Source: a virus (lineage: Duplodnaviria > Heunggongvirae > Uroviricota > Caudoviricetes). Taken from it: DNA of 20,376 nt. Shown here one piece after another: positions 1 to 20,376 of this stretch. Position numbers and translations under genes: made by a program. The DNA is taken from IMG/VR virus record IMGVR_UViG_2877973648_000005, positions 1-20,376 of that record; one strand, 5' to 3'. The notes below the pieces were generated by a model. That model searched no databases and was not told where the DNA came from. It saw nothing but the letters and a program-made list of their open reading frames with translations. Numbering within the stretch: the first letter of the stretch is position 1; the number at the start of each line of letters is the position of its first letter.

Positions 1-477
1 ATGAAACTCATCAGTAACGATCTGCGCGATGGCGATAAATTGCCGCATCGTCATGTCTTTAACGGCATGGGTTACGATGGCGATAATATTTCACCGCATC
101 TGGCGTGGGATGATGTTCCTGCGGGAACGAAAAGTTTTGTTGTCACCTGCTACGACCCGGATGCGCCAACCGGCTCCGGCTGGTGGCACTGGGTAGTTGT
201 TAACTTACCCGCTGATACCCGCGTATTACCGCAAGGGTTTGGCTCTGGTCTGGTAGCAATGCCAGACGGCGTTTTGCAGACGCGTACCGACTTTGGTAAA
301 ACCGGGTACGATGGCGCAGCACCGCCGAAAGGCGAAACTCATCGCTACATTTTTACCGTTCACGCGCTGGATATAGAACGTATTGATGTCGATGAAGGTG
401 CCAGCGGCGCGATGGTCGGGTTTAACGTTCATTTCCACTCTCTGGCAAGCGCCTCGATTACTGCGATGTTTAGTTAA
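1..477 (+). CDS. ybhB: YbhB, Raf-kinase-inhibitor-like (PEBP/YbhB-YbcL family) protein
   Basis: 158-aa ORF whose translation matches E. coli YbhB as I remember it; it is the known neighbour of the lambda attachment site on the bio side. Confidence 0.88.
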   Translation: MKLISNDLRDGDKLPHRHVFNGMGYDGDNISPHLAWDDVPAGTKSFVVTCYDPDAPTGSGWWHWVVVNLPADTRVLPQGFGSGLVAMPDGVLQTRTDFGKTGYDGAAPPKGETHRYIFTVHALDIERIDVDEGASGAMVGFNVHFHSLASASITAMFS

Positions 478-567
478 TCACTCTGCCAGATGGCGCAATG
501 CCATCTGGTATCACTTAAAGGTATTAAAAACAACTTTTTGTCTTTTTACCTTCCCGTTTCGCTCAAG

Positions 568-582
568 TTAGTATAAAAAAGC
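568..582. other. attR core (lambda att 15-bp common core, reverse complement of GCTTTTTTATACTAA) with B' arm gctcaag to its left
   Basis: ttagtataaaaaagc at 568-582 is identical to the core at 19032-19046 and in the same orientation; flanked on the left by CTTGAGCGAAACG-type attB sequence. Confidence 0.85.
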
Positions 583-899
583 TGAACGCGAAACATTAAA
601 AACCATTAATATCAATGTGTTACAATATCTTTAGTCTAAAAAATAGACTACATGATGCTACAAAACACAACATATCCAGTCACTATGAATCAACTACTTA
701 GATAGTATTAGTGACCTGAGACAGAGCATTAGCGCAAGGTGATTTTTGTCTTCTTGCGCTAATTTTTTGTTATCAAACATGTCGCACTCCAGAGAAGCAC
801 AAAGCCTTGCAATCCAGTGCAAAGATTTGTGTGCCTCAGTTTTGTCTAAGTGTTCTACTGAAAACATAGTAAAATCGGCAACAGCTGGAAATCATTCAA
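583..899. other. Prophage right-end remnant: diverged lambda-like attP P arm plus ~180 bp of b-region DNA, ending at the IS1 junction
   Basis: Reverse complement resembles the lambda P-arm sequence (CTGTTACAGGTCACTAATAC...CATAGTGACTGGATATGTTGTGTTTT) with substitutions; no ORF. Confidence 0.7.
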
Positions 900-914
900 G
901 GTAATGACTCCAAC

Positions 915-1418
915 TTATTGATAGTGTTTTATGTTCAGATAATGCCCGATGACTTTGTCATGCAGCTCCACCGATTTTGAGAACGACAGCGACTTCCGTC
1001 CCAGCCGTGCCAGGTGCTGCCTCAGATTCAGGTTATGCCGCTCAATTCGCTGCGTATATCGCTTGCTGATTACGTGCAGCTTTCCCTTCAGGCGGGATTC
1101 ATACAGCGGCCAGCCATCCGTCATCCATATCACCACGTCAAAGGGTGACAGCAGGCTCATAAGACGCCCCAGCGTCGCCATAGTGCGTTCACCGAATACG
1201 TGCGCAACAACCGTCTTCCGGAGACTGTCATACGCGTAAAACAGCCAGCGCTGGCGCGATTTAGCCCCGACGTATCCCCACTGTTCGTCCATTTCCGCGC
1301 AGACGATGACGTCACTGCCCGGCTGTATGCGCGAGGTTACCGACTGCGGCCTGAGTTTTTTAAGTGACGTAAAATCGTGTTGAGGCCAACGCCCATAATG
1401 CGGGCTGTTGCCCGGCAT
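915..1418 (-). CDS. insB: IS1 InsB frame (expressed as InsAB' by -1 frameshift)
   Basis: 167-aa ORF overlapping insA in the -1 frame, as in canonical IS1. Confidence 0.88.
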
Positions 1419-1612
1419 CCAACGCCATTCATGGCCATATCAATGATTTTCTGGTGCGTACCGGGTTGAGAAGCGGTGTAAGTGAACTGCAGTTGCCATG
1501 TTTTACGGCAGTGAGAGCAGAGATAGCGCTGATGTCCGGCGGTGCTTTTGCCGTTACGCACCACCCCGTCAGTAGCTGAACAGGAGGGACAGCTGATAGA
1601 AACAGAAGCCAC
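1337..1612 (-). CDS. insA: IS1 InsA (transposition repressor / N-terminal part of the InsAB' transposase)
   Basis: 91-aa [46 protein letters not shown]..., the canonical IS1 InsA. Confidence 0.92.
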
Positions 1613-1699
1613 TGGAGCACCTCAAAAACACCATCATACACTAAATCAGTAAGTTGGCAGCATCACCTTCAATCCGCATGAATTTAAAAAAGACAATTT

Positions 1700-1737
1700 T
1701 TAGAAATAAGCCGGATAAAAAAATAGCTTTATCCGGC
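1700..1737 (-). terminator. Rho-independent terminator downstream of corA
   Basis: Dyad GCCGGATAAA / TTTATCCGGC followed on the minus strand by a T-rich tract, immediately after the corA stop. Confidence 0.55.
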
Positions 1738-1744
1738 ACTCATA

Positions 1745-2695
1745 TTACAACCAGTTCTTCCGCTTAAAGTACAGATACGGTGCCAGGCCCGCGAGGATCA
1801 TAAAGATAATCGCGGCAGGGTAGCCGAAGCTCCACTTCAGTTCTGGCATAAACTCAAAGTTCATGCCATAGCTGGAAGCAACGAGCGTCGGCGGCAGGAA
1901 TACCACGGATACCACCGAGAAGATTTTGATGATGCGGTTCTGCTCGATGTTGATAAAACCCATTGCCGCCTGCATCAGGAAGTTCACCTTCTGGAACAGG
2001 GATTCGTTATGCGGCAGCAGGGATTCGATATCTCGCAGGATTTCACGCGCCTGCTCCAGTTGCCCACCCGGTAAACGCGCTTTACGCACCAGGAAGTTGA
2101 GCGCGCGCTGGGTATCCATCAGACACAGGCGAACTTTCCAGCCGATATCTTCCAGTTCCGCCAGAGTGGAGAGCGCCTCGTCGTACTCATCGCCCTGATG
2201 CCCTTCCATAATCACCCGGCTCAACTGCTCCAGGTCGCTATAGATATTTTCAATTTCATCTGCCAACTGTTCGATTTTGGTTTCGAACAGATCCAGCAGC
2301 AACTCGTAGGCGTTACCGTCTACCATCGACTGGCTACGGGCACGCATACGATACAGACGAAAAGCGGGCAGTTCACGCTCACGCAGAGTAAACAGACGAC
2401 CATCACGGATGGTAAATGCCACAGTGGAGTTACCGGCGTGATCTTCCGCATCTTCAAAGAAGAAGAAGGAGTGAATATGCAGGCCGTCGTCGTCTTCAAA
2501 GAAACGTGCCGATGCTTCGATGTCTTCCAGTTCCGGGCGGGTTGCCAGGCTCTGGCCAAGTTCAGATTGTAAGCGCAGTCGCTCGTCGTCGTCCGGTTCG
2601 ACAAGATCAATCCATACTGCATTTACAAGGGGTTGTGACTCTTCGACTTCCAGCCGGGTCAGTCGGTTATTTTCCAGTTGAAATGCGCTCAGCAT
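1745..2695 (-). CDS. corA: CorA magnesium/cobalt transporter (316 aa, GMN motif)
   Basis: Translation [20 protein letters not shown]...[18 protein letters not shown]...KRKNWL matches E. coli CorA. The ORF track's upstream Met adds 5 codons; the native start is taken as 2695. Confidence 0.9.
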
Positions 2696-3064
2696 GACCG
2701 GGACTCCCAATGCTTAAAATATCGGACAGTTCGGTGGGCACACAGAAACAAATTGGGTTTCAGACCATTAAACAGCCTGACTCAGCGCGACGGGAAAAAT
2801 TGAGGTCGCTGACAACCGCTAAGGCTATCAGCAAAAAGGGATAGCCTTAGGAGTTGATCCTGGATGACAGGATAGTGAGCCAGTATCTACTGGGTGTGTC
2901 CAAGGCGAATGTCCTCTTAGAGTGATCGTGCGCGCATGTTACGCCAGCAAAATTTTGCCGTCAACACGCAACAGAACACCACAGAACAATAGTTGAACTT
3001 CGCGCTTTTTGGTACTCGTCAAGGTCGCTAACAGGATAAAAAAATCCCACATCCAGGACCTATA

Positions 3065-3352
3065 ATGGCGCATCAGCTACTCATTGGTAAAGGAATGATC
3101 ACCTTGAATCTCAAACGGATTTTTCTCGCCCTCACCTTACTTCCCTTGTTTGCTGTTGCCGCTGATGATTGCGCACTCTCAGATCCGACGCTGACCGTAC
3201 AGGCGTATACCGTTAATCCTCAAACAGAGCGGGTGAAAATGTACTGGCAAAAAGCCAATGGCGAAGCGTGGGGAACGTTACATGCTCTGCTGGCGGATAT
3301 TAATAGTCAGGGTCAGGTGCAGATGGCGATGAACGGCGGCATCTATGATGAA
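3065..3352 (+). pseudogene. 5' fragment of a signal-peptide protein gene divergent from corA (possibly yigE), truncated by the IS1 junction
   Basis: ORF with a signal-peptide-like N-terminus (MITLNLKRIFLALTLLPLFAVAA) runs directly into the IS1 inverted repeat at 3353; its last 9 codons in the ORF track (GDAANLLI) are encoded by IS1. The yigE assignment is from remembered K-12 gene order only. Confidence 0.5.
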
Positions 3353-3407
3353 GGTGATGCTGCCAACTTACTGATTTAGTGTATGATGGTGTTTTTGAGG
3401 TGCTCCA

Positions 3408-3683
3408 GTGGCTTCTGTTTCTATCAGCTGTCCCTCCTGTTCAGCTACTGACGGGGTGGTGCGTAACGGCAAAAGCACCGCCGGACATCAGCGCTATCTC
3501 TGCTCTCACTGCCGTAAAACATGGCAACTGCAGTTCACTTACACCGCTTCTCAACCCGGTACGCACCAGAAAATCATTGATATGGCCATGAATGGCGTTG
3601 GATGCCGGGCAACAGCCCGCATTATGGGCGTTGGCCTCAACACGATTTTACGTCACTTAAAAAACTCAGGCCGCAGTCGGTAA
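3408..3683 (+). CDS. insA: IS1 InsA
   Basis: Identical 91-aa translation to the InsA at 1337-1612. Confidence 0.92.
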
Positions 3684-4105
3684 CCTCGCGCATACAGCCG
3701 GGCAGTGACGTCATCGTCTGCGCGGAAATGGACGAACAGTGGGGATACGTCGGGGCTAAATCGCGCCAGCGCTGGCTGTTTTACGCGTATGACAGTCTCC
3801 GGAAGACGGTTGTTGCGCACGTATTCGGTGAACGCACTATGGCGACGCTGGGGCGTCTTATGAGCCTGCTGTCACCCTTTGACGTGGTGATATGGATGAC
3901 GGATGGCTGGCCGCTGTATGAATCCCGCCTGAAGGGAAAGCTGCACGTAATCAGCAAGCGATATACGCAGCGAATTGAGCGGCATAACCTGAATCTGAGG
4001 CAGCACCTGGCACGGCTGGGACGGAAGTCGCTGTCGTTCTCAAAATCGGTGGAGCTGCATGACAAAGTCATCGGGCATTATCTGAACATAAAACACTATC
4101 AATAA
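3602..4105 (+). CDS. insB: IS1 InsB frame
   Basis: Identical 167-aa translation to the InsB at 915-1418. Confidence 0.88.
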
Positions 4106-4120
4106 GTTGGAGTCATTACC

Positions 4121-4325
4121 GTTTTTTGGCCCCTTCTATGGTGGCTATAATGTAATCAAACTGGATGATGAGTATAAGTATGCTCTTGTCAGTGGTCCGA
4201 ACAGAGAATACCTATGGATTCTGGCAAGGACCCCAACTATTCCAGATAAAGTAAAAGCAGACTATGTGCGAACCGCTCAAAAGTTGGGATTCAATGTCAA
4301 TGAATTATTATGGGTTAAACAATAA
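4121..4325 (+). pseudogene. 3' fragment of a lipocalin (Blc-like outer-membrane lipoprotein) gene, truncated at the IS1 junction
   Basis: FFGPFYGGYNVIKLDDEYKYALVSGPNREYLWILARTPTIPDKVK...LLWVKQ resembles the C-terminal third of E. coli Blc (FFGPFYGGYNVIALDREYRHALVCGPDRDYLWILSRTP...) but is clearly diverged; there is no start codon outside IS1. Confidence 0.7.
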
Positions 4326-4353
4326 AATCCCTACCCGAAATAATACTTATTAG

Positions 4354-4382
4354 AAAAAAACCAGCCTTTGGGGAGGCTGGCT
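4354..4382 (-). terminator. Rho-independent terminator downstream of Q (tR'-like)
   Basis: Stem CCAGCC / GGCTGG with an 8-nt loop; on the minus strand it is followed by seven T. Confidence 0.6.
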
Positions 4383-4480
4383 AAATCAGGAAACAAGCTG
4401 TTATATGATAATAACTACGTTGCGATTCCAACATTTAAAATGTTAGACTAATGACAATCAGACAGCAACTTTTCCTTTAA

Positions 4481-4873
4481 TTATTTCGAACAATCAGCAT
4501 CCATCTCCAATCGGAGAACCAACACCATCAGCATACCCTCCACTACGCCCTCAGCTTTCTGAAGCATCCTGCCAACCCAACAATCAGATCGCCCATGCTT
4601 ACGTGCAAGCGCCATAAAAGTCATGCCGCCGACATAATAGTCCACCAATAAATCATGCAAATCGCTGTTGTTCTTTTTCAGACGGGCCATGCACCCGCAA
4701 ATGATCATCGCGTCATCGTCACAACATTGTGGGCGAGATTTTACTTTTGAAGGAATTAATCCCTTAAAACCGGCGGCAATGGACGACCAGGTCACATCTT
4801 CATGATTATTAGCCGCCCACGCTCCCCAACGCTCAAGAACCATCTGAATATCACGCATCAACTTACTCCACAA
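4481..4873 (-). CDS. Late-gene antiterminator Q, short QuuD-like type
   Basis: Position (last gene of the nin region, upstream of a terminated short leader) and size/sequence resembling the DLP12 QuuD class of Q proteins; the native start may be the internal Met (MRDIQ...). Confidence 0.7.
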
Positions 4874-4943
4874 AACTCAGACCAGAACGCCAATTACAAG
4901 CAAAAATCAACAAAACAGTATTAGTTGATTGTTATCTCTGACT

Positions 4944-5084
4944 TCATACTCCTGCTCCTGTCAGTGTTTTGGCGTAATTCTTCAGTATTCGGTAATCGGT
5001 CAAAACAGAACCGGGGAAACGATATAAGCGCAGACGCCCCCAGCGGTGGCGAAGAAGTTCTGCCATATTAAACTCAAACATCAT
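4944..5084 (-). CDS. Small YlcG-like protein (46 aa)
   Basis: Sub-threshold [49 protein letters not shown] whose start overlaps the rusA stop, as in the DLP12 rusA-ylcG-quuD arrangement. Confidence 0.45.
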
Positions 5085-5443
5085 TCATTCCCCATTTCGG
5101 TGATGGTCAGTTCCAGCCTCCCACCTTTGGTAACAGGCATCTTCACAACGCGGTAATCAACGACCTGAGCATCATCCAGCCAGAAACCTGCTTTAGTGAG
5201 TGCGTCAAAAGCGGCTTTTTGCAGATTATCCAGGTCACGGCGACGGCGATCCGGCATGTGGCACTCAATGCGGATTTTCACAGGCATAGCCAGGCCGATA
5301 TCTAGCATTGCGTTTTTAATGATTCGGGCGACGTTATCGCGGTATGCCTGCCCCTCTGCGCTGATGTGCGTGCGTCCGCGATTATGGCGGTAATAGCGAT
5401 TATTGCTCGGAGGCCAGGGTAATGTGATGCTGTAGGTATTCAC
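5081..5443 (-). CDS. rusA: RusA Holliday-junction resolvase
   Basis: 120-aa translation matches E. coli/DLP12 RusA ([26 protein letters not shown]...). Confidence 0.92.
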
Positions 5444-5730
5444 GCCTTAATAACCCCCTCTTTCAGCCAGATAACCTGTGTTCTCGCCATACCTTCCAGC
5501 GCGCATTCTTTTGCATATGCAGCATCGACAAAATGTGTGCGGCGGTCGATTTCGTCGTGGCAGGCAGAACATGCAATGGTGGCAATCAGGTCTGGCGGTT
5601 TGATACCGGTACCGCACAATCCAGCCAGCCGGATATGTGCCAGTACAGACGTCTCAGAATTGCCATTACATACGCCAGGGATTCTTACCTGGCATTCCCG
5701 ACCACGCGCTGCTTTTCTCAAATCAGCCAT
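5440..5730 (-). CDS. ybcO: YbcO-like prophage nuclease (DUF1364)
   Basis: 96-aa translation from [24 protein letters not shown]... matches DLP12 YbcO; the ORF-track start at 5769 is an upstream extension. Confidence 0.85.
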
Positions 5731-5893
5731 GATTCCTCCTTGCTGCCAGTCGCAACCATTTTTTATCAACCAGGCTAGCGGTATATCCGAGCAGTGTTGG
5801 TATTTCGGATGGCTTCAGCTCAGGCTTACGCTTACGACGATTTGATACTCTGTAGATGTGTCCGTTCATGACACGAATAAGCGGTGTAGCCAT
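5723..5893 (-). CDS. ninE: NinE-like protein (56 aa)
   Basis: Sub-threshold [50 protein letters not shown]...; its start overlaps the ybcN stop (TAATG) and its stop overlaps the ybcO start. Confidence 0.7.
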   Translation of the reverse strand: MATPLIRVMNGHIYRVSNRRKRKPELKPSEIPTLLGYTASLVDKKWLRLAARRNHG

Positions 5894-6348
5894 TACGCCT
5901 CCTGCTTGTCGCGGAGCAGCTGGAACTCGCAGCTCTGCGGAATAGTCAGGTGGCAGCCAATATTCATCGCCCAGGCTTCAACCTTACACAGGAAGACATA
6001 CATCTCTCCGGTATCAAGATTGGAGGTATGACGTAATGACTGAATGGTGGTGATTTCACCGGTTACGACATCAACCAGTTCTTTGGTTTCATAACCGAGA
6101 TAAGTGTGTTTGAGAGCATCTTTTACCCAAGCTGGAGTGGCGAACGTTTTACCCCTGCTGATGAGGTATTCACTGATTTCGCTGTACCACATGTGGCTGA
6201 GTGCATTCTGGGAAAGACTGCGTCTCTCGCGCCACGGTTTAAGCACCATGCGAAAGCATTTGCCGTCCTCCAGATAAGGCTGGATCTGCCGACCGATAGC
6301 GGTGAAGTTACCGCGATGCAATTTGATACCATCTTGTGGGAGGTTCAC
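5893..6348 (-). CDS. ybcN: NinB/Orf-family recombination protein (YbcN-like, 151 aa)
   Basis: [17 protein letters not shown] motif comparable to lambda NinB RSLDQNRKLW...; size and position match DLP12 ybcN. Confidence 0.78.
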
Positions 6349-6554
6349 GCTTCACCTCCGCAGAGATCAAACGCTGGATGCAAAATATCGCAGGTGCATT
6401 TCTGCATCTGTGAATGGAGAAGAGAGGTTGGATTGTATGTGCGCATAAACGTCCCCGTTTAGCGCAGAAGTCACCGAAGTTGTTCAGGCTCCGATTACTT
6501 AATTATGGCAAGTTGATTATCGCAAATCAAAGGTTTTAATTGTGCTTTATTCTT

Positions 6555-6755
6555 TCAAGCGTTTCCTTCATACCAAAGCCTATAAAGTTTTTCTTCTTCG
6601 TTTGGGTTAATAGGCTCACCATGTTTTAATTTTTCAGTGTACAAAATTGTTGAACAAATCGCGGAAGTTAATCCAGTGATCGCCATCTGCCGCAGATCGG
6701 ATTTTTGTGTCCCCCTCAACAGACGATCTCCCATCCATGTAATAATTGTATCCAT
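6555..6755 (-). CDS. Hypothetical 66-aa protein
   Basis: ORF in AT-rich DNA with a plausible RBS (aagaagg); no recognisable family. Confidence 0.35.
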   Translation of the reverse strand: MDTIITWMGDRLLRGTQKSDLRQMAITGLTSAICSTILYTEKLKHGEPINPNEEEKLYRLWYEGNA

Positions 6756-7347
6756 GCTTCAGCCCTTCTTAGTAAATAGTGTGTAGGGCGACTGAAGGAC
6801 CGAGTTTATGCTTTTTCGCATTGCTTTCAGTTAGTAGACCGGTATAGCACCGGAAACAATCCTACGGCAAATTGGTTGTCTGACCTCTCGGTTTTTCGTG
6901 CATTAACCGATACCCACTACAGTCTCGGCGAAAGCTGCACACCCCCAAGGTGTACTGGTAGCACTCGGCACAGCCTAGCGCGCCACTTTCTTCTCACTAT
7001 CCAGTCTAATTTTATCCCCTAGTCAGACACTCAGATGTAGTGCTCAGCAGCGGCATGCGGGGGAATACAAAAACTCGGACAAAATTGGGCCCTCCTTTTT
7101 GAATCACTCGCGGGGATGTAGTTATTAATACATGGGAAAAGATCTGTTTTCAAATCCAACATTATATGGTTTCAATACCACGGGGTGGCTATGTGTTTCT
7201 CATTATTATTTACAATCTACTGTAATCGCTCCGAACGCAAATGCGTCAATACTCGAATCAACTGATCATCCTGCCACGACTGAAATCTCAAATAGGCCGT
7301 TTCTCAAGTAAGAGATTTTGAATGCATTATTGGCTACTGAAATAAAA

Positions 7348-7378
7348 AACCCAGCGCAAACTGGGTTCATATGAAATT
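7348..7378 (-). terminator. Rho-independent terminator after the secreted-protein gene
   Basis: CCCAG...CTGGG stem followed by TTTTTT on the minus strand, just downstream of the stop at 7385. Confidence 0.5.
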
Positions 7379-7384
7379 TTTTTG

Positions 7385-7879
7385 TCATTTCCAATTGCAA
7401 GACTGTGAAATTTTTTCCACAACCTTATCAATCTCAGACAAGTCAAACTCAACTACTTGCATAGTTGATCCATAAGGTTCAAACCCAAAAATAGCTTTTT
7501 TATGCTTAGCCAAGGTCTTTATAAATTGTATTGGTTGTGGAGCAAATGCAGAATCACCGCCTTCCCCACCTCCCCAAACACTCTTGACCGGCTTTCCGCC
7601 ATCTAACCGCACTGTAATTCTTGGGTTGTCCGAACCCATATAATCATTGAATGATAAATAGGCATCTGTTTTGTTATCACTACAACGCAACACCAGTGAA
7701 GTTGCACGATCAGTACCTGCTTTGTTATATGAATCTGGTGATAAATTAAGAGCCACAAAGTCAGTCTGGTCAGTCATTTTATTTATCTCAGACTTTGTTA
7801 TCCACGGCCCTAACTTCTCTACACCAGCATTTGCTGTAAACGAGGCACTTATAACAAAGGCTAAAATAAATTTTCTCAT
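7385..7879 (-). CDS. Hypothetical secreted protein (164 aa) with Sec signal peptide; moron in the ren/ninA position
   Basis: N-terminus MRKFILAFVISASFTANA is a signal peptide; strong RBS aaggaga; AT-rich codon usage distinct from flanking lambda genes; own terminator. Confidence 0.65.
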   Translation of the reverse strand: MRKFILAFVISASFTANAGVEKLGPWITKSEINKMTDQTDFVALNLSPDSYNKAGTDRATSLVLRCSDNKTDAYLSFNDYMGSDNPRITVRLDGGKPVKSVWGGGEGGDSAFAPQPIQFIKTLAKHKKAIFGFEPYGSTMQVVEFDLSEIDKVVEKISQSCNWK

Positions 7880-8025
7880 AACCCTATCTCCTTGGATTCA
7901 AAGAACTAAATATTATCAAGTCTCTTGCCACTAGAAAACCCACTTTATTTCCAAACTCTGATGGCATTCCTGAAAATCCGCTTCATACTCACTTGCCCCG
8001 CCCTATCATCCTGAGTAGCTAACCG

Positions 8026-8199
8026 TTAAACAAACGTTCGCCAGACCTTACCATCAATGACCAGGATTCCTGCCCGCGTCATTTTTGCCGCAGCCTTATT
8101 TATGCTGGTTAATGTCACACCTGTTGTCGCAGCAACGTCCGGCGCACAGAAGCTCTTGTGCGTCTCCAGATAATGAATAATTGCCTCTTTGCCCGTCAT
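8026..8199 (-). pseudogene. ren: Truncated ren (57 codons; first ~55 residues Ren-like)
   Basis: MTGKEAIIHYLETHKSFCAPDVAATTGVTLTSINKAAAKMTRAGILVIDGKVWRT matches the lambda Ren N-terminus, then diverges to a stop; the ATG overlaps the P stop (ATGA) as in lambda. Confidence 0.65.
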
Positions 8200-8897
8200 A
8201 CAGTTGCTCCTTTCAGTCCGAACTTCGCTTTGATTTCTGCGATCTTCGCCAGAGCCTGAGCCCGGTTAAGTGGTCTACCGCCCATGACAGGAAGTTGTTT
8301 TACTGGTTCAGGTATAGCCTCACCACGGTTAATTCGTGCGGTCATACAGGACAGTTCATCGGCAGCCTTGCGCCGTAATTCCGCGTCAGTCAACGCATTG
8401 GCCCGCATGTTCTGATACAGGTTGGTAACCAGCCAGTAGTGCGCGTTTGATTTCCACGGATAAGACTCTGCATCCGGATACAGCCCGCGCTTCCGGCAAT
8501 ACTCGTAAACCATATCAACCAGCTCGCTGGCGTTTGGCAGCCCGGCGGTAACGGATGCTTCTTCCCGGCACCAGGCGACAAACTGCCCGGGTGATGGCAG
8601 GAATGGTCGATTCTGCCGACGGGCTACGCGCATTCCAGCGTTAACCTGTTCCATTGTGGTGATCCCGTTTTCCCGAAAAGCCAGCACCCACTGGCGGCGG
8701 ATTTCGTTCAGTTCATTCTGGTCACGGTTAGCCAGGCTCGCCGGGAAAGTTGCCAGTAACTGGCTGAACACACCGTTGATGATCTGCGCTACCTGCTGTA
8801 CCTGCGGCTTTTCGTCGTACTGTTCCGGCATGTTGTTGGCGATCCGACGCATCTGCTCACGGTCAAAGTTAACCATCTGTGCGGCGATGTTTTTCAT
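8196..8897 (-). CDS. P: Replication protein P (DnaB helicase loader)
   Basis: 233-aa translation nearly identical to lambda P (MKNIAAQMVNFDREQMRRIANNMPEQYDEKPQVQQ...). Confidence 0.95.
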   Translation of the reverse strand: MKNIAAQMVNFDREQMRRIANNMPEQYDEKPQVQQVAQIINGVFSQLLATFPASLANRDQNELNEIRRQWVLAFRENGITTMEQVNAGMRVARRQNRPFLPSPGQFVAWCREEASVTAGLPNASELVDMVYEYCRKRGLYPDAESYPWKSNAHYWLVTNLYQNMRANALTDAELRRKAADELSCMTARINRGEAIPEPVKQLPVMGGRPLNRAQALAKIAEIKAKFGLKGATV

Positions 8898-9913
8898 AAA
8901 TCCACCCCGTAAATCCAGTCAGTGTTTGTCAGGTCGAGTTTTGGTTTGCTGGCTATCATGCCTGCCTGTTGCTTGTTACGGTTGATTTCGAGTTGGGTCC
9001 ACTTGTCGCGGAGTTTGGCCGGACTTAGCACGTTACCGGACCAGAAGTTGTCCTGGCATGCCCAGCGGAAAAGCACGCACATGTCGCGGTGGTTACGTCC
9101 GTCACGTTCACGCATCAGGCGGATATCGTTAGCCCACCCTGCAAAATTCGGTTTTCTGGCTGATGGTGCGATGGTCTTCACCATGTCAAACATCCACTCT
9201 GCGGCGGTCAGGTCTTCTGCTGTCCCCCACTTGCTGCCGCTCTGAATTGCAGCATCTGGTTTCACCACAGGAAGATCGTTTTCTGGTTGGTCAGAGGATT
9301 CGCCAGAATTCTCGGACGAAAAAGGTTTTATATTGTCTTTTGTTAGTTTGTCTTTTGTGTTTACCTGATTCGGGTAAACGCCTTTACCTGATTTGGGTAA
9401 ACTTTTCTTACCTGATTCAGGTAAATTTACCTCTTTCAGGTAAACTTTATTTTTCTTACCTGATTCGGGTAATGTTGACCATTCACTGACCACATTATTA
9501 ATACCGATATTCCGCCCGCTCTGAATCAAAATCCCACGCTTTACCAGAACACTTTTTGCAGCAGAACACTTGTGCGGTAATATCCCGGTCAATCCGGACA
9601 GTTGCTCGTTGCTCACCCAATCCAGTTTTTTATTAAAGCCATATGTTTTGCGCATGACAGCCAGGAAGACCAGAAGCTGGTGCTGTGTTAATCCGGCCAG
9701 CATCACAGCTTCCAGCAACTCATTTGCAATGCGCGTATAACCATCATCGAGATCTGCCACGCGCGGCTCCTTTTGTGCCGCATCCGGCACTGGAAAATTG
9801 AATATCTCAGCAGTGTTTGCCATAATTCCTCCCGCAATGAGTGTGTTACGATTTGCACCTGAAAGTCGGTTCTGTTCCAGCAGACCGGCTTTCGCCATTT
9901 CTGAACCTGTCAT
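8894..9913 (-). CDS. O: Replication initiator O-like protein (iteron-binding), contains ori
   Basis: Located immediately upstream of and overlapping P; contains internal iteron array plus AT-rich tract, the lambda O/ori architecture. The N-terminal domain differs from lambda O. Confidence 0.85.
   Translation of the reverse strand: MTGSEMAKAGLLEQNRLSGANRNTLIAGGIMANTAEIFNFPVPDAAQKEPRVADLDDGYTRIANELLEAVMLAGLTQHQLLVFLAVMRKTYGFNKKLDWVSNEQLSGLTGILPHKCSAAKSVLVKRGILIQSGRNIGINNVVSEWSTLPESGKKNKVYLKEVNLPESGKKSLPKSGKGVYPNQVNTKDKLTKDNIKPFSSENSGESSDQPENDLPVVKPDAAIQSGSKWGTAEDLTAAEWMFDMVKTIAPSARKPNFAGWANDIRLMRERDGRNHRDMCVLFRWACQDNFWSGNVLSPAKLRDKWTQLEINRNKQQAGMIASKPKLDLTNTDWIYGVDL
9361..9474. repeat. Replication origin iterons: five ~19-bp direct repeats TTACCTGATTCGGGTAAAC, each an internal palindrome
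   Basis: Repeats at 9361-9379, 9384-9402, 9408-9426, 9427-9445 and 9456-9474 with 0-10 bp spacing, inside the O reading frame. Confidence 0.8.
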
Positions 9914-10449
9914 ATCGCCCCCAGCATGGTAGTAACCATCGCCATCAATGGACCAGCCAGATCTGGGTCCACACGAAACATCGATACAATACCTTCACTA
10001 ATTTCCTTCAGTTTCTGGTGGCGTGGTGCGTTAAGAATGACAGCCTGTTTTGCCTCACTGAGTTCCTTTTCCATTTCAGCCAACCTGGCCATGAAGCTAT
10101 CCTGCTCAACCAGGTAACCGCGATATTCCAGCGGTAGTACCGCCAGAATTGCCGGGGTCAGTTCACGCACGTTATTTCGGTATTTTTCAGAATCGAATTT
10201 GTTATCGAGGAAGCGGAACAGCTTCTGGCGTGCACGGCTGACATCATCAGGGAAATCGATGGTGCCGCCGCCCTGCTCCCGATACTCATTCACAATGAGT
10301 GTGGCAACGACATCCTGATTATCTACAGCCGACCAGGCGCGGACGGCATCACGGATTTTTTCGTGGCCTGGCACCTGTTTTGTTTGAGAACGATTTATCA
10401 CCGCAGTCGGGCTAAATCCGCTAGTCTGTTGGTATGGAAGTGGTTGCAT
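9910..10449 (-). CDS. YdaT-like protein in the cII position (179 aa)
   Basis: Sits between cro and O with the stop overlapping the O start; the Cro-like + larger-protein pair resembles Rac ydaS-ydaT. Assignment is by synteny and general resemblance, not a firm match. Confidence 0.5.
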   Translation of the reverse strand: MQPLPYQQTSGFSPTAVINRSQTKQVPGHEKIRDAVRAWSAVDNQDVVATLIVNEYREQGGGTIDFPDDVSRARQKLFRFLDNKFDSEKYRNNVRELTPAILAVLPLEYRGYLVEQDSFMARLAEMEKELSEAKQAVILNAPRHQKLKEISEGIVSMFRVDPDLAGPLMAMVTTMLGAI

Positions 10450-10518
10450 AATTGACTCCTTTAGTTTGAATTGACTGTTAAGTTGATTGCTTATTGTTAA
10501 AGAGCGTGAAATGGAAAT

Positions 10519-10749
10519 TTAAGCTGCGTTCTTTTCGGTGTGTGGAAACAACTTCGGAAGATCCGGGCGAATCTGGTATGCCTTCACTACTCCACCAGTA
10601 GCCGTAACAATGCTGCCGACATGTTCAGGGGATACCTTTGCTTTGTTGTGAAGCCACTTATAGACGGCCTGCTGTGAAACTTCGCAAGCAGCGCCCAGTT
10701 TCTTTTGTGAACCAACGATATTGATCGCTGTTTTGATAGCTGGGTTCAT
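10519..10749 (-). CDS. cro: Cro-like repressor (YdaS/Cro HTH family, 76 aa)
   Basis: Small HTH protein divergent from cI across an operator-rich 104-bp spacer; GGAGG RBS 5 nt upstream. Confidence 0.7.
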   Translation of the reverse strand: MNPAIKTAINIVGSQKKLGAACEVSQQAVYKWLHNKAKVSPEHVGSIVTATGGVVKAYQIRPDLPKLFPHTEKNAA

Positions 10750-10853
10750 AACAACCTCCGTGGTTAATTTGAATCAAGATTAAAACTATGGTTGTTTTTA
10801 GTCAACAACCATTTTCGTTTGATGGAATAAAACCTTGGTTGTACATTTGGACT
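10750..10853. promoter_or_regulatory. OR/pR/pRM divergent control region
   Basis: Intergenic between divergent cro and cI; contains the 17-bp palindrome AAAACTATGGTTGTTTT (10782-10798), related to a site in the OL region. Confidence 0.6.
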
Positions 10854-11543
10854 ATGAAAACAACACTCTCAGAAAGACTTAAAGAAGCCAGATTAGCGCG
10901 AGGCCTTACACAAAAGGCGCTTGGGGATTTGGTCGGGGTTAGCCAGGCTGCTATTCAGAAAATCGAAACAGGGAAAGCTAATCAAACAACTAAAATCGTG
11001 GAGATCGCGAACGCTTTGGGTGTGCGCGCAGAATGGTTATCTTCTGGCGTTGGAAATATGTCAGACAGTACAGTGCAACCAATACAATCAACTGTCAGCC
11101 ATTCCAAATACTTCAAGATTGACGTTCTTGATATAGAAGTCAGTGCTGGGCCGGGAGTCATCAACCGTGAGTTTGTAGAAGTTCTACGCTCGGTTGAGTA
11201 CTCGTTTGACGATGCTCGTCACATGTTCGATGGTAGGAAGGCGGAAAATATCCGCATCATTAACGTGCGTGGTGACAGCATGTCAGGAACGATCGAACCA
11301 GGTGATCTGCTGTTCGTTGATATCACAGTTAAATCTTTCGACGGTGATGGTATCTATGCGTTTCTGTACGACGACACAGCCCATGTAAAGCGCCTGCAAA
11401 TGATGAAGGATAAGCTGCTGGTCATCTCTGATAACAAAAGCTACTCACCGTGGGACCCGATCGAGAAAGACGAGATGAACCGGGTGTTCATCTTCGGTAA
11501 GGTTATTGGGAGCATGCCGCAGACATATAGGAAGCATGGGTAG
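10854..11543 (+). CDS. cI: CI prophage repressor (N-terminal HTH, C-terminal S24 LexA-like autopeptidase)
   Basis: HTH LTQKALGDLVGVSQAAIQKIETGK; the C-terminal domain has the GDSM serine motif and a downstream Lys (HVKRLQ). Start placed at MKTTLSERL (apparently leaderless, as for lambda pRM), because the ORF-track start at 10788 would lie within the operator region. Confidence 0.85.
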   Translation: MKTTLSERLKEARLARGLTQKALGDLVGVSQAAIQKIETGKANQTTKIVEIANALGVRAEWLSSGVGNMSDSTVQPIQSTVSHSKYFKIDVLDIEVSAGPGVINREFVEVLRSVEYSFDDARHMFDGRKAENIRIINVRGDSMSGTIEPGDLLFVDITVKSFDGDGIYAFLYDDTAHVKRLQMMKDKLLVISDNKSYSPWDPIEKDEMNRVFIFGKVIGSMPQTYRKHG

Positions 11544-11664
11544 TACCAATTAAAAATTATCAACTGGGCATTGTGCTCATTCAGTAAAGAACTAATTCCT
11601 ATCTTTGCTCTAGGTAGTAATATTAAGCCACCGCAATAATATCTTTACCTAACGGCGTAAGAAT

Positions 11665-11690
11665 CCCGGTCACCGTGCCGGGTTTTCTTT
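11665..11690 (+). terminator. Rho-independent terminator after cI
   Basis: CCCGGT / GCCGGG stem followed by TTTTCTTTT. Confidence 0.55.
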
Positions 11691-11799
11691 TGCCCTCCCC
11701 TCATCACACACACCGTTAAAAAAACCACCATAACCTCGCTTCAGTTATCGCTATGCGATTCAAGTCACAAAATAAATCCATCCTAAATACAACCAGTTA

Positions 11800-11870
11800 T
11801 ATCTAAAACAACCAATAAAACAACTTTTGTTGTTGACGATAAAACAACTATAGTTTTAAATAAGTTCATC
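11800..11870. promoter_or_regulatory. OL/pL-like region
   Basis: AT-rich segment with TTGACG (-35-like) and the palindromes CAACTTTTGTTG and AAAACAACTATAGTTTT (11841-11857), the latter differing by one base from the reverse complement of the OR site. Confidence 0.5.
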
Positions 11871-12054
11871 GCAACAACACAACGATACGGCAACTACCTG
11901 ATTCACCGTTGCGATGACCGCTTAGATCCGCAGTTTGAATTTCAGCAGGCTTCGGGGAGTGCGAGGGGTGAAACGGACGCGTGAACGTCGGTGTGACCAG
12001 CTGAAATTAACTCAACATTTCATACCTCAGTCGCTTCAACGAGGCGGCTTAGTT

Positions 12055-12345
12055 ATGACAACCGGCGGCCATCCACCGCCTGAATATGCGCAGAAGTCTC
12101 TATATGTTCAGCAGCCCAGCTTACGGGCAGGAGTTTTTATGGTTCATCAACATTACGGAACACAGACCGTTAATCGCGGCGCGGTCATGCCAGGAATGCT
12201 GGTCAAACACAAAGATGGTACCTGGACTGCATCAGCTAATTTACGCGGACGGCTTTATCTGCATCGCGGCATCGAGCGCACTTATACCAGTGATTTGCTC
12301 GTGGAAGTTTTTCTCGACGGACGCGGTAACGGCCTGAATCACTAA
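12055..12345 (+). CDS. Hypothetical early-left protein (N/kil/cIII position)
   Basis: ORF immediately upstream of gam with a GAGG RBS; the same frame extends upstream through an Arg-rich stretch (KRTRERR) to GTG/TTG starts. Confidence 0.45.
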   Translation: MTTGGHPPPEYAQKSLYVQQPSLRAGVFMVHQHYGTQTVNRGAVMPGMLVKHKDGTWTASANLRGRLYLHRGIERTYTSDLLVEVFLDGRGNGLNH

Positions 12346-12421
12346 CCCCCCTTTCCTGTTTTCCTAATCAGCCTGGCATTTCGCGGGCGATATTTTCACA
12401 GCCATTTTCAGGAGTTCAGCC

Positions 12422-12718
12422 ATGAACGCTTATTACATTCAGGATCGTCTTGAGGCTCAGAGCTGGGCGCGTCACTACCAGCAGCTCGCCCGTGAAGAGA
12501 AAGAGGCAGAACTGGCAGACGACATGGAAAAAAGCCTGCCCCAGCACCTGTTTGAATCGCTATGCATCGATCATTTGCAACGCCACGGGGCCAGCAAAAA
12601 AGCCATTACCCGTGCGTTTGATGACGATGTTGAGTTTCAGGAGCGCATGGCAGAACACATCCGGTACATGGTTGAAACCATTGCTCACCACCAGGTTGAT
12701 ATTGATTCAGAGGTATAA
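12422..12718 (+). CDS. gam: Gam, RecBCD inhibitor
   Basis: Translation [37 protein letters not shown]... matches lambda Gam (short form). Confidence 0.95.
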
Positions 12719-12723
12719 AACGG

Positions 12724-13509
12724 ATGAGTACAGCACTCGCAACGCTGGCTGGGAAGCTGGCTGAACGTGTCGGCATGGATTCTGTCGACCCACAGGAACT
12801 GATCACCACTCTTCGCCAGACGGCATTTAAAGGTGATGCCAGCGATGCGCAGTTCATCGCATTGTTGATCGTCGCCAACCAGTACGGCCTTAATCCGTGG
12901 ACGAAAGAAATTTACGCCTTCCCTGACAAGCAGAACGGCATCGTTCCGGTGGTGGGCGTTGATGGCTGGTCCCGTATCATCAATGAAAACCAGCAGTTTG
13001 ATGGCATGGACTTTGAGCAGGACAATGAATCATGTACATGCCGGATTTACCGCAAGGACCGTAATCATCCGATCTGCGTTACCGAGTGGATGGATGAATG
13101 CCGCCGCGAACCATTCAAAACCCGCGAAGGCAGAGAAATCACGGGGCCGTGGCAGTCGCATCCCAAACGGATGTTACGGCATAAAGCCATGATTCAGTGT
13201 GCCCGTCTCGCCTTCGGATTTGCTGGTATCTATGACAAGGATGAAGCCGAGCGCATTGTCGAAAATACCGCATACACTGCAGAACGTCAGCCGGAACGCG
13301 ACATCACTCCGGTTAACGATGAAACCATGCAGGAGATTAACACTCTGCTGATCGCCCTGGATAAAACATGGGATGACGACTTATTGCCGCTCTGTTCCCA
13401 GATATTTCGCCGCGACATTCGCGCATCGTCAGAACTGACACAGGCCGAAGCAGTGAAAGCTCTTGGATTCCTGAAACAGAAAGCCACTGAGCAGAAGGTG
13501 GCAGCATGA
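12724..13509 (+). CDS. bet: Bet (Red-beta) single-strand annealing protein
   Basis: 261-aa translation essentially identical to lambda Bet. Confidence 0.97.
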
Positions 13510-14186
13510 CACCGGACATTATCCTGCAGCGTACCGGGATCGACGTGAGAGCTGTCGAACAGGGGGATGATGCATGGCACAAATTACGGCTCGGCGTCAT
13601 CACCGCTTCAGAAGTTCACAACGTGATAGCAAAGCCCCGCTCAGGAAAGAAGTGGCCTGACATGAAAATGTCCTACTTCCACACCCTGCTGGCTGAGGTT
13701 TGCACCGGTGTGGCTCCGGAAGTTAATGCTAAGGCGCTGGCCTGGGGAAAACAGTACGAGAACGACGCCAGAACCCTGTTTGAATTCACTTCCGGCGTGA
13801 ATATTACTGAATCCCCGATCATCTATCGCGACGAAAATATGCGCACCGCCTGCTCTCCCGATGGTTTATGCAGTGACGGCAACGGCCTTGAACTGAAATG
13901 CCCGTTTACCTCCCGGGATTTCATGAAATTCCGGCTCGGTGGTTTCGAGGCAATAAAATCGGCTTACATGGCCCAGGTGCAGTACAGCATGTGGGTGACG
14001 CGAAAAGATGCCTGGTACTTTGCCAACTATGACCCGCGCATGAAGCGTGAAGGCCTGCATTATGTCGTGATTGAGCGGAATGAAAAGTACATGGCGAGTT
14101 TTGACGAGATGGTGCCGGAGTTCATCGAAAAAATGGACGAGGCACTGGCTGAAATTGGTTTTGTATTTGGGGAGCAATGGCGATGA
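13506..14186 (+). CDS. exo: Exo (Red-alpha) 5'-3' exonuclease
   Basis: 226-aa translation essentially identical to lambda Exo; start overlaps the bet stop. Confidence 0.97.
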
Positions 14187-14365
14187 CGCATCCTCACGAT
14201 AATATCCGGGTAGGCGCGATCACTTTCGTCTACTCCGTTACAAAGCGAGGCTGGGTATTTCCCGGCCTTTCTGTTATCCAAAATCCACTGAAAGCCCAGC
14301 GGCTGGCTGAGGAGATAAATAATAAACGAGGGGCTGTATGCACAAAGCATCTCCCGTTGAGTTAA
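14177..14365 (+). CDS. lambda orf60a-like protein
   Basis: [31 protein letters not shown]... matches lambda orf60a. Confidence 0.75.
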
Positions 14366-14529
14366 GAACGAGTATCGAGATGGCACATAGCCTCGCTCAA
14401 ATTGGAGTCAGGTTTGTGCCAATACCAGTAGAAACAGACGAAGAATTTCACACGTTAGCCGCATCCCTTTCACAAAAGCTGGAAATGATGGTGGCGAAAG
14501 CAGAAGCAGATGAGAGAGACCAGGTATGA
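14338..14529 (+). CDS. lambda orf63-like protein
   Basis: [37 protein letters not shown]... matches lambda orf63. Confidence 0.75.
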   Translation: MHKASPVELRTSIEMAHSLAQIGVRFVPIPVETDEEFHTLAASLSQKLEMMVAKAEADERDQV

Positions 14530-14605
14530 CAACCACTGAATGCATTTTTCTGGCAGCGGGCTTCATATTCTGTGTGCTTATGCTTGCCGACATGGGACTT
14601 GTTCA

Positions 14606-14821
14606 ATGACACCTCAGCAGGAAAACGCCCTTCGCAGCATTGCCCGTCAGGCTAATTCTGAAATCAAAAAAGCCAGACAGCAGTTTCCGGATAAAAACGT
14701 CGATGACATTTGCCGTAGCGTACTGAAGAAGCACCGCGAAACGGTAACGCTGATGGGATTCACACCGACTCATTTAAGCCTGGCAATCGGCATGTTAAAC
14801 GGCGTCTTTAAGGAACGATGA
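14606..14821 (+). CDS. lambda orf61-like protein
   Basis: MTPQQENALRSIARQANSEIKKARQQFPDKNVDDICRS... matches lambda orf61; the ORF-track start at 14540 is an upstream extension. Confidence 0.7.
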   Translation: MTPQQENALRSIARQANSEIKKARQQFPDKNVDDICRSVLKKHRETVTLMGFTPTHLSLAIGMLNGVFKER

Positions 14822-14919
14822 ACATGAAAAGCAAAATCATCAGGGAGCTACAGGCTCCTTTTTTATTATTCGCATTCACCCTCAAGCGTATTAACCAACA
14901 ATTCAGGGATTAATGGAAG

Positions 14920-15141
14920 ATGGCAGACATCATTGATTCAGCATCAGAAATTGAAGAATTACAGCGCAACACAGCAATAAAAATGCGCCGCCTGAACCAC
15001 CAGGCTATATCTGCCACTCATTGTTGTGAGTGTGGCGATCCGATAGATGAACGAAGACGCCTGGTCGTTCAGGGTTGTCGGACTTGTGCAAGTTGCCAGG
15101 AAGATCTGGAGCTTATCAGTAAACAGAGAGGTTCGAAGTGA
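14920..15141 (+). CDS. TraR/DksA-family C4 zinc-finger protein (lambda orf73-like)
   Basis: CCECGDPIDERRRLVVQGCRTCASCQ four-Cys motif. Confidence 0.7.
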   Translation: MADIIDSASEIEELQRNTAIKMRRLNHQAISATHCCECGDPIDERRRLVVQGCRTCASCQEDLELISKQRGSK

Positions 15142-15449
15142 GCGAAATTAACTCTCAGGCACTGCGTGAAGCGGCAGAGCAGGCAATGCATGACGACTGG
15201 GGATTTGACGCAGACCTTTTCCATGAATTGGTAACACCATCGATTGTGCTGGAACTGCTGGAACTGCTGGATGAGCGGGAAAGAAACCAGCAATACATCA
15301 AACGCCGCGACCAGGAGAACGAGGAAATTGCGCTAACGGTAGGAAAGCTGCGCGTTGAGCTGGAAGCAGCAAAATCAAAACTCAACGAGCAGCGTGAATA
15401 TTACGAAGGTGTTATCTCGGATGGAAGTAAGCGTATTGCTGAACTGTAG
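15138..15449 (+). pseudogene. ea22: Truncated ea22 (N-terminal 103 codons only)
   Basis: MSEINSQALREAAEQAMHDDWGFDADLFHELVTPSIVLELL... matches the start of lambda Ea22 (182 aa in lambda); it ends where the AT-rich island begins. Confidence 0.65.
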
Positions 15450-15699
15450 GCCTAGGTTGAGTGTACAAGATTTGCATACGTAAGAGCAAAAGACAAGGGA
15501 GAATTGATCAGAGTTATTACCTGCCAACCAACGGGATATTACGCTTACGTACCATGTAACTAGGAATCCTTGAAGTGGCAGCCTAACTGTGGATACACTG
15601 AAATGGCGATTTGGTAACATGTTTCGCACAAGGCTGTTACTACGCTTAGAGATAATCAGTCATGATTAAATGCTTTGTAAAAAGTAAAAGGAAATTACA

Positions 15700-16314
15700 A
15701 TGAAAAAATCAACACTAATTTTAGGGCTTACGTTAATTGTCTCATCTCAAATACCATCGGCAATGGCAAAAAATGAATCAAAACTTTGGGTTGTTGTTGA
15801 TCGAACGGAAAGACATACCTGCCCTTCAAGTAAATGTGGAGTGGCTGGGAAACTATTTTTCAGGGAAGGCGTAGATTTTCTAGAAAAAAAAGGTGAATGG
15901 GTTCGTATAACTGAGCCATATTCAGCCTCATGTGTGGGAGGGGAAAGCGAATATATTAAAGAAGGTAATAAATCCTGCACAAGAAAAAACGGAATCGTTA
16001 ATGGCAAGTTTTCAGAATGGGTTAAACTTAGTGATCTTAGCAGTGAAAGGCCATCAGATCCTGCTGAAAATGCGAGCAGAAATGATACCTTAATCAAAGG
16101 ATCTGATGACTACCGTATATACAAAAAAGAGTTTTCTTCGGCAGCTAGGAAGTTAATAAGTGAAGGTGTCTGCACGGAGAGCGATTTTAAGGAAGTTGGA
16201 GGGTGGATGGCATCAAGCAATAAGGGTGAAAACATCTATTTCACATATTGCGGAGGAATGACGTTGTCGAACAGAATATATCTAGACGTTAAAAGTGGAA
16301 AGACTTTTAGATAA
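15700..16314 (+). CDS. Hypothetical secreted Cys-rich protein (204 aa), cargo gene
   Basis: Signal peptide MKKSTLILGLTLIVSSQIPSAMA; AAGGA RBS; six Cys in the mature part; very AT-rich relative to the prophage backbone. Confidence 0.65.
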   Translation: MKKSTLILGLTLIVSSQIPSAMAKNESKLWVVVDRTERHTCPSSKCGVAGKLFFREGVDFLEKKGEWVRITEPYSASCVGGESEYIKEGNKSCTRKNGIVNGKFSEWVKLSDLSSERPSDPAENASRNDTLIKGSDDYRIYKKEFSSAARKLISEGVCTESDFKEVGGWMASSNKGENIYFTYCGGMTLSNRIYLDVKSGKTFR

Positions 16315-16607
16315 TATGATATTACCAATGACAGCATTAATTTAATGCCTCCATAGAATTATCTCTAGGAAGTAAGTATAAGAAAAGTCCGCACAATGAG
16401 CTGCTGCGGGCTTTGTGTTATTCGCCATATTTTATGAAGCAAATACGACACTATAGATAATTAAGCGTTACTGGTTGTCGATTCCTCACTCATTCCTGCT
16501 GATGGCTGTCTTCTTGTATGTGTCATTGAAGGGTAATATCGCGTAAAAAGATACCGGAAGTATCCGCGCCGCCATGATTGTCTTTCTCCTGATGCAGGAA
16601 AAGCAGA

Positions 16608-16946
16608 ATGACTAAATCAGCAGCAGAGCGCAAAGCCGATCAGAGAGCCAAGCAAGCATCATCCGGTATGCGTAAGCTGGAGCTTGTACTTGATGCTCAG
16701 GAAATTGAAATGCTGGAGCGTAACTGAGCCACGCGCCGCTTCAGGCGTGCGCCTTACGAGTTTGGTGAGTACATAGCGTTACTGAGCCGCCAGGATGATG
16801 CACGTGTGCGCTGGCGTATAAAATCGATTAGCAGAAAACGTTGCCGTAAGTGCGGCGAGAAAGTTCCTGTTAATTCATGCCCGTGTAATGGTGACTCACA
16901 ATACTGGGTGACCAAAGGCTGGCACGAAACAAAATTAATGATATAA
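16608..16946 (+). pseudogene. Zinc-ribbon small protein gene interrupted by an in-frame TGA (39 codons, TGA at 16725-16727, then 72 more sense codons)
   Basis: AGGAAAAG RBS before the ATG at 16608; the same frame continues after the TGA to a TAA at 16944-16946 and encodes CRKCGEKVPVNSCPCNG. Neither half alone reaches 60 aa. Confidence 0.4.
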
Positions 16947-16974
16947 ATCTCTGTGACATGTCACGGAGGCGGCA

Positions 16975-17403
16975 ATGAAATTAGACCAGCAATATCTAAA
17001 AGATCTACTTATCGCATTCGAAAAAACTTATGGCCCTGACACGATGCTTAGTGAACTAGAGGATAATGGCTTTAATAGATATGACCAAAATTTTATTTTC
17101 CATATGCGATTATTATGTGACTACGAATTAATAGTTAGGGTTGATGGAAAACCTGGGTTCGGTCATATAATGTCCAACGAGTTAGGGGAAGGTGTTGAAT
17201 ATAGTTGGATCGAAGTACCACTGAGGTTGACAGCAAGAGGGCATGATTTTATTGCTGACTTACGTCAAAAGGAGGTCTGGCAAGCTATAAAAACAAACTT
17301 TAAGGATGAGGGGATTAGTACTCTTATGAGTGTTTCAAAATCACTAGCAAAAGGCTTTGCAAGAAAAAAAATAAAAGATATTACAGGAATAGATATTGAA
17401 TAA
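16975..17403 (+). CDS. Hypothetical cytoplasmic protein (142 aa), cargo gene
   Basis: Strong GGAGG RBS; AT-rich; followed by a terminator; no recognisable family from sequence alone. Confidence 0.65.
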   Translation: MKLDQQYLKDLLIAFEKTYGPDTMLSELEDNGFNRYDQNFIFHMRLLCDYELIVRVDGKPGFGHIMSNELGEGVEYSWIEVPLRLTARGHDFIADLRQKEVWQAIKTNFKDEGISTLMSVSKSLAKGFARKKIKDITGIDIE

Positions 17404-17448
17404 TTCTTAGCATAAAGCAACTACTGCCTTTGGTGAAAATTATATCTG

Positions 17449-17471
17449 AACTCGCTACGGCGAGTTTTTTT
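17449..17471 (+). terminator. Rho-independent terminator after the 142-aa gene
   Basis: CTCGC-TACG-GCGAG hairpin followed by TTTTTTT. Confidence 0.6.
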
Positions 17472-17511
17472 ATGGAGATGATAAATGCACTTCCGAGTCA
17501 CAGGTGAATAG

Positions 17512-17652
17512 AATGGAGAACCATTCAACAGAGTTATCGAAGCCGAGAACATCAGCGACTGCTATGACCACTGGATGCTGTGGGCGCAGATAGCACATGC
17601 AGACGTAACCAATATTCGAATTGAAGAACTGAAAGAACACCAAGCCGCCTGA
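17512..17652 (+). pseudogene. Start-less 3' remnant of an Ea8.5-like gene
   Basis: 46 sense codons (...ISDCYDHWMLWAQIAHADVTNIRIEELKEHQAA*) bounded upstream by TAG with no initiation codon; lies where lambda ea8.5 sits relative to xis. The Ea8.5 assignment is from position and memory only. Confidence 0.4.
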
Positions 17653-17665
17653 TGGCGGTTTTTTC
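17644..17665 (+). terminator. Rho-independent terminator upstream of xis
   Basis: CCGCC-TGAT-GGCGG hairpin followed by TTTTTT. Confidence 0.5.
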
Positions 17666-17691
17666 TTGCGTGTAATTGCGGAGACTTTGCG

Positions 17692-17910
17692 ATGTACTTG
17701 ACACTTCAAGAGTGGAACGCTCGCCAGCGACGCCCAAGAAGCCTTGAAACAGTTCGTCGATGGGTGCGCGAATGCAGGATATTCCCTCCTCCGGTTAAGG
17801 ATGGAAGAGAATATCTGTTCCACGAATCAGCGGTAAAGGTTGACTTAAATCGACCAGTAACAGGTAGCCTTTTGAAGAGGATCAGAAATGGGAAGAAGGC
17901 GAAGTCATGA
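17692..17910 (+). CDS. xis: Xis excisionase
   Basis: MYLTLQEWNARQRRPRSLETVRRWVRECRIFPPPVKDGREYLFHESAVK... matches lambda Xis; overlaps the int start. Confidence 0.95.
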   Translation: MYLTLQEWNARQRRPRSLETVRRWVRECRIFPPPVKDGREYLFHESAVKVDLNRPVTGSLLKRIRNGKKAKS

Positions 17911-18958
17911 GCGCCGGGATTTACCCCCTAACCTTTATATAAGAAACAATGGATATTACTGCTACAGGGACCCAAGGACGGGTAAAGAGTTTGGATTAGG
18001 CCGAGACAGGCGAATCGCAATCACTGAAGCTATACAGGCCAACATTGAGTTATTTTCAGGACACAAACACAAGCCTCTGACAGCGAGAATCAACAGTGAT
18101 AATTCCGTTACGTTACATTCATGGCTTGATCGCTACGAAAAAATCCTGGCCAGCAGAGGAATCAAGCAGAAGACACTCATAAATTACATGAGCAAAATTA
18201 AAGCAATAAGGAGGGGTCTGCCTGATGCTCCACTTGAAGACATCACCACAAAAGAAATTGCGGCAATGCTCAATGGATACATAGACGAGGGCAAGGCGGC
18301 GTCAGCCAAGTTAATCAGATCAACACTGAGCGATGCATTCCGAGAGGCAATAGCTGAAGGCCATATAACAACAAACCCTGTCGCTGCCACTCGCGCAGCA
18401 AAATCAGAGGTAAGGAGATCAAGACTTACGGCTGACGAATACCTGAAAATTTATCAAGCAGCAGAATCATCACCATGTTGGCTCAGACTTGCAATGGAAC
18501 TGGCTGTTGTTACCGGGCAACGAGTTGGTGATTTATGCGAAATGAAGTGGTCTGATATCGTAGATGGATATCTTTATGTCGAGCAAAGCAAAACAGGCGT
18601 AAAAATTGCCATCCCAACAGCATTGCATGTTGATGCTCTCGGAATATCAATGAAGGAAACACTTGATAAATGCAAAGAGATTCTTGGCGGAGAAACCATA
18701 ATTGCATCTACTCGTCGCGAACCGCTTTCATCCGGCACAGTATCAAGGTATTTTATGCGCGCACGAAAAGCATCAGGTCTTTCCTTCGAAGGGGATCCGC
18801 CTACCTTTCACGAGTTGCGCAGTTTGTCTGCAAGACTCTATGAGAAGCAGATAAGCGATAAGTTTGCTCAACATCTTCTCGGGCATAAGTCGGACACCAT
18901 GGCATCACAGTATCGTGATGACAGAGGCAGGGAGTGGGACAAAATTGAAATCAAATAA
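17888..18958 (+). CDS. int: Int, lambda-type tyrosine integrase (356 aa)
   Basis: Translation essentially identical to lambda Int (MGRRRSHERRDLPPNLYIRNNGYYCYRDPRTGKEFGLGRDRR...). Intact, so this is not a DE3-type int disruption. Confidence 0.97.
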   Translation: MGRRRSHERRDLPPNLYIRNNGYYCYRDPRTGKEFGLGRDRRIAITEAIQANIELFSGHKHKPLTARINSDNSVTLHSWLDRYEKILASRGIKQKTLINYMSKIKAIRRGLPDAPLEDITTKEIAAMLNGYIDEGKAASAKLIRSTLSDAFREAIAEGHITTNPVAATRAAKSEVRRSRLTADEYLKIYQAAESSPCWLRLAMELAVVTGQRVGDLCEMKWSDIVDGYLYVEQSKTGVKIAIPTALHVDALGISMKETLDKCKEILGGETIIASTRREPLSSGTVSRYFMRARKASGLSFEGDPPTFHELRSLSARLYEKQISDKFAQHLLGHKSDTMASQYRDDRGREWDKIEIK

Positions 18959-19046
18959 TGATTTTATTTTGACTGATAGTGACCTGTTCGTTGCAACAAA
19001 TTGATAAGCAATGCTTTTTTATAATGCCAACTTAGTATAAAAAAGC
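18959..19046. other. attL: lambda P' arm (18959-19031) plus 15-bp core (19032-19046) joined to bacterial B sequence
   Basis: Reverse complement reads ...TGAAGCCTGCTTTTTTATACTAAGTTGGCATTATAAAAAAGCATTGCTTATCAATTTGTTGCAACGAACAGGTCACTATCAGTCAAAATAAAATCATTATT, the canonical lambda core plus P' arm. Confidence 0.88.
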
Positions 19047-19092
19047 AGGCTTCAACGGATTCATTTTTCTATTTCATAGCCCGGAGCAACCT

Positions 19093-20376
19093 GTGAACAC
19101 ATTTTCAGTTTCCCGTCTGGCGCTGGCATTGGCTTTTGGCGTGACGCTGACCGCCTGTAGCTCAACCCCGCCCGATCAACGTCCTTCTGATCAAACCGCG
19201 CCTGGTACCTCTTCTCGCCCGATTCTGTCGGCAAAAGAAGCGCAGAATTTCGATGCTCAACACTATTTTGCATCCCTGACACCAGGTGCTGCAGCGTGGA
19301 ATCCTTCCCCGATTACCCTGCCTGCGCAACCTGAATTTGTTGTCGGCCCGGCGGGCACTCAAGGTGTAACGCATACCACGATTCAGGCGGCGGTAGATGC
19401 GGCAATTATCAAGCGTACCAACAAGCGCCAGTATATTGCCGTGATGCCTGGTGAGTATCAGGGAACGGTATATGTCCCTGCCGCTCCGGGTGGAATTACT
19501 CTGTACGGTACAGGTGAAAAACCGATTGATGTGAAGATTGGGCTTTCCCTTGATGGTGGCATGAGCCCTACCGACTGGCGTCACGACGTCAACCCGCGCG
19601 GCAAATATATGCCAGGTAAACCAGCGTGGTATATGTACGATAGCTGCCAGAGCAAACGCAGCGACAGTATCGGTGTTCTCTGCTCTGCGGTCTTCTGGTC
19701 ACAAAACAATGGCCTGCAACTGCAAAATCTGACCATCGAAAACACGCTGGGCGATAGCGTAGATGCAGGTAACCATCCGGCGGTGGCACTGCGTACTGAT
19801 GGTGACCAGGTACAGATTAACAACGTTAACATTCTCGGTCGTCAGAACACCTTCTTTGTCACCAACAGCGGTGTGCAGAACCGTCTGGAAACCAACCGTC
19901 AGCCGCGTACGCTGGTGACCAACAGCTATATTGAAGGGGATGTGGATATCGTTTCTGGTCGCGGCGCAGTGGTGTTCGATAACACCGAATTCCGCGTGGT
20001 GAACTCACGTACTCAGCAAGAAGCGTATGTGTTTGCACCGGCTACGCTGTCCAACATCTATTACGGTTTCCTCGCCGTAAACAGCCGTTTCAATGCTTCC
20101 GGTGATGGCGTGGCACAACTGGGCCGCTCGCTGGATGTTGATGCCAATACCAACGGTCAGGTGGTGATCCGTGATAGCGCCATCAACGAAGGTTTTAACA
20201 CGGTTAAACCGTGGGGCGATGCGGTGATTTCCAATCGTCCATTTGCGGGTAATACCGGCAGCGTTGACGATAGCGACGAAATACAGCGCAATCTGAATGA
20301 CACTAACTACAACCGCATGTGGGAATACAATAATCGCGGCGTGGGTAGCAAAGTGGTTGCAGAGGCGAAGAAGTAA
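19093..20376 (+). CDS. ybhC: YbhC outer-membrane lipoprotein (pectinesterase-fold acyl-CoA thioesterase homologue)
   Basis: 427-aa ORF with lipobox LTAC; translation matches E. coli YbhC, the gal-side neighbour of attB(lambda). Confidence 0.88.
   Translation: MNTFSVSRLALALAFGVTLTACSSTPPDQRPSDQTAPGTSSRPILSAKEAQNFDAQHYFASLTPGAAAWNPSPITLPAQPEFVVGPAGTQGVTHTTIQAAVDAAIIKRTNKRQYIAVMPGEYQGTVYVPAAPGGITLYGTGEKPIDVKIGLSLDGGMSPTDWRHDVNPRGKYMPGKPAWYMYDSCQSKRSDSIGVLCSAVFWSQNNGLQLQNLTIENTLGDSVDAGNHPAVALRTDGDQVQINNVNILGRQNTFFVTNSGVQNRLETNRQPRTLVTNSYIEGDVDIVSGRGAVVFDNTEFRVVNSRTQQEAYVFAPATLSNIYYGFLAVNSRFNASGDGVAQLGRSLDVDANTNGQVVIRDSAINEGFNTVKPWGDAVISNRPFAGNTGSVDDSDEIQRNLNDTNYNRMWEYNNRGVGSKVVAEAKK

Follow-up and report, generated by a model that had tools for sequence, protein, structure and literature searches.

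Cryptic prophages are a reservoir of genes with which infecting lambdoid phages can recombine, and the promotion of adjacent deletions by IS1 is classical, known from the gal region of E. coli. At the lambda attachment site, attB, E. coli B strains carry a 12.1-kb defective prophage (PMC4395058). We analysed a stretch of 20,376 nucleotides (the window; IMG/VR record IMGVR_UViG_2877973648_000005), which is 100% identical to E. coli 1218KP, isolated from a human in the Czech Republic. The element that it holds is an ordinary defective prophage of the lambda family, located at the classical lambda attachment site of a clinical isolate of E. coli (Table 1). It is very probably an 18,464-bp remnant of a mosaic lambdoid prophage of roughly 50 kb, with the history of transposon entry and deletion proposed below.

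Table 1. Features of the window, with the basis of each assignment
Feature	Position	Strand	Basis or remark
ybhB, host gene, bio side of attB	1..477	+	PGAP annotation of identical record; ORF list
attR core (O), 15 bp, GCTTTTTTATACTAA	568..582	-	exact match; B' sequence adjoins on ybhB side
P arm of attR	583..835	-	blastn and pairwise alignment with lambda 27471-27742; inverted repeat I9
last 64 bp of b-region DNA before deletion endpoint	836..899		colinearity with NCTC9080
left IS1 (IS1A, 768 bp), outer end GGTAATGACTCC...	900..1667	-	terminal inverted repeats; IS1A transposase with programmed frameshift annotated
captured chromosomal segment (corA, ysgD, 5' part of yigE)	1668..3352	-	annotation
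corA (magnesium transporter)	1745-2695	-	annotation
ysgD	2847-2903	-	annotation
yigE 5' part, cut by IS1	3065-3352	+	annotation
right IS1 (IS1A, 768 bp), inverted relative to left copy	3353..4120	+	terminal repeats; annotation
lipocalin-family gene 3' fragment (phrog_2809), original transposon target	4121..4325	+	annotation; PHROG match positions 107-174 of 174
Q antiterminator region	4359..4858	-	Q gene 4481-4858, 125 aa; tR'-like terminator downstream 4382-4359 (terminator scan)
nin region, DLP12 type: ylcG, rusA, ybcO, ninE, ybcN (NinB/Orf family)	4944..6348	-	PGAP names
rusA	5081-5443	-	PHROG match to RusA-like resolvase
164-aa accessory gene, VasI/TagO-like, phrog_1848	7385..7879	-	PF11319, 26.7 bits, just over cut-off
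ren pseudogene (frameshift and internal stops)	7931..8199	-	PGAP note; two stops in translation
replication module (P and hybrid O)	8196..9913	-	protein comparison with lambda
P	8196-8897	-	228/233 identical to lambda P
hybrid O, 339 aa	8894-9913	-	N-terminus divergent; C-terminal ~140 aa nearly identical to lambda O
non-lambda immunity region	9910..11543	mixed	Pfam matches
YdaT-domain protein	9910-10449	-	Pfam
YdaS-like Cro	10519-10749	-	Pfam
operator/promoter region	10750-10853		palindrome at 10788-10812
CI repressor	10854-11543	+	Pfam
putative oL/pL	11810..11862	+	repeated AAAACAAC operator-like motifs and TTGACG-18-TAAATA, read from sequence; direct repeat D10
kil-like gene	12055-12345	+	phrog_294 Kil
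gam	12422-12718	+	98 aa, 96/98 identical to lambda Gam
bet	12724-13509	+	260/261 identical to lambda Bet
exo	13506-14186	+	221/226 identical to lambda Exo
early-left accessory genes (orf60a, orf63, orf61-like, DksA/TraR-like, others, two pseudogenes)	14183..17652	+	annotation; Pfam and PHROG scans
truncated ea22	15138-15446	+	annotation
phrog_8310 gene	15700-16314	+	Pfam/PHROG scans
DUF2513 gene	16975-17403	+	Pfam/PHROG scans
xis	17692-17910	+	72 aa, 71/72 identical to lambda Xis
int	17888-18958	+	356 aa, 354/356 identical to lambda Int
attL: P' arm (100% lambda-identical) and core 19032-19046	18959..19046	-	sequence comparison
ybhC, host gene, gal side of attB	19093..20376	+	ORF list; annotation

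The element shares with lambda (NC_001416) the attachment site and its orientation, the 15-bp core, the P' arm, the Int, Xis, Gam, Bet, Exo and P proteins, and the C-terminal third of O. Exactly two copies of the core were found in the window, both on the minus strand and hence in direct orientation as originally predicted, where 0 exact matches are expected by chance; they bound the 18,464 bp inserted between ybhB and ybhC. Both ends are canonical hybrid sites, the left one running from the ybhB side through the core into a lambda-type P arm, and the right one from the P' arm through the core to the ybhC side. When the host flanks were joined in silico via one core, the resulting 300 bp matched the empty ybhB-ybhC site of other E. 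coli at 100%, and this uninterrupted site was found in 3,488 of 5,426 genomes. As part of the joint best explanation, it is highly likely that a phage was integrated here by lambda Int in the canonical orientation. The P arm of attR aligned with that of lambda without gaps, at 88.6% identity; the sib/tI hairpin lies within it at 721-770, its Xis/Fis/IHF-H2 regions are variant, and the core motifs of the Int arm-type sites were kept in P1 (704-723) and P2 (672-691). Its closest phage match was the attP of HK106 (93.4%), and no isolated phage with exactly this P arm was found. As a counterpoint to excision, identity to lambda in this Xis/Fis/IHF region was just 88.6%.

Homology to lambda DNA was limited to four blocks, namely the P arm, the C-terminus of O with P and ren, the stretch from gam to ea22, and xis, int and the P' arm. 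At E ≤ 1e-5, no match was obtained for the immunity and nin regions or Q, nor for the iterons and the N-terminal part of O. Nor were homologues of lambda rexAB, cIII and cII found in the element, which further differs from lambda in lacking N, the late genes and cos, and in having ren as a pseudogene (also seen in NCTC9080 and YZB902). The original prediction of a lambda-type prophage therefore stands in that the element is lambdoid and occupies attB(lambda), but it is a mosaic and not a derivative of lambda. Similarly, O and P had been described as intact and of lambda type. P agrees with this description, whereas O is a hybrid, only 66.7% identical to lambda O overall; its lambda-like part is the C-terminal ~140 aa alone, preceded by a different N-terminal domain and five 20-bp iterons (9360-9474; repeat family D1), and DNA homology stops at 9360. 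A nin resolvase gene was retained as expected, but it encodes RusA and not lambda Rap. The Q product is a PF06530 protein (E = 1.7e-50) with no similarity to lambda Q in protein comparison, the ybcN product matched the NinB/Orf mediator among PHROGs, and the 164-aa accessory gene gave no match in a PADLOC scan.

The immunity region is that of the isolated temperate phage IdasGreatGrand (PP925829), which was 97% identical at the DNA level over window positions 4120-15115, a span that covers the lipocalin gene, Q, nin, P, O, immunity, kil and Red. The two CI proteins are identical at 228 of 229 residues, and CI of the element keeps the Ala-Gly, GDSMS and VKRL motifs for cleavage and catalysis. 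IdasGreatGrand is a complete phage, however; its integrase and att site differ, two additional genes lie between its cI and pL, and the IS1-corA unit is absent. The cryptic lambdoid prophages of E. coli K-12, DLP12 above all, are likewise truncated lambdoid remnants, and the nin genes of the element were given K-12 names by PGAP; ybcN, ninE, ybcO, rusA and ylcG are genes of DLP12. In contrast to DLP12, which is integrated elsewhere and no longer has Red genes or either of its functional att partners, the remnant in the window is much younger and has kept a complete early region.

The element retains both att sites, int, xis, kil-gam-bet-exo, CI/Cro, ori-O-P, ybcN, RusA and Q. As anticipated, int, xis and the Red genes are intact and close to lambda; Int, Xis, Gam, Bet, Exo and P are all full length and 98-99.6% identical to their lambda counterparts. 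All catalytic residues of Int (R212, K235, H308, R311, H333 and Y342) were retained, and its substitutions relative to lambda, H164P and I248V, are both shared with the isolated phage Chlobot, which was 97.4% identical over window positions 12339-19046. No lysis or morphogenesis gene was annotated in the element and no match to cos was found, in agreement with the earlier description of a defective attB(lambda) prophage without the genes from S through J. From the proteins and sites, excision in principle is a reasonable expectation, and competence for it is plausible. No N gene was found, including between pL and the Red, xis and int genes, nor a boxA between pL and kil. Terminator-like hairpins are present at 14247, 14842, 17448 and 17642, upstream of xis and int, so that expression of int and xis after induction would not be assured from a pL that we place at 11810..11862 by its position. 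Since the protein at the cII position is YdaT-like, a lambda-type pI promoter inside xis may likewise have no activator.

Inspection of the IS1 structure revealed a 3.2-kb composite transposon, IS1-corA-ysgD-'yigE-IS1, whose two IS1 copies are 100% identical. It resembles other IS1 composite transposons in having two inverted 768-bp copies with intact ends around captured DNA, but its cargo is corA, a chromosomal housekeeping-type transporter gene, and not a resistance gene. At 4.894 Mb on the same chromosome, corA-ysgD-yigE-uvrD is intact in its native place and encodes a different CorA protein accession; the prophage corA is therefore a second copy. The captured segment was found at 100% identity inside the same prophage in six other genomes. 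In ET490 and ET979 it is inverted relative to the prophage, as expected from recombination between inverted IS1 copies. The same unit, with the same inner junctions, also occurs at unrelated sites on plasmids, and its spread extends to plasmids from several genera; the literature searched did not yield a name for this transposon.

Comparison with full-length relatives indicated how the late genes were lost. The same prophage is complete in NCTC9080 (49.6 kb) and in YZB902, where the backbone is the same (99.0-99.8% identity) and the lipocalin gene carries the same IS1-corA-IS1 unit. These are close relatives and not the direct parent; their ea region differs from window positions 15154-17439, and two additional genes follow cI in NCTC9080. 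Both hold the other half of the lipocalin gene and the 8/9-bp target duplication GTTTTTTG(G). In NCTC9080, the transposon lies inside this gene with GTTTTTTG on both sides and the late region complete, whereas no target duplication was seen at the IS1 ends in the window. Absent from the window but present in the relatives are 31 kb with the genes for lysis, packaging, head and tail and those of the b region, and lysis and head genes are still found in YZB902. Positions 1-899 of the window are colinear with NCTC9080 L007 9631-10529 at 99.7%, the match ending at 899, and from position 900 onward the window corresponds to 41700 onward. Exactly 31,170 bp are thus missing, and the gap opens at the outer terminus of the left IS1. 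YZB902 was colinear and gap-free with window positions 900-15153 at 99.77%, including a 21-bp-shorter inner junction. The late genes were therefore not replaced by the IS1 structure, as had been suggested; the transposon already lay between Q and the lysis genes, and a separate deletion followed.

We propose that the composite transposon would have entered the lipocalin-family gene located between Q and the lysis cassette with an 8/9-bp target duplication, that its inner junction at the left IS1 would then have been shortened by 21 bp, and that the 31,170-bp deletion would have run from the outer end of this IS1 to 317 bp from the attR core, taking with it the remaining part of the lipocalin gene, the genes for lysis, cos, every head and tail gene, and the cargo of the b region. 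This deletion begins exactly at an IS1 terminus and is most simply explained as an IS1-mediated adjacent deletion. A mechanism is not readable from its product. The same junction would arise in two steps, if a further IS1 had inserted near attR in the orientation of the left copy and homologous recombination had deleted the DNA between them. In favour of this route, an IS1 end lies within 40-320 bp of this flank in 13 other genomes; in KH_005, an IS1B about 40 bp further in abuts the truncated terminase gene of another prophage; a third IS1 is already present in the late region of YZB902; and about a dozen places in the 1218KP chromosome match the IS1 end of the junction query. However, among the genomes of the collection, none that retains the late region has an IS1 exactly at 899/900, and the exact junction is confined to the three deleted genomes; the two-step route is rather doubtful.

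Besides 1218KP, the same structure was found in two further complete genomes, AREA_C483 and TC24; two of these carriers came from humans and one from cattle, and their near-identity over the window suggests that they are probably one clone. Although repeats such as IS1 can mislead assemblers, the whole window is present at 99.9-100% in three independent complete genomes with the exact junction in one piece, and the att junctions are exactly as Int-mediated integration predicts. The cloning or assembly artefact that had been considered is thus rejected, its probability being practically nil. The original prediction also pointed to E. coli B, correctly as to a defective prophage at attB. That prophage (REL606, BL21) has the same site and the same int/xis type and is also a short defective remnant; in REL606, Xis has the same protein accession and Int differs by one residue. 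Its interior is wholly different, with lysC, terminase, tail-fibre assembly and acyltransferase genes and no Red, O/P, immunity or IS1-corA unit, and REL606 matches the window solely at 1-770 and 17440-20376 (ybhB, attR and P arm; xis, int, attL and ybhC). Direct comparison thus refuted this identity, and with the window matching a Czech human isolate in full, descent from the B-lineage element is extremely improbable.

Selection might instead have kept the remnant as a domesticated island, a source of immunity, recombination functions and an additional Mg/Co/Ni transporter, so that it would be more than a recent accident bound to decay. All retained early genes of known role are intact and the pseudogenes are accessory genes only, the deleted form occurs in isolates from both humans and cattle, and the presence of the corA unit on plasmids of several genera suggests a possibly useful cargo. 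On the other hand, identity between the remnant and the full-length YZB902 prophage is 99.8%, which makes the deletion recent, and the genes would then be expected to be intact even in the absence of selection. Together with the probable clonality of the carriers, and with kil and O/P-ori, which by analogy with lambda would be potentially harmful on induction, this makes retention by selection unlikely.

The element would be silenced by CI, which should also give immunity to phages of the IdasGreatGrand immunity type. Cleavage of CI in the SOS response would derepress pL and pR, and kil-gam-bet-exo would be transcribed from the putative pL. Excision by Int, Xis, IHF and Fis could follow, yielding an 18.5-kb circle incapable of lysing the cell or of being packaged. 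The second corA would ride along as transposon cargo, and the Red, Orf-like and RusA genes would be available for recombination with incoming lambdoid phages.

The window contains exactly two copies of the lambda 15-bp core, GCTTTTTTATACTAA, both on the minus strand, against a chance expectation of 0. The two copies form an identical 15-bp overlap at the prophage ends, in direct orientation and with canonical flanks, at the attB site between ybhB and ybhC. The order of bacterial and phage arms around them (see the table) is that of a lambda prophage in canonical orientation, viewed from the bio side. The element was then excised in silico by fusing the host flanks via a single core, and the resulting 300-bp sequence was compared with 5,426 complete E. 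coli genomes. The reconstituted attB matched empty sites of other E. coli genomes at 100%, and therefore the 18,464 bp between the cores represent a precise insertion at attB. An uninterrupted ybhB-attB-ybhC site was found in only 3,488 of the genomes compared; in about a third (~36%) of complete E. coli genomes the lambda attachment site is interrupted and therefore carries something.

The P' arm is identical to that of lambda, and the P arm aligns with its lambda counterpart without gaps. As judged from the sequence alignment only, the P arm retains the core motifs of the P1 and P2 arm sites, the H1 region, the sib/tI hairpin, and an H2 site that fits the IHF consensus, with several substitutions in the Xis/Fis region. 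No isolated phage with exactly this P arm was present in the collection, the best being HK106 (93.4%). Int is a full-length tyrosine recombinase that keeps all six catalytic residues (R212, K235, H308, R311, H333, and Y342). Its substitutions relative to lambda, H164P and I248V, are both also found in Int of the E. coli B strain REL606, of NCTC9080, an E. coli genome with a full-length version of the same prophage, and of the isolated temperate phage Chlobot. All proteins required for excision by Int and Xis are present and look intact, as do the putative sites.

Features of the prophage remnant and its flanks (window coordinates; protein identities are to the lambda proteins)
Feature	Position	Content or arrangement	Identity or remark
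Left hybrid att site	core 568-582	ybhB side (B') - core - P arm	
Right hybrid att site	core 19032-19046	P' arm - core - ybhC side (B)	
Lambda block	564-835	P arm	88.6% (blastn)
Lambda block	7955-9360	O C-terminal part, P, ren	92% (blastn)
Lambda block	12339-15446	gam to ea22	97.4% (blastn)
Lambda block	17439-19046	small orf, xis, int, P' arm	98.6% (blastn)
IS1 copies	900-1667; 3353-4120	768 bp each	
IS1-corA-ysgD-'yigE-IS1 unit	900-4120		3001-6242 in locus L011
ori iterons	9360-9474	five, 20 bp each	unlike those of lambda; pair with the divergent O N-terminus
Operator-like repeats	10788-10812; 11810-11862	expected oR; expected oL/pL	
Terminator-like hairpins	14247; 14842; 17448; 17642	between pL and xis	
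Int			354/356
Xis		full length	71/72
Gam (98-aa form)			96/98
Bet		261 aa	260/261
Exo		226 aa	221/226
P			228/233
Gene order (PGAP, identical record), first part		ybhB, IS1, corA, ysgD, truncated yigE, IS1, lipocalin 3' fragment, Q	
Gene order (PGAP), second part		ylcG, rusA, ybcO, ninE, ybcN, small unnamed genes, TagO/VasI-like gene, ren pseudogene	
Gene order (PGAP), third part		P, O-like replication protein, YdaT-domain protein, Cro-like regulator, S24-peptidase repressor, kil-like gene	
Gene order (PGAP), last part		gam, bet, exo, orf60a, orf63, accessory genes including three pseudogenes, xis, int, ybhC	

Comparison with lambda (NC_001416) by blastn gave four substantial blocks, and no DNA homology to lambda was found outside them; a fifth match, of 40 bp at 861-899, was disregarded as weak. 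The gam, bet, and exo genes are contiguous, full length, and free of stop codons, lie in the pL operon, and encode proteins 98-99.6% identical to those of lambda. The original prediction of identical cores in direct orientation, of intact lambda-type int and xis, and of an intact lambda-like Red system was confirmed by these results. Its claim that O and P are essentially lambda-identical was correct for P but not for O, a hybrid that follows lambda O almost exactly over its last ~140 residues and has a divergent N-terminal domain; O, P, and the ori iterons are all intact. The nin resolvase genes, for which the same was predicted, turned out otherwise: the resolvase gene is rusA, and ybcN codes for a member of the NinB/Orf family. 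CI shows 23% and Cro 26% identity to its lambda counterpart, and the Q proteins of the two are not related. According to Pfam, the repressor combines HTH and S24 domains, Cro is YdaS-like, the cII position is taken by a protein with a YdaT domain, and Q belongs to PF06530; Q is still accompanied by a tR'-like terminator. Together with the restriction of DNA homology to four blocks, the divergence of CI, Cro, and Q rules out phage lambda proper, with its own imm, ori, nin, and Q regions. The element is best described as a typical lambdoid mosaic.

The isolated temperate phage IdasGreatGrand has 97% identity to positions 4120-15115, and its CI differs from that of the remnant at a single one of 229 residues. 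CI carries the Ala-Gly site typical of self-cleaving repressors, along with their Ser and Lys motifs, and repeats that resemble operators by sequence lie where oR and oL/pL are expected. The slot directly after cI (11585-11588), the position of rexAB in lambda, is unoccupied in the window, as it is in YZB902, another E. coli genome with the full-length prophage. It contains genes for 358 and 125 aa in IdasGreatGrand (29813-31190 of its locus, L004) and for 281 and 147 aa in NCTC9080 (18745-20048 of locus L006). This position is a variable cargo slot, its gene pairs being unrelated in appearance. Between ren and nin, a gene for 164 aa (7385-7879) matched VasI, a type VI secretion accessory protein, just over the Pfam threshold; it belongs to phrog_1848, a family whose function is not known, and matched no defence-system model. 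PADLOC defence models gave nothing credible for eight accessory ORFs.

The late genes of the phage are missing. No lysis, packaging, head, or tail gene was annotated by PGAP in the whole window, where the phage early genes are present, and the lambda cos sequence is absent from it, in agreement with the predicted defect in lysis and morphogenesis. Two complete IS1 copies are present, 100% identical and inverted, with their GGTAATGACTCC ends outward. They enclose a 1,685-bp piece of the E. coli chromosome with corA, ysgD, and the 5'-terminal 288 bp of yigE. Elsewhere in the same chromosome, at 4.894 Mb, the native corA-ysgD-yigE-uvrD locus has stayed intact and encodes a CorA protein of another accession, so that the strain has two corA genes; a move of corA, as opposed to its duplication, is thereby ruled out. 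The IS1-corA-IS1 unit is found at ~99% on plasmids of Salmonella, Enterobacter hormaechei, and E. coli (hits H101-H115); R27 carries part of it, and on an IncHI1B plasmid its inner junctions are exactly as in the prophage. Since the same unit with the same inner junctions occurs on plasmids, it is a composite transposon, mobile and carrying an E. coli-type magnesium/cobalt transporter gene. No published name for it was found in the literature searched, in which corA on IncHI1 plasmids received no more than a brief mention.

Two further observations concern the inverted IS1 pair. In ET490 and ET979 (hits H9/H47 and H10/H48), the corA segment is flipped relative to the prophage, which points to recombination between the inverted IS1 copies, from which inversion would be expected. 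In the window, the two IS1 copies do not differ from each other, and in NCTC9080 both code for the same transposase protein, yet the copies of one strain differ from those of the other. This strain-specific identity suggests gene conversion between the inverted copies.

Full-length relatives disclosed how the late genes may have been lost. In NCTC9080, the transposon interrupts a lipocalin-family gene that separates Q from the lysis genes; the prophage there measures 49,630 bp core to core and contains full lysis, terminase, head, tail, and tail-fibre sets, with a diguanylate-cyclase gene close to attR. The target duplication GTTTTTTG is present on both sides of the unit in NCTC9080 and YZB902. 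It is absent in the window, where the flanks read atcattcaa and gttttttgg, because of a later deletion. Positions 1-899 of the window align to 9631-10529 of a second NCTC9080 locus (L007), and position 900 onward to 41700 onward; from this jump, the window lacks exactly 31,170 bp, extending from the outer terminus of the left IS1 to a point 317 bp away from the attR core. Positions 900-15153 are colinear with YZB902 (99.77%, zero gaps), which retains the 5' half of the lipocalin gene as well as lysis and head genes. Where the left IS1 meets the corA segment, the window (1668-1671) and YZB902 (15769 of locus L013) share a loss of 21 bp, gaaaataaaatagagagagtt, which NCTC9080 (L006 8769-8789) and the plasmid copy keep. 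This difference marks a small IS1-adjacent deletion older than the 31-kb one. Because YZB902 has the 21-bp loss and still keeps its late genes, the events can be ordered: the transposon inserted into the lipocalin-family gene, 21 bp were then lost inside it, and the 31-kb outer deletion followed.

The outer deletion is likely to have arisen by IS1-promoted adjacent deletion, a process whose classical hallmark is an edge lying exactly at an IS1 terminus, as it does here. In a two-step route, an extra IS1 would have inserted near attR and then recombined with the left IS1 copy. This route, which we consider possible but the less probable one, draws on 13 other genomes (KH_005 and 12 more) that have an IS1 40-320 bp from the same attR-side flank, and on KH_005 in particular (9121-9888 of locus L010), where a different prophage underwent an independent IS1-linked truncation at the same place. 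The IS1 of KH_005 abuts a truncated terminase gene of a lambdoid prophage carrying trkG and ompC. IS1-linked truncation beside attR appears to recur among E. coli strains.

Descent from the defective prophage of E. coli B, raised in the original prediction, was also considered. B strains do carry a 12.1-kb defective prophage at attB (PMC4395058), and in REL606, compared over 775-825 kb, it lies between ybhC and ybhB. The prediction was sound to that extent, but the window is not the B remnant. Matches to the REL606 element are confined to 1-770 and 17440-20376, where the att, int, and xis ends lie; the genes inside that element include lysC and those for terminase, tail-fibre assembly, and acyltransferase, without Red, O/P, the immunity region, or the IS1-corA unit. 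This interior mismatch rules out an origin from the B prophage. In E. coli 1218KP, isolated from a human in the Czech Republic, chromosomal positions 3,349,656-3,370,031 are 100% identical to the window, the whole of which recurs at 99.9-100% in two other complete genomes, AREA_C483 and TC24; only in these three is the junction between flank and IS1 found in one piece. An assembly artefact is excluded by the presence of the whole window and its junction in three complete genomes.

With these genes, CI would silence the element and confer immunity to phages of the IdasGreatGrand type. SOS induction would derepress kil-gam-bet-exo, and xis and int as well if transcription extends so far; the excised product would be an 18.5-kb circle without the ability to lyse the cell or to be packaged. 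The Red, Orf-like, and RusA genes would be available for recombination with incoming lambdoid phages. The main doubt about the function of the remnant is whether transcription reaches Red, xis, and int. Neither an N ORF nor a boxA was found between the putative pL and kil (11543-12422), and expression of the Red genes from pL by N-dependent antitermination is not supported. Comparison of positions 10400-12450 with HK022 (20000-40751) gave no similarity to put RNA save a weak match in cI; Rfam gave no matches in the whole window at gathering thresholds, and when the region downstream of pR was searched for a duplicate of the pL leader, the local alignment was only weak and gapped. Four terminator-like hairpins precede xis. 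An rrn-type boxA, CGCTCTTTAACAA, lies at 10494-10506 on the minus strand, directly after the cro stop codon. The N-less arrangement of the left operon is shared with IdasGreatGrand, and because that phage is functional, some solution for passing the terminators must exist. On a far-reaching reading, the remnant would be a self-contained, SOS-inducible mini-element (att, Int/Xis, ori-O-P, CI, Red, an Orf-like mediator, RusA, and the mobile corA) that excises and replicates as an 18.5-kb circle and is kept for the benefit of the host, its left operon reaching Red, xis, and int without a recognisable nut or put. We consider this highly improbable; if it were true, it would imply an undescribed means of passing lambda-type terminators.

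Each component of the locus is already well known: lambda att/Int/Xis, Red, mosaic early regions, IS1 composite transposons, and IS1-linked deletions. No publication naming this prophage remnant was found in the literature searched, and the locus matters little beyond bookkeeping. It is a clean, datable case in which insertion sequences turned a complete temperate phage into a cryptic remnant, with all intermediate stages preserved among sequenced relatives; this complete series and the mobile corA are its attractive features. The clone also holds a second, transposon-borne corA, known on plasmids too, and its chromosomal Red and CI could have an effect on recombineering, on susceptibility to phages, and on recombination with lambdoid phages that infect it.

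Follow-up and report, generated by a model that had tools for sequence, protein, structure and literature searches.

An IS1 composite transposon carrying corA, and a one-sided 30.6-kb deletion beside it, in a lambdoid prophage at att-lambda

In the IS1-flanked heat-stable enterotoxin transposon Tn1681 the two IS1 copies are inverted, and in Tn9 (IS1-cat-IS1) they are direct repeats; in such classical IS1 composites it is the outer ends that the transposase uses, and insertion is accompanied by 8–9-bp duplications. IS1 also promotes deletions of adjacent DNA, which were reportedly first described by Reif and Saedler in 1975 for the gal region of E. coli K-12. DLP12 and Rac are defective lambdoid prophages of E. 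coli, the late genes of which have been lost or disrupted with the involvement of IS elements. The ends of another composite, Tn6062, we take to be IS1. Tn6062 carries betU and a second transporter gene on IncHI1 plasmids of Salmonella Typhi and is associated with an osmotolerance phenotype (PMC3139670).

Positions 900–4120 of the window analyzed here (the whole stretch of 20,376 nucleotides) are occupied by a single copy of an IS1 composite transposon of 3.2 kb, in which two IS1 copies with their IRR ends outward enclose corA-ysgD-yigE'. As in Tn1681, and unlike the direct repeats of Tn9, the IS1 copies are inverted, whereas the cargo differs from that of both, since an ordinary housekeeping gene is carried here together with its promoter and leader. 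Tn6062 resembles the corA unit as a composite with transporter genes found on IncHI1 plasmids, but its cargo is betU and a second transporter gene rather than corA, and osmotolerance has been shown for it. The deletion next to the unit is like those of the gal region in that it starts at an IS1 terminus, the IS1 is kept, the other flank is intact, and the target duplication is lost; it differs in having been deduced by genome comparison, and the sequence by itself would also fit recombination between two IS1 copies. The prophage resembles DLP12 and Rac, with int, xis, and early genes kept and late genes gone, but it occupies the att-lambda site and has a near-identical complete sibling in YZB902. 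The corA unit is a known kind of element and the event is ordinary IS1 biology, with no new mechanism involved.

Table 1. Positions of features in the window
Feature	Position	Strand	Remarks
ybhB	1-477	+	Chromosomal gene adjoining attR of the lambda attachment site; not ybcL; from 1218KP annotation and ORF
attR core TTAGTATAAAAAAGC	568-582	+	Exact 15-mer, twice in window; 0 expected by chance
Prophage right end	583-899		Last 317 bp, ending ...ATCATTCAA at the deletion breakpoint
IS1, left copy	900-1667	-	IRR GGTAATGAC at 900 facing out, IRL at 1667 facing in; insA 1337-1612, insB 915-1418
Passenger segment	1668-3352		1,685 bp; copy of a corA locus from an E. coli chromosome, the variant with a DUF943 gene downstream of corA
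corA terminator-like hairpin	1710-1737	-	Predicted hairpin
corA	1745-2695	-	Intact, 316 aa, no internal stop, YGMNF motif
ysgD	2847-2903	-	18-codon leader-region ORF upstream of corA
Promoter-like site	2936-2964	-	Retained in passenger
yigE'	3065-3352	+	First 96 of 254 codons; interrupted by right IS1
IS1, right copy	3353-4120	+	768 bp; IRL at 3353 facing in, IRR at 4120 facing out
Surviving target-duplication copy GTTTTTTG	4121-4128	+	Both copies in YZB902; empty site confirmed
Lipocalin 3' fragment	4122-4325	+	67 codons; prophage gene, original target
Retained early half, lambdoid prophage	4481-19031		Q, ylcG, rusA, ybcO, ninE, ybcN, P, O, cro-like, cI-like, gam, bet, exo, xis, int
attL core	19032-19046	+	ybhC next

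The first gene of the window is ybhB (Table 1), and the prophage therefore lies at the lambda attachment site. Each prophage end carries the 15-bp core, in direct repeat; ybhB and ybhC lie outside, and int and xis adjoin one end. The attR core is presumably the reverse complement of the lambda att core, which we take to be GCTTTTTTATACTAA, and the 317 bp that follow it resemble, by eye, the P arm of lambda attP. Gene names in the early half were taken from the annotation of the near-identical stretch of 1218KP, and O iterons were located at 9356–9472.

The two IS1 copies were 100% identical and exact reverse complements of each other, each 768 bp long with the imperfect terminal inverted repeats GGTGATGCTGCCAACTTACTGAT and GGTAATGACTCCAACTTATTGAT, and the list of open reading frames held insA (91 aa) and insB (167 aa) in each. 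In IS1 the frames insA and insB' are joined via a programmed −1 frameshift; RefSeq annotates the identical sequence as an IS1A family transposase with programmed frameshift. A repeat search of the window returned 100% complementary inverted arms of 772 nt (900–1671 and 3349–4120), the four extra bases being TTCA at one inner junction and TGAA at the other. We take these bases for a coincidence, and the only reason why the arms measure 772 rather than 768 nt; they are missing from the ancestral "long" form, where GAAAATAAA stands at the junction. A sequence-only reading of this DNA had described two inverted complete IS1 copies around about 1.68 kb with corA, its terminator, and the 5' end of the divergent neighbor, and had found the quoted flanks unpaired with no 9-bp duplications; both descriptions were accurate. 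Comparison of the flanks revealed no 8–9-bp target duplication at either individual IS1 of the window, the four 9-bp flanks did not pair as direct or inverted duplications, and by eye they did not match the pattern left by IS1-to-IS1 inversion (outer left against the reverse complement of inner right, and so on). This lack of duplications at the individual IS1 copies is expected, because they are the arms of a composite, and one side of the outer duplication is gone as well.

The passenger segment differed from the native corA locus of strain 81 by 1 mismatch in 1,685 bp, from that of 1218KP by 11 mismatches, and from K-12 at 2 of 1,608 nt. The encoded protein is a full-length CorA magnesium/cobalt channel with the GMN motif and matches the native CorA of strain 81 residue for residue; the native corA allele of 1218KP differs from the mobile copy by 8 nt and 2 aa. 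The start was placed at the ATG at 2695, correcting the TTG start of the longer listed reading frame (1745–2710). Since ysgD and the promoter-like site are also retained, the mobile corA keeps its native upstream region, and this second, intact corA would be expected to be expressed. Strain 1218KP, identical to the window at all but 1 of 20,376 bases, retains the native arrangement yigF-(island)-corA-ysgD-yigE-uvrD intact, so corA has been duplicated rather than relocated. The check proposed earlier, of the native uvrD-yigE-corA locus and of whether corA occurs once or twice, came out in favor of a core gene present as an additional, translocated copy.

A complete IS1-to-IS1 block was present in 143 genomes, and the yigE'::IS1 junction in 172 of 5,426 complete E. 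coli genomes (about 3%). Among plasmids, 66 records contained the corA segment, one of them, R27, in decayed form; the plasmid carriers belonged to IncHI1, IncHI2, IncR, and IncF, from Salmonella, Enterobacter, Citrobacter, and Klebsiella. In all 15 of 15 sampled copies of the unit corA was intact. Perfect 8–9-bp duplications surrounded the whole unit at five independent sites, namely GTTTTTTG in the lipocalin gene of YZB902 (L002), TTGAGCGTC on an E. coli plasmid (L011), CAATTATCT between lrhA and alaA (L021), GCCGACGGC on the IncHI2 plasmid pATCC43845 (L019), and the 9-bp CAAATTTAA on the IncHI1 plasmid pSD134209-1 (L022). The right inner junction was identical in all copies read, except for a 1-bp length difference in L021, and the left inner junction occurred in two forms that differ by 21 bp of native DNA, giving a long unit of 3,242 bp and a short one of 3,221 bp. 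The unit therefore combines two IS copies around a passenger, constant inner junctions at unrelated sites, and an outer duplication with an empty site; in the window's own copy only the right-hand GTTTTTTG is left.

Duplications were lacking in 5 of the 11 two-IS1 contexts examined besides the window (L007, L009, L010, L012, and L014), and because of such contexts some copies may have arrived, or been reshaped, by recombination between IS1 copies. The flanks of L013 were also mismatched, and its junctions as listed carry 1-bp length differences. An IS1 within native yigE, the donor state, was absent from all genomes searched, and the unit occurred in none of the phage records searched. Our literature search returned no name or Tn number for the IS1-corA unit; corA and yigE were mentioned no more than in passing, as genes on IncHI1 plasmids.

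R27, a 180-kb plasmid, retains the left IS1 alone, and its segment stops 8 bp early, adjoining AAATTTAA. An origin by a single IS1 together with a pseudo-end in yigE (GATGCCGCC, resembling the IS1 end GATGCTGCC) was considered and rejected. In plasmid pSD134209-1 the same backbone site is occupied by the complete unit with both IS1 copies, within its 9-bp duplication, and R27 is therefore a copy from which the right IS1 and 8 bp have been lost.

The history of the unit in the window was read from YZB902, which has the same att-lambda prophage in complete form, with the unit inserted in the lipocalin gene between two copies of GTTTTTTG. The window differed from YZB902 at 4 of 11,501 bases over 900–12400 and at 4 of 899 over 1–899, and in YZB902 a full late region lay between these two matching parts. 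When the flanks were rejoined through one GTTTTTTG 8-mer, intact lipocalin genes were recovered at 100% identity over 292 bp, and 1,087 genomes matched the empty lipocalin site at at least 80% cover. Because the YZB902 sibling is complete and almost identical, the deletion could be mapped to the base. The right-hand junction of the unit is retained in the window; on the left, 30,587 bp (counted on YZB902) are missing; this gap opens precisely where the left IS1 ends on its outer side and closes 317 bp short of the attR core. The deleted stretch holds the 5' part of the lipocalin gene, ybgA, araC, the lysis cassette, and the terminase, head, tail, J, lom, tail-fibre, and diguanylate cyclase genes, in agreement with the earlier statement that the lysis and morphogenesis modules had been lost. 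In ETEC H10407 and YZB902, ATCATTCAA runs uninterrupted into TACTCGCAC, followed by the diguanylate cyclase gene, the tail fibre genes, and lom. Against these two genomes, the window has one deletion endpoint at the IS terminus, with the IS kept and the opposite flank unchanged.

Taken together, a history of capture, insertion of the block into the lipocalin gene, and a later one-sided deletion is very probable. Capture would have begun with two IS1 insertions around corA in some E. coli chromosome, one at the 3' end of the DUF943 gene and one in yigE. The unit then moved as a block, as the 8–9-bp duplications around all of it at several chromosomal and plasmid sites show, and such movement would be the work of IS1 transposase acting on both outer ends. 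One copy entered the lipocalin gene that follows closely after Q in the lambdoid prophage at att-lambda, with duplication of GTTTTTTG; afterwards, in the window lineage, the 30,587 bp were lost on one side only. The deletion was probably an IS1 adjacent deletion; in this process an IS1 end would transpose intramolecularly into a nearby target, so that the IS1 is kept and one copy of the duplication is erased. The prophage is left defective: it still has int, xis, and both att cores, but can neither lyse the cell nor produce particles. The sequence-only reading had proposed recombination or deletion rather than simple insertion: deletion stands, and accounts for the missing duplication, but the exclusion of insertion does not, given the unit between two GTTTTTTG copies in YZB902.

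With the same insertion history, the 30,587 bp could instead have been removed by RecA-dependent recombination between the left IS1 and an IS1 of the same orientation 317 bp from the attR core, which would leave one IS1 carrying the left flank of the far copy; with a directly oriented IS1 at 899/900 the product sequence would be identical to that of an adjacent deletion. Prophages of this family do acquire additional IS1 copies and recombine through them: in YZB902 a truncated araC adjoins IS1B, without a duplication, and ET490, with the same prophage, has undergone an inversion through a third IS1. The host genome, moreover, has about 20 IS1-matching places (23 in 1218KP). The precursor would need the junction IS1(IRL end)-ATCATTCAATACTCGCAC, however, and among the matches listed from 5,426 genomes no record at at least 80% cover had an IS1 at the breakpoint with that junction. 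The left IS1 also shows no hybrid sign, since it is identical to the YZB902 left IS1 and to the right copy of the window. We consider this route unlikely. A likeness between the YZB902 IS1B flank and the left flank of the window, suggested by BLAST extension, proved to be a chance match.

Two further explanations would do away with the insertion history. Assemblies are classically mis-joined at identical IS1 copies, and the window comes as sequence with no reads, so the block might be a mis-assembly in which reads from unrelated loci collapsed over the 768-bp repeats, the objection that the sequence-only reading had raised against itself. Yet three separate assemblies, all complete and derived from different hosts, share ybhB-attR-IS1-corA-IS1-lipocalin' with the same junctions at 99.4–100% identity (H1–H3), sibling genomes hold the undeleted precursor with its duplication, and the composite has perfect duplications at other sites; mis-assembly is thus very improbable. 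The lack of a duplication at either window IS1 and the unpaired flanks could also be expected of a chromosomal rearrangement junction, as had been suggested, with a single-copy native corA moved beside the prophage by IS1 inversion or translocation. Against this, the native yigF-(YPO3983/DUF943 island)-corA-ysgD-yigE-uvrD locus of 1218KP is intact with a different corA allele, ybhB and ybhC stand in normal order around the prophage with both att cores there, and the flanks fail the simple-inversion test by eye. The probability of such a junction is negligible.

Insertion followed by a one-sided 30.6-kb deletion, documented in sibling genomes, explains an otherwise puzzling IS1-corA-IS1 block and how a complete lambda-site prophage was made defective by deletion. 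Captured by IS1, a housekeeping gene for a magnesium channel now circulates, with its native control region, on E. coli chromosomes and conjugative plasmids in several enterobacterial genera, and in annotation a second or plasmid-borne corA should not be taken for contamination or mis-assembly. Mobile corA is a candidate for a dosage-dependent fitness effect. We suggest, only tentatively, that extra CorA dosage or this allele might bring a selectable benefit, for example in magnesium acquisition under limitation or in altered cobalt/nickel handling, rather than corA being a neutral hitch-hiker. If true, such a benefit would parallel betU in Tn6062 and would explain the spread of one capture event to about 3% of complete E. 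coli genomes and to plasmids, as well as the intact corA in all 15 sampled copies.

Searches with corA also returned extra "places" that might be counted as about 1,900 extra copies of the gene. That count was rejected: many are a 137–147-bp fragment of the corA 3' end, and these fragments adjoin the YPO3983/DUF943 island at the native locus.

The repeat finder returned one outstanding feature in the window, an inverted repeat with arms of 772 nt (900-1671 and 3349-4120) that are 100% complementary. The two IS1 copies are exact reverse complements of each other, with IRR ends (GGTAATGAC...) facing outward and IRL ends (GGTGATGC...) facing inward. Each contains the insA and insB reading frames, and an identical sequence is annotated in RefSeq as IS1A transposase, programmed frameshift included. 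Between them lie 1,685 bp of passenger DNA with corA intact, as the sequence-only reading had described. The four flanking 9-mers were also as quoted there, and showed neither pairing as direct repeats nor an inversion-type pattern.

Features of the window and whole-unit target duplications of the corA unit
Feature	Position or site	Length	Strand	Basis or record
ybhB	1-477			annotation
presumed att core, copy 1	568-582	15 bp		exact 15-mer
left IS1	900-1667	768 bp		ends read directly
corA terminator-like hairpin	1710-1737
corA, intact	1745-2695	316 aa	-
ysgD, leader ORF	2847-2903
promoter-like site	2936-2964		-
yigE, first 96 codons	3065-3352
right IS1	3353-4120	768 bp		ends read directly
presumed att core, copy 2	19032-19046	15 bp		exact 15-mer
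ybhC	far end of window			annotation
duplication GTTTTTTG	prophage lipocalin gene, YZB902			L002
duplication TTGAGCGTC	E. coli plasmid			L011
duplication CAATTATCT	chromosome, lrhA-alaA interval			L021
duplication GCCGACGGC	IncHI2 pATCC43845, Salmonella Senftenberg			L019
duplication CAAATTTAA	IncHI1 pSD134209-1			L022

The complete IS1-to-IS1 block was found in 143 of 5,426 complete E. coli genomes, with varying flanking genes, and a query spanning the junction of truncated yigE with IS1 matched 172 genomes of the same set. Plasmids carry the passenger segment too, with 66 records that come from Salmonella, Escherichia, Enterobacter, Citrobacter, Klebsiella and Kosakonia. Fifteen mobile copies were retrieved and their junctions read individually. 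The right inner junction (...GGCATCTATGATGAA|IS1) is the same in all sampled copies retaining the right IS1, except for a 1-bp length difference at the lrhA-alaA site. The left inner junction occurs in a long form (3,242-bp unit), with 21 extra bp of native DNA (IS1|GAAAATAAAATAGAGAGAGTT TTCAATCCG), and in the short form of the window (3,221-bp unit). Whole-unit target duplications were perfect at five independent sites (see table). When the empty lipocalin target was rebuilt by fusing both flanks around a single GTTTTTTG, it was 100% identical to intact lipocalin genes over 292 bp, and 1,087 genomes matched it at a cover of at least 80%. Based on the identical inner junctions, the unrelated sites, the whole-unit duplications and the verified empty site, the IS1-corA-IS1 block is a composite transposon.

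In each of the 15 sampled mobile copies corA is intact, with 0-3 nt changes; the copies are too similar to inform on selection. One-base length differences at the inner IS1/cargo junctions of three records (L009, L013 and L021; CACC-TCAATCC versus CACC-TTCAATCC, and GGGATGC versus GGTGATGC) may reflect either sequencing errors in homopolymers or true microvariation. A chromosomal copy in WP8-S17-ESBL-05 (L020, 2277-4952) lacks the left IS1 and has a frameshifted right IS1, and its long-form left boundary adjoins a gene with a chromate transporter annotation; similar copies are common, with many genomes carrying one near 2.2-2.4 Mb, and this type resembles an immobilised remnant that is fixed and common to many strains. 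A search of phage genomes placed the unit in none of those deposited.

The plasmids R27 and pHCM1 carry the corA segment as well. Read base by base, R27 (L003, 3212-5700) has the left IS1 and the long form of the left boundary and is without the right IS1; its segment stops 8 bp before the usual end and abuts AAATTTAA, so that GGCATCT is joined to this target repeat. Mobilisation by one IS1 via a pseudo-end was considered for R27 and ruled out by pSD134209-1, in which a complete unit occupies the same backbone position within a 9-bp CAAATTTAA duplication. Given that unit, the R27 copy is a decayed composite from which the right IS1 and 8 adjacent bases of yigE have been lost. An R27 transcriptome study lists insB1, insA and yigE among the R27 genes (R0094, R0095 and R0097) without comment (PMC7366339), and a preprint on IncHI plasmids mentions presence or absence of corA among IncHI1 plasmids (10.1101/334409). 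Our literature search found no paper describing or naming the corA unit.

Compared with the native corA locus in strain 81, the passenger segment has 1 difference in 1,685 bases. That locus has a YPO3983/DUF943 island downstream of corA, and on it the left IS1 boundary falls within the 3' end of the DUF943 gene; K-12, without the island, matches the segment only from base 78 on. The mobile segment derives from an island-bearing locus of this type. An IS1 at the matching position in native yigE was not found in any sampled genome, and we therefore infer, rather than see, the donor arrangement. Many E. coli carry this two-gene island between yigF and corA (L005, strain 81, 2372-4036; L016, 1218KP, 8438-10092), its ends marked by a duplicated corA 3' end of 137-147 bp.

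Strain 1218KP and the window are identical except at 1 of 20,376 bases, and the native corA locus of this strain was located by synteny. The order there is intact (yigF, corA 3' fragment, YPO3983, DUF943, corA, ysgD, full-length yigE, uvrD), and there are 8 nt and 2 amino acid differences between the native corA and the mobile copy (L42V and A294G). corA is therefore duplicated, one of two outcomes that the sequence-only reading had put forward; the other, a chromosomal rearrangement junction, is effectively excluded by the undisturbed uvrD-yigE-corA locus. Mis-assembly across the IS1 repeats is effectively excluded as well. A third BLAST match in 1218KP proved to be the corA 3' fragment beside the island, which also accounts for many of the additional corA matches across E. 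coli.

The window ends in ybhB and ybhC and contains two copies of a 15-mer, which we take to be the lambda att core, where none is expected by chance; on this evidence it is a lambdoid prophage occupying the attachment site of lambda. The prophage keeps int, xis, exo, bet, gam, cI-like and cro-like genes, O, P, the nin region and Q. The interval from Q to attR holds only a lipocalin 3' fragment (67 codons), the IS1-corA-IS1 block and 317 bp of prophage right end. YZB902 has the same prophage at the same site, differing at 4 of 11,501 bases from window 900-12400 and at 4 of 899 from window 1-899. Its composite lies in the lipocalin gene between two GTTTTTTG copies, followed leftward by the lipocalin 5' part, ybgA, an IS1B in araC, essD-rrrD-rz, nohD, terminase, portal, head, tail, J, lom, tail fibre, a diguanylate cyclase gene, attR and ybhB. 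The stretch from the lipocalin 5' part through the diguanylate cyclase gene (30,587 bp, counted on YZB902) is missing from the window, which bears out the earlier suggestion that the lysis and morphogenesis modules had been lost. That reading had also favoured recombination or deletion over simple insertion; the deletion stands, and a normal transposon insertion preceded it.

The right junction of the window (IS1|GTTTTTTGGCCCC) is unaltered relative to YZB902, and on the left the IS1 terminus abuts ...ATCATTCAA, a sequence that runs on into TACTCGCAC... in YZB902 and ETEC H10407. Three complete genomes (1218KP, AREA_C483 and TC24) show the deleted configuration. Classical IS1 adjacent deletion is an intramolecular transposition, and the junction sequences match it, with the deletion starting exactly at the IS1 end, the IS1 kept and the other flank intact; such an event would have removed the missing stretch from the left IS1 terminus outward. 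Recombination with a second, directly oriented IS1 formerly at the breakpoint yields the same product, but its precursor junction was not found among the matches listed from the 5,426 complete E. coli genomes. On that account we regard adjacent deletion as the probable route and IS1-by-IS1 recombination as rather unlikely.

Prophages of this family are clearly liable to change through IS1, as seen in ET490 and in the IS1B of YZB902, which has no duplication and lies beside a truncated araC. ET490 (L007, 2354-9330) has the prophage and lipocalin insertion as in YZB902, and a third IS1 upstream of essD. The segment between this IS1 and the right IS1 of the composite is inverted by IS1-to-IS1 inversion, which leaves the lipocalin halves 3.1 kb apart on opposite strands.

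Tn1681 and Tn9 are textbook IS1 composites, and the corA unit is an element of this classical kind. The window deletion probably falls into the long-known class of IS1-promoted adjacent deletions, and its outcome falls into the familiar class of defective lambdoid prophages; the whole illustrates known IS1 biology at good resolution. Novelty, if any, is confined to this one member, in which corA is mobile together with its native regulatory region and has spread further than expected. Among documented elements the nearest analogue is Tn6062, a composite transposon of IncHI1 plasmids that carries betU and a second transporter and confers osmotolerance (PMC3139670). On IncR, IncF/HI1B and IncHI2 plasmids (L017, L018 and L019, ~4950-6685), the corA composite adjoins a DUF2254 gene and/or betT, as a BCCT choline/betaine transporter gene is annotated there; these neighbours recall the betU cargo of Tn6062, and IS1-bounded transporter modules may cluster.

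Several further features of the prophage were observed. A three-gene accessory cluster (lipocalin, a ybgA-like DUF523/DUF1722 gene and an AraC-type regulator) lies 3' of Q and before the lysis genes in this family (window 4326-4480; YZB902 record L002, 5509-8002), and the intact lipocalin insertion site occurs in ~20% of complete E. coli genomes. Four copies of a ~22-bp repeat (TTACCTGATTCGGGTAA core) at 9356-9472, within the gene for the replication protein (8894-9913, - strand), resemble lambda O-type ori iterons. In the nin region, a 164-aa ORF (7385-7879, - strand) bears the RefSeq name 'type VI secretion system-associated protein TagO', an unusual label for such a gene. According to the identical 1218KP annotation, 7900-8200 and 15100-17300 hold decayed genes (a frameshifted ren, a truncated ead/Ea22-like gene and three small ORFs with internal stops); the prophage was decaying aside from the large deletion.

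Follow-up and report, generated by a model that had tools for sequence, protein, structure and literature searches.

The early operon considered here is densely packed with genes except between positions 6756 and 7384 of the window (the whole stretch of viral DNA that was analysed, 20,376 nucleotides long), and the question is what this ORF-free stretch contains. An earlier reading of the sequence alone had located it in the nin region, among tightly packed genes, and had found no ORF of 60 aa or more on either strand. All three observations held. The longest ORFs in 6756-7384 have 59 aa (plus strand, 7132-7311), 48 aa (plus strand), and 44 and 43 aa (minus strand); the flanking genes are tightly packed on both sides, on the minus strand; and the RefSeq annotation of an identical E. 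coli locus lists O, P, ren (pseudogene), and a TagO-like gene upstream, with ybcN/NinB-like, ninE, DUF1364, rusA, ylcG, and Q downstream. The window belongs to a prophage of E. coli that is lambda/DLP12-like, and the rightward early operon lies on the window minus strand in the order cro, cII-like, O, P, ren pseudogene, and VasI/TagO-like gene before the ORF-free stretch, then, past the RNA described below, a 66-aa ORF, ybcN/NinB-like, ninE, DUF1364, rusA, ylcG, and Q (Table 1). One of two points that needed correction was the strand, the transcribed one being the minus strand of the window (pR/nin direction). Three explanations had been offered for the stretch, namely a non-coding RNA (ncRNA), a decayed gene, and a terminator or promoter region; each of them proved right for a different sub-segment and none for the whole. 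The stretch is probably a recombination mosaic, with an autonomous gene for a highly structured ncRNA of 332 nt as its core. In the lambdoid prophage such a gene would fill a moron slot that has the replication genes on one side and ninB on the other.

Table 1. Features of the ORF-free stretch and its surroundings, listed in the direction of the early operon.
Feature	Position in the window	Strand	Remarks
O	8894-9913	minus	early operon
P	8196-8897	minus	early operon
VasI/TagO-like gene	7385-7879	minus	directly 5' of the ORF-free stretch
Intrinsic terminator	7347-7368	minus	9-pair stem GAACCCAGTTTGCGCTGGGTTT, then TTTATTT; directly after the VasI/TagO-like gene
Remnant of a P22AR C-terminal-domain (antirepressor-like) gene	7220-7303	minus	last 28 codons; mosaic junction
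Candidate sigma-70-type promoter	7124-7153	minus	-35 TTGAAA (7153-7148), 17-18 nt spacer, extended -10 TGTATTAAT (7132-7124)
Structured ncRNA, 332 nt	6786-7117	minus	AUCCCCGCGAG ... CAGUCGCCC; from conservation and consensus fold
Type I-E repeat-like part of domain I	7011-7116	minus	split helices 1 and 2
30-nt spacer	6756-6785	minus	Shine-Dalgarno-like AAGAAGGG, read from sequence
66-aa ORF	6555-6755	minus	internally deleted copy of the 118-aa protein gene (phrog_12412)
ybcN/NinB-like	5893-6348	minus	past the 66-aa ORF
Q	4481-4873	minus	past rusA and ylcG

The part of the stretch that is transcribed before the core has a composite origin. The terminator at 7368-7347 belongs to the upstream module and not to the RNA, and the window sequence 7227-7390 is shared with E. 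coli loci that have the TagO-like gene but lack the RNA. Of the suggestion of a tR2-like terminator or promoter region, the terminator is thus retained for only 22 bp of the segment, and a promoter-like sequence at 7124-7153 can be added from conservation. The reading as a decayed gene applies to 7220-7303, where a P22AR remnant was detected by tblastn, and does not apply to the core at 6786-7117. The remnant aligns with residues 80-107 of an intact 107-aa protein of another locus, L003 (64% identity, E 8e-9, tblastn), and in 125 E. coli genomes an intact P22AR-type gene is found at its position. Next to the core, every lineage has a TTG-type -35 box and a (TG)T-A/T-rich -10 box at an unchanged distance from the first conserved base, in surroundings that diverge between lineages. 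As a simple consensus scan did not call the boxes at 7124-7153, we infer the promoter from this conservation. The RNA probably has its own sigma-70 promoter, from which the transcript would start at A7117.

The core is conserved as a unit of nearly constant length. It was found in 32 distinct variants (78-100% identity, 330-332 nt) from prophages of Escherichia, Klebsiella, Enterobacter, and Obesumbacterium. A BLAST search located it in 181 of 5426 complete E. coli genomes (3%), under two different upstream genes, and in four isolate phages (Escherichia phages Turner and IdasGreatGrand, Klebsiella phages Kp4856-1 and Kp4862-1), where the BLAST identity of 78-80% covers the core only. Motif scans yielded about 66 IMG/VR contigs and 14 metagenome contigs with the RNA, and the copies in Enterobacter bugandensis and Obesumbacterium proteus prophages were reached using a neighbouring 118-aa protein gene as an anchor. 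Two independent motif scans of 185,579 species-representative genomes gave no matches (in a control, the gapped pattern recovered 63 viral loci), and no copy was found in the plasmids searched; hence the RNA is a rare element of accessory prophages. A covariance model of the family (R1) detected a single copy in the window, at 388 bits, and gave no match in lambda, phi80, the HEPN-bearing alternative locus described below, or the K-12 cas locus. A search for additional relatives with the pattern TCCCCGCG..CCCGC..GGGGATRRA retrieved 10 viral loci, none of which is a relative: nine were chance matches in high-GC contigs, and one (L092) was a degenerate I-E-like repeat array.

The boundaries of this unit are sharp. 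Homology between lineages begins at the promoter boxes and stops at the RNA 3' end (...CAGUCGCC). Upstream genes vary by lineage (VasI-like, P22AR-type of several lengths, DUF550-like, and others), and the downstream genes belong to at least six unrelated families, namely the 118-aa family, 183-aa, 191-aa membrane, 177-aa, and 95-aa proteins, and DUF1367. In most lineages outside E. coli, an intrinsic terminator follows about 5-10 nt past the RNA 3' end; its arms and loops differ by lineage and are internally compensated (CCGCC-N4-GGCGG variants, GCCACC/GGUGG), and one of these lineage terminators was called by the scanning tool. E. coli fS149a has the same flanking genes but, in place of the RNA, a HEPN-domain gene and a hypothetical gene, which identifies the site as an exchangeable moron slot. 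The RNA module travels from one nin region to another without the genes beside it.

Comparative folding of the variants bore out the suggestion of a structured ncRNA for the core 6786-7117. The RNAalifold consensus contains 95 pairs in 18 helices with seven branch points, arranged in two domains. Domain I (RNA nt 1-104, window 7117-7014) is a three-way junction; domain II (RNA nt 112-328, window 7006-6790) is multi-branched, with several hairpins and junctions, and is closed by GACUGG/UCAGUC. Over the 32 variants and 95 pairs, 97.1% of the cells are paired, vs. 35-45% when the partners are slid by 1-3 columns. Changes on both sides of a pair occur in 18 pairs and 164 cells, vs. 1-6 pairs and 7-26 cells in the slid controls, and none of 500 shuffles attained the observed covariation. 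The strongest covariation is seen in helices 8, 9, 11, 12, and 17; helix 11, for instance, occurs as CCGAGAC/GGUAUCGG, CCUUUGAU/AUUGAAGG, CCGAUGUC/GACGUCGG, and CCGUAAC/GUUGCGG. In the Klebsiella lineage one peripheral hairpin is rebuilt in a different register, which is typical of structured RNAs. On the minus strand, G-U pairs account for 10.8% of the cells, and the same pairs read antisense are only 86.6% paired; as the G-U pairs fit the minus strand only, the strand of the RNA is fixed.

Both complementarities that had been picked out by eye could be placed in this fold. The pairing of GACCGAG (around 6800) with CTCGGT (around 6887) is real and corresponds to helix 12 (RNA nt 226-231/314-319; window 6892-6887/6804-6799), which is kept through A-U, G-C, G-U, and C-G changes; a sarcin-ricin-like CGAGAGG hairpin considered in the course of the analysis was dropped in favour of this covariation-supported helix. 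The proposed pairing of CCCCC (6944) with GGGGG (7058) did not hold: in the consensus fold the two runs belong to different helices, the C-run to helix 2 and the G-run to a local hairpin, helix 10. Nor is the G-run at 7058 conserved among variants (GGGGG, AGAGGG, or GGAUGGGG). A pseudoknot between GUCUGAC and GUCAGAC (nt 90-96 with 234-240), both strands of which are invariant, is possible.

Several properties of the data limit how far the covariation reaches. The fold was predicted from the same sequences that were used to test it. With at least 78% identity and an effective sequence number of 0.93 the family is shallow, and the covariation therefore rests on a limited number of events. Seven helices, one of them wholly invariant, have no both-side change and four have just one such pair; the invariant helices are neither supported nor refuted by covariation. 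The folding energy of the single sequence is unremarkable (z = -0.79). On the comparative evidence, the core is very probably a bona fide structured RNA gene.

Coding potential was considered on both strands. The earlier reading would have been overturned had the segment turned out to be a frameshifted remnant of nin genes with no conserved RNA structure, and this is not so for the core, which has no conserved frame and no Pfam match. Its variable columns show no 3-periodicity (56/49/49), and its indels are of 1 and 2 nt. There is no open frame on the sense strand of the core. An antisense open frame of 110 codons, present in some variants, was rejected as coding since it has no start codon and is interrupted in other lineages; in the L028 lineage it is a chimera of two frames. 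The best Pfam hit of the core (E 0.086) is below the family cut-off and not significant, and a search of 5.8 billion proteins returned just one 61-aa singleton. That the core is itself a decayed gene or functionless spacer is hardly credible: there is a true gene remnant nearby (7220-7303), and the 66-aa ORF next to the core arose by deletion, but the core combines fixed length and at least 78% identity over four genera with compensatory changes, and has neither a protein homologue nor a conserved frame.

A short peptide might be encoded within the structured RNA, making it a dual-function molecule: a UUG start 8 nt past AAGGAGG would open a reading frame of 12-19 aa (MSEFLYSPACRC...). The Shine-Dalgarno sequence is strong and correctly spaced in most variants, and in most lineages the frame is open to a common UGA. 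However, the frame has a premature stop at codon 13 in the window's own sub-lineage, the Shine-Dalgarno sequence is destroyed in another locus (L069), the substitutions are mostly non-synonymous, and the Shine-Dalgarno sequence and start codon sit within helices 3-4, so we consider a peptide function very unlikely.

The RNA has no counterpart among catalogued families. A scan of the whole window against Rfam 15 (4227 covariance models, including those of GOLLD, ROOL, C4, IsrK, DicF, riboswitches, ribozymes, RNase P, 6S, and tmRNA), as the sequence-only reading had proposed, gave no match at the gathering score. At E <= 10 there were three chance-level matches in the terminator region at 7313-7426 and none in 6786-7117. 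ARAGORN detected no tRNA or tmRNA genes in the whole window, and no description of the RNA was found in the literature (searched in full text for ncRNAs of the nin region, structured prophage RNAs, and the sequence itself). The RNA family is new in the sense that it has no relatives in any catalogue tested; this is newness of a family, not of a demonstrated mechanism.

The neighbouring genes were considered as possible clues to function. The 66-aa ORF after the RNA matches residues 1-67 of the 118-aa protein at 84% identity, and the last 17 residues of that protein are found in another frame at 6589-6539 (both by tblastn). The 118-aa protein, which matches phrog_12412 in PHROG, is all-helical, with an AlphaFold four-helix model (mean pLDDT 80) that found no match in a PDB fold search at E <= 0.001. 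A linked protein partner of the RNA was rejected, because the neighbours vary and the only recurrent one is this generic four-helix bundle, truncated in the window.

No terminator-like site was detected by a terminator scan between 6786 and 6555; consequently, in the window's lineage one transcript would cover the RNA and continue into the next ORF, for which the RNA could act as a 5' leader. More generally, the promoter, folded RNA, and terminator could form a cis-regulatory leader, an attenuator- or riboswitch-like cassette that would govern either transcriptional read-through to the genes beyond it, namely the next moron and nin/Q, or how the 118-aa ORF is translated. This is the main rival to an independent RNA, given that a terminator and then a gene follow the RNA, and that three lineages have the 118-aa ORF tied to it in a fixed arrangement. 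In most lineages the terminator follows at once and the next gene begins 15-50 nt later, which leaves no room for a promoter of its own. Three RNA lineages always have the 118-aa gene, and in all loci with this gene the distance from the RNA to the ATG is 30-33 nt, with no terminator in between. Among 47 IMG/VR loci of the 118-aa gene, 45 lie on contigs already known to carry the RNA; one of the other two was confirmed for the RNA by the covariance model, and one is truncated by the end of its contig. The same arrangement is also present in Enterobacter and Obesumbacterium, and the 3' tail of the RNA, GCC(C), can pair with the Shine-Dalgarno-like GGC/GGGC, as read from the sequence. However, the downstream genes belong to at least six unrelated families, unlike riboswitch regulons, where an aptamer stands upstream of functionally related genes. 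Moreover, the RNA stays intact despite truncation of the 118-aa gene (in the window and in 55 near-identical genomes) and despite its own isolation by a strong terminator, one homologue of the 118-aa gene, with 51% identity, occurs without the RNA, and a search for a conserved alternative (antiterminator) pairing found none. Taken together, a cis-regulatory leader is unlikely, though to be kept in view.

We tentatively favour an RNA that acts in trans by binding protein, a mode of action to which we would give somewhat less than an even chance. It is favoured because the adjoining genes differ between lineages and there is no linked partner protein; the latter also points to a partner encoded by the host or a competitor. 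In most lineages the transcript would end at the intrinsic terminator just past the conserved 3' end. By analogy with other morons flanked by a promoter and a terminator, the RNA would be expressed from the prophage, including in lysogens. As a stable molecule it would then bind a protein of the host or of a competitor, serving as a decoy or scaffold in the setting of phage-host or phage-phage conflict. In its size, its fixed length, and its fold with multiple junctions and long invariant stretches of junction and strand, the RNA differs from seed-pairing sRNAs and resembles RNAs that work through tertiary structure, such as protein-binding scaffolds or decoys and ribozymes.

Base pairing with other RNAs was weighed against this. 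The invariant strand AUUUUGUCCGAGUUUUUGUAUUCCCCCGCAUGCC, or other conserved single-stranded parts, might pair with host or phage RNAs, making the molecule a regulatory RNA or a sponge. In helices 2-4 the 3' strand is invariant and its 5' partner varies, hinting that more than pairing constrains the 3' strand; a terminator hairpin and U-tail, as in Hfq-type sRNAs, stand at the end in most lineages; and prophage-encoded sRNAs and anti-sRNAs are known. However, the RNA is far larger and more elaborately folded than base-pairing sRNAs, and stretches complementary to it elsewhere in the 20-kb window are no more frequent than chance would allow (four 11-mers vs. 3.0 expected, and no 12-mers), which leaves such a function quite improbable.

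A more specific form of trans action is suggested by domain I. The segment UCCCCGCG (nt 2-9) pairs with CGC (nt 59-61) and with GGGG (nt 99-102), next to which the window has AUAAA; across variants, nt 99-107 read GGGGAU(A/G)(A/G)A. On the 5' strand the two helices formed in this way (helices 1 and 2) follow one another without a gap, which favours coaxial stacking; the branch is in the 3' strand. On this structural model, the stacked helices would recreate the CCCCGC/GCGGGG stem of the enterobacterial type I-E CRISPR repeat GAGUUCCCCGCGCCAGCGGGGAUAAACCG together with the G|AU flank of its cleavage site. The pattern TCCCCGCG-N-GGGGATAAA occurs once in the window, with 0.00 occurrences expected in shuffles. 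The type I-E repeat of K-12 is GAGTTCCCCGCGCCAGCGGGGATAAACCG, as confirmed in the K-12 sequence, and the RNA matches it in just two separate blocks, of 8 and 9 nt.

Phage RNAs that mimic CRISPR repeats are established anti-CRISPRs, solitary-repeat RNAs with their own promoter and terminator having been reported to inhibit I-E, I-F, I-C, and V-A systems (PMC10651486), and viral crRNA-like Cracr RNAs have been described as well (bioRxiv 10.1101/2024.10.29.618823). By comparison with these, the RNA could be an anti-CRISPR-like decoy, in which domain I would mimic the I-E repeat hairpin and would be bound, and perhaps cut, by Cas6e (CasE). It would then titrate Cas6e or seed aberrant Cascade, protecting the prophage or an incoming phage. 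The 6-bp repeat stem and G|AU flank are reproduced by nt 2-9, 59-61, and 99-107; the repeat-like nucleotides are nearly invariant over the 32 variants, three rare variants changing one position each; and the I-E repeat sequence has been reported from E. coli, Salmonella, Klebsiella, and Cronobacter. One lineage with AUGAACCA retains the handle positions -7, -5, -3, and -2, which are read specifically by Cascade (PMC4288178).

Several observations make this proposal improbable. The resemblance was noticed post hoc, in a stem that is palindromic and rich in GC; lineages differ at handle positions 6-8; the branch in the 3' strand may hinder Cas6e; and about 230 more conserved nt, two thirds of the RNA, are left unexplained. 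There are no acr or aca genes nearby: apart from VasI and DUF1367 the neighbours have no Pfam or PADLOC match, and none of the downstream neighbour families was matched by PADLOC. In addition, the I-E system of E. coli is largely silenced by H-NS. In an extended version the RNA would be a new kind of counter-defence molecule, a decoy with several domains, in which the three-way junction would capture Cas6e or Cascade and domain II, conserved to the same degree, would provide a second activity or target; this too is a long shot.

Like the RNAs of the two published groups, Racr and Cracr (PMC10651486; bioRxiv 10.1101/2024.10.29.618823), the 332-nt RNA would form a small transcription unit in a phage or prophage, with a promoter (here putative) and a terminator of its own, and part of it may resemble the host I-E repeat hairpin together with the cleavage-site flank. 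Unlike Racr, which is a contiguous, near-full-length repeat, it has its repeat likeness split over a three-way junction, so that it lacks the contiguous likeness by which solitary repeats are recognized; of four sequence strings sought in the SRU tables of PMC10651486, which contain contiguous full-length repeats only, none occurs there as this element. Unlike both groups, it has about 230 nt more of conserved structure, no pseudo-spacer match to the cas locus, and no adjoining acr or aca genes. The pseudo-repeat, pseudo-spacer, pseudo-repeat layout of Cracr was not found, there being no second repeat-like unit. Neither identity nor complementarity of 11 nt or more was detected to the 14-kb K-12 cas-CRISPR locus, and the RNA is thus not a Cracr-type guide.

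Other groups of phage RNAs are similar in part. With GOLLD and ROOL (PMC12286853), the RNA shares a large, multi-branched, and highly conserved structure, often borne by phages or prophages, and the lack of a linked protein gene. It differs from both in being about half their size, in matching no Rfam model, theirs included, in its host range (lambdoid phages of Enterobacterales), and in its very narrow phylogenetic spread. The sRNAs DicF, IpeX, IsrK, StxS, and AgvB/AsxR are, like it, ncRNAs of lambdoid prophages. They are about 50-170 nt long and simple in structure and act by short base pairing, and some lambdoid prophage sRNAs lie in or near the nin/Q region, some of them with their own promoter and terminator. 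Unlike them, the RNA has 332 nt and 18 helices, and it has no Rfam match to any of them. Finally, it resembles the cis-acting RNA signals of lambdoid phages (nut boxA/boxB, HK022 put, tR2-tR4) as an RNA element of the pR operon, with a terminator at 7368-7347. One hairpin, AUGC-GAAAAA-GCAU, has a boxB-like GAAAA(A) loop, with no boxA alongside. The nut and put sites, elements of 15-70 nt, lie immediately downstream of pL or pR and exert their effect on the polymerase as it transcribes; unlike these, the RNA is far larger, most likely has its own promoter, and usually has its own terminator.

New classes of large structured RNAs are rare. An RNA gene of this kind in such intensively annotated genomes as those of E. 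coli and Klebsiella indicates that RefSeq, PGAP, and Rfam still miss RNA genes in moron slots. That the same slot elsewhere holds a HEPN-domain cassette points to a role of the RNA in phage-host conflict. Its function is directly testable, since the RNA is small and modular and is present in culturable phages and in 3% of complete E. coli genomes. If the likeness to CRISPR repeats is functional, RNA anti-CRISPRs would come to include structural mimics and to reach the I-E system of enterobacteria, and a repeat mimic built on a three-way junction would be invisible to sequence-based searches for solitary repeats; if the likeness is not functional, the enterobacterial lambdoid prophages would still carry an orphan ornate RNA.

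Two features inside the 332-nt structured RNA, a short ORF and a hairpin, were noted, and their coordinates are listed in the table together with those of other elements of the window. The ORF encodes 12 aa in the window versus 19 aa in most other lineages, and is probably without real meaning; less probably, the RNA might have a dual function and also encode this peptide. The hairpin has a GAAAA(A) loop resembling that of lambda boxB; no boxA is present beside it, and the boxA of the phage's own nutR region is CGCTCTTTAAC.

Coordinates of features inside and around the RNA in the window
Feature	Window	Strand	RNA nt	Remarks
IS1 copy 1	900-1671			772 nt; transposase ORF 915-1418
CorA-like Mg2+ transporter gene	1745-2710			between both IS1 copies
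IS1 copy 2	3349-4120			772 nt; transposase ORF 3602-4105
Out-of-frame C-terminal remnant	6589-6539	minus		17 residues
66-aa ORF	6555-6755	minus		
Hairpin AUGC-GAAAAA-GCAU	6808-6821	minus	297-310	invariant in most variants
Short ORF	7080-7025	minus	38-93	UUG start after perfect AAGGAGG Shine-Dalgarno
Second conserved block CCATAT(A)ATGTTG(G/T)AT	7154-7216	minus		upstream of inferred RNA promoter

The second conserved block is common to E. coli and several environmental lineages, and in E. coli contains a perfect TATAAT; it could be an alternative promoter, an UP element or an operator.

The copy of the RNA in locus L069 (4024-4355) is decaying, with several changes that break helices and the lowest covariance model score (306 bits). 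In L045 (3066-3396) the 3' end of the RNA departs beyond approximately nt 305, at a junction with foreign sequence. At all loci sampled for it, the intact gene of the 118-aa all-helical family phrog_12412 lies 30-33 nt 3' of the RNA, with the exception of L146, where a 51% homologue adjoins an integrase and the RNA is absent. The 66-aa ORF of the window is a copy of this family with an internal deletion, the C-terminal 17 residues of the family persisting out of frame.

Elsewhere in the window, shortly downstream of the Q antiterminator gene, two IS1 copies enclose the CorA-like gene. The copies are in inverted relative orientation, their arms being 100% complementary over 772 nt, and the segment looks like a composite transposon. 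By chance, a motif scan also hit L092 (approximately 3115-3252 of IMGVR_UViG_3300049165_000088), an unrelated high-GC viral contig in which a terminator comes after a few degenerate I-E-like repeats in a short array (CCCCGC...GCGGGGAUG); this array may be a Racr/Cracr-type mini-array.

In E. coli fS149a (locus L096, 1398-2194, NZ_CM176575.1), the RNA's slot is filled by a HEPN-domain gene and a small hypothetical gene, the flanks (P, ren, TagO-like ... ybcN) being identical in gene content to those in the window. An unannotated gap of 464 bp is located upstream of this cassette. The HEPN-domain gene and its small neighbor possibly form a toxin-antitoxin or defence pair.

Follow-up and report, generated by a model that had tools for sequence, protein, structure and literature searches.

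The DNA that was analyzed, here called the window, is a 20.4-kb stretch (20,376 nt) identical to the ybhB-ybhC interval of E. coli strain 1218KP, which we take to be the lambda attachment site. The lambdoid prophage remnant inside it has kept everything from int through Q: int/xis, exo-bet-gam, a repressor module, a YdaT-like gene in the cII position, O, P, and ren, and then a DLP12-type nin region (ylcH-like, ybcN, ninE, ybcO, rusA, and ylcG) followed by Q. A preliminary description of the sequence had called this prophage defective, and correctly so, because the lysis and morphogenesis genes are all missing and an IS1-corA-ysgD-IS1 block stands in their place. The block (915-4325), in which two IS1A copies enclose corA, ysgD, and part of a glycosidase gene, takes the place of the entire late region and also cuts a lipocalin-family gene that is annotated without its N-terminus. 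Elsewhere in the window, the protein at the lambda cII position (9910-10449, minus strand) is 179 aa long and annotated with a toxin YdaT domain, and the O gene is a 339-aa variant common to phage IdasGreatGrand.

P, the ren open reading frame (ORF), a 164-codon gene, and a terminator are encoded on the minus strand throughout. P (8196-8897, 233 aa) matches the Pfam model Phage_lambda_P with 208 bits and is 91% identical to lambda at the nucleotide level. The stop codon of P overlaps the ren start codon as ATGA, the same overlap as in lambda and as first described. The truncated ren ORF (8026-8199) has 57 codons, ends in a TAA at 8028-8026, and was identified by tblastn with lambda Ren and by matches to phrog_7054 (a 57-aa profile) and the Ren-like phrog_142. 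It runs into a divergent, degenerate ren 3′ remnant (7934-8034), recognized by its nonsense codon, a 1-nt deletion, and a step in identity relative to lambda and DLP12-like sequences. The blastn homology boundaries then delimit a cassette of roughly 650 bp (7307-7954) made up of a leader, the 164-codon ORF, and a terminator.

Within the cassette, the leader contains a candidate extended −10 element (TGaTAATAT, 7910-7918), proposed from reading of the sequence and from comparative conservation, and a Shine-Dalgarno sequence (AAGGAG, 7888-7893) 8 nt ahead of the ATG. The ORF itself (7385-7879) starts 146 nt after the ren TAA and encodes 164 aa, of which residues 1-18 (7826-7879) form a signal peptide and about 146 aa would remain in the mature product, with a VasI/IalB-like fold. 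Its GC content is about 38-39%, against 50-58% in P, and the values across 7100-7999 are 33-44%. A terminator scan placed an intrinsic terminator at 7337-7368, consisting of a hairpin (GAACCCAG...CTGGGTT) and a T-run; the scan itself gave 7368-7347 for the 9-bp stem with its T-run. The AT-rich gene, its signal peptide, the strong ribosome binding site, and the dedicated terminator are thus all present where the preliminary description had put them.

Ren was described as conserved for about 55 residues, and the break at that point is genuine: residues 1-55 of the ORF align with lambda Ren, and at the DNA level identity to lambda steps down at codon 55 from 87% to 62%. In a five-way DNA alignment, ren nt 1-165 showed 87-89% identity to lambda and DLP12-like ren and nt 166-266 showed 62-63%, while lambda and DLP12-like ren are 95% identical to each other over the latter segment. 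The 57-codon ORF retains the N-terminal winged-helix part of lambda Ren, and both the N-terminal homology and the translational coupling to P are present; the full-length 96-aa frame is not, since a TAC-to-TAA change at codon 58 ends it, and a 1-nt deletion follows later. Homology does not end with the stop. A tblastn search with lambda Ren crosses the TAA in frame, to at least residue 77 (...VWRTFV, stop, RLATQDDRAGQVSMKRIFR versus ...VWRTVYYRFATREEREGKMSTNLVFK in lambda), giving 69% identity over 77 aligned residues of which 22 lie past the TAA. The possibility that Ren naturally ends at 57 aa in related phages was rejected on this in-frame homology and on the restriction of the allele to the lineage that bears the cargo gene, and the NCBI pipeline likewise annotates 7931-8199 as a pseudogene ("protein ren, frameshifted; internal stop").

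Recognizable ren sequence extends about 100 nt beyond the TAA, to approximately nt 246-266 of 291, so that the earlier statement that the cargo gene replaces the 3′ half of ren stands for the divergence at codon ~55 but not for the extent of the loss. What is missing is the last 25-45 nt plus the hairpin downstream of ren in lambda, and nothing more. This hairpin (GGCCTGC...GCAGGCC with a T-run), presumably tR2, is absent here, and the terminator of the cassette occupies its place. In common with lambda, the window therefore has the P-ren overlap, the conserved Ren residues 1-55, and a terminator after the unit; unlike in lambda, ren is cut to 57 codons and its distal part is degenerate.

In order to place these boundaries, the locus was compared with lambda, a DLP12-like prophage (L004), and other prophages. 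Homology to both lambda and L004 stops at 7955 (blastn), and on the downstream side the divergence of L003 and L012 begins at 7307, with L004 homologous again from 7305. Lambda has no intervening gene, with ren followed directly by the terminator hairpin and ninB. The DLP12-like prophage uses the same insertion region, the ren-ylcH/ybcN junction, where emrE-ylcJ-ybcK comes after a frameshifted ren and leads into the same downstream module as at 7305-6566 of the window. It differs in carrying other cargo and in a ren 3′ end that is lambda-like (95%) rather than a divergent remnant. The comparison of these junctions bears out an insertion in the replication/nin module, with the cassette as extra DNA and with sharp edges, but the distal part of ren, earlier taken for a replacement, is a divergent remnant and not unrelated DNA.

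The gap between ren and ylcH (window 6440-7305; L004 3597-4738) appears to be a cargo hot spot. In L004 it holds emrE-ylcJ-ybcK together with a P22AR C-terminal gene. In the window, a 66-aa gene (6555-6755, phrog_8527) belongs to a separate module that occurs in about 155 genomes, with or without the VasI-like gene.

Of 5,426 complete E. coli genomes, 84 carry the 164-aa gene, and 82 of these have no less than 80% of it. The P/ren/ybcN flanks match in about 3,600, and the gene is accordingly not a standard nin gene, as had been proposed. The divergent ren remnant (query 7925-8036) was found in 81 of the same genomes and in one phage record; the distributions are alike, and the ren tail and the cargo gene travel together. 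Twelve distinct ren alleles adjoin the gene, and every one of them ends at codon 58 in spite of recombinant 5′ parts. The identity step, the shared distribution, and the common TAA of these alleles argue for a single imported unit, comprising the degenerate ren tail and the cargo gene, joined to a resident ren at about codon 55. The ren case shows that mosaic joints can fall within genes and leave stable truncated ORFs, and the 57-aa Ren has a PHROG of its own despite being a pseudogene remnant.

Nor is this arrangement peculiar to a defective prophage, for the 47.9-kb deposited genome of phage IdasGreatGrand contains the same block of ren tail and gene. About 80 of the 84 genomes have the gene in intact form, with two IS1 insertions and one partial copy among the matches listed, and intact copies were also kept in remnants incapable of lytic growth. 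Isolates that carry it came from human, cattle, frog, crayfish, water, and salad sources, and no pathotype enrichment was visible among the E. coli genome matches. The same P-ren′-gene-ybcN block occurs with 99.8-100% identity at about 34.8-36.8 kb of NZ_CP174001.1 (E. coli SZQ1, a 43,337-bp record), which was counted as a plasmid and may be a circularized or extrachromosomal lambdoid phage genome.

Related cassettes occupy a different position. Among 80 IMG/VR loci, the 40 copies that are at least 98% identical are of the E. coli type and all lie at a fixed distance, 150 nt, after the truncated ren. The other 40 copies are 55-81% identical and come from Klebsiella and Salmonella prophage regions and metagenomic viral contigs; one of these loci had no marker hits, and in all of the remaining 39 informative loci the gene lies between a tail chaperone gene (DUF6246) and a tape-measure gene, on the same strand. 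Compared with the reference proteins, the chaperone and tape-measure products encoded at these loci are between 26% and 98% identical. Pasteurella phage Pmp14 has a homologue (25% identical) in a similar chaperone/tape-measure-type slot, and in Brucella phage BiPBO1 the homologue gp67 (L016 3824-4429) lies immediately downstream of the repressor gp68. The gene has the orientation of the surrounding operon in every one of the 80 loci. A search of GTDB species-representative genomes with the narrow motifs used returned three loci only, too few for statistics on the close clade outside phages.

Expression signals were compared across the homologue leaders. A TAnnnT hexamer lies 34-43 nt ahead of the start codon in 32 of 33 distinct leaders (TAGGAT in 25), often after TGn and with a hexamer containing TTG 16-17 nt farther upstream. 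The corresponding candidate in the window for a promoter of the gene's own is TGaTAATAT; in the E. coli context it has a poor −35 region, and a generic sigma-70 consensus scan called no promoter upstream of the gene. The terminator hairpin is kept in Klebsiella and Salmonella cassettes with compensatory changes in the stem, and the ORF has 38-45% GC against 46-55% in the flanks in all contexts. The cassette fits the Juhala/Hendrix definition of a moron because it is a compact unit with its own terminator, a deviating base composition, and a conserved −10-like element, and because it occupies a different slot elsewhere. As extra DNA with these properties, its designation as a moron is well supported; of the features expected of a moron, the terminator, the GC content, and the extra DNA are seen directly, but the promoter is putative. 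Searches against Rfam returned no family at the gathering threshold for the whole window and none at E ≤ 1 for 7250-8250.

Two variants of the cassette were observed among the relatives. In Klebsiella cassettes (L095/L096 at about 7940-8000, and others), the leader contains an inverted repeat, TTAGGAT...ATCCTAA, which in read-through transcripts would pair the region of the −10-like hexamer with sequence adjacent to the start codon and could thereby tell promoter-initiated from read-through mRNAs. In the subclade of 171-aa homologues (L018 and L084-L090, about 8511-8570), the terminator is replaced by a small downstream ORF beginning MKKYIFLIFILVLAVGGF; its product looks to be another small protein, exported or in the membrane, and the ORF seems coupled to the gene.

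The N-terminus of the 164-aa protein (MRKFILAFVISASFTANA, followed by G) has a basic n-region, a hydrophobic core, and A-x-A at −3/−1 with no lipobox Cys, and this signal-peptide architecture is kept in 24 of 24 close homologues. In the AlphaFold model, most of residues 1-17 are at pLDDT <50. The protein is predicted to be exported by Sec, cleaved by SPase I after Ala18, and periplasmic. The signal peptide behind the initial label of a secreted protein is present, but the predicted destination is the periplasm. Under selection the gene behaves as a functional one, with a dN/dS of 0.09-0.11 against homologues of 75-81% identity that indicates strong purifying selection. A pseudogene or chance ORF was rejected on this ratio and on the full-length homologues at 55-81% identity.

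Homology and structure searches, by which the identity of the protein was to be checked, returned phrog_1848 (matched end to end, 236 bits), Pfam PF11319 (VasI), and an IalB-like fold. The PF11319 match is a marginal pass (26.7 bits versus a gathering threshold of 26.5), and presumably this narrow pass is the reason why the product is named "T6SS-associated protein TagO" in RefSeq. On the VasI equivalog model TIGR03360, the protein scored 14.4 bits against a cut-off of 124.2, compared with 257.4 bits for the canonical E. coli VasI (EDL933_RS01165), whose gene lies between tssH and tssA. The two proteins are 18% identical (E = 0.028), with both cysteines and the C-terminal CxW aligned, and they share PF11319 and export (here predicted); unlike VasI/TagO, the window protein is shorter and has no N-terminal extension of ~60-80 residues. 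Because C66 and C161 are invariant in the homologues, a periplasmic C66-C161 disulfide is suggested. A search with a profile of the phage clade brought up 3,817 cluster representatives; of these, 96 were sampled and 90 matched PF11319. Because some of the proteins fuse the domain to partners as varied as cytochrome c, Sel1/TPR, TonB_C, and zinc ribbons, it looks like a periplasmic module of general use. The window protein is thus distantly related to VasI/TagO (PF11319), and its fold is IalB-like. A further VasI-like protein, of 297 aa, was observed after a zinc-ribbon gene at L015 4235-5465, at the edge of a P2-like prophage record with the host genes flk and fabB.

The protein had no match to Pfam IalB, and a profile of 24 sequences had none in a sequence search of the PDB. 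Sequence identity to Bartonella IalB (PDB 3DTD) and to the flagellar LPHT-ring component in PDB 8Z5N is ~9-11%, and the functions of these proteins are not transferable at that level; the latter is presumably MotY. BFVD gave weak matches alone, to unnamed T4-like phage proteins. PADLOC defence models did not match the 164-aa protein, and Pfam and NCBIfam gave VasI only, with no similarity to a known exclusion or defence protein. Literature searches on DUF3121, PF11319, the RefSeq protein accession, and TagO in combination with prophage found no study of the phage protein. The function of TagO/VasI is given as unknown in a 2026 review; IalB-domain proteins are envelope proteins, and their mechanism is described likewise.

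Taken as a whole, the locus is best read as a horizontally acquired block carrying a moron for a Sec-exported lysogen factor that acts on the envelope, a reading that we hold with slightly better than even confidence. Under this reading, 7307-8034 would be a block acquired horizontally into the pR operon of a lambdoid prophage remnant, composed of the degenerate 3′ end of a divergent ren allele and then a classic moron. The product would be exported by Sec, cleaved after Ala18, and folded in the periplasm as a VasI/IalB-type domain stabilized by the C66-C161 disulfide. Transcription would start from the gene's own promoter in the repressed prophage, with read-through from pR in lytic growth. 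The protein would probably act on the cell envelope of the lysogen, and by analogy with HK97 gp15 it may bind, within the periplasm, either the tail of an incoming phage or a machine that spans the envelope.

The gene to which the name moron was first given, and the archetype of exclusion morons, is gene 15 of phage HK97 (Juhala 2000, Cumby 2012). Like the window gene, it is small, stands alone as an insertion in an operon, and has a terminator of its own, and its product is targeted to the envelope (a targeting that is predicted here). HK97 gp15 is an inner-membrane superinfection-exclusion protein encoded between a chaperone and a tape-measure gene (PMC3594210), which is the slot of all 39 informative relatives of the window gene. 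The two proteins have no similarity in sequence or size, gp15 being a 62-aa YebO-like inner-membrane protein and the window product a predicted soluble periplasmic domain of ~146 aa, and the E. coli cassette lies in the early (ren/nin) region rather than in the tail operon. Because the gp15 slot recurs and the Brucella homologue sits directly behind a repressor gene, superinfection exclusion or envelope protection would be the favoured role within the envelope-acting frame, a weakly supported preference that we regard as tentative and well short of probable. The positional argument for exclusion is one of guilt by association, and the chaperone/tape-measure slot also holds antirepressor-type cargo. 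Experimental data for the PF11319 family come from Vibrio cholerae VCA0118 only, and concern T6SS-dependent killing, not phage resistance. The broader proposition that phrog_1848 proteins are widespread periplasmic envelope guards of phages, acting by exclusion at the tape-measure/DNA-entry step or by protection against contractile injection systems (T6SS), is speculative and in our judgement unlikely.

The lysogen might benefit in another way, through a lysogenic-conversion factor for fitness or virulence (adhesion, or resistance to serum or grazing, in the manner of lambda Bor/Lom or Bartonella IalB) with no anti-phage role. Retention of an intact gene in a remnant without any late genes would fit such a factor, as would the finding that a VCA0118 mutant is avirulent to amoebae. 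The resemblance to IalB is nevertheless at the level of fold, the window protein does not hit Pfam IalB, it has no signal for anchoring or surface display (no lipobox, no beta-barrel), and the varied host sources come with no visible pathotype enrichment, which leaves this explanation rather unlikely.

Somewhat more doubtful still is a T6SS-related factor that either assists the T6SS of the host or shields the lysogen envelope from T6SS attack by neighbours. VCA0118 is exported and contributes to T6SS-dependent killing, although it is dispensable for secretion of Hcp and VgrG, and the PF11319 match and the alignment of the cysteines and CxW with canonical T6SS VasI speak for a connection. On the other side are the score on TIGR03360, far below both the cut-off and the canonical protein, the low identity to that protein, and the fusion partners that mark the domain as a general periplasmic module. 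The genomic context points the same way: the canonical gene is in a T6SS cluster, whereas the window clade is always in phage or prophage, and no T6SS genes were found nearby in the window or in the 80+ related loci. A bona fide T6SS VasI was rejected on the failed equivalog model and the exclusively phage contexts.

Least probable, and in our view quite improbable, is an accessory gene of the lytic cycle expressed from pR or the late operon only, with the conserved leader as a translational or processing signal, for although the constant orientation with the operon, the empty promoter scan, the Klebsiella leader in which the −10-like hexamer is complementary to sequence adjacent to the start codon, and the weak structural relatives in lytic T4-like phages would suit it, the dedicated terminator right after the gene, an AT-rich composition typical of independently expressed morons, the intact copies in remnants unable to grow lytically, and the Brucella homologue behind a repressor gene all stand against it.

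The VasI-like cargo gene is a real and well-conserved phage gene, and as a moron-type insertion it is an ordinary kind of feature that is already in databases as a family of unknown function. The most useful outcomes of the analysis are an annotation caveat, namely that the gene is not one of the T6SS, and a concrete candidate for a prophage function exerted on the envelope. Since the gene occurs in phages and prophages exclusively and falls short of the TIGR03360 cut-off, its TagO label in RefSeq is likely to mislead surveys of T6SS and virulence genes in E. coli, Klebsiella, and Salmonella. An exported, strongly conserved protein that prophages keep after the loss of growth is a good candidate for a benefit to the lysogen, and a phenotype for the gene would offer a first way of learning what the VasI/IalB fold does. 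If the envelope-guard reading is true, the target of the protein would reveal the molecular role of VasI/TagO and IalB-fold proteins.

Follow-up and report, generated by a model that had tools for sequence, protein, structure and literature searches.

In phage lambda, cI and cro are divergent, PL and OL lie beyond cI, and the repressor is a self-cleaving S24 protein; the operators are 17 bp long, those at OR have their centres 19, 42, and 66 bp before the cI ATG, and the cI mRNA from PRM is leaderless, the -10 element standing 6 nt ahead of this codon (TAGATT-N6-ATG). The repressor of phage 434 uses 14-bp sites with the pattern ACAA-N6-TTGT, in which position 5 of the half-site is G or T, and contacts bases through Gln28, Gln29, Ser30, and Gln33. 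In the modules of prophages CP-933P and Rac, a YdaS-family protein serves as Cro and a YdaT-family protein as an analogue of CII (PMC8630535, PMC9986795, PMC11879457). Four equally spaced repeats and an operator consensus, GTTTAGTAA, were reported for CP-933P. The repressor PaaR2 of this group is ~15 kDa with a His tag, and leaderless translation was shown experimentally for the paaR2 gene (PMC8630535).

We analyzed a stretch of tailed-phage DNA of 20,376 nucleotides, hereafter the window. A sequence-only reading had described a lambda backbone, with P, Red, and int close to lambda, carrying an immunity cassette foreign to lambda, and alignment to the lambda genome bore out both statements. 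Three blocks, 7955-9360 (ren, P, and the 3' part of O), 12339-15446 (gam, bet, exo, and subsequent genes), and 17439-19046 (xis, int, and att), are 92%, 97.4%, and 98.6% identical to lambda, respectively, and 9361-12338 has no DNA match to it. In this cassette (Table 1), cro and cI are divergent and separated by a 104-bp interval, the repressor combines HTH and S24 domains, and one set of dyads covers PR and PRM and another lies at PL. Very probably, we are dealing with a lysis/lysogeny switch from a lambdoid prophage, with the wiring of lambda and the DNA-recognition parts of the phage 434 class. It is an ordinary and very common lambda-type prophage switch and no new kind of system; ~19% of complete E. 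coli genomes, as well as several deposited phages, carry the cassette. The earlier reading had implied more novelty than this: the arrangement is common in E. coli, and both the YdaS/YdaT analogy to Cro/CII and a leaderless repressor gene were already published (PMC8630535, PMC9986795). Because the prophage carrying this copy is defective, control of a lytic cycle by the switch may have been lost. Literature searches on the operator sequence, RdgA operators, and matching phages returned no description of the binding site and no binding, transcript, or immunity experiment on this repressor.

Table 1. Features of the immunity region (positions in the window; operators and promoters are predicted)
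Feature	Position	Strand	Remarks
YdaT-family gene, 179 aa	9910-10449	-	cII position, immediately upstream of O; Pfam YdaT_toxin 8.5e-30 (PF06254); PGAP annotation
Immunity-specificity patch 1	10451-10986		cro, OR, and cI codons 1-44; no blastn alignment to 4A7
cro analogue, YdaS family, 76 aa	10519-10749	-	Pfam YdaS_toxin 4.1e-17 (PF15943), P22_Cro 8e-5
Candidate fourth operator, "OR0"	10751-10764		ACAACCTCCGTGGT; 9/10 specified positions; putative function
PR	10777-10805	-	-35 TTGACT (10800-10805), 17-bp spacer, -10 TAATCT (10777-10782)
OR1	10782-10795		AAAACTATGGTTGT; strict dyad; inside 17-mer, between PR -35 and -10
OR2 (weak)	10805-10818		ACAACCATTTTCGT; one consensus half and one weak half
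PRM	10819-10847	+	-35 TTGATG (10819-10824), 17-bp spacer, -10 TACATT (10842-10847)
OR3	10829-10842		AAAACCTTGGTTGT; strict dyad; between PRM -35 and -10
cI repressor, 229 aa	10854-11543	+	Pfam; start as in PGAP
Immunity-specificity patch 2	11776-11868		OL/PL segment; 4A7 alignment fails only here, near-identical on both sides
OL2	11820-11833		ACAACTTTTGTTGT; strict match, perfect dyad; overlaps PL -35 by 1 bp
PL	11833-11862	+	-35 TTGACG (11833-11838); -10 TAAATA (11857-11862, 18-bp spacer) or TTAAAT (17-bp spacer)
OL1	11844-11857		ACAACTATAGTTTT; strict match; inside 17-mer 11841-11857, between PL -35 and -10

The identification of cI as an HTH plus S24 repressor was upheld by Pfam (Peptidase_S24, 1.2e-18; HTH_3, 5.4e-13), and the self-cleavage residues are in place (Ala98-Gly99; Ser142 in GDSM, from residue 140; Lys179 in VKRL, from residue 178). 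With its complete Peptidase_S24 domain, this full-length, SOS-cleavable protein differs from the short RacR/PaaR2-type repressors that lack a protease domain; also in contrast to these modules, no toxin-antitoxin genes come after it. Among solved structures, the N-terminal domain was best matched by 434 repressor (1PER, against residues 5 to 68, 4.5e-9) and 434 Cro (2.7e-7). The recognition helix, SQAAIQKIE, occupies residues 30 to 38. Residues aligned to Gln17 and Gln28 of 434 repressor are kept, but Gln29, Ser30, and Gln33 are replaced by Ala, Ala, and Lys, so that the base-contacting set reads Q, A, A, K. Beyond the gene, an intrinsic-terminator-like hairpin (CCCGGTCACCGTGCCGGG and then the T run TTTTCTTTTG, 11665-11692, plus strand) is predicted to end the cI transcript ahead of PL.

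The sequence-only reading had singled out a 17-bp palindrome common to both control regions as the repressor binding site. The 17-mer does occur in both, at 10782-10798 on the minus strand (AAAACTATGGTTGTTTT; reverse complement, AAAACAACCATAGTTTT) and at 11841-11857 on the plus strand (AAAACAACTATAGTTTT), and AAAACAACYATAGTTTT with up to 3 mismatches matches the window 3 times where 0.12 matches are expected, a total that none of 100 shuffles attained. Its palindromy is imperfect, with 5-bp arms AAAAC/GTTTT, and while it does mark a predicted site at OR and at OL, the recognition unit appears to be the 14-bp, 434-like dyad contained in it, A[AC]AAC-N4-GTT[GT]T, of which there are at least 5 copies. 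The motif search that had been proposed for additional operators located four strict dyads in 20,376 bp, all of them in OR or OL (starting at 10782, 10829, 11820, and 11844), and 10 dyads with up to 1 mismatch against 3.2 expected (0 of 100 shuffles reached 10). OR1 and OL1 had been recognized earlier, whereas OR3, OL2, and the weak OR2 had been missed.

If the unit were the 17-bp form AAAAC-N7-GTTTT, OR1 and OL1 (plus 11817-11833) would be the sole true sites, which we consider very unlikely. The sharing of the 17-mer by OR and OL in the window, its preservation in several relatives (for example, at OL of Providencia and Xenorhabdus), and the length of the lambda operators all suit such a model; yet the 17-bp form accommodates, with up to 1 mismatch, 35 of the 74 unique conserved sites in relatives and the 14-bp dyad all 74, and on this count we rejected it. 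Moreover, OR3 and OL2 of relatives are perfect ACAAC-N4-GTTGT sites whose flanks do not match the 17-bp form, OR1 is inverted in Brenneria and Symbiopectobacterium with loss of the extra flanking A/T run, and the sites of 434 repressor, the nearest solved homologue, are 14 bp long. The 14-bp dyad is unrelated in sequence to the lambda operators and to the CP-933P consensus. As ACAAC-N4-GTTGT it is a form of the 434 pattern, with the same outer bases, ACAA...TTGT, and several sites at OR and OL, but it has C at position 5 of the half-site and tolerates A at position 2.

Among related loci retrieved with peptide patterns including QAAIQKIE, a set enriched for that helix in which many loci share descent and do not count as independent events, 31 of the 34 that encode the helix, from many genera, carry a strict dyad in the 140 bp preceding the gene. 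The upstream positions are almost always -25 and -72, and downstream pairs are 24 bp apart; all 81 strict sites in 124 kb stand at a few recurring offsets: upstream these are about -100, -72, and -25, with a single site at -61, and the remainder are the downstream sites. Nineteen related loci have an equivalent of OR1 at -72 from the cI ATG, and 31 have one of OR3 at -25 or -26. For OR2, which adjoins the -35 hexamers of both PR and PRM, most relatives have an 8/10 equivalent at -49 or -50; ~2% of background stretches attain 8 or higher as a best-of-8 score. The centres of the three OR sites, at -18.5, -42.5, and -65.5, fall within 0.5 bp of those of lambda. The candidate OR0 shares bases with the ribosome-binding site of cro and with the early transcribed region predicted for PR, most relatives have a 9-10/10 equivalent at the same offset, and the OR0-OR3 series resembles the four CP-933P repeats. 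Downstream, the OL1 position is occupied in relatives by 18 unique copies, and the OL2 arrangement, xACAAC-N4-GTTGT-TGAC, is seen again. Two clear OL sites are present, a difference from lambda: no dyad stands 23-24 bp upstream of OL2, where OL3 was sought, and lone ACAAC half-sites occur at 11789 and 11808, as they do at variable distances in relatives.

The comparison with a heteroimmune lambdoid that the earlier reading had called for showed that phage 4A7 differs in two patches alone (10451-10986 and ~11776-11868), the flanks of the first being 97% (8800-10450) and 90% (10987-11588) identical. The repressors of 4A7 and of a Raoultella locus have C-terminal domains 88-90% identical to that of cI but a different helix, AQPTIWR; at both loci the dyad is absent, with ATACGCAAGCGTAT at -26 instead, so that 4A7 has a different dyad at the operator position used in the window. 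From one immunity group to the other, the recognition helix of Cro changes along with that of cI. Loci that lack a cro homologue, those of Pectobacterium in which a cI homologue stands beside a Mor-family gene, retain the -25 site and a downstream site; on this evidence, the dyad follows cI, not Cro. It is highly improbable that the shared sequence is duplicated promoter architecture, with paralogous PR and PL, rather than a protein binding site. PR and PL do resemble each other beyond the 17-mer (GTTGTTGAC...TTTTAA, including the -35 hexamer), but the dyad also covers PRM, an unrelated promoter, at OR3; in 4A7 it changes with the repressor helix while the promoter geometry is kept, and it stays at fixed offsets across genera despite divergence of the neighbouring intergenic bases. 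This analysis established directly to which families the proteins belong, where the sites lie, how they are conserved, and that they co-vary with the recognition helix; a repressor binding site remains our reading of the dyad.

A generic promoter scan reported none of PR, PL, and PRM but only a minus-strand TTGCGA-16-TATAGT using the OL1 centre; we accordingly placed the promoters manually, with relatives as a guide. At the PR hexamer positions, relatives have TTGAYT-N17-TATTAT. The -10 hexamer of the predicted PR is weak. The PL promoter/operator block is near-identical to PL in relatives and also to the block before the Mor-family gene in Pectobacterium. A put-like RNA was sought in the PL leader, where the fold of 11864-12140 was not significant (z-score, -1.1), and an Rfam scan of the whole window at gathering thresholds gave zero matches, hence no known nut, put, or sRNA family.

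The proposal that cI is leaderless had rested on a lack of room for a ribosome-binding site between the 17-mer and the ATG; the 17-mer lies 56 nt upstream and is not the reason. Leaderless translation from PRM is nonetheless probable, because the -10-like hexamer abuts OR3 and stands 6 nt from the ATG, as at lambda PRM. All 27 distinct upstream sequences of relatives have a TAnnnT hexamer 6-7 nt from the ATG, and the cI start has no Shine-Dalgarno sequence. It is unlikely that cI begins instead at ATG 10788 (251 aa, GenBank PV340559) or is expressed mainly from a longer, leadered transcript. The frame is open from 10788, the start annotated in the PhiR34_1 record, and any establishment transcript dependent on cII/YdaT would have a leader, like that from lambda PRE. 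However, ATG 10788 lies inside OR1 and has no Shine-Dalgarno sequence, most relatives have an in-frame stop 3-30 nt upstream of the conserved MKTTL start, and PGAP takes 10854, from which the distance to the -10 element is fixed at 6-7 nt.

Pfam likewise substantiated a YdaS-like cro and a 179-aa YdaT-like protein in the cII slot, standing in tandem downstream of PR. The cro gene is preceded by a Shine-Dalgarno sequence, GGAGG, and the closest structure to its product is Xylella prophage Cro (3BD1). The Cro recognition helix, SQQAVYKWL, is retained in every locus having the same operator and begins like that of cI (VSQQA and VSQAA), as the helices of repressor and Cro also do in 434. Unlike 434 Cro, this protein is of the YdaS/P22-Cro type and not a paralogue of the repressor N-terminal domain, and YdaT fills the cII slot; given these differences, the altered contact residues, and C at position 5, the immunity specificity is predicted to be distinct from that of 434. 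The cassette further differs from that of lambda in lacking rexAB, N downstream of PL, and a cII or cIII homologue; Pfam matched the cII-slot protein to YdaT_toxin and not to the lambda CII family. With YdaS, YdaT, a divergent repressor gene, and operators repeated at OR and OL, the module resembles CP-933P/Rac, but its YdaT is distant from that of CP-933P (8BT1, E of 0.0019, a weak match) and the published YdaT box is missing from the cro-ydaT interval. Neither this box nor a PRE-like promoter was identified in the interval: the sequence in 10450-10520 that comes closest to TTGATT-N6-AATCAA departs from it at 3 positions (10483-10500), and two AATTGACT direct repeats were the only other element noted. 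The one perfect box in the window is far away, at 6513-6530, and the interval is not conserved among YdaT-carrying relatives (locus L014 and 4A7).

From these data we infer binding, an order of site occupancy, transcription start sites, and a role for YdaT, as follows. A cI dimer would bind the 14-bp dyads. At OR1 and OR2 it would cover PR, the putative driver of cro, ydaT, O, and P, with OR2 placed where lambda cI activates PRM; OR3 covers the PRM spacer and -10, so that high repressor levels would shut off cI. The two OL sites, 24 bp apart, would cover PL, predicted to drive kil, gam, bet, exo, xis, and int. The YdaS-type Cro is predicted to bind the same sites as cI and to favour the lytic state. 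The PRM transcript probably begins at the A of the cI ATG, RecA-stimulated cleavage at Ala98-Gly99 would inactivate the repressor, and YdaT is probably an establishment regulator.

The operator definition and two-patch map concern one of the commonest E. coli lambdoid immunity types (about one-fifth of complete genomes) and help to predict superinfection immunity and SOS inducibility from sequence alone. For work on protein-DNA specificity, the repressor also offers a 434 recognition code that varies naturally, with Ala for Gln29, Lys for Gln33, and C at position 5 of the operator. As a tentative extension, (V/I)SQAAIQKIE with ACAAC-N4-GTTGT might form one portable specificity module of many Enterobacterales lambdoid prophages and of RdgA/RdgB-type chromosomal SOS circuits. 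In that case, the repressor of a resident prophage and one domesticated by the host could act on each other's promoters, and phages might meet cross-immunity, or genes for bacteriocins and pectin lyase might come under prophage control. The conserved fourth operator, at the ribosome-binding site of cro, might bring a further layer of repression that lambda lacks. The names RdgA and RdgB are applied tentatively to the Pectobacterium circuit, after a GenBank label for phage phiEt88. This circuit shares with the window the recognition helix VSQAAIQKIE, a dyad at -25 from the repressor ATG, and a PL-like block, TTGACA-N5-ACAACTATAGTTTTAAAT, before the downstream gene; it differs in having no cro homologue by tblastn and no OR1 site at -72, and what lies downstream is the gene of a Mor-family activator in place of phage early genes.

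The sequence-only reading had described a lambda backbone carrying a non-lambda immunity cassette. Comparison with lambda itself gave no match within 9361-12338, and this interval is flanked by lambda-like DNA (see the table); the mosaic description is therefore correct. A Pfam search agreed with all three protein-family calls: cI (10854-11543, 229 aa) combines an HTH_3 with a Peptidase_S24 domain, the divergently oriented gene of 76 aa (10519-10749, minus strand) belongs to the YdaS family, with a weaker P22_Cro match, and the cII position (9910-10449, minus strand) is occupied by a 179-aa gene of the YdaT family. The YdaT gene is followed by O and P of lambda type.

The observation is real and its functional reading right. 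Precedents for every component have been published, and the cassette, which is widespread, already carries annotation in phage records. YdaS and YdaT are the analogues of Cro and CII in CP-933P and Rac (PMC8630535, PMC9986795, PMC11879457), and CP-933P has operators at both OR and OL (PMC8630535). The cassette (10450-11900) was present at a coverage of at least 80% in 1,048 of 5,426 complete E. coli genomes. Deposited phages, among them PhiR34_1, IdasGreatGrand, Turner, and PhiR26_1, also have it, with the genes already labeled cI, Cro, and cII. The only new content is a prediction, the operator sequence of the cI repressor, of which we found no description in the searchable literature.

Features of the immunity region and of the surrounding prophage
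Feature	Position	Strand	Remark
Predicted PR	TTGACT 10800-10805, 17-bp spacer, TAATCT 10777-10782	-	OR1 within spacer
Predicted PRM	TTGATG 10819-10824, 17-bp spacer, TACATT 10842-10847		OR3 within spacer
Predicted PL	TTGACG 11833-11838, then TAAATA or TTAAAT		OL1 within spacer, OL2 abuts -35
Terminator-like hairpin	11665-11692		Between cI and PL
Specificity patch 1	10451-10986		cro, OR, cI codons 1-44
Specificity patch 2	~11776-11868		OL/PL
Lambda-like segment	7955-9360		92% identity to lambda
Lambda-like segment	12339-15446		97.4% identity to lambda
Lambda-like segment	17439-19046		98.6% identity to lambda
66-aa ORF, family not known	6555-6755		Within cargo segment
TagO/VasI-like type VI secretion-associated protein gene	7385-7879		Within cargo segment
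Frameshifted ren pseudogene	7931-8199		Within cargo segment

A 17-bp palindrome shared between OR and OL had been proposed as the repressor-binding site. Both copies exist, AAAACTATGGTTGTTTT at 10782-10798 (reverse complement AAAACAACCATAGTTTT) and AAAACAACTATAGTTTT at 11841-11857, and the pattern with up to 3 mismatches gave 3 matches in the window versus 0.12 expected, a number never reached in shuffles. The palindrome is only partial, with arms of 5 bp. We fetched 35 loci encoding cI relatives from other species, a set in which the recognition helix QAAIQKIE is enriched because it was one of the retrieval patterns, and this applies to all counts from these loci. In Kosakonia, Providencia, Morganella, Photorhabdus, and Xenorhabdus, where cI identity is only 46-55%, the 17-mer or a near copy lies at -72 or -73 from the cI ATG, offset as in the window, and recurs ~0.9-1.1 kb downstream wherever the flank is long enough. 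Alignment of the related control regions showed that a shorter unit, the dyad A[A/C]AAC-N4-GTT[G/T]T, is kept everywhere. The 17-bp form AAAAC-N7-GTTTT (at most 1 mismatch) fits only 35 of the 74 unique dyad sites, and in some genera OR1 is inverted and its A/T flanks are gone. The 17-mer thus contains the predicted operator, but the conserved unit is shorter, at 14 bp.

The strict dyad occurs exactly four times in the 20,376-bp window, at 10782 (OR1), 10829 (OR3), 11820 (OL2), and 11844 (OL1), so that a motif search for further operator copies added OR3 and OL2 to the pair first noticed. Among the helix-bearing loci, 31 of 34 have a strict dyad within 140 bp upstream of the gene, nearly always at -25 and -72, and in relatives the downstream copies are paired with a spacing of 24 bp. 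The loci contain 81 strict sites in 124 kb, every one of them at one of a few recurring offsets (~-100, -72, -25, and one at -61) or at the downstream sites. OR2, the third OR site (10805-10818), has one consensus half and reaches 8/10 at the matching offset in most relatives, which a background stretch attains in ~2% of cases. No clear OL3 was found, as only lone ACAAC half-sites without a dyad partner (11789-11793 and 11808-11812) lie upstream of OL2; lone half-sites in relatives stand at variable distances, about 22, 31, and 42 bp. The OR operator centers are located at -65.5, -42.5, and -18.5 from the cI ATG, compared with -66, -42, and -19 in lambda. We predict that the operator is a 14-bp unit of the 434 class, present as at least five sites in lambda geometry.

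The promoters PR (cro side), PRM (cI), and PL (early genes beyond cI) were assigned by hand and are supported by the same positions in relatives. They remain predictions, since a generic promoter scan of 9800-12500 did not report them. Its sole match was a promoter-like TTGCGA-16-TATAGT (11847-11874, minus strand) directed toward the cI 3' end, the -10 of which is the center of OL1.

The sequence ACAACCTCCGTGGT at 10751-10764, over the cro ribosome-binding site and with its center 31 bp from OR1, may be a fourth operator (OR0). It matches the dyad at 9/10 positions, with 9-10/10 in most relatives and 10/10 in Providencia, Morganella, Xenorhabdus, and a Klebsiella species, and the CTCC at its center complements the Shine-Dalgarno sequence of cro. 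Four equally spaced repeats were reported in CP-933P (PMC8630535).

cI had also been read as apparently leaderless, and our comparison favors this reading. The predicted PRM -10 hexamer ends 6 nt ahead of the ATG at 10854, as in lambda (TAGATT-N6-ATG), and a TAnnnT hexamer precedes the ATG by 6 or 7 nt in 27 of 27 distinct upstream sequences of relatives. Judged by eye, these upstream sequences contain no Shine-Dalgarno at a workable distance from the cI ATG, and in most relatives an in-frame stop precedes it by 3-30 nt. These features suggest leaderless translation, which was shown experimentally for the repressor gene paaR2 (PMC8630535). GenBank record PV340559 (PhiR34_1) instead gives a 251-aa cI from an ATG at 10788, inside OR1. 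PGAP and the comparative data favor 10854, and the upstream in-frame stops and the -10-to-ATG spacing in relatives argue against the longer form; the start at 10788 is probably a mis-annotation.

Among solved structures, the cI N-terminal domain was matched best by the 434 repressor (4.5e-9) and 434 Cro. The 434 operator has the pattern ACAA-N6-TTGT, a form shared by ACAAC-N4-GTTGT of the window. In an alignment with the 434 structure, with residues numbered as in 434, cI retains the equivalents of Gln17 and Gln28 and has Ala, Ala, and Lys in place of Gln29, Ser30, and Gln33. The operator here tolerates A or C at position 2 and has C at position 5. The residue changes would fit a specificity related to, yet different from, that of 434.

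Phage 4A7 and a Raoultella locus, both heteroimmune, encode repressors with C-terminal domains nearly identical to that of cI and a different helix (AQPTIWR). Both lack A[A/C]AAC-N4-GTT[G/T]T and have another 14-bp dyad, ATACGCAAGCGTAT, at -26. The geometry is kept, this dyad being joined by ATAGCAATGCGTAT at -76 (both within 2443-2506 in the 4A7 locus and 1419-1482 in the Raoultella locus), and related copies were read by eye in their OL patch (~4845-4900 in 4A7). Between the window and 4A7, identity is 90-97% across ydaT, O, the C-terminal domain of cI, the terminator, and the PL leader, with divergence confined to two patches (see the table). The Cro and cI helices change in step, SQQAVYK occurring with SQAAIQK and AQPTVWR with AQPTIWR. 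From these sequence comparisons, immunity specificity is predicted to reside in a two-patch cassette.

The dyad tracks the repressor rather than Cro, because Pectobacterium loci, in which no cro homologue was found, keep dyad sites; like the heteroimmune comparisons, this supports assigning the dyad to cI. There, the cI homologue adjoins a Mor-family gene, and one site persists at -25 and another downstream, the latter within a PL-like promoter. In the Pectobacterium carotovorum locus L024 (2620-2655 and 2737-3087), and likewise in the set L015-L027, the chromosomal gene for a cI homologue that shares the recognition helix lies ahead of the Mor-family gene; the promoter of the latter, TTGACA-N5-ACAACTATAGTTTTAAAT, nearly matches PL/OL1 of the window throughout. 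The arrangement resembles the RdgA/RdgB SOS circuit, a name found as a GenBank label.

No YdaT site or PRE-like promoter was found in the cro-ydaT interval. A perfect TTGATTATCGCAAATCAA, the YdaT box defined for CP-933P YdaT, is present at 6513-6530 in the cargo/nin region, adjoining the ybcN module (chance expectation ~0.001 per window by our own estimate), and at the corresponding position of another prophage (strain 4/1-1; 2369-2386 of the fetched locus). For the distant YdaT of the window it is a candidate site. After the cro stop codon comes a boxA-like CGCTCTTTAACAA (10494-10506, minus strand), and no boxB hairpin was seen by eye. PGAP leaves the stretch from PL to the kil-like gene (12139-12345) without annotation, and no N gene is annotated there. 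The PL leader (11863-12138) gave no Rfam match and an ordinary folding energy (z -1.1); a 60-bp stretch of it resembles phi80 early-region DNA.

On the chromosome of E. coli 1218KP, to which it is 100% identical, the window represents a defective prophage at the lambda attachment site, with ybhB on one side and ybhC on the other; only 7 of the 5,426 complete genomes matched the window over at least 80% of its length. As the late genes are absent, this copy of the switch may regulate only the remaining early genes. The whole defective lambda-like prophage (564-19046, between ybhB at 1-477 and ybhC at 19093-20376) is devoid of lysis, head, tail, and b-region genes. These are replaced by two inverted IS1A copies (915-1612 and 3408-4105) around chromosomal-type corA, ysgD, and a truncated gene, a segment that directly adjoins Q (4481-4858). 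A cargo segment (6349-8199) lies between P and the nin genes.

Follow-up and report, generated by a model that had tools for sequence, protein, structure and literature searches.

The island between ea22 and orf55 in a decayed lambda-like prophage is probably a recombinational patchwork of unrelated accessory genes

Introduction

The genes of the lambdoid exo-xis region (ea22, ea8.5, orf61 and orf63, together with the Ea22 variants of Stx phages) occupy the same slot, and have the same orientation with respect to the pL operon, as the island analyzed here. This slot, extending from ea22 to xis, is a variable region in which backbone DNA is replaced by foreign genes. In lambda Ea22, the C-terminal domain (CTD) comprises residues 102-182, and Ea22 variants are mosaic at the boundary between the coiled coil and the CTD, where the island also breaks ea22 (PMC10834534).

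The island lies in a window of 20,376 nucleotides, which is the whole of the analyzed stretch (positions 1 to 20,376 of IMG/VR virus record IMGVR_UViG_2877973648_000005). Three genes are considered: p204, a gp49-like gene and a DUF2513 gene. None of their products is related to the known exo-xis proteins, Ea8.5 included. With morons and exo-xis genes the island shares an AT-rich composition and a hairpin after the p204 gene. It is inserted between backbone genes that neighbor each other in related phages, and the GC content of the p204 and DUF2513 segments is deviating (0.36-0.40). Since no independent promoter was found, the correspondence to a moron in the strict sense (promoter, gene, terminator) is incomplete.

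Each of the three genes has relatives of its own elsewhere. Endolysins, lysostaphin and NlpC/P60 hydrolases carry SH3b domains that bind the cell wall, and these are among the known systems closest to the island. T4 Spackle (Sp) and prophage periplasmic exclusion proteins are small, Sec-exported, disulfide-bonded proteins acting in the periplasm; p204 may be a functional analog of Spackle, with which it shares neither sequence nor fold similarity. In Uetakevirus-like phages, epsilon15 gp49 and phiV10 p55 are encoded by the last early-operon gene, 5' of the gene for the small terminase subunit, whereas the gp49-like gene of the island is relocated into the lambda exo-xis region and inactivated (TGA40, G80R, C99Y). 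The third protein is a full-length match to DUF2513 (PF10711, phrog_585).

Results and Discussion

Edges and Composition of the Replaced Segment

BLAST against lambda (NC_001416) aligned window positions 13034-15446 with lambda 32500-30096 (97.4%) and positions 17439-19046 with lambda 29333-27724 (98.6%). Between ea22 and orf55, the segment 15447-17438 (1992 bp) stands in place of 762 bp of lambda DNA (29334-30095), and the Ea22 C-terminal domain and the whole of ea8.5 (lambda 29374-29655) were lost. The following features were recorded, in window coordinates:

15138..15449, + strand: truncated ea22, 103 codons, stop codon 15447-15449 (Pfam Ead_Ea22, 92.5 bits)
15447..15699, + strand: non-coding AT-rich leader of the p204 cassette, GC 0.36-0.38
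15700..16314, + strand: p204, exported protein of 204 aa with a Sec signal peptide, an SH3b domain and a C-terminal alpha/beta domain (all predicted)
16384..16415, + strand: terminator-like hairpin 3' of p204, AAAGUCCGCA...UGCGGGCUUU followed by GUGUU
16460..16570, + strand: umuD'-like (peptidase S24) gene remnant with an internal stop in this copy
16608..16946, + strand: pseudogene of the epsilon15 gp49 / phiV10 p55 type, 112 aa (phrog_536 and phrog_34005, both halves)
16725..16727, + strand: TGA in frame at codon 40, where the alignment shows a near-invariant Cys (TGT)
16953..16964, no strand assigned: perfect 12-bp palindrome GTGACATGTCAC, inverted repeat I7
16975..17403, + strand: cytoplasmic DUF2513 protein, 142 aa (PF10711, 42.7 bits; phrog_585, E 7e-34)
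17439..17470, + strand: right junction and lambda backbone terminator (BLAST against lambda; terminator scan; fold z -4.7)
17485..17652, + strand: homolog of lambda orf55 (lambdap35), with its own ATG at 17485 (compared with the translation of NP_597778)

The left junction falls at 15446/15447, lambda 30096 corresponding to about codon 100 of ea22. The truncated Ea22 keeps the N-terminal segment and the coiled coil, and the C-terminal domain is gone. The initial annotation had described a cut to 103 codons, in agreement with the position of the stop codon and with RefSeq, where ea22 is a pseudogene missing its C-terminus. It had also seen lambda sequence stop at 15449 and resume at about 17512; the replacement itself stood, while the edges moved to 15446 and 17439. 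A supposed start-less Ea8.5-like remnant near 17512 is in fact the orf55 homolog, in which Trp9 is changed to TAG (amber) at 17509-17511 and which RefSeq lists as a pseudogene with an internal stop; ea8.5 is wholly absent. The strong terminator at 17448-17467, formerly counted as part of the island, lies inside the resumed lambda homology and belongs to the backbone.

GC content was 36-40% over 15450-16500 and 16950-17550, compared to 46-53% in the flanks. The description of about 2 kb as compositionally foreign was correct for these parts, but not for the gp49-like segment (~16500-16950), which at 49-50% GC did not depart from the flanks.

The host element is a decayed lambda-type prophage at attB-lambda, adjoined by ybhC, and its lysis, head and tail genes are all absent. 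Besides the gp49-like gene, ren, orf55 and ea22 are pseudogenes, and several small genes are decayed. The assignment of foreign DNA to a variable int-proximal slot was borne out by a real replacement in the exo-xis region of a prophage at attB-lambda, next to ybhC, and the three coding units had been placed correctly, at 15700-16314 (204 aa), 16608-16946 (with the in-frame TGA) and 16975-17403 (142 aa). All island genes are co-oriented with the pL operon, which suggests delayed-early transcription at the least.

Recurrence and Origin of the Island

Among 5426 complete E. coli genomes, about 130 carry the block. It recurs in 23 IMG/VR contigs and in the viable sequenced phage Chlobot (96%), where all three genes are intact, and it occupies the equivalent place in these carriers. 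When the boundaries were compared, the ea22 junction was identical throughout these carriers. Databases, and the sequence of a viable phage, already contained the island, and the earlier view of a novel accessory module could not be maintained. No resemblance to known lambda genes had been noticed, which was correct, but the proteins themselves are not new: all three fall in existing phage families (phrog_8310, phrog_536/34005 and phrog_585/PF10711). An NCBIfam scan of all island products returned nothing, and a literature search with the protein accessions turned up nothing useful.

A layered recombinational patchwork of unrelated accessory genes in the exo-xis slot, forming no functional unit, is the likely explanation of the island. 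The older layer would be a block from another phage type, consisting of the truncated umuD'-like, epsilon15-gp49-like and DUF2513 genes. In epsilon15/phiV10-like and Cronobacter phages, the gp49-like gene, accompanied or not by DUF2513, is located just 5' of the small terminase gene. The AT-rich p204 cassette would have arrived later, truncating the umuD' remnant on its 5' side and joining ea22 at the known Ea22 domain boundary. The gp49-like gene was inactivated by one TGT-to-TGA event at Cys40, and it also carries G80R and C99Y.

Other carriers retain traces of the umuD'-like gene. In Chlobot, the equivalent stretch reads LLVVDSSITPVDGSLLVCAIEGEYRVKRYRKYP and is annotated as UmuD-like. A longer version, beginning GFPSPAADY, is found in locus L033, and RefSeq lists a partial 'DNA repair protein' at the position of the remnant in strain PK8568.

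The main value of the analysis lies in a correction: the region is an ordinary case of mosaic exchange at the exo-xis slot of lambda, here in a decaying prophage remnant. The junction at about codon 100 also provides a natural CTD-less Ea22, which persists in many prophages and is relevant to published work on Ea22 domain function.

The p204 Cassette

The predicted Sec signal peptide of p204 is cleaved after AMA, at residue 23. Next come a bacterial SH3 domain (SH3b; roughly residues 28-115), which agrees with SH3_3 (PF08239) in both fold and profile, and an alpha/beta domain at the C-terminus (roughly residues 125-204) without a solved relative. The structure prediction was confident. Six Cys are invariant, and p204 is under purifying selection (pN/pS 0.14-0.21).

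A profile search yielded 835 clusters at 50% identity. The E. coli protein is 60-65% identical to its Pseudomonas homologs, which adjoin integrases in Pseudomonas islands; further homologs belong to an Aeromonas prophage or have chromosomal contexts. When the PDB was searched with profiles of p204, the gp49-like protein and DUF2513, the outcome was spurious hits to de novo TIM barrels or nothing. Among long p204 relatives, a Pfam scan for informative fusions found zinc-ribbon or ankyrin N-termini only and no enzyme domain, and a PHROG scan of the neighbors of Pseudomonas and Aeromonas homologs was uninformative.

In the leader, no sigma-70 promoter of at least 9/12 matches was found on the + strand, and a relaxed scan gave 8/12 matches only. 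The hairpin at 16384..16415 folds as RNA at -16 kcal/mol (z -2.1 compared to shuffled sequences) and was not called by a strict terminator scan. The repeats flanking p204 amounted to one imperfect inverted pair of 16 nt (15531 / 16529), which is at chance level, with about 0.6 expected by estimate.

From fold, location and conservation, p204 likely attaches to peptidoglycan by way of the SH3b domain and carries up to three disulfides. Its most likely role is that of a moron-type host-benefit or exclusion factor. After Sec export and disulfide formation, the C-terminal domain would act in the periplasm, with the SH3b domain docked on the wall, and p204 would protect the envelope against a wall-acting enzyme entering from outside.

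A broader reading would make p204 a widespread extracytoplasmic module and a new kind of envelope-protection factor (phage exclusion or wall-effector immunity), and DUF2513 with its palindrome a new small phage regulator. It draws on the 835 clusters and on the repeated association of the gene with islets next to integrases and with prophages, in Escherichia, Pseudomonas and Aeromonas, and is regarded as rather unlikely. As a large, well conserved and mobile family, p204 would be a cheap candidate for phage-exclusion or envelope-stress screening.

DUF2513 and the Upstream Palindrome

The match of the third protein to PF10711 is above the gathering cut-off of 29.6 bits and covers profile positions 1-100 of 100. 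The reading frame is intact, and the gene is under purifying selection (pN/pS 0.08-0.46). Homologs in Enterobacterales form 113 clusters. A sub-threshold match to Pfam wHTH-PRTase_assc (E 0.048), together with motif reading, suggests that DUF2513 is probably a winged-helix DNA-binding protein.

The palindrome GTGACATGTCAC is placed between the stop codon of the gp49-like gene and the ribosome-binding site of DUF2513. It is kept 5' of close DUF2513 homologs in Cronobacter, Yersinia, Serratia and Enterobacter mori. The 3' end of gp49 ('GWHETKL') always precedes it, even where the remainder of gp49 is lost; in Serratia and Enterobacter, this 3' end and the palindrome are retained. Judging from fold, location and conservation, DUF2513 probably binds GTGACATGTCAC in front of its own gene. 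DUF2513 received a passing mention only in the literature searched, where the upstream palindrome is undescribed. The 12-bp palindrome offers a direct handle on the DUF2513 family.

These observations also bear on the possibility that the gp49-like and DUF2513 genes form a two-gene cassette (regulator and target, or toxin-antitoxin-like), which would be the island's functional core and p204 an unrelated passenger. The spacing of 28-31 nt seen for the gp49-like and DUF2513 pair in Cronobacter and Yersinia, and the palindrome, are constant among E. coli, Cronobacter and Yersinia at differing phage positions, and close homologs of DUF2513 invariably come with the 3' end of gp49. However, DUF2513 is intact in many copies and lineages whose gp49-like gene has been inactivated or truncated. 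An upstream partner that can be lost in this way is not indispensable, as it would be in a toxin-antitoxin pair, and an essential antitoxin or activator role is therefore ruled out.

Sampling of both families led in the same direction. Of 80 phrog_536 loci kept from IMG/VR, 57 carried neither p204 nor DUF2513, and 52 of these were located upstream of a small terminase subunit gene or a 75-aa ORF. Conversely, an intact gp49-like gene directly upstream of DUF2513 was found at only 1 of 60 species-level loci. Most members of either family thus lack the other, linkage by descent suffices for their co-occurrence, and a two-gene cassette is considered quite unlikely compared to the patchwork.

Co-occurrence of the Three Genes

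A single new anti-phage defense or superinfection-exclusion module, with the three genes working as a unit, would be in keeping with the int/xis-adjacent position, which is a known cargo slot, and with a block held together in the E. coli genomes and viral contigs listed above. Two of the three genes, p204 and DUF2513, are moreover intact and under purifying selection. The middle gene, in contrast, has been inactivated in 10 of the 23 copies of the island, with its neighbors intact. Variants without p204 exist (L017, L033), DUF2513 DNA is present and p204 DNA absent in about 50 E. coli genomes, and IS elements disrupt the p204 stretch in several strains.

Co-occurrence of the three genes was not found outside one recombinant lineage: the other two genes were never alongside p204 homologs in Pseudomonas, Aeromonas or metagenomes, and p204 was present at 0 of the 60 species-level DUF2513 loci. 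A check against PADLOC-DB v2, which had been suggested for the island, gave no defense-system match: none of the five proteins or fragments produced a hit, even with E values of up to 1 allowed. Taken together, a joint module is highly improbable.

The Interrupted gp49-like Gene

The phrog_536 match covers residues 1-39 and 41-112, and the C-terminal half of the protein is Cys-rich (zinc-ribbon-like). More than 397 homologs of 112 aa were found, and the gene is 85-93% identical to those for intact 112-aa proteins of E. coli prophages. The phiV10p55 record is annotated as similar to epsilon15p49. The PHROG label of phrog_536, 'transcriptional regulator', is putative. Homology to Ea8.5 was also considered and rejected at an hhalign probability of 0.2%.

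Across the 80 phrog_536 loci, codon 40 was TGT in 69, TGC in 1 and TGA in 10. The 10 TGA copies form one clade with more than 96% identity, and both TGA sublineages combine the TGA with a synonymous C at position 129 of the gene. This shared 120A-129C haplotype points to a single origin of the TGA allele. The allele in the window also carries G80R and C99Y at conserved positions of the alignment, so that two of the six conserved Cys of phrog_536 are missing (TGA at Cys40, Tyr at Cys99). pN/pS was 0.5-1.4 for the gene and about 1 in the TGA lineages.

Independent disruptions were found at L034, with a stop at codon 79, and at L035-37, which are truncated; TAG and frameshift lesions affect neighboring genes of the same remnant. 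RefSeq lists the gene as a pseudogene with an internal stop. Taken from its sequence, the gp49-like gene with TGA is a pseudogene under relaxed selection, and the zinc-ribbon ORF that the initial annotation had counted as a cargo unit becomes a pseudogene of a common phage gene.

Recoding of codon 40, by selenocysteine or programmed read-through with the full-length protein still made, would account for the exact coincidence of the TGA with a near-invariant Cys, which is the classic arrangement of Cys/Sec pairs. The frame downstream is open in 10 of 10 TGA copies, and a small hairpin follows. A Cys codon can become a stop via TGA only, so the Cys position is by itself uninformative; the open frame fits a recent pseudogene, yet taken alone would also permit read-through. 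In bacterial SECIS elements, the SelB-binding stem-loop begins about 11 nt downstream of the UGA. The hairpin here starts about 5 nt after the TGA, too near for such an element, its stability is at the level of shuffled sequences (z -1.0), and an Rfam search at this position returned no family.

With a weak hairpin, no Rfam match, a single-origin haplotype in place of maintenance across diverged lineages, loss of the conserved G80 and C99 in the same allele, pN/pS near neutrality and lesions in the neighboring genes, the selenocysteine/SECIS reading was rejected and recoding of any kind is scarcely credible. The in-frame TGA marks a dead allele rather than a recoded one.

Boundaries of the Foreign Stretch

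BLAST against lambda matched positions 13034–15446 to lambda 32500–30096 and positions 17439–19046 to lambda 29333–27724. Because the matches end at 15446 and restart at 17439, the foreign stretch comprises 15447–17438 (1992 bp). In lambda its place is taken by 762 bp that hold the final ~82 codons of ea22, all of ea8.5, and the spacer between them. The initial annotation had recognized this interruption of the lambda backbone, and its limits (15450–17475) were close, although the edges required correction. The following features were located:

15700–16314: p204, a predicted secreted protein of 204 aa, full-length match to phrog_8310
~16460–16570: umuD'-like (peptidase S24) gene remnant, lying 3' of p204 and 5' of the middle gene
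16608–16946: middle gene, both halves matching phrog_34005/phrog_536
16953–16964: perfect 12-bp palindrome GTGACATGTCAC, directly before the ribosome-binding site of DUF2513
16975–17403: DUF2513 gene (PF10711 at 42.7 bits; phrog_585 match)
17485–17652: homologue of lambda orf55 (lambdap35), Trp9 changed to TAG at 17509–17511

The supposed start-less Ea8.5-like remnant at ~17512 is in fact orf55, with its ATG at 17485, and the terminator at 17448–17467, previously counted as part of the island, lies within lambda DNA. Foreign composition was evident for the p204 and DUF2513 segments (GC 0.36–0.40) but not for the middle gene, whose GC is normal (0.49–0.50).

On the left, the island joins lambda Ea22 at codon ~100. 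The C-terminal domain of Ea22 spans residues 102–182, and Ea22 variants have the N-terminal and coiled-coil parts in common, with completely different sequence beyond (PMC10834534). As the junction matches this domain limit, the abrupt cut in ea22 uses a known mosaic boundary. The island genes are oriented as the pL operon, and promoter scans yielded no convincing promoter for any of them.

Distribution of the Island

Of 5426 complete E. coli genomes, 130 contained the whole 2.4-kb query at 96–100% identity. The same block, at 96% and flanked by the same neighbours, occurs in the viable sequenced phage Chlobot. In 23 IMG/VR contigs the order was traR, ea22 (103 codons), p204, gp49-like gene, DUF2513, orf55, xis, int; the identical ea22 junction in all of them indicates one ancestral event.

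By the initial annotation's own criterion, the reading as a novel three-gene module is unsupported and indeed refuted: a sequenced lambdoid phage and numerous prophages carry the same block as a normal constituent of their early region. The island genes would fall in a known class, exo-xis accessory genes or morons. Defence cargo had also been considered; PADLOC gave no match among the island products, nor did an NCBIfam scan.

When complete E. coli genomes were searched separately, p204 DNA was present in 133 and DUF2513 DNA in 185, so some prophages carry DUF2513 without p204 (for example, loci L017 and L033). In several strains, including ATCC 8739, the p204 stretch is broken by IS elements. 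Plasmid records of E. coli, including large ones of 191 kb and 304 kb, also contain the p204/DUF2513 block, with 11 plasmid places in total, which suggests phage-plasmids or lambda-type prophages that had integrated into plasmids.

The Middle Gene and Its In-Frame TGA

The middle gene belongs to the phiV10 p55/epsilon15 gp49 family, with homologues in >397 clusters of 112 aa in Enterobacteriaceae prophages. Kinship with Ea8.5 was rejected, the two being unrelated on comparison. Among 80 loci kept from IMG/VR, the gp49-like gene immediately preceded the small terminase gene in 30, was followed by a 75-aa ORF in 22, and was followed by DUF2513 in another 22, all of the lambda-island type.

Alignment of homologues showed codon 40 to be a near-invariant Cys, encoded in the 80 loci by TGT (69) or TGC (1) and replaced by TGA in ten. 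The ten TGA copies form two sublineages within a single clade (>96% identity). That the two share a linked synonymous change at gene position 129 points to one mutation that spread by recombination.

Recoding of this TGA would preserve a full-length product, and a hairpin does begin ~5 nt past the stop; its z of −1.0 is no better than shuffled sequence, and an Rfam scan of 15300–17750 gave no match. The window allele also carries G80R and C99Y at conserved positions, pN/pS within the island clade was 0.5–1.4, and other copies were disrupted independently (locus L034 by a stop at codon 79, L035–37 by C-terminal truncation). Recoding is accordingly regarded as very improbable, and it was concluded that the middle gene is a pseudogene in the window. 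Chlobot retains TGT, G80, and C99.

In the Chlobot record, the intact 112-aa gp49-like gene (5166–5644) is not annotated; the calls made instead are a "UmuD-like protein" ORF in another frame and a 46-aa fragment labelled "transcriptional regulator". The orf55 product agreed with the lambda protein at mostly 98% in island loci with a TGT gp49-like gene and at 95–96% in window-type loci.

DUF2513 and Its Upstream Palindrome

DUF2513 homologues formed 113 clusters across Enterobacterales, and pN/pS was 0.08–0.46. A sub-threshold wHTH match and the conserved segment "PLRLTxxGHDF" suggest that the protein may adopt a winged helix.

In Cronobacter prophages, an intact gp49-like gene and DUF2513 form a pair with a 28-nt gap, immediately ahead of the terminase gene, and the same pair is found in Yersinia frederiksenii. 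In Serratia and Enterobacter mori, the last gp49 codons ("GWHETKL") alone are left before DUF2513. The palindrome is conserved in five genera (Escherichia, Cronobacter, Yersinia, Serratia, and Enterobacter), with coding sequences just 65–75% identical; more distant DUF2513 genes have neither the palindrome nor the gp49 3' end. The palindrome may be an operator, and we infer that DUF2513 most likely acts there, at its own palindrome, as a small DNA-binding protein. No p204 was found near DUF2513 in 60 species-level loci.

The p204 Family

Homologues of p204 occur in Pseudomonas and Aeromonas at 60–68% identity, with more distant ones in metagenomes, and searching 1.84 billion representatives with a profile returned 835 clusters (E ≤ 1e-3). 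Every member begins with either a Sec signal peptide or a lipobox, and six Cys are invariant. Longer relatives have added zinc-ribbon or ankyrin N-termini and contain no enzyme domain. The pN/pS of 0.14–0.21 within the island clade indicates that the gene is maintained, and a terminator-like hairpin lies 3' of it.

Elsewhere, the neighbours of p204 homologues are unrelated to the middle gene and DUF2513. In small islets of Pseudomonas, the homologue directly followed a tyrosine integrase; others were found within an Aeromonas prophage, among IS elements, and in housekeeping surroundings. Once, in metagenome locus L162, a homologue lay between umuD-like and umuC-like genes, so that p204 and umuD-type genes are neighbours twice. 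The umuD'-like remnant is readable in Chlobot, and a longer copy starting GFPSPAADY is present in L033 (3223–3678). In Pseudomonas monsensis (L004, 1156–5971), two tandem pyocin S/DUF6572/immunity gene sets were observed immediately upstream of the integrase–p204 islet.

The fold of p204 (an SH3b domain and a C-terminal domain without a solved relative) and its export signal were established. The protein would be exported by Sec, disulfide-bonded, and docked on peptidoglycan in the periplasm, where its novel C-terminal domain might act on or shield the envelope. Its most likely predicted role in the periplasm is in exclusion or in benefit to the host. Both the p204 family and the palindrome before DUF2513 offer modest leads.

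Origin of the Island

The data fit a layered mosaic. A umuD'-remnant/gp49-like/DUF2513 block would have been imported from another phage type, and an AT-rich p204 cassette would later have been fused to ea22 at the limit between its domains. What links the three island genes is descent within one lineage, not function.

The Host Prophage and Its Decay

The window is nearly identical to E. coli TC24 (NZ_CP171637, 3332595–3352970), with 24 mismatches, mostly within an IS1 copy. The lambda-type prophage remnant sits at attB-lambda, between ybhB and ybhC, in the order Q antiterminator, nin region, P, O, immunity region, gam-bet-exo, exo-xis region, and xis-int. All late genes are absent from the remnant, with no lysis, head, or tail genes, and an IS1-flanked segment bearing corA occupies their place. 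Four genes (ren, ea22, orf55, and the middle gene of the island) are pseudogenes according to RefSeq. Two genes of the nin/ren region were noted:

7931–8199, minus strand: ren, with a frameshift and an internal stop
7385–7879, minus strand: gene annotated "type VI secretion system-associated protein TagO"

The lesions in ren are further evidence of prophage decay, while the TagO-annotated gene is a probable additional accessory insertion. At positions 1–4400, between ybhB and Q, two IS1 copies flank corA and ysgD, and a lipocalin gene fragment is also present. Both corA and ysgD map elsewhere in K-12, and the arrangement resembles either a composite element or the product of a rearrangement mediated by IS1.

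Follow-up and report, generated by a model that had tools for sequence, protein, structure and literature searches.

Exported hypothetical proteins are common among morons, and a few envelope-acting phage proteins are well described. The lambda genes bor and lom are late-region lysogenic-conversion genes for an outer-membrane protein or lipoprotein, and T4 Spackle (Sp), Imm, SieA, Cor and Llp are periplasmic or envelope proteins of superinfection exclusion. The lysozyme inhibitors PliC and MliC show a pattern of soluble variants alongside lipoprotein or membrane-anchored ones. Bacterial SH3 (SH3b) domains (PF08239) occur in lysostaphin, in phage endolysins and in NlpC/P60 peptidases, and their ligands may be other than peptidoglycan. 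The exo–xis slot of lambda and Stx phages is occupied by ea22 and ea8.5, which are described in terms of the lysis–lysogeny decision and not of export (PMC8614690, PMC7093339). Exo–xis genes are among the earliest expressed (PMC8614690, PMC4195576), and lambda turns on its pL early-left operon when lytic growth begins (PMC8614690).

The gene analysed here lies in the exo–xis region of a lambda-like prophage and encodes a predicted exported protein. We rate the product as a prophage accessory protein that probably binds the wall through an SH3b domain and joins to it a partner domain not described before, and the gene is best read as a self-contained, horizontally mobile accessory gene of the moron type. 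The dissection of its family into domains, together with the taxonomic and mobile-element distribution of the family, is new.

A replacement cassette in a defective prophage

The window, by which we mean the whole stretch of 20,376 nucleotides that was analysed, is identical to the chromosome of Escherichia coli 1218KP, where a defective lambda-like prophage lies between ybhB and ybhC. In this prophage, an IS1-bracketed corA segment stands in place of the lysis and structural half; what is left comprises Q, the nin region, O/P-type replication genes, repressor/cro-like genes, gam–bet–exo, the exo–xis region, xis and int. When the window was compared with lambda (NC_001416) by blastn, homology stopped at 15446 and restarted at 17439, with flanks 97–98.5% identical to lambda. 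The cassette between these positions (Table 1) has taken the place of 762 bp of lambda sequence, namely the 3′ part of ea22 plus ea8.5, and contains the target gene, a UmuD-like/HTH pseudogene (16608–16946) and an intact DUF2513 gene (16975–17403). A homologue of orf73/TraR and an Ea22-like gene lie upstream of it (for background, see PMC9239242 and PMC10834534), the latter cut at the left junction of the cassette. This remnant alone is Ea22-like: the target gene has no homology to ea22 or ea8.5. An Rfam scan of 15300–17500 found no RNA family.

The target gene is intact among neighbours in decay, as the Ea22-like gene just upstream, both ORFs flanking the DUF2513 gene and ren are all pseudogenes. 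The GC content of the gene and its cassette is 38.5–40%, compared with 47.6% for the window; at 38.5% the gene is clearly lower than its surroundings, yet this falls short of the extreme AT-richness ascribed to it in an earlier reading made from the sequence alone (hereafter the sequence-only reading). Among 5,426 complete E. coli genomes, 130 (about 2.4%) carry the cassette from end to end, and the isolated phage Chlobot has it complete and in the same slot. The sequence-only reading had further supposed that prophage-encoded exported proteins in this slot are often superinfection-exclusion, surface-modification or virulence factors. This does not agree with the lambda and Stx phages, in which the slot holds ea22 and ea8.5, neither of them described as exported (PMC8614690, PMC7093339); an exception is the lambda-like relative ev099, which has an exported LprI-family protein (gp35) in its exo–xis slot, and to which the target protein shows no similarity. 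Accessory status within the prophage is, however, borne out by the low-GC cassette that stands in place of ea22′/ea8.5 and by the recurrence of the gene in unrelated mobile elements. The cassette has two of the marks of a moron: it is extra DNA at a point where related phages have other genes, and its base composition is deviant.

Table 1. Features of the target locus, in window coordinates
Feature	Coordinates	Strand	Basis
Truncated ead/Ea22-like gene, 103 codons (lambda: 182)	15138..15449	+	RefSeq "missing C-terminus"; PHROG 250/368
Replacement cassette, 1,992 bp, ~39% GC	15447..17438	+	blastn against lambda NC_001416
Leader, 142 nt	15558..15699	+	Co-transfer with the ORF between lambda-like and P1/P7-like backbones
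Target CDS, 204-aa precursor	15700..16314	+	ORF check, RefSeq annotation
Predicted signal peptide, aa 1–23, MKKSTLILGLTLIVSSQIPSAMA	15700..15768	+	Sequence reading; export signals family-wide
SH3b (bacterial SH3) domain, aa 24–112	15769..16035	+	
Conserved linker, aa 113–124	16036..16071	+	Family alignment; pLDDT 87–96
Undescribed C-terminal alpha/beta domain, aa ~125–204 (~80 aa)	16072..16311	+	
Hairpin with U-rich tail (…CCGCAC…GCUGCGGGCUUUGUGUU), candidate terminator	16384..16420	+	RNA fold

A real gene under purifying selection

The ORF that the sequence-only reading had described is present exactly as claimed, with an ATG at 15700, a stop codon at 16312–16314 and 204 codons. A Shine–Dalgarno sequence, AGGA, lies 7 nt 5′ of the start codon, and RefSeq annotates the product as a "hypothetical protein" (WP_000749915.1). 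Comparison with an allele 84% identical in DNA gave a dN/dS of 0.095 for the whole gene, the differences being mostly synonymous; by part, the ratio was 0.027 in the SH3b domain, 0.11 in the C-terminal part and 0.38, a relaxed value, in the signal peptide. The gene is thus under purifying selection. A word-indexed search with the target protein returned 79 homologous clusters, and an exhaustive profile search at E ≤ 1e-3 returned 856 family representatives. Because of this constraint and of both sets of relatives, we take the ORF to be a real gene and not a chance one. An antisense ORF at 15747–16097 (116 aa) was rejected as a chance shadow ORF, its frame being open for at least 100 codons in only 12 of 65 loci.

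PHROG 8310, whose function is unassigned, matches the target protein end to end (E 7e-135) and is the group to which it belongs. Profile searches with the target protein found 0 NCBIfam families and 0 PADLOC defence families, and a search of one literature library found nothing on WP_000749915 and nothing on SH3-type periplasmic exclusion proteins. The earlier statement that the protein has no recognisable family does not hold for the whole protein, given PHROG 8310, or for its N-terminal half, which is an SH3b domain; it does hold for the C-terminal domain alone.

The DNA homology between the window and the corresponding locus of a P1/P7-like phage-plasmid (L090) covers exactly 15558–16316, that is, the leader and the ORF. 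The leader contains a weak sigma-70-like pair, TTGAAG (15570–15575) and TACACT (15594–15599), with an 18-nt spacer and 8 of 12 matches; in the alignment with L090 both hexamers are kept and the spacer has diverged. A conserved GATAAT (15651–15656) and a Shine–Dalgarno sequence AAGGAA (15688–15693) follow. From these elements we infer a candidate promoter in the leader; a consensus promoter scan found no site on the + strand at a threshold of 9 of 12. Approximately 70 nt 3′ of the stop codon lies a hairpin (dG −15 to −16 kcal/mol, z −2.1) that is a candidate intrinsic terminator and was not picked up by a strict terminator scan. In the P1-like context, the ORF is followed by a different and stronger hairpin with a T-run.

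Predicted export and an SH3b domain

As read from the sequence, the N terminus of the target protein (MKKSTLILGLTLIVSSQIPSAMA followed by KNESK) has the layout of a Sec signal: an n-region with KK (MKK), an 11-residue h-region (STLILGLTLIV) and a c-region (SSQIPSAMA) with Pro at −5 and Ala at −3 and −1, so that cleavage is predicted between SAMA and K, after Ala23. A lipobox Cys is absent from the signal peptide, and cleavage by SPase I and a soluble periplasmic product are therefore predicted. The mature product would have 181 aa, a mass of 20.3 kDa and a basic pI of 8.7. Export signals of one kind or another, either a signal peptide with or without a lipobox or a hydrophobic (TM-like) N-terminal segment, are found in 127 of 138 full-length relatives. 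In some relatives, the hydrophobic segment belongs to a longer N-terminal extension that precedes the domains shared with the target.

The mature part has six cysteines (C41, C46, C78, C93, C158 and C184), all of which are invariant in an alignment of 30 sequences. In the wider family, 41 comes and goes with 46, 78 with 93 and 158 with 184, a co-occurrence that is the pattern expected of three local disulfides. The AXA-type signal peptide and the six cysteines of the sequence-only reading are thereby upheld, and Sec export and periplasmic disulfides are well-supported predictions.

Structure prediction, which that reading had proposed as a check, gave a confident AlphaFold2 model from the family alignment (mean pLDDT 89.6; 96–98 in the folded parts). 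The modelled N-terminal domain has an SH3-like beta-barrel fold that resembles known cell-wall-binding SH3b domains, the nearest structure being an SH3b domain of Bacillus anthracis (9ovi). Pfam SH3_3 (PF08239) matches the target protein at aa 40–72 with 16 bits (E 0.014), which is below the gathering cut-off of 27 bits. Relatives P0162, P0184 and P0178 are above this cut-off, with 35, 75.8 and 57 bits, respectively, and 34 of the 48 long relatives have an SH3_3 match at E < 1e-3. The N-terminal half is, then, an SH3b domain by fold, and by sequence only at the level of the family. Its two predicted disulfides, C41–C46 and C78–C93, are specific to this family, and C78–C93 sits in a conserved loop insertion of 35 residues. 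The linker that follows carries a nearly invariant motif, R117-P118-x-D120-P121.

An undescribed C-terminal domain

In the AlphaFold2 model, the C-terminal domain (C-domain) has a helix–helix–three-strand layout. It is marked by the motifs SDD[YF], C158..DF, GGW, YFTYC184GG and NRIYL, and a disulfide is predicted between C158 and C184. No match was found in Pfam even at E ≤ 10, no relative in a viral structure library, no NCBIfam match and no relative among the solved structures of the PDB. Sequence searches of the PDB returned de novo designed TIM barrels (E down to 9e-9), which we rejected as a repeat-summation artefact because the score adds up one weak helix match four times, once for each identical repeat of a design; at most one stretch per match passes alone, and the individual i-E-values in the alignments shown are 30–75.

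The C-domain is the part that all members of the family share. In longer relatives it comes after one to three SH3b domains, and proteins of approximately 102 aa from Agrobacterium, Rhizobium and Marinobacter have it alone behind a signal peptide or lipobox; such arrangements are those of an autonomous module. The N-terminal extensions of the 48 long relatives include zinc-ribbon/TM-type anchors, extra SH3b domains, one ankyrin and one HIRAN domain, and in none of the 48 is an enzyme domain, wall-acting or otherwise catalytic, fused to the family. There is no conserved His or free Cys in the alignment of 30 family sequences. The target protein lacks the domains and residues of peptidoglycan hydrolases (NlpC/P60, amidase, lysozyme and transglycosylase), and it has no sequence similarity or significant fold similarity to the lysozyme-inhibitor families Ivy, MliC/PliC, PliG and LprI.

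Distribution on mobile elements and chromosomes

Members of the family occur in several mobile settings. The allele of the P1/P7-like phage-plasmid is 87% identical in protein and adjoins a humD-like gene. In Pseudomonas, relatives lie directly 3′ of integrases in islands of approximately 6 kb, and in an Aeromonas prophage a relative lies between a Q-type antiterminator and the holin. On other viral contigs, relatives are found at module borders, beside terminase/portal, head protease/portal or tail genes; some are between tail and replication genes, and the strand is often opposite to that of the flanking structural genes. The relatives in the Pseudomonas islands, the Aeromonas prophage and the other viral contigs are 57–68% identical to the target.

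When one genome of each species was scanned, 77 loci came up (30–65% identity), all in diderms and spanning Gamma-, Alpha- and Betaproteobacteria, Campylobacterota, Acidobacteriota, Vampirovibrionales and others. Close relatives include proteins of soil Pseudomonas, marine Rhodobacterales, Rhizobiales, Acidobacteria and Vampirovibrionales. The GC content of the gene equals that of its surroundings in Alphaproteobacteria and is 6–10 points lower in E. coli and Pseudomonas. Most members of the family lie on chromosomes, as native stand-alone genes of free-living diderms from several phyla, and this is an argument against a phage-specific or virulence-specific origin. Nor did it prove to be a common housekeeping periplasmic family, the identification that the sequence-only reading had named as telling against it: the family, though widespread, has not been characterised, and E. 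coli carries it as an accessory gene (130 of 5,426 genomes).

Neighbour clustering at 65 genome loci found no conserved neighbour gene, and Pfam profiling of 105 neighbours found a scatter of metabolic genes. Synteny is conserved only in Vibrio, and there the genes are unrelated (GGDEF/EAL, a phosphonate-binding protein, SecDF and Nap). A toxin- or effector-immunity pair was ruled out on the same grounds. As no neighbour is conserved, the protein probably acts alone. Identity is 45–57% across Proteobacteria, Acidobacteria and Vampirovibrionales, and this conservation, together with the lack of a conserved neighbour, suggests a stand-alone function against a universal target.

Proposed function and its alternatives

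We propose, tentatively and with a little less than an even chance of being right, that the target protein is a wall-tethered, non-catalytic binder or guard carried as a moron. The product would leave the cytoplasm through Sec, lose its signal peptide by cleavage after Ala23 and acquire three local disulfides during oxidative folding in the periplasm. The SH3b domain would tether it to the peptidoglycan sacculus, and the C-domain, which has no catalytic signature, would bind a second, highly conserved extracytoplasmic target; the extent of identity across phyla argues for a universal ligand of the C-domain over a lineage-specific receptor. Such a wall-anchored protein would change what reaches or acts on the cell wall of the carrier, most likely by blunting wall-active factors from outside, for example the muralytic enzymes of incoming phages, competitors or hosts. 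Transcription in the lysogen may come from the gene's own promoter. Selective constraint, the export signals, the restriction of the 77 loci to diderms, the cysteine pairs, the autonomy of the C-domain and the lack of fused enzyme domains are all consistent with a binder or guard, and low GC, the replacement of lambda genes, the co-transferred leader, the downstream hairpin, presence in several mobile elements and survival as an intact gene in a decayed prophage point to a moron. Against the proposal, the SH3_3 score of the target itself is below the cut-off, SH3b ligands are not confined to peptidoglycan, no sigma-70 promoter reaches the scan threshold, and the gene could, in this setting, simply be a member of the pL early-left operon. 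A broader version, to which we give a rather low probability, is that the C-domain (SDD[YF]…C…DF…GGW…YFTYCGG…NRIYL) represents a new and widespread exported 'guard' domain class of diderms that would neutralise a conserved wall-active agent, alone or tethered by SH3b, and that would have been captured repeatedly by temperate phages to protect lysogens.

Two more specific roles share features with the binder or guard. The protein could be dedicated to superinfection exclusion, blocking the entry of incoming phage genomes in the periplasm, for example by occluding peptidoglycan or by neutralising virion-borne wall hydrolases in the manner of T4 Spackle. The gene occupies positions typical of morons in a phage-plasmid and in several temperate phages that are not related to one another, and is kept intact in a decaying prophage, and its product is predicted to be periplasmic and wall-directed, all of which would suit such a role. 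We nevertheless consider exclusion unlikely, given that PADLOC has no match and PHROG 8310 no assigned function; that most members are non-phage chromosomal genes of native GC in free-living bacteria of several phyla, without phage neighbours; and that the very high conservation across phyla is unusual for arms-race proteins. Alternatively, the protein could be tethered to the wall and use its C-domain as a module that inhibits exogenous enzymes (lysozyme or another peptidoglycan hydrolase, or a protease), a function analogous to that of Ivy, PliC/MliC and LprI. The small size and predicted disulfide of the module fit this idea, as do the stand-alone gene, the soluble, lipoprotein and membrane-anchored variants of one module and the exported LprI-family 'lysozyme inhibitor' that the related lambda-like phage ev099 has in the same slot. 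On the other side, the target resembles no known inhibitor family in sequence or, to a significant degree, in structure, and this role is similarly unlikely.

The remaining readings are less probable still. The gene occupies the ea22/ea8.5 position co-directionally with the pL operon, in a slot whose genes are among the earliest expressed (PMC8614690, PMC4195576), and could on that account be an ordinary exo–xis developmental gene of lambda type, expressed early in lytic growth from pL and tuning the lysis–lysogeny decision or host physiology like ea22, ea8.5 and orf63. An exported, wall-directed product as predicted here would be unlike ea22 and ea8.5 in the papers cited; the sequence is unrelated to either, the gene has its own conserved leader, and its location is altogether different in other phages and on chromosomes outside phages, which makes this reading quite improbable. 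A further reading is a small peptidoglycan-modifying enzyme, with the SH3b domain for targeting and a catalytic C-domain. Against it, the C-domain is only ~80 aa long, has no conserved His, has both of its cysteines in a predicted disulfide and has no Pfam enzyme match; we regard an enzyme as highly improbable. Hardest to credit is a virulence or adhesion factor for animal hosts, in the manner of lysogenic conversion by lambda Lom or Bor. Although the protein is prophage-borne and predicted to be exported, in E. coli isolates from humans and animals, its close relatives are in the soil, marine and other bacteria listed above, the target is predicted to be soluble and periplasmic and not surface-exposed, and it has no similarity to Bor or Lom.

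Significance and comparison with known systems

If the proposed role is true, a periplasmic, peptidoglycan-tethered family would join the short list of envelope-acting lysogenic-conversion functions, and a new exported domain would be defined that has 856 representatives in several diderm phyla and neither a Pfam entry nor a solved structure. Were the protein protective against phages, lysozymes or T6SS effectors, it would matter in practice to phage therapy and to an understanding of the fitness that prophages confer, because the domain is mobile among lambda-like phages, P1-like phage-plasmids, Pseudomonas islands and other phages. Even if it merely binds the wall and has no phenotype, the annotation of a 'hypothetical protein' in approximately 2.4% of complete E. 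coli genomes would be usefully upgraded. The breadth, conservation, mobility and clean testability of the module make it a reasonable candidate for follow-up.

Among described families, PHROG 8310 carries no functional or structural annotation. The described SH3b proteins, such as lysostaphin, phage endolysins and NlpC/P60 peptidases, differ from the target, which is not fused to a hydrolase, is predicted to reside in the periplasm of diderms and has two extra predicted disulfides as well as the conserved 35-residue loop insertion (C78–C93). In comparison with the lysozyme inhibitors Ivy, PliC/MliC, PliG and LprI, the target has no detectable homology or fold match, and inhibition is purely hypothetical; like them, it is small, stand-alone and, by prediction, exported and disulfide-containing, and its family has both soluble and lipoprotein or membrane-anchored versions. 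The target has no homology to Spackle, Imm, SieA, Cor or Llp, and, unlike theirs, its family is mainly chromosomal and conserved across phyla; with these proteins it shares a phage-encoded origin, a predicted action in the envelope and, possibly, the wall-degrading entry machinery as a target. Finally, bor and lom lie in the late region and are unrelated to the target in sequence and fold, whereas the target lies in the exo–xis region and is predicted to be a soluble periplasmic protein and not an outer-membrane protein or lipoprotein. Like them, it is nonetheless a piece of extra, compositionally distinct DNA of a lambdoid prophage that encodes a predicted envelope protein, with a leader of its own on one side and a terminator-like hairpin on the other.

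A defective prophage with further cargo

Located between ybhB and ybhC, the prophage is defective and carries an IS1-flanked corA segment: the segment bracketed by the two IS1A copies, which holds corA, ysgD and one truncated gene, occupies the position at which the lysis and structural genes of a lambda-like prophage are expected. Elsewhere in the window, between a ren pseudogene and the nin region, a patch of low GC content (39–41%) surrounds an ORF that is annotated as a TagO protein and has a clear signal peptide (MRKFILAFVISASFTANA). The prophage that carries the gene for the exported SH3b protein WP_000749915.1 thus seems to have a second exported moron in this ORF.

Within the low-GC cassette that contains the SH3b gene, the DUF2513 gene is intact and is flanked by two ORFs with internal stops. 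In a 96.7%-identical variant of the cassette and in Chlobot, an isolated phage with the whole cassette in the same slot, a gene annotated as ‘DNA repair protein’ or UmuD-like lies between the SH3b gene and DUF2513. At the cassette junction, the Ea22-like gene breaks off after 103 codons, compared with 182 in Ea22 of lambda (domain layout in PMC10834534), and so lacks its C-terminal part. An antisense ORF within the SH3b gene is not conserved, its frame being open over at least 100 codons at only 12 of 65 loci of relatives, and is interpreted as a shadow ORF that arose by chance.

Coordinates of features in the window and in related loci
Feature	Location	Strand	Remark
IS1A copy 1	window 915-1612
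corA	window 1745-2695		between both IS1A copies
IS1A copy 2	window 3408-4105
164-aa ORF	window 7385-7879	-	‘type VI secretion system-associated protein TagO’
Ea22-like gene	window 15138-15449		truncated
Antisense ORF	window 15747-16097	-	116 codons
ORF	window 16608-16946		internal stops
DUF2513 gene	window 16975-17403		PHROG 585
ORF	window 17485-17652		internal stops
SH3b gene surroundings, P1/P7-like phage-plasmid	L090 3681-6949
232-aa exported protein, phage ev099 (NC_049953)	L089 2518-3216		‘lysozyme inhibitor LprI family’

Other mobile contexts of the family

Relatives that combine the SH3b domain with the C-terminal domain (C-domain) occur in small Pseudomonas islands (L002, 6402-12411, and L005-L008), in which the gene lies about 80–100 bp downstream of a tyrosine integrase gene and is accompanied by more co-directional ORFs of about 105–337 amino acids. 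These further ORFs have no Pfam matches on record, and a PHROGs scan of five ORFs of L002 returned a single regulator-like match. The islands may represent an undescribed integrative element. In the P1/P7-like phage-plasmid, the SH3b gene has a humD-like S24 peptidase gene on one side and, on the other, a group of ORFs, among them Tad2-like and dUTPase genes. The region resembles one with an accessory or counter-defence role.

The C-domain also occurs on its own, in exported proteins of about 102 amino acids from Agrobacterium, Rhizobium and Marinobacter (relatives P0327, P0324, P0336 and P0321). Several viral contigs (L136-L139) carry matches to the C-domain only, and the ORF of L138 encodes a stand-alone protein of 102 amino acids.

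Cargo of the ea22–xis slot

In the lambda relative ev099, the slot that holds the SH3b gene in the window is instead filled by the LprI-family protein. Comparison of the two proteins revealed no sequence relationship. The slot can therefore accommodate different periplasmic cargo.

Follow-up and report, generated by a model that had tools for sequence, protein, structure and literature searches.

The open reading frame at positions 16608-16946 of the analysed window, a stretch of 20,376 nucleotides with 100% identity to E. coli TC24, is in our reading a pseudogene (probability about 0.93): a small phage DNA-binding-protein gene in a decaying lambda-like E. coli prophage, interrupted by an ordinary TGT to TGA nonsense mutation. 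An initial annotation, made from the letters of the window alone, had named a nonsense-inactivated gene as the simplest reading, and this is now backed by the Cys found in the homologues, the restriction of the stop to one shallow clade, relaxed selection, additional lesions and the PGAP pseudogene call. The status itself is already known, since in both TC24 and ATCC 8739 PGAP/RefSeq calls it a pseudogene and notes an 'internal stop'. Running counter to a pseudogene are the position of the stop, at a Cys that does not vary in close homologues (the classic signature of a selenocysteine (Sec)/Cys pair), and the frequency of the TGA allele, which is recorded on more than 1,600 contigs and has come through about 3% sequence divergence without being deleted.

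The frame begins with an ATG at 16608 and continues for 39 sense codons up to the TGA, after which it stays open for 72 codons and is closed by TAA at 16944-16946; the probability of 72 codons remaining open by chance is about 0.03. The downstream part carries the motifs C79-x2-C82 (16842-16853, with C79 at 16842-16844 and C82 at 16851-16853) and C91-x-C93 (16878-16886, with C91 at 16878-16880 and C93 at 16884-16886), while at codon 99, a Cys in 118 of the 120 best homologues, the window has TAC (Tyr). Thus the 39-codon frame with its ribosome-binding site, the TGA, the further open codons and the Cys motif are all present as first described. The features of the locus are as follows.

16596..16599, plus strand: AGGA resembling a ribosome-binding site (Shine-Dalgarno-like), 8 nt ahead of the ATG, read from sequence
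16608..16724, plus strand: first 39 codons of the putative dead gene, predicted to encode the N-terminal helix, the beta-strand and the greater part of helix A in a ribbon-helix-helix (RHH)-like domain
16725..16727, plus strand: in-frame TGA, interpreted as a nonsense change at Cys40, whose ancestral codon is TGT
16728..16946, plus strand: putatively untranslated remnant, codons 41-112 plus TAA, predicted to hold helix B of the RHH-like domain together with a Cys zinc ribbon at the C-terminus; from the translation, column conservation and variant counts
16732..16749, plus strand: 6-bp hairpin with arms CGCGCC (16732-16737) and GGCGTG (16744-16749), one G-U pair and loop GCTTCA

When the stop is read as Cys, the repaired 112-aa frame matches the phage protein family phrog_536, labelled 'transcriptional regulator', with an E-value of 1.7e-47, residues 1-111 aligning to profile positions 2-114 of 115. 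The open frame downstream of the TGA is on this full-length match evidently real and beyond chance, and the case of a downstream segment not conserved as protein, which would have spoken against an interrupted gene, does not apply. A protein search returned 423 homologues at E<=1e-3, nearly all of 112 aa and found in Escherichia, Salmonella, Citrobacter and their relatives; a profile search of the full library returned 179 representatives at the same threshold. In the best 120 of the 423 homologues Cys40, C79, C82 and C91 are invariant, C93 is present in 119 and C99 in 118. In a set of 55 distant members of full length, C79 and C82 still never vary and C99 is kept in 54, but Cys40 in only 36, the other 19 having R, A, M or I. 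Another member of the family is p55 of Escherichia phage phiV10 (YP_512310.1), an intact protein of 112 aa that its record likens to gp49 of epsilon15.

The domain structure of the family was approached through weak matches and modelling. Scanned against Pfam and NCBIfam, the repaired protein had no match above the curated cut-offs; below them lies a weak match to the NCBIfam LexA-regulated protein YbfE (E 0.0067), and a few family members weakly match Pfam RHH_5, RHH_1 and RepB-RCR_reg. A sequence-profile search of the PDB with a shallow alignment produced no match, and with a deep alignment only the zinc fingers of YbiI/TraR at an E-value of about 0.05, aligned to the C-terminus. The AlphaFold model had a pLDDT of 62.5 with the shallow alignment, too poor to use, and of 89 when distant homologues were added; a Foldseek comparison with the PDB found nothing significant. 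Taken together, the weak matches and the model suggest that the intact protein is an RHH-like (beta-alpha-alpha; CopG/Arc/MetJ) DNA-binding module fused to a C-terminal Cys zinc ribbon. In this model the stop lies close to where helix A ends, and the 39-aa product contains neither helix B nor the zinc ribbon.

The ancestral state of codon 40 is apparent from the closest relatives. TGT is found at the aligned codon of phiV10 p55, in the intact sister alleles that share the synteny of the window (L004-L009, with the ORF between a gene for a 204-aa protein and a DUF2513 gene), and in the gene for P0001, at 94% identity the nearest of the intact proteins, which has the same arrangement in prophages adjoining torS. 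One intact TGT allele, L079, encodes a protein exactly equal to the inferred ancestor of the TGA alleles. The alignment with homologues proposed by the initial annotation thus gave a clear sense codon at the position of the stop, namely Cys, in all 120 close proteins and, as TGT or TGC, in 79 out of the 108 loci that were sampled; by codon, these loci (69 haplotypes) carry TGT in 66 cases, TGC in 13 and TGA in 28, proportions that are biased by the 18 loci fetched with a TGA-specific pattern. A scan of genome contigs for the TGA pattern picked up one Cytophagales MAG contig, which has no similarity to the gene and was discarded as a chance 20-base match.

TGA is confined to a single shallow clade, recognizable by F45, R46, S60, W69 and the terminal KLMI. 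All sampled TGA alleles also have in common the synonymous substitution CGT to CGC at codon 43, and this, along with the intact ancestor-like L079, points to a single event. Judged from the aligned alleles, TGA is therefore the derived state, produced by one TGT to TGA nonsense mutation of Cys40. A sequencing error was considered and rejected, because the TGA occurs in many independent assemblies. Contigs on which the 39-aa product is recorded number 832 for the window type and 804 for the ATCC 8739 type, and 139 complete genomes match at 80% coverage or more, a set that may also contain intact sister alleles; the TGA alleles differ by about 3% in sequence and show no deletion of the locus.

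Recombination has also contributed to the present alleles. Metagenome contigs contain further recombinant backgrounds, for example the TGA behind a P0001-like N-terminus. In the window, the last third of the ORF (ATT74, CGT80, TAC99) and the adjoining DUF2513 gene are closest to the intact allele L010/P0004 and its DUF2513 neighbour. Since Tyr99, Arg80 and ATT74 are shared with that allele, this tract arrived by recombination. Decay after the mutation was rejected as the origin of Tyr99, which is present in intact L010/P0004.

The pattern of substitution in the TGA-bearing alleles is that of a gene under relaxed constraint. Their unique variants comprise 15 nonsynonymous and 4 synonymous changes, a per-site ratio of about 1.04, against 34 and 40 (ratio about 0.24) in 41 intact phiV10-like haplotypes; taken over the entire gene, this difference is significant (Fisher p=0.011), and for codons 41-112 alone it has the same direction and is non-significant (9:4 against 21:27, p=0.13). 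Near-invariant residues are struck by A10V, R47H, R66H, R66C and G80D; C99Y is also counted here, although the Tyr99 of the window was itself acquired by recombination. The intact sister alleles also have a high ratio, 7:2 in the raw count and 6:2 once a variant also present in the TGA alleles is left out, and constraint on the clade was therefore perhaps already lost before the TGA arose. Relaxed constraint, as read from these variant counts, may thus predate the TGA and is not on its own proof that the TGA stops translation. Additional lesions were found in two loci. Allele L027 (IMGVR_UViG_2617270985_000006, 3433-3770) combines TGA40 with a 1-nt deletion near codon 31, and L100 (IMGVR_UViG_2711768051_000004, 1501-1836), which belongs to the sister lineage and is otherwise intact, has an independent TGC to TGA change of Cys79 together with G104R.

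These variants bear directly on whether ribosomes might pass the stop to some purpose. Of the stop codons, UGA is the leakiest in E. coli, and a leaky or programmed readthrough by near-cognate Trp- or Cys-tRNA could in principle supply a low functional dose of the full-length protein, the TGA acting as an attenuator of expression. In K-12 reporters, where Trp-tRNA competes with RF2, basal readthrough of UGA is about 2-4% (PMC10570021), and almost all of the TGA alleles sampled have kept the downstream frame open. However, an open frame needs no selection over so short a time, corresponding to about 3% divergence over 72 codons; the variants are mostly nonsynonymous and four of the struck near-invariant positions lie downstream of the stop (R47H, R66H/C, G80D and C99Y), one TGA allele is frameshifted, and Trp would hardly be neutral in place of an otherwise invariant Cys. 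Nor is there a conserved stimulatory structure: the stop is limited to one shallow clade, the nearby structure is neither significant nor conserved, and the extension is unconstrained. We consider functional readthrough very unlikely. The basal leak may yield traces of a full-length Trp40 protein, and nothing indicates selection for them.

The stem noted in the initial annotation is present and begins on the fifth nucleotide past the TGA, that is, after 4 intervening nt. The 66 nt following the TGA fold at -23.5 kcal/mol, compared with -20.7 +/- 2.8 for shuffled sequences (z -1.0, 31 of 200 shuffles being as good). In the equally common ATCC 8739-type TGA allele the hairpin is weakened by R47H from -14.2 to -8.8 kcal/mol, and comparable hairpins of -11 to -12 kcal/mol occur in TGT alleles; hence it is unlinked to the TGA. 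The hairpin is an incidental by-product of GC-rich Arg/Ala codons and no SECIS. This agrees with a covariance-model scan of positions 16400-17100 against all Rfam families, which returned no match at E<=10 and no SECIS. The SECIS of E. coli fdhF, passed through the same procedure as a positive control, was detected as RF01988 SECIS_2 with 87.1 bits and an E-value of 1.8e-19. The loops differ as well: GCUUCA of the window starts 10 nt past the UGA, whereas the apical loop of fdhF lies, according to its fold, about 17 nt downstream. The fdhF loop is of the GGUC type and is the place where SelB makes contact.

Insertion of Sec, with SelB and Sec-tRNA(Sec) recruited by the 3' hairpin and a full-length selenoprotein regulator as the product, would account for a UGA that is aligned to a Cys invariant in 120 close homologues, recurs in many independent assemblies and is followed at 4 nt by a hairpin, in a host that owns the Sec machinery (fdhF and its SECIS are found in 5419 of 5426 genomes, and in 5413 the SECIS sequence is 100% identical and located under fdhF). 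Yet only the alignment of UGA with Cys was found among the marks of a selenoprotein, and neither a SECIS nor downstream purifying selection. No SECIS model responded although the control was recovered, the hairpin is no better than shuffles and unlike fdhF in loop sequence and spacing, its stem is broken in a TGA allele as common as that of the window, and similar stems stand in TGT alleles. Moreover, Cys40 lies outside any redox motif and is replaced in the distant members mentioned above, and the alleles have gathered extra lesions. Sec decoding has in our view next to no probability. Thus, of the alternatives raised at the outset, neither readthrough nor Sec insertion is upheld, the stem being neither significant nor specific to TGA.

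The gene may instead have been split, so that the 39-aa N-terminal peptide is genuine, or the zinc ribbon is made by re-initiation at GTG 16806, or both. Gene callers do report the 39-aa ORF for more than 1,600 contigs, a PHROG family of 40 aa exists (phrog_34005), and a 46-aa ORF opens at GTG 16806 with AGGA 10 nt upstream, recorded once by name (P0143). Every sampled 39-aa ORF, however, has the remnant of the full gene behind it and is thus the same pseudogene rather than a member of an independent short family. The 39 upstream codons have accumulated 6 nonsynonymous and no synonymous variants in the TGA alleles, as well as the frameshift, and on the model a single beta-strand plus an incomplete helix A would be unable to form an RHH dimer. 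In the wider family no homologue ends at codon 40 by design; homologues ending there are what the initial annotation had listed as overturning its reading. A split gene appears extremely unlikely.

The nonsense-killed gene resides in an element that is itself defective. The surroundings of the ORF in the window are as follows.

1-477: ybhB
478-19092: defective lambdoid prophage remnant of about 18 kb, between ybhB and ybhC at attB-lambda
15700-16314: gene for a 204-aa protein (phrog_8310) with a signal-peptide/lipoprotein-like N-terminus and a weak SH3_3 match
about 16465-16570, plus strand: internal fragment of a umuD-like gene (S24 peptidase), found by BLAST; annotated by PGAP in ATCC 8739 as 'DNA repair protein, incomplete'
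16550-16599, plus strand: last ~50 nt of a ninX gene, found by BLAST matches to ninX 3' ends, directly ahead of the start region of the ORF
16975-17403: DUF2513 gene (phrog_585)
19093-20376: ybhC

The remnant retains int, xis, exo, bet and gam, a repressor/cro pair, replication genes O/P, nin genes and Q, followed by IS1, and is without any lysis or structural (late) genes. PGAP lists five pseudogenes in it, namely ren, an ea22-like fragment, a lipocalin fragment, a 55-codon ORF and the ORF in question. The 55-codon ORF (17485-17652, plus strand), located 0.5 kb downstream, is also called an 'internal stop': its codon 9 is TGA (17509-17511), and the homologue in ATCC 8739 (WP_000545728.1) has TGG (Trp) at this place. 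At the truncated end of the prophage an inverted pair of IS1 copies (915-1612 on the minus strand and 3408-4105 on the plus strand) brackets the chromosomal genes corA and ysgD (1745-2903); this segment (915-4105) may represent an IS1 composite or else mark where a rearrangement mediated by IS1 ended. ATCC 8739 has an extra IS1 adjoining the ea22-like remnant (L002, 1441-2138), a further sign of decay in that lineage.

The neighbourhood of the ORF is both mosaic and decaying. Its higher GC content relative to the two AT-rich flanking genes, pointed out in the initial annotation, was reproduced (0.493 against 0.385 for the upstream 204-aa gene and 0.352 for the downstream DUF2513 gene). The mosaic nature of the island, likewise proposed there, is seen in the umuD-like fragment and the ninX tail just upstream and in the affinity of the 3' third of the ORF and of DUF2513 to L010. 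The 204-aa gene, the ORF and the DUF2513 gene form a travelling module of three genes with AT-rich flanks (L004-L010), observed in prophages at attB-lambda and torS.

Based on these data, we propose the following course of events for the nonsense-killed gene. The ancestor would have been a 112-aa phrog_536 protein encoded in the early-left (pL) operon, between the 204-aa and DUF2513 genes. One TGT to TGA transversion turned codon 40 into a stop, so that ribosomes starting at ATG 16608 would be released by RF2 at the UGA. The product would lack both the zinc ribbon and helix B, the presumed dimer core of the RHH fold, and is therefore probably non-functional. Afterwards the locus would have undergone neutral drift and recombination among related prophages, persisting only through the chromosomal inheritance of the defective prophage at attB-lambda.

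The last step of this scenario has an alternative of its own, in which inactivation was selected rather than neutral, loss of the regulator being of benefit to the lysogen or to the resident defective prophage, with the 2-4% leak at UGA leaving a tunable trace of the full-length protein. At least three independent knock-outs in the clade (TGA40, TGA79 and the frameshift) and the spread of TGA40 to more than 1,600 contigs and several recombinant backgrounds mean that inactivation could have been selected. We regard this as unlikely.

By itself, another inactivated gene of a prophage in decay has little biological weight. The intact phrog_536 family, in turn, is widespread in enterobacterial prophages and uncharacterised, and the model suggests for it an RHH module with a Cys zinc ribbon. 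The locus is also of use for the prediction of selenoproteins, where candidates are filtered by a TGA aligned to a conserved Cys and by the presence of several TGA-bearing sequences (PMC1976440, PMC12013277). The ORF would pass such homology filters, and it offers an example of a false positive that is removed only by SECIS and selection tests.

Comparison with established selenoprotein genes leads to the same view. The ORF resembles E. coli fdhF, fdnG and fdoG in having a UGA at the position of Cys in homologues, a Sec-capable host and a hairpin nearby. In contrast to them, it has no SECIS, its hairpin is wrong in spacing and loop and is not conserved, there is no constraint downstream, and Cys40 belongs to no redox motif and can be replaced in distant relatives within the family. 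With the intact members of phrog_536 the repaired frame shares 85-94% identity, equal length and an equal position in the early region. Finally, the nonsense pseudogenes of cryptic and defective lambdoid prophages of E. coli provide the closest parallel: like them, the ORF has a single-base stop in an otherwise alignable sequence with intact phage orthologues, neutral evolution with added lesions, pseudogene neighbours and a prophage truncated by IS1. Overall, nothing essential distinguishes it from these pseudogenes, and what is unusual is that the stop falls on a family-invariant Cys codon and that the allele is very widespread.

Follow-up and report, generated by a model that had tools for sequence, protein, structure and literature searches.

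An intact DUF2513 gene for a predicted winged-helix protein persists beside a phrog_536 pseudogene in a defective lambdoid prophage

The open reading frame at 16975-17403 of the window (the whole 20,376-nucleotide stretch of DNA analyzed here) is a true, conserved and correctly delimited gene rather than a chance ORF. It encodes a 142-aa protein of the DUF2513 family that is predicted to form a soluble, non-enzymatic winged-helix module, and it is independent of the 112-aa gene upstream, which is dead in this prophage and dispensable or absent at many other loci. What the window contains is thus not a new two-gene system but a pseudogene with an intact accessory gene beside it. The gene is already catalogued (WP_000762734.1, DUF2513), is widespread in Escherichia coli and is ordinary in kind. 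The analysis provides a corrected annotation of the upstream partner, now recognized as a piece of a 112-aa gene with a nonsense mutation, and a confident, model-based winged-helix assignment for a family on which full-text literature searches (DUF2513, PF10711) returned nothing relevant. The wider significance rests on a predicted link between DUF2513 and TIR/Abi-type immune proteins; the gene in itself matters little. The features concerned are these:

16608-16946, plus strand: pseudogene of the 112-aa phrog_536 family (RefSeq "internal stop"; profile matches; translations)
16939-16947, plus strand: extended -10-like element TGATATAAA, putative own promoter of the DUF2513 gene (sequence inspection; conservation)
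16953-16964, no strand: perfect 12-bp palindrome GTGACATGTCAC between the upstream stop and the Shine-Dalgarno sequence, candidate protein-binding site
16965-16969, plus strand: Shine-Dalgarno sequence GGAGG, 5 nt 5' of the ATG (sequence inspection)
16975-17403, plus strand: intact coding sequence with ATG start for the 142-aa DUF2513 protein, a predicted winged helix, identical to WP_000762734.1
17448-17474, plus strand: intrinsic-terminator-like hairpin and T-run (terminator scan)
17485-17652, plus strand: small ORF upstream of xis, interrupted (RefSeq "internal stop"; cross-strain translations)

By DNA comparison, positions 16400-17700 of the window are 100% identical to E. coli TC24 and other strains. 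The RefSeq gene order runs from ybhB through IS1, corA, IS1, Q, the nin genes and P/O-like replication genes to the repressor region, and continues with gam/bet/exo, TraR/DksA, a truncated Ea22, a 204-aa ORF, a pseudogene, the DUF2513 gene, a further pseudogene, xis, int and ybhC; this order identifies the window as a defective lambdoid prophage, located at att-lambda. Its late genes are gone, and its early-left (pL) operon reads along the plus strand.

The signals around the gene delimit it well. The choice of start codon is backed by a conserved N terminus, MK(I/L)(D/N), in 42 homologues, and GGAG or GGGG is kept at the Shine-Dalgarno position in homologous loci. A spacer of 28 bp (16947-16974) separates the stop of the upstream ORF at 16946 from the ATG, and a terminator hairpin (17448-17467), followed by a T-run, begins 45 nt past the stop codon; the terminator scan called five sites of this kind in the region, compared with an expectation of 1.9 from shuffled sequences. 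The ORF has a G+C content of 35.2% (47.6% window-wide), and the maximal 19-residue Kyte-Doolittle hydropathy of the protein is 0.76, so that it has no signal peptide or membrane segment. The preliminary description of this DNA had named the 28-bp gap, a strong GGAGG ribosome-binding site, a terminator, AT-richness and the lack of a signal peptide, all of which are confirmed from the sequence.

The protein is 100% identical to RefSeq WP_000762734.1, a "DUF2513 domain-containing protein," and matches PF10711 (DUF2513) with 42.7 bits against a gathering cut-off of 29.6, residues 2-115 covering model positions 1-100 of 100, as well as phrog_585 (PHROG 585) with an E value of 7e-34 over its full length (residues 1-135 on profile positions 1-127 of 128). 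In length class (~130-145 aa), motifs and phage or prophage origin, it is a typical family member with no distinguishing difference. A word-indexed search retrieved 113 relatives across the Enterobacterales (Escherichia, Citrobacter, Serratia, Yersinia, Cronobacter, Pantoea and others), and a whole-library profile search yielded 1477 clusters (50% identity). An identical protein is recorded in 1628 blocks of the assembly collection and, in each of the eight places examined, lies beside xis-int and ybhC. Homology searching brought a catalogued family and no toxin or enzymatic domain: no enzymatic family matched at E ≤ 1 in Pfam, no PADLOC (E ≤ 1) or NCBIfam model matched the 142-aa protein, neither it nor the upstream protein contains a toxin or antitoxin domain detectable with Pfam, NCBIfam or PADLOC, and Rfam gave only sub-threshold chance matches to RNA elements in the region.

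The AlphaFold2 model, built from a 42-sequence alignment, has a pLDDT of 94.2 and a pTM of 0.84. It comprises a first helix (residues 5-16), a short strand, helices 25-30 and 38-49, a four-stranded enlarged wing (residues 53-85) and three C-terminal helices (residues 87-97, 99-108 and 114-137), i.e., a predicted arrangement of H1, strand, H2, H3, variable enlarged β-wing and C-terminal helical region. Foldseek against the PDB places PadR, PecS and QsrR at the top, all with E > 0.05, and the fold matches are generic winged helices of the MarR/PadR/HxlR kind only; a BFVD search returned uncharacterized viral proteins only. Taken together, model and fold searches therefore point to a winged helix without a closer structural relative. 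At the level of sequence, a family profile search of the PDB gave chance matches only (E > 1), and no MarR, PadR or HxlR Pfam family matches at E ≤ 1, so that the protein shares the predicted fold of these regulators and not their sequence-family membership. It also differs from them in an acidic winged-helix part and in a wing that is enlarged and hypervariable. Nine residues (F42, H43, D49, R84, L85, T86, G89, H90 and F92) are invariant in the 42 homologues, and the two motifs to which they contribute, FHM..L.D in helix 3 (F-H-M/L) and PLRLT..GH.F just past the wing, flank the most variable stretch of the protein, wing residues 62-80, which also tolerates indels. The calculated pI is 5.4 for the whole protein, 4.5 for the winged-helix part and 9.5 for the C-terminal helices; because the winged-helix part is acidic and the recognition helix rather hydrophobic, DNA binding is uncertain. 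Between genera, dN is 0.15-0.20 with dS saturated, and dN/dS between Citrobacter and Serratia is 0.075, a pattern of low dN with saturated dS that indicates purifying selection on DUF2513.

What places DUF2513 among candidates for functions in phage-host conflict is the combination of its mobile accessory behavior, described below, with its occurrence as the N-terminal module of longer proteins. Among the best 150 family representatives, about 10 are longer TIR or AbiTi-like fusions (PDC-S35, PDC-S66, PDC-S60; CAP12/Pycsar-type TIR), whose N-terminal ~130 residues align with the window protein at 36-38% identity with the motifs kept. In P0141 (278 aa), residues 1-133 of the window protein align at 38% identity ahead of a CAP12/Pycsar-type TIR domain; P0247 (407 aa) carries a ThsB-like TIR domain after the DUF2513 module and matches PADLOC PDC-S66 at E 2e-57; P0207 combines the module with a PDC-S60-like PADLOC match; and P0214 and P0125 have the module at the N terminus and an AbiTi-like domain at the end. 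Where fusions match PADLOC, they do so through their TIR or AbiTi-like parts. Many alternative N-terminal domains occur in the TIR family to which P0141 belongs, as expected of sensor or targeting domains that can be swapped. The source organisms of the fusions are other bacteria, most of them environmental, and the window protein lacks their effector domain; literature searches on PDC-S35, PDC-S66, PDC-S60 and PDC-M14 found nothing relevant. This is an argument by association, and the winged helix is a generic kind of module; the neighbors of distant stand-alone DUF2513 genes show no conserved partner and no known defense genes. A weaker relationship links the family to YjcQ (PF09639) of the Bacillus subtilis skin element, to which several DUF2513 relatives cross-match with E values of 5e-6 to 6e-3. 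DUF2513 and YjcQ are alike in being small winged-helix proteins from prophages, of unassigned function; the window protein itself has no PF09639 match at E ≤ 1, and literature searches on YjcQ and PF09639 found nothing relevant.

The reading toward which we lean, with moderate confidence, is that stand-alone DUF2513 is an accessory gene for a non-catalytic winged-helix binding module that works independently of a partner and plays a role in conflict. Such a protein would act by binding rather than catalysis, would probably dimerize through its basic C-terminal helices, and would use the winged helix and the variable wing to recognize a macromolecular ligand, be it DNA or a protein of phage or host. 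Since the module is reused as the N terminus of TIR and AbiTi-like candidate anti-phage proteins, phage-phage or phage-host conflict is the likeliest arena, where the protein could help a lysogen to exclude other phages or could interfere with an immune sensor. Expression might depend on a weak promoter of its own, at the upstream gene's 3' end, or on read-through of the pL operon. A more speculative extension, which we would put forward as a long shot only, casts phage-borne stand-alone DUF2513 as an effector-less sensor or targeting domain, acting either as a decoy or dominant-negative that blunts TIR/AbiT immunity or as a minimal exclusion factor that binds incoming phage through its wing; separately, it would make GTGACATGTCAC and the phrog_536 protein an undescribed boundary or regulatory element with a cargo slot downstream.

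The upstream gene belongs to phrog_536, a family of 112-aa proteins widespread in prophages of the Enterobacteriaceae, in whose alignment Cys40, Cys79, Cys82, Cys91, Cys93 and Cys99 show complete or almost complete conservation. In the window, codon 40, for an invariant Cys, is TGA (16725-16727), and Cys99 is replaced by Tyr (C99Y; TAC at 16902-16904). The two halves of the 16608-16946 frame match phrog_536 profile positions 2-40 and 42-114, respectively, and phage Chlobot, with 98% DNA identity here, has TGT (Cys) at the position of the window's TGA. From the internal stop, the split profile match and the loss of Cys, it follows that the 46-aa ORF at 16806-16946, which had been taken as a "zinc-ribbon ORF" and a gene of its own, is the C-terminal tail of a dead gene. 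The family has no Pfam domain, PADLOC and NCBIfam searches gave nothing for it, and the AlphaFold2 model of the intact protein (pLDDT 55.9) is too poor for a fold search; the ribbon-helix-helix plus zinc-ribbon reading of the protein therefore stays a guess.

A stable hairpin follows the TGA at codon 40, and a different allele in E. coli AST215 (L056) stops at the same codon. Selenocysteine recoding of this TGA was considered, given the Cys homologues, the hairpin and the AST215 stop, and was rejected as the leading reading because Rfam found no SECIS at the TGA, the AST215 allele is recombinant-like with a window-like 5' part, and the window carries C99Y in addition; decay by descent is more likely than Cys/Sec recoding. 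In the Chlobot record (PP925838.1, L002), the segment 4494-4972 is annotated as a "UmuD-like protein" (4494-4811) followed by a 46-aa "transcriptional regulator" (4832-4972), and an uninterrupted 112-aa phrog_536 frame lies at 4634-4972, so that a mis-annotation is probable.

Between the two genes lie the elements that suggest regulation. The extended -10-like element TGATATAAA could be the DUF2513 gene's own promoter, as its conservation hints: TGnTATAAA is kept in E. coli, Enterobacter mori, Citrobacter freundii and Cronobacter, with TATAGT in Serratia and Yersinia, in each case ahead of the palindrome. Its hexamer ends in A and not T, which makes it weak as a promoter, and a consensus promoter scan of the region left it uncalled. 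The palindrome GTGACATGTCAC, present as a single exact copy in the window, recurs exactly or with one mismatch in the E. coli, E. mori, C. freundii, Serratia, Cronobacter and Yersinia loci. A DUF2513 dimer that binds it over its own promoter and start site, and controls its own expression and perhaps that of a few phage genes, would make the protein an autoregulated transcription factor. The MarR/PadR-like fold and the position of a perfect palindrome between the -10-like element and the Shine-Dalgarno sequence, conserved across genera and at partner-less loci too, favor such a scheme. However, the palindrome is equally exact directly after phrog_536, where it overlaps the TGA stop of that gene, in loci without DUF2513. 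In prophages of Salmonella, E. coli, Citrobacter and Cronobacter, it is found where phrog_536 genes end at their 3' side, whether DUF2513 is present or not (copies elsewhere lie at 3336-3347 in L042-L052 and 2242-2253 in L008), and several phages with phrog_536 and without DUF2513 carry a second copy after terL (8252-8263 in L040/L041 and 5787-5798 in L048-L050). More distant DUF2513 loci lack it. The palindrome therefore tracks the phrog_536 module or a module boundary rather than DUF2513 specifically; it could serve as an operator or mark a module boundary. With the winged-helix part at a pI of 4.5 and no match to a MarR or PadR HMM besides, we regard autoregulation as unlikely. The second copies after terL adjoin a terminator-like hairpin.

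The preliminary description had seen in the two ORFs a two-gene operon, a small regulator or partner plus an effector, and an antitoxin/toxin variant of that module, present here as a broken copy, may be considered alongside it. The adjacency itself is not due to chance, since the intact pair recurs with a spacer of ~28 bp in phage Chlobot, E. coli 0H25, Cronobacter prophages and Yersinia frederiksenii, with protein identities of 47-62% for the partner and 64-65% for DUF2513 (Cronobacter, 62% and 65%; Y. frederiksenii, 47% and 65%); a P22-like prophage of AST215 also has the pair, its partner with the stop at codon 40. The Cronobacter pair lies directly before terS, and despite this location, the stretch over which window and Cronobacter DNA are similar is exactly 16607-17400; it opens with the start of the first gene, closes with the stop of the second and takes in nothing more. 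Moreover, partner-less DUF2513 loci in E. mori, C. freundii and Serratia keep the last 10-55 nt of the partner upstream, by which the pair is probably the older, ancestral arrangement of this DUF2513 subfamily.

What speaks against a functional unit is how readily the two genes part. DUF2513 is intact without the partner in Enterobacter, Citrobacter, Serratia, a Klebsiella phage and several E. coli deletion variants, beside a nonsense-mutated partner in the window and AST215, beside an N-terminally truncated one in RM10410, and where the partner has been lost through IS1 or other IS-mediated deletion (2017.17.03CC, L061, L063 and L064); in E. coli with the partner deleted by IS1 or truncated, the DUF2513 protein is 97-100% identical. 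An intact DUF2513 beside a lost partner is unexpected were the partner an antitoxin. In C. freundii, the gene is part of the nin region, behind a dATP/dGTP pyrophosphohydrolase gene; in Serratia, it is located near int, with unrelated genes on one side and an Rv2179c-like exonuclease gene on the other; and distant members (≤51% identity), between Rz/spanin and terS or elsewhere, are never with the partner. Conversely, Salmonella nin regions have phrog_536 but no DUF2513, as do E. coli prophages in which a 70-aa Y11B-like ORF fills the slot before terS; among complete E. coli genomes, 564 carry phrog_536 and 183 carry DUF2513, and ~380 of the 564 have phrog_536 alone. The G+C contents of partner and DUF2513 also differ sharply at every locus examined (49% versus 35% in the window; 64% versus 44% in Cronobacter). 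Of the marks of a type II toxin-antitoxin system, tight same-strand coupling is present, whereas obligate co-occurrence and toxin or antitoxin domains are absent. With each gene common alone and DUF2513 intact beside a dead partner, an obligate regulator/effector or toxin/antitoxin pair is therefore unsupported, and we consider a functional two-gene module quite improbable. Of the operon idea, there remain the recurrent tight adjacency and the terminator after the second gene, in the face of a partner that is dead here and a functional dependence that finds no support; co-occurrence holds in that the intact pair recurs across genera, and fails in that each gene is common without the other. The assignment of roles as small regulator or partner and effector falls away, given that each gene is found alone and that the 142-aa protein belongs to a catalogued family.

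In its distribution, DUF2513 instead has the character of a small, moron-like accessory gene carried by temperate phages of the Enterobacterales, a classification that draws on genomic context. It has its own terminator, a deviant base composition (G+C lower than that of its neighbors also in Cronobacter, Yersinia, Serratia and Citrobacter) and a position that varies between related phages: before xis-int in the window and in Serratia, in the nin region in C. freundii, and between Rz and terS or directly before terS in a Klebsiella phage, Citrobacter murliniae, Cronobacter and loci L009, L013 and L015. The moron concept is reportedly due to Hendrix and colleagues, with lambda bor and lom named as lambdoid examples. 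Like these, DUF2513 is a small extra gene of deviant G+C with its own terminator and a variable position that is kept in the prophage; it differs in that its own promoter is putative and no lysogen phenotype is on record. In decaying prophages, the gene could be kept near int passively, through its closeness to the end of the element.

An intact frame in a decaying prophage might also be a matter of chance, with DUF2513 a functionless passenger. The decayed state of its surroundings favors this, as the frames of Ea22, phrog_536 and the 17485-17652 ORF are all pseudogenes or fragments (in the last, an amber mutation has turned TGG for Trp9 into TAG at 17509-17511, and the ORF is intact in RM10410, 0H25 and AST215), and a few E. 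coli genomes have only truncated DUF2513 remnants (H65-H68). Purifying selection across genera, an intact frame in the variants of the gene that were examined, the 1628 blocks that carry the exact protein and the presence of the gene in an isolated phage, Chlobot, argue the other way and make a mere passenger very improbable. Least credible of all is a DNA-packaging or other late-function accessory factor, suggested by the frequent place just upstream of the small terminase gene noted above, since this slot is a classical accessory-gene site in lambdoid phages, the gene lies in early regions far from terminase in the window, Serratia and C. freundii, and it is still intact in the window prophage, which has lost its late genes.

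The Ea22-to-xis region as a whole is a patchwork of cargo genes and fragments. The 204-aa ORF at 15700-16314 has a signal-peptide or lipoprotein-like N terminus and a G+C content of 38.5%, matches phrog_8310 (function unassigned) at E 7e-135 and, weakly, SH3_3, and gave nothing in PADLOC and NCBIfam model searches; it looks like another accessory gene. Just 5' of the phrog_536 gene, at ~16468-16545, lies a humD/umuD-like remnant, which in sister strains is labeled "DNA repair protein" or "HumD family," incomplete (L055, 3494-3571; L056, 3356-3601). Elsewhere in the window, the 164-aa ORF at 7385-7879 on the minus strand, between ren and nin genes, bears the RefSeq label "type VI secretion system-associated protein TagO," which is unexpected in a lambdoid prophage. 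Finally, at 915-4105, corA (1745-2710) and a copy of ysgD downstream of it are bracketed by two inverted IS1 elements (915-1612, minus strand; 3408-4105, plus strand) that occupy the place expected of the late genes, in what looks like a composite-transposon-like insertion.
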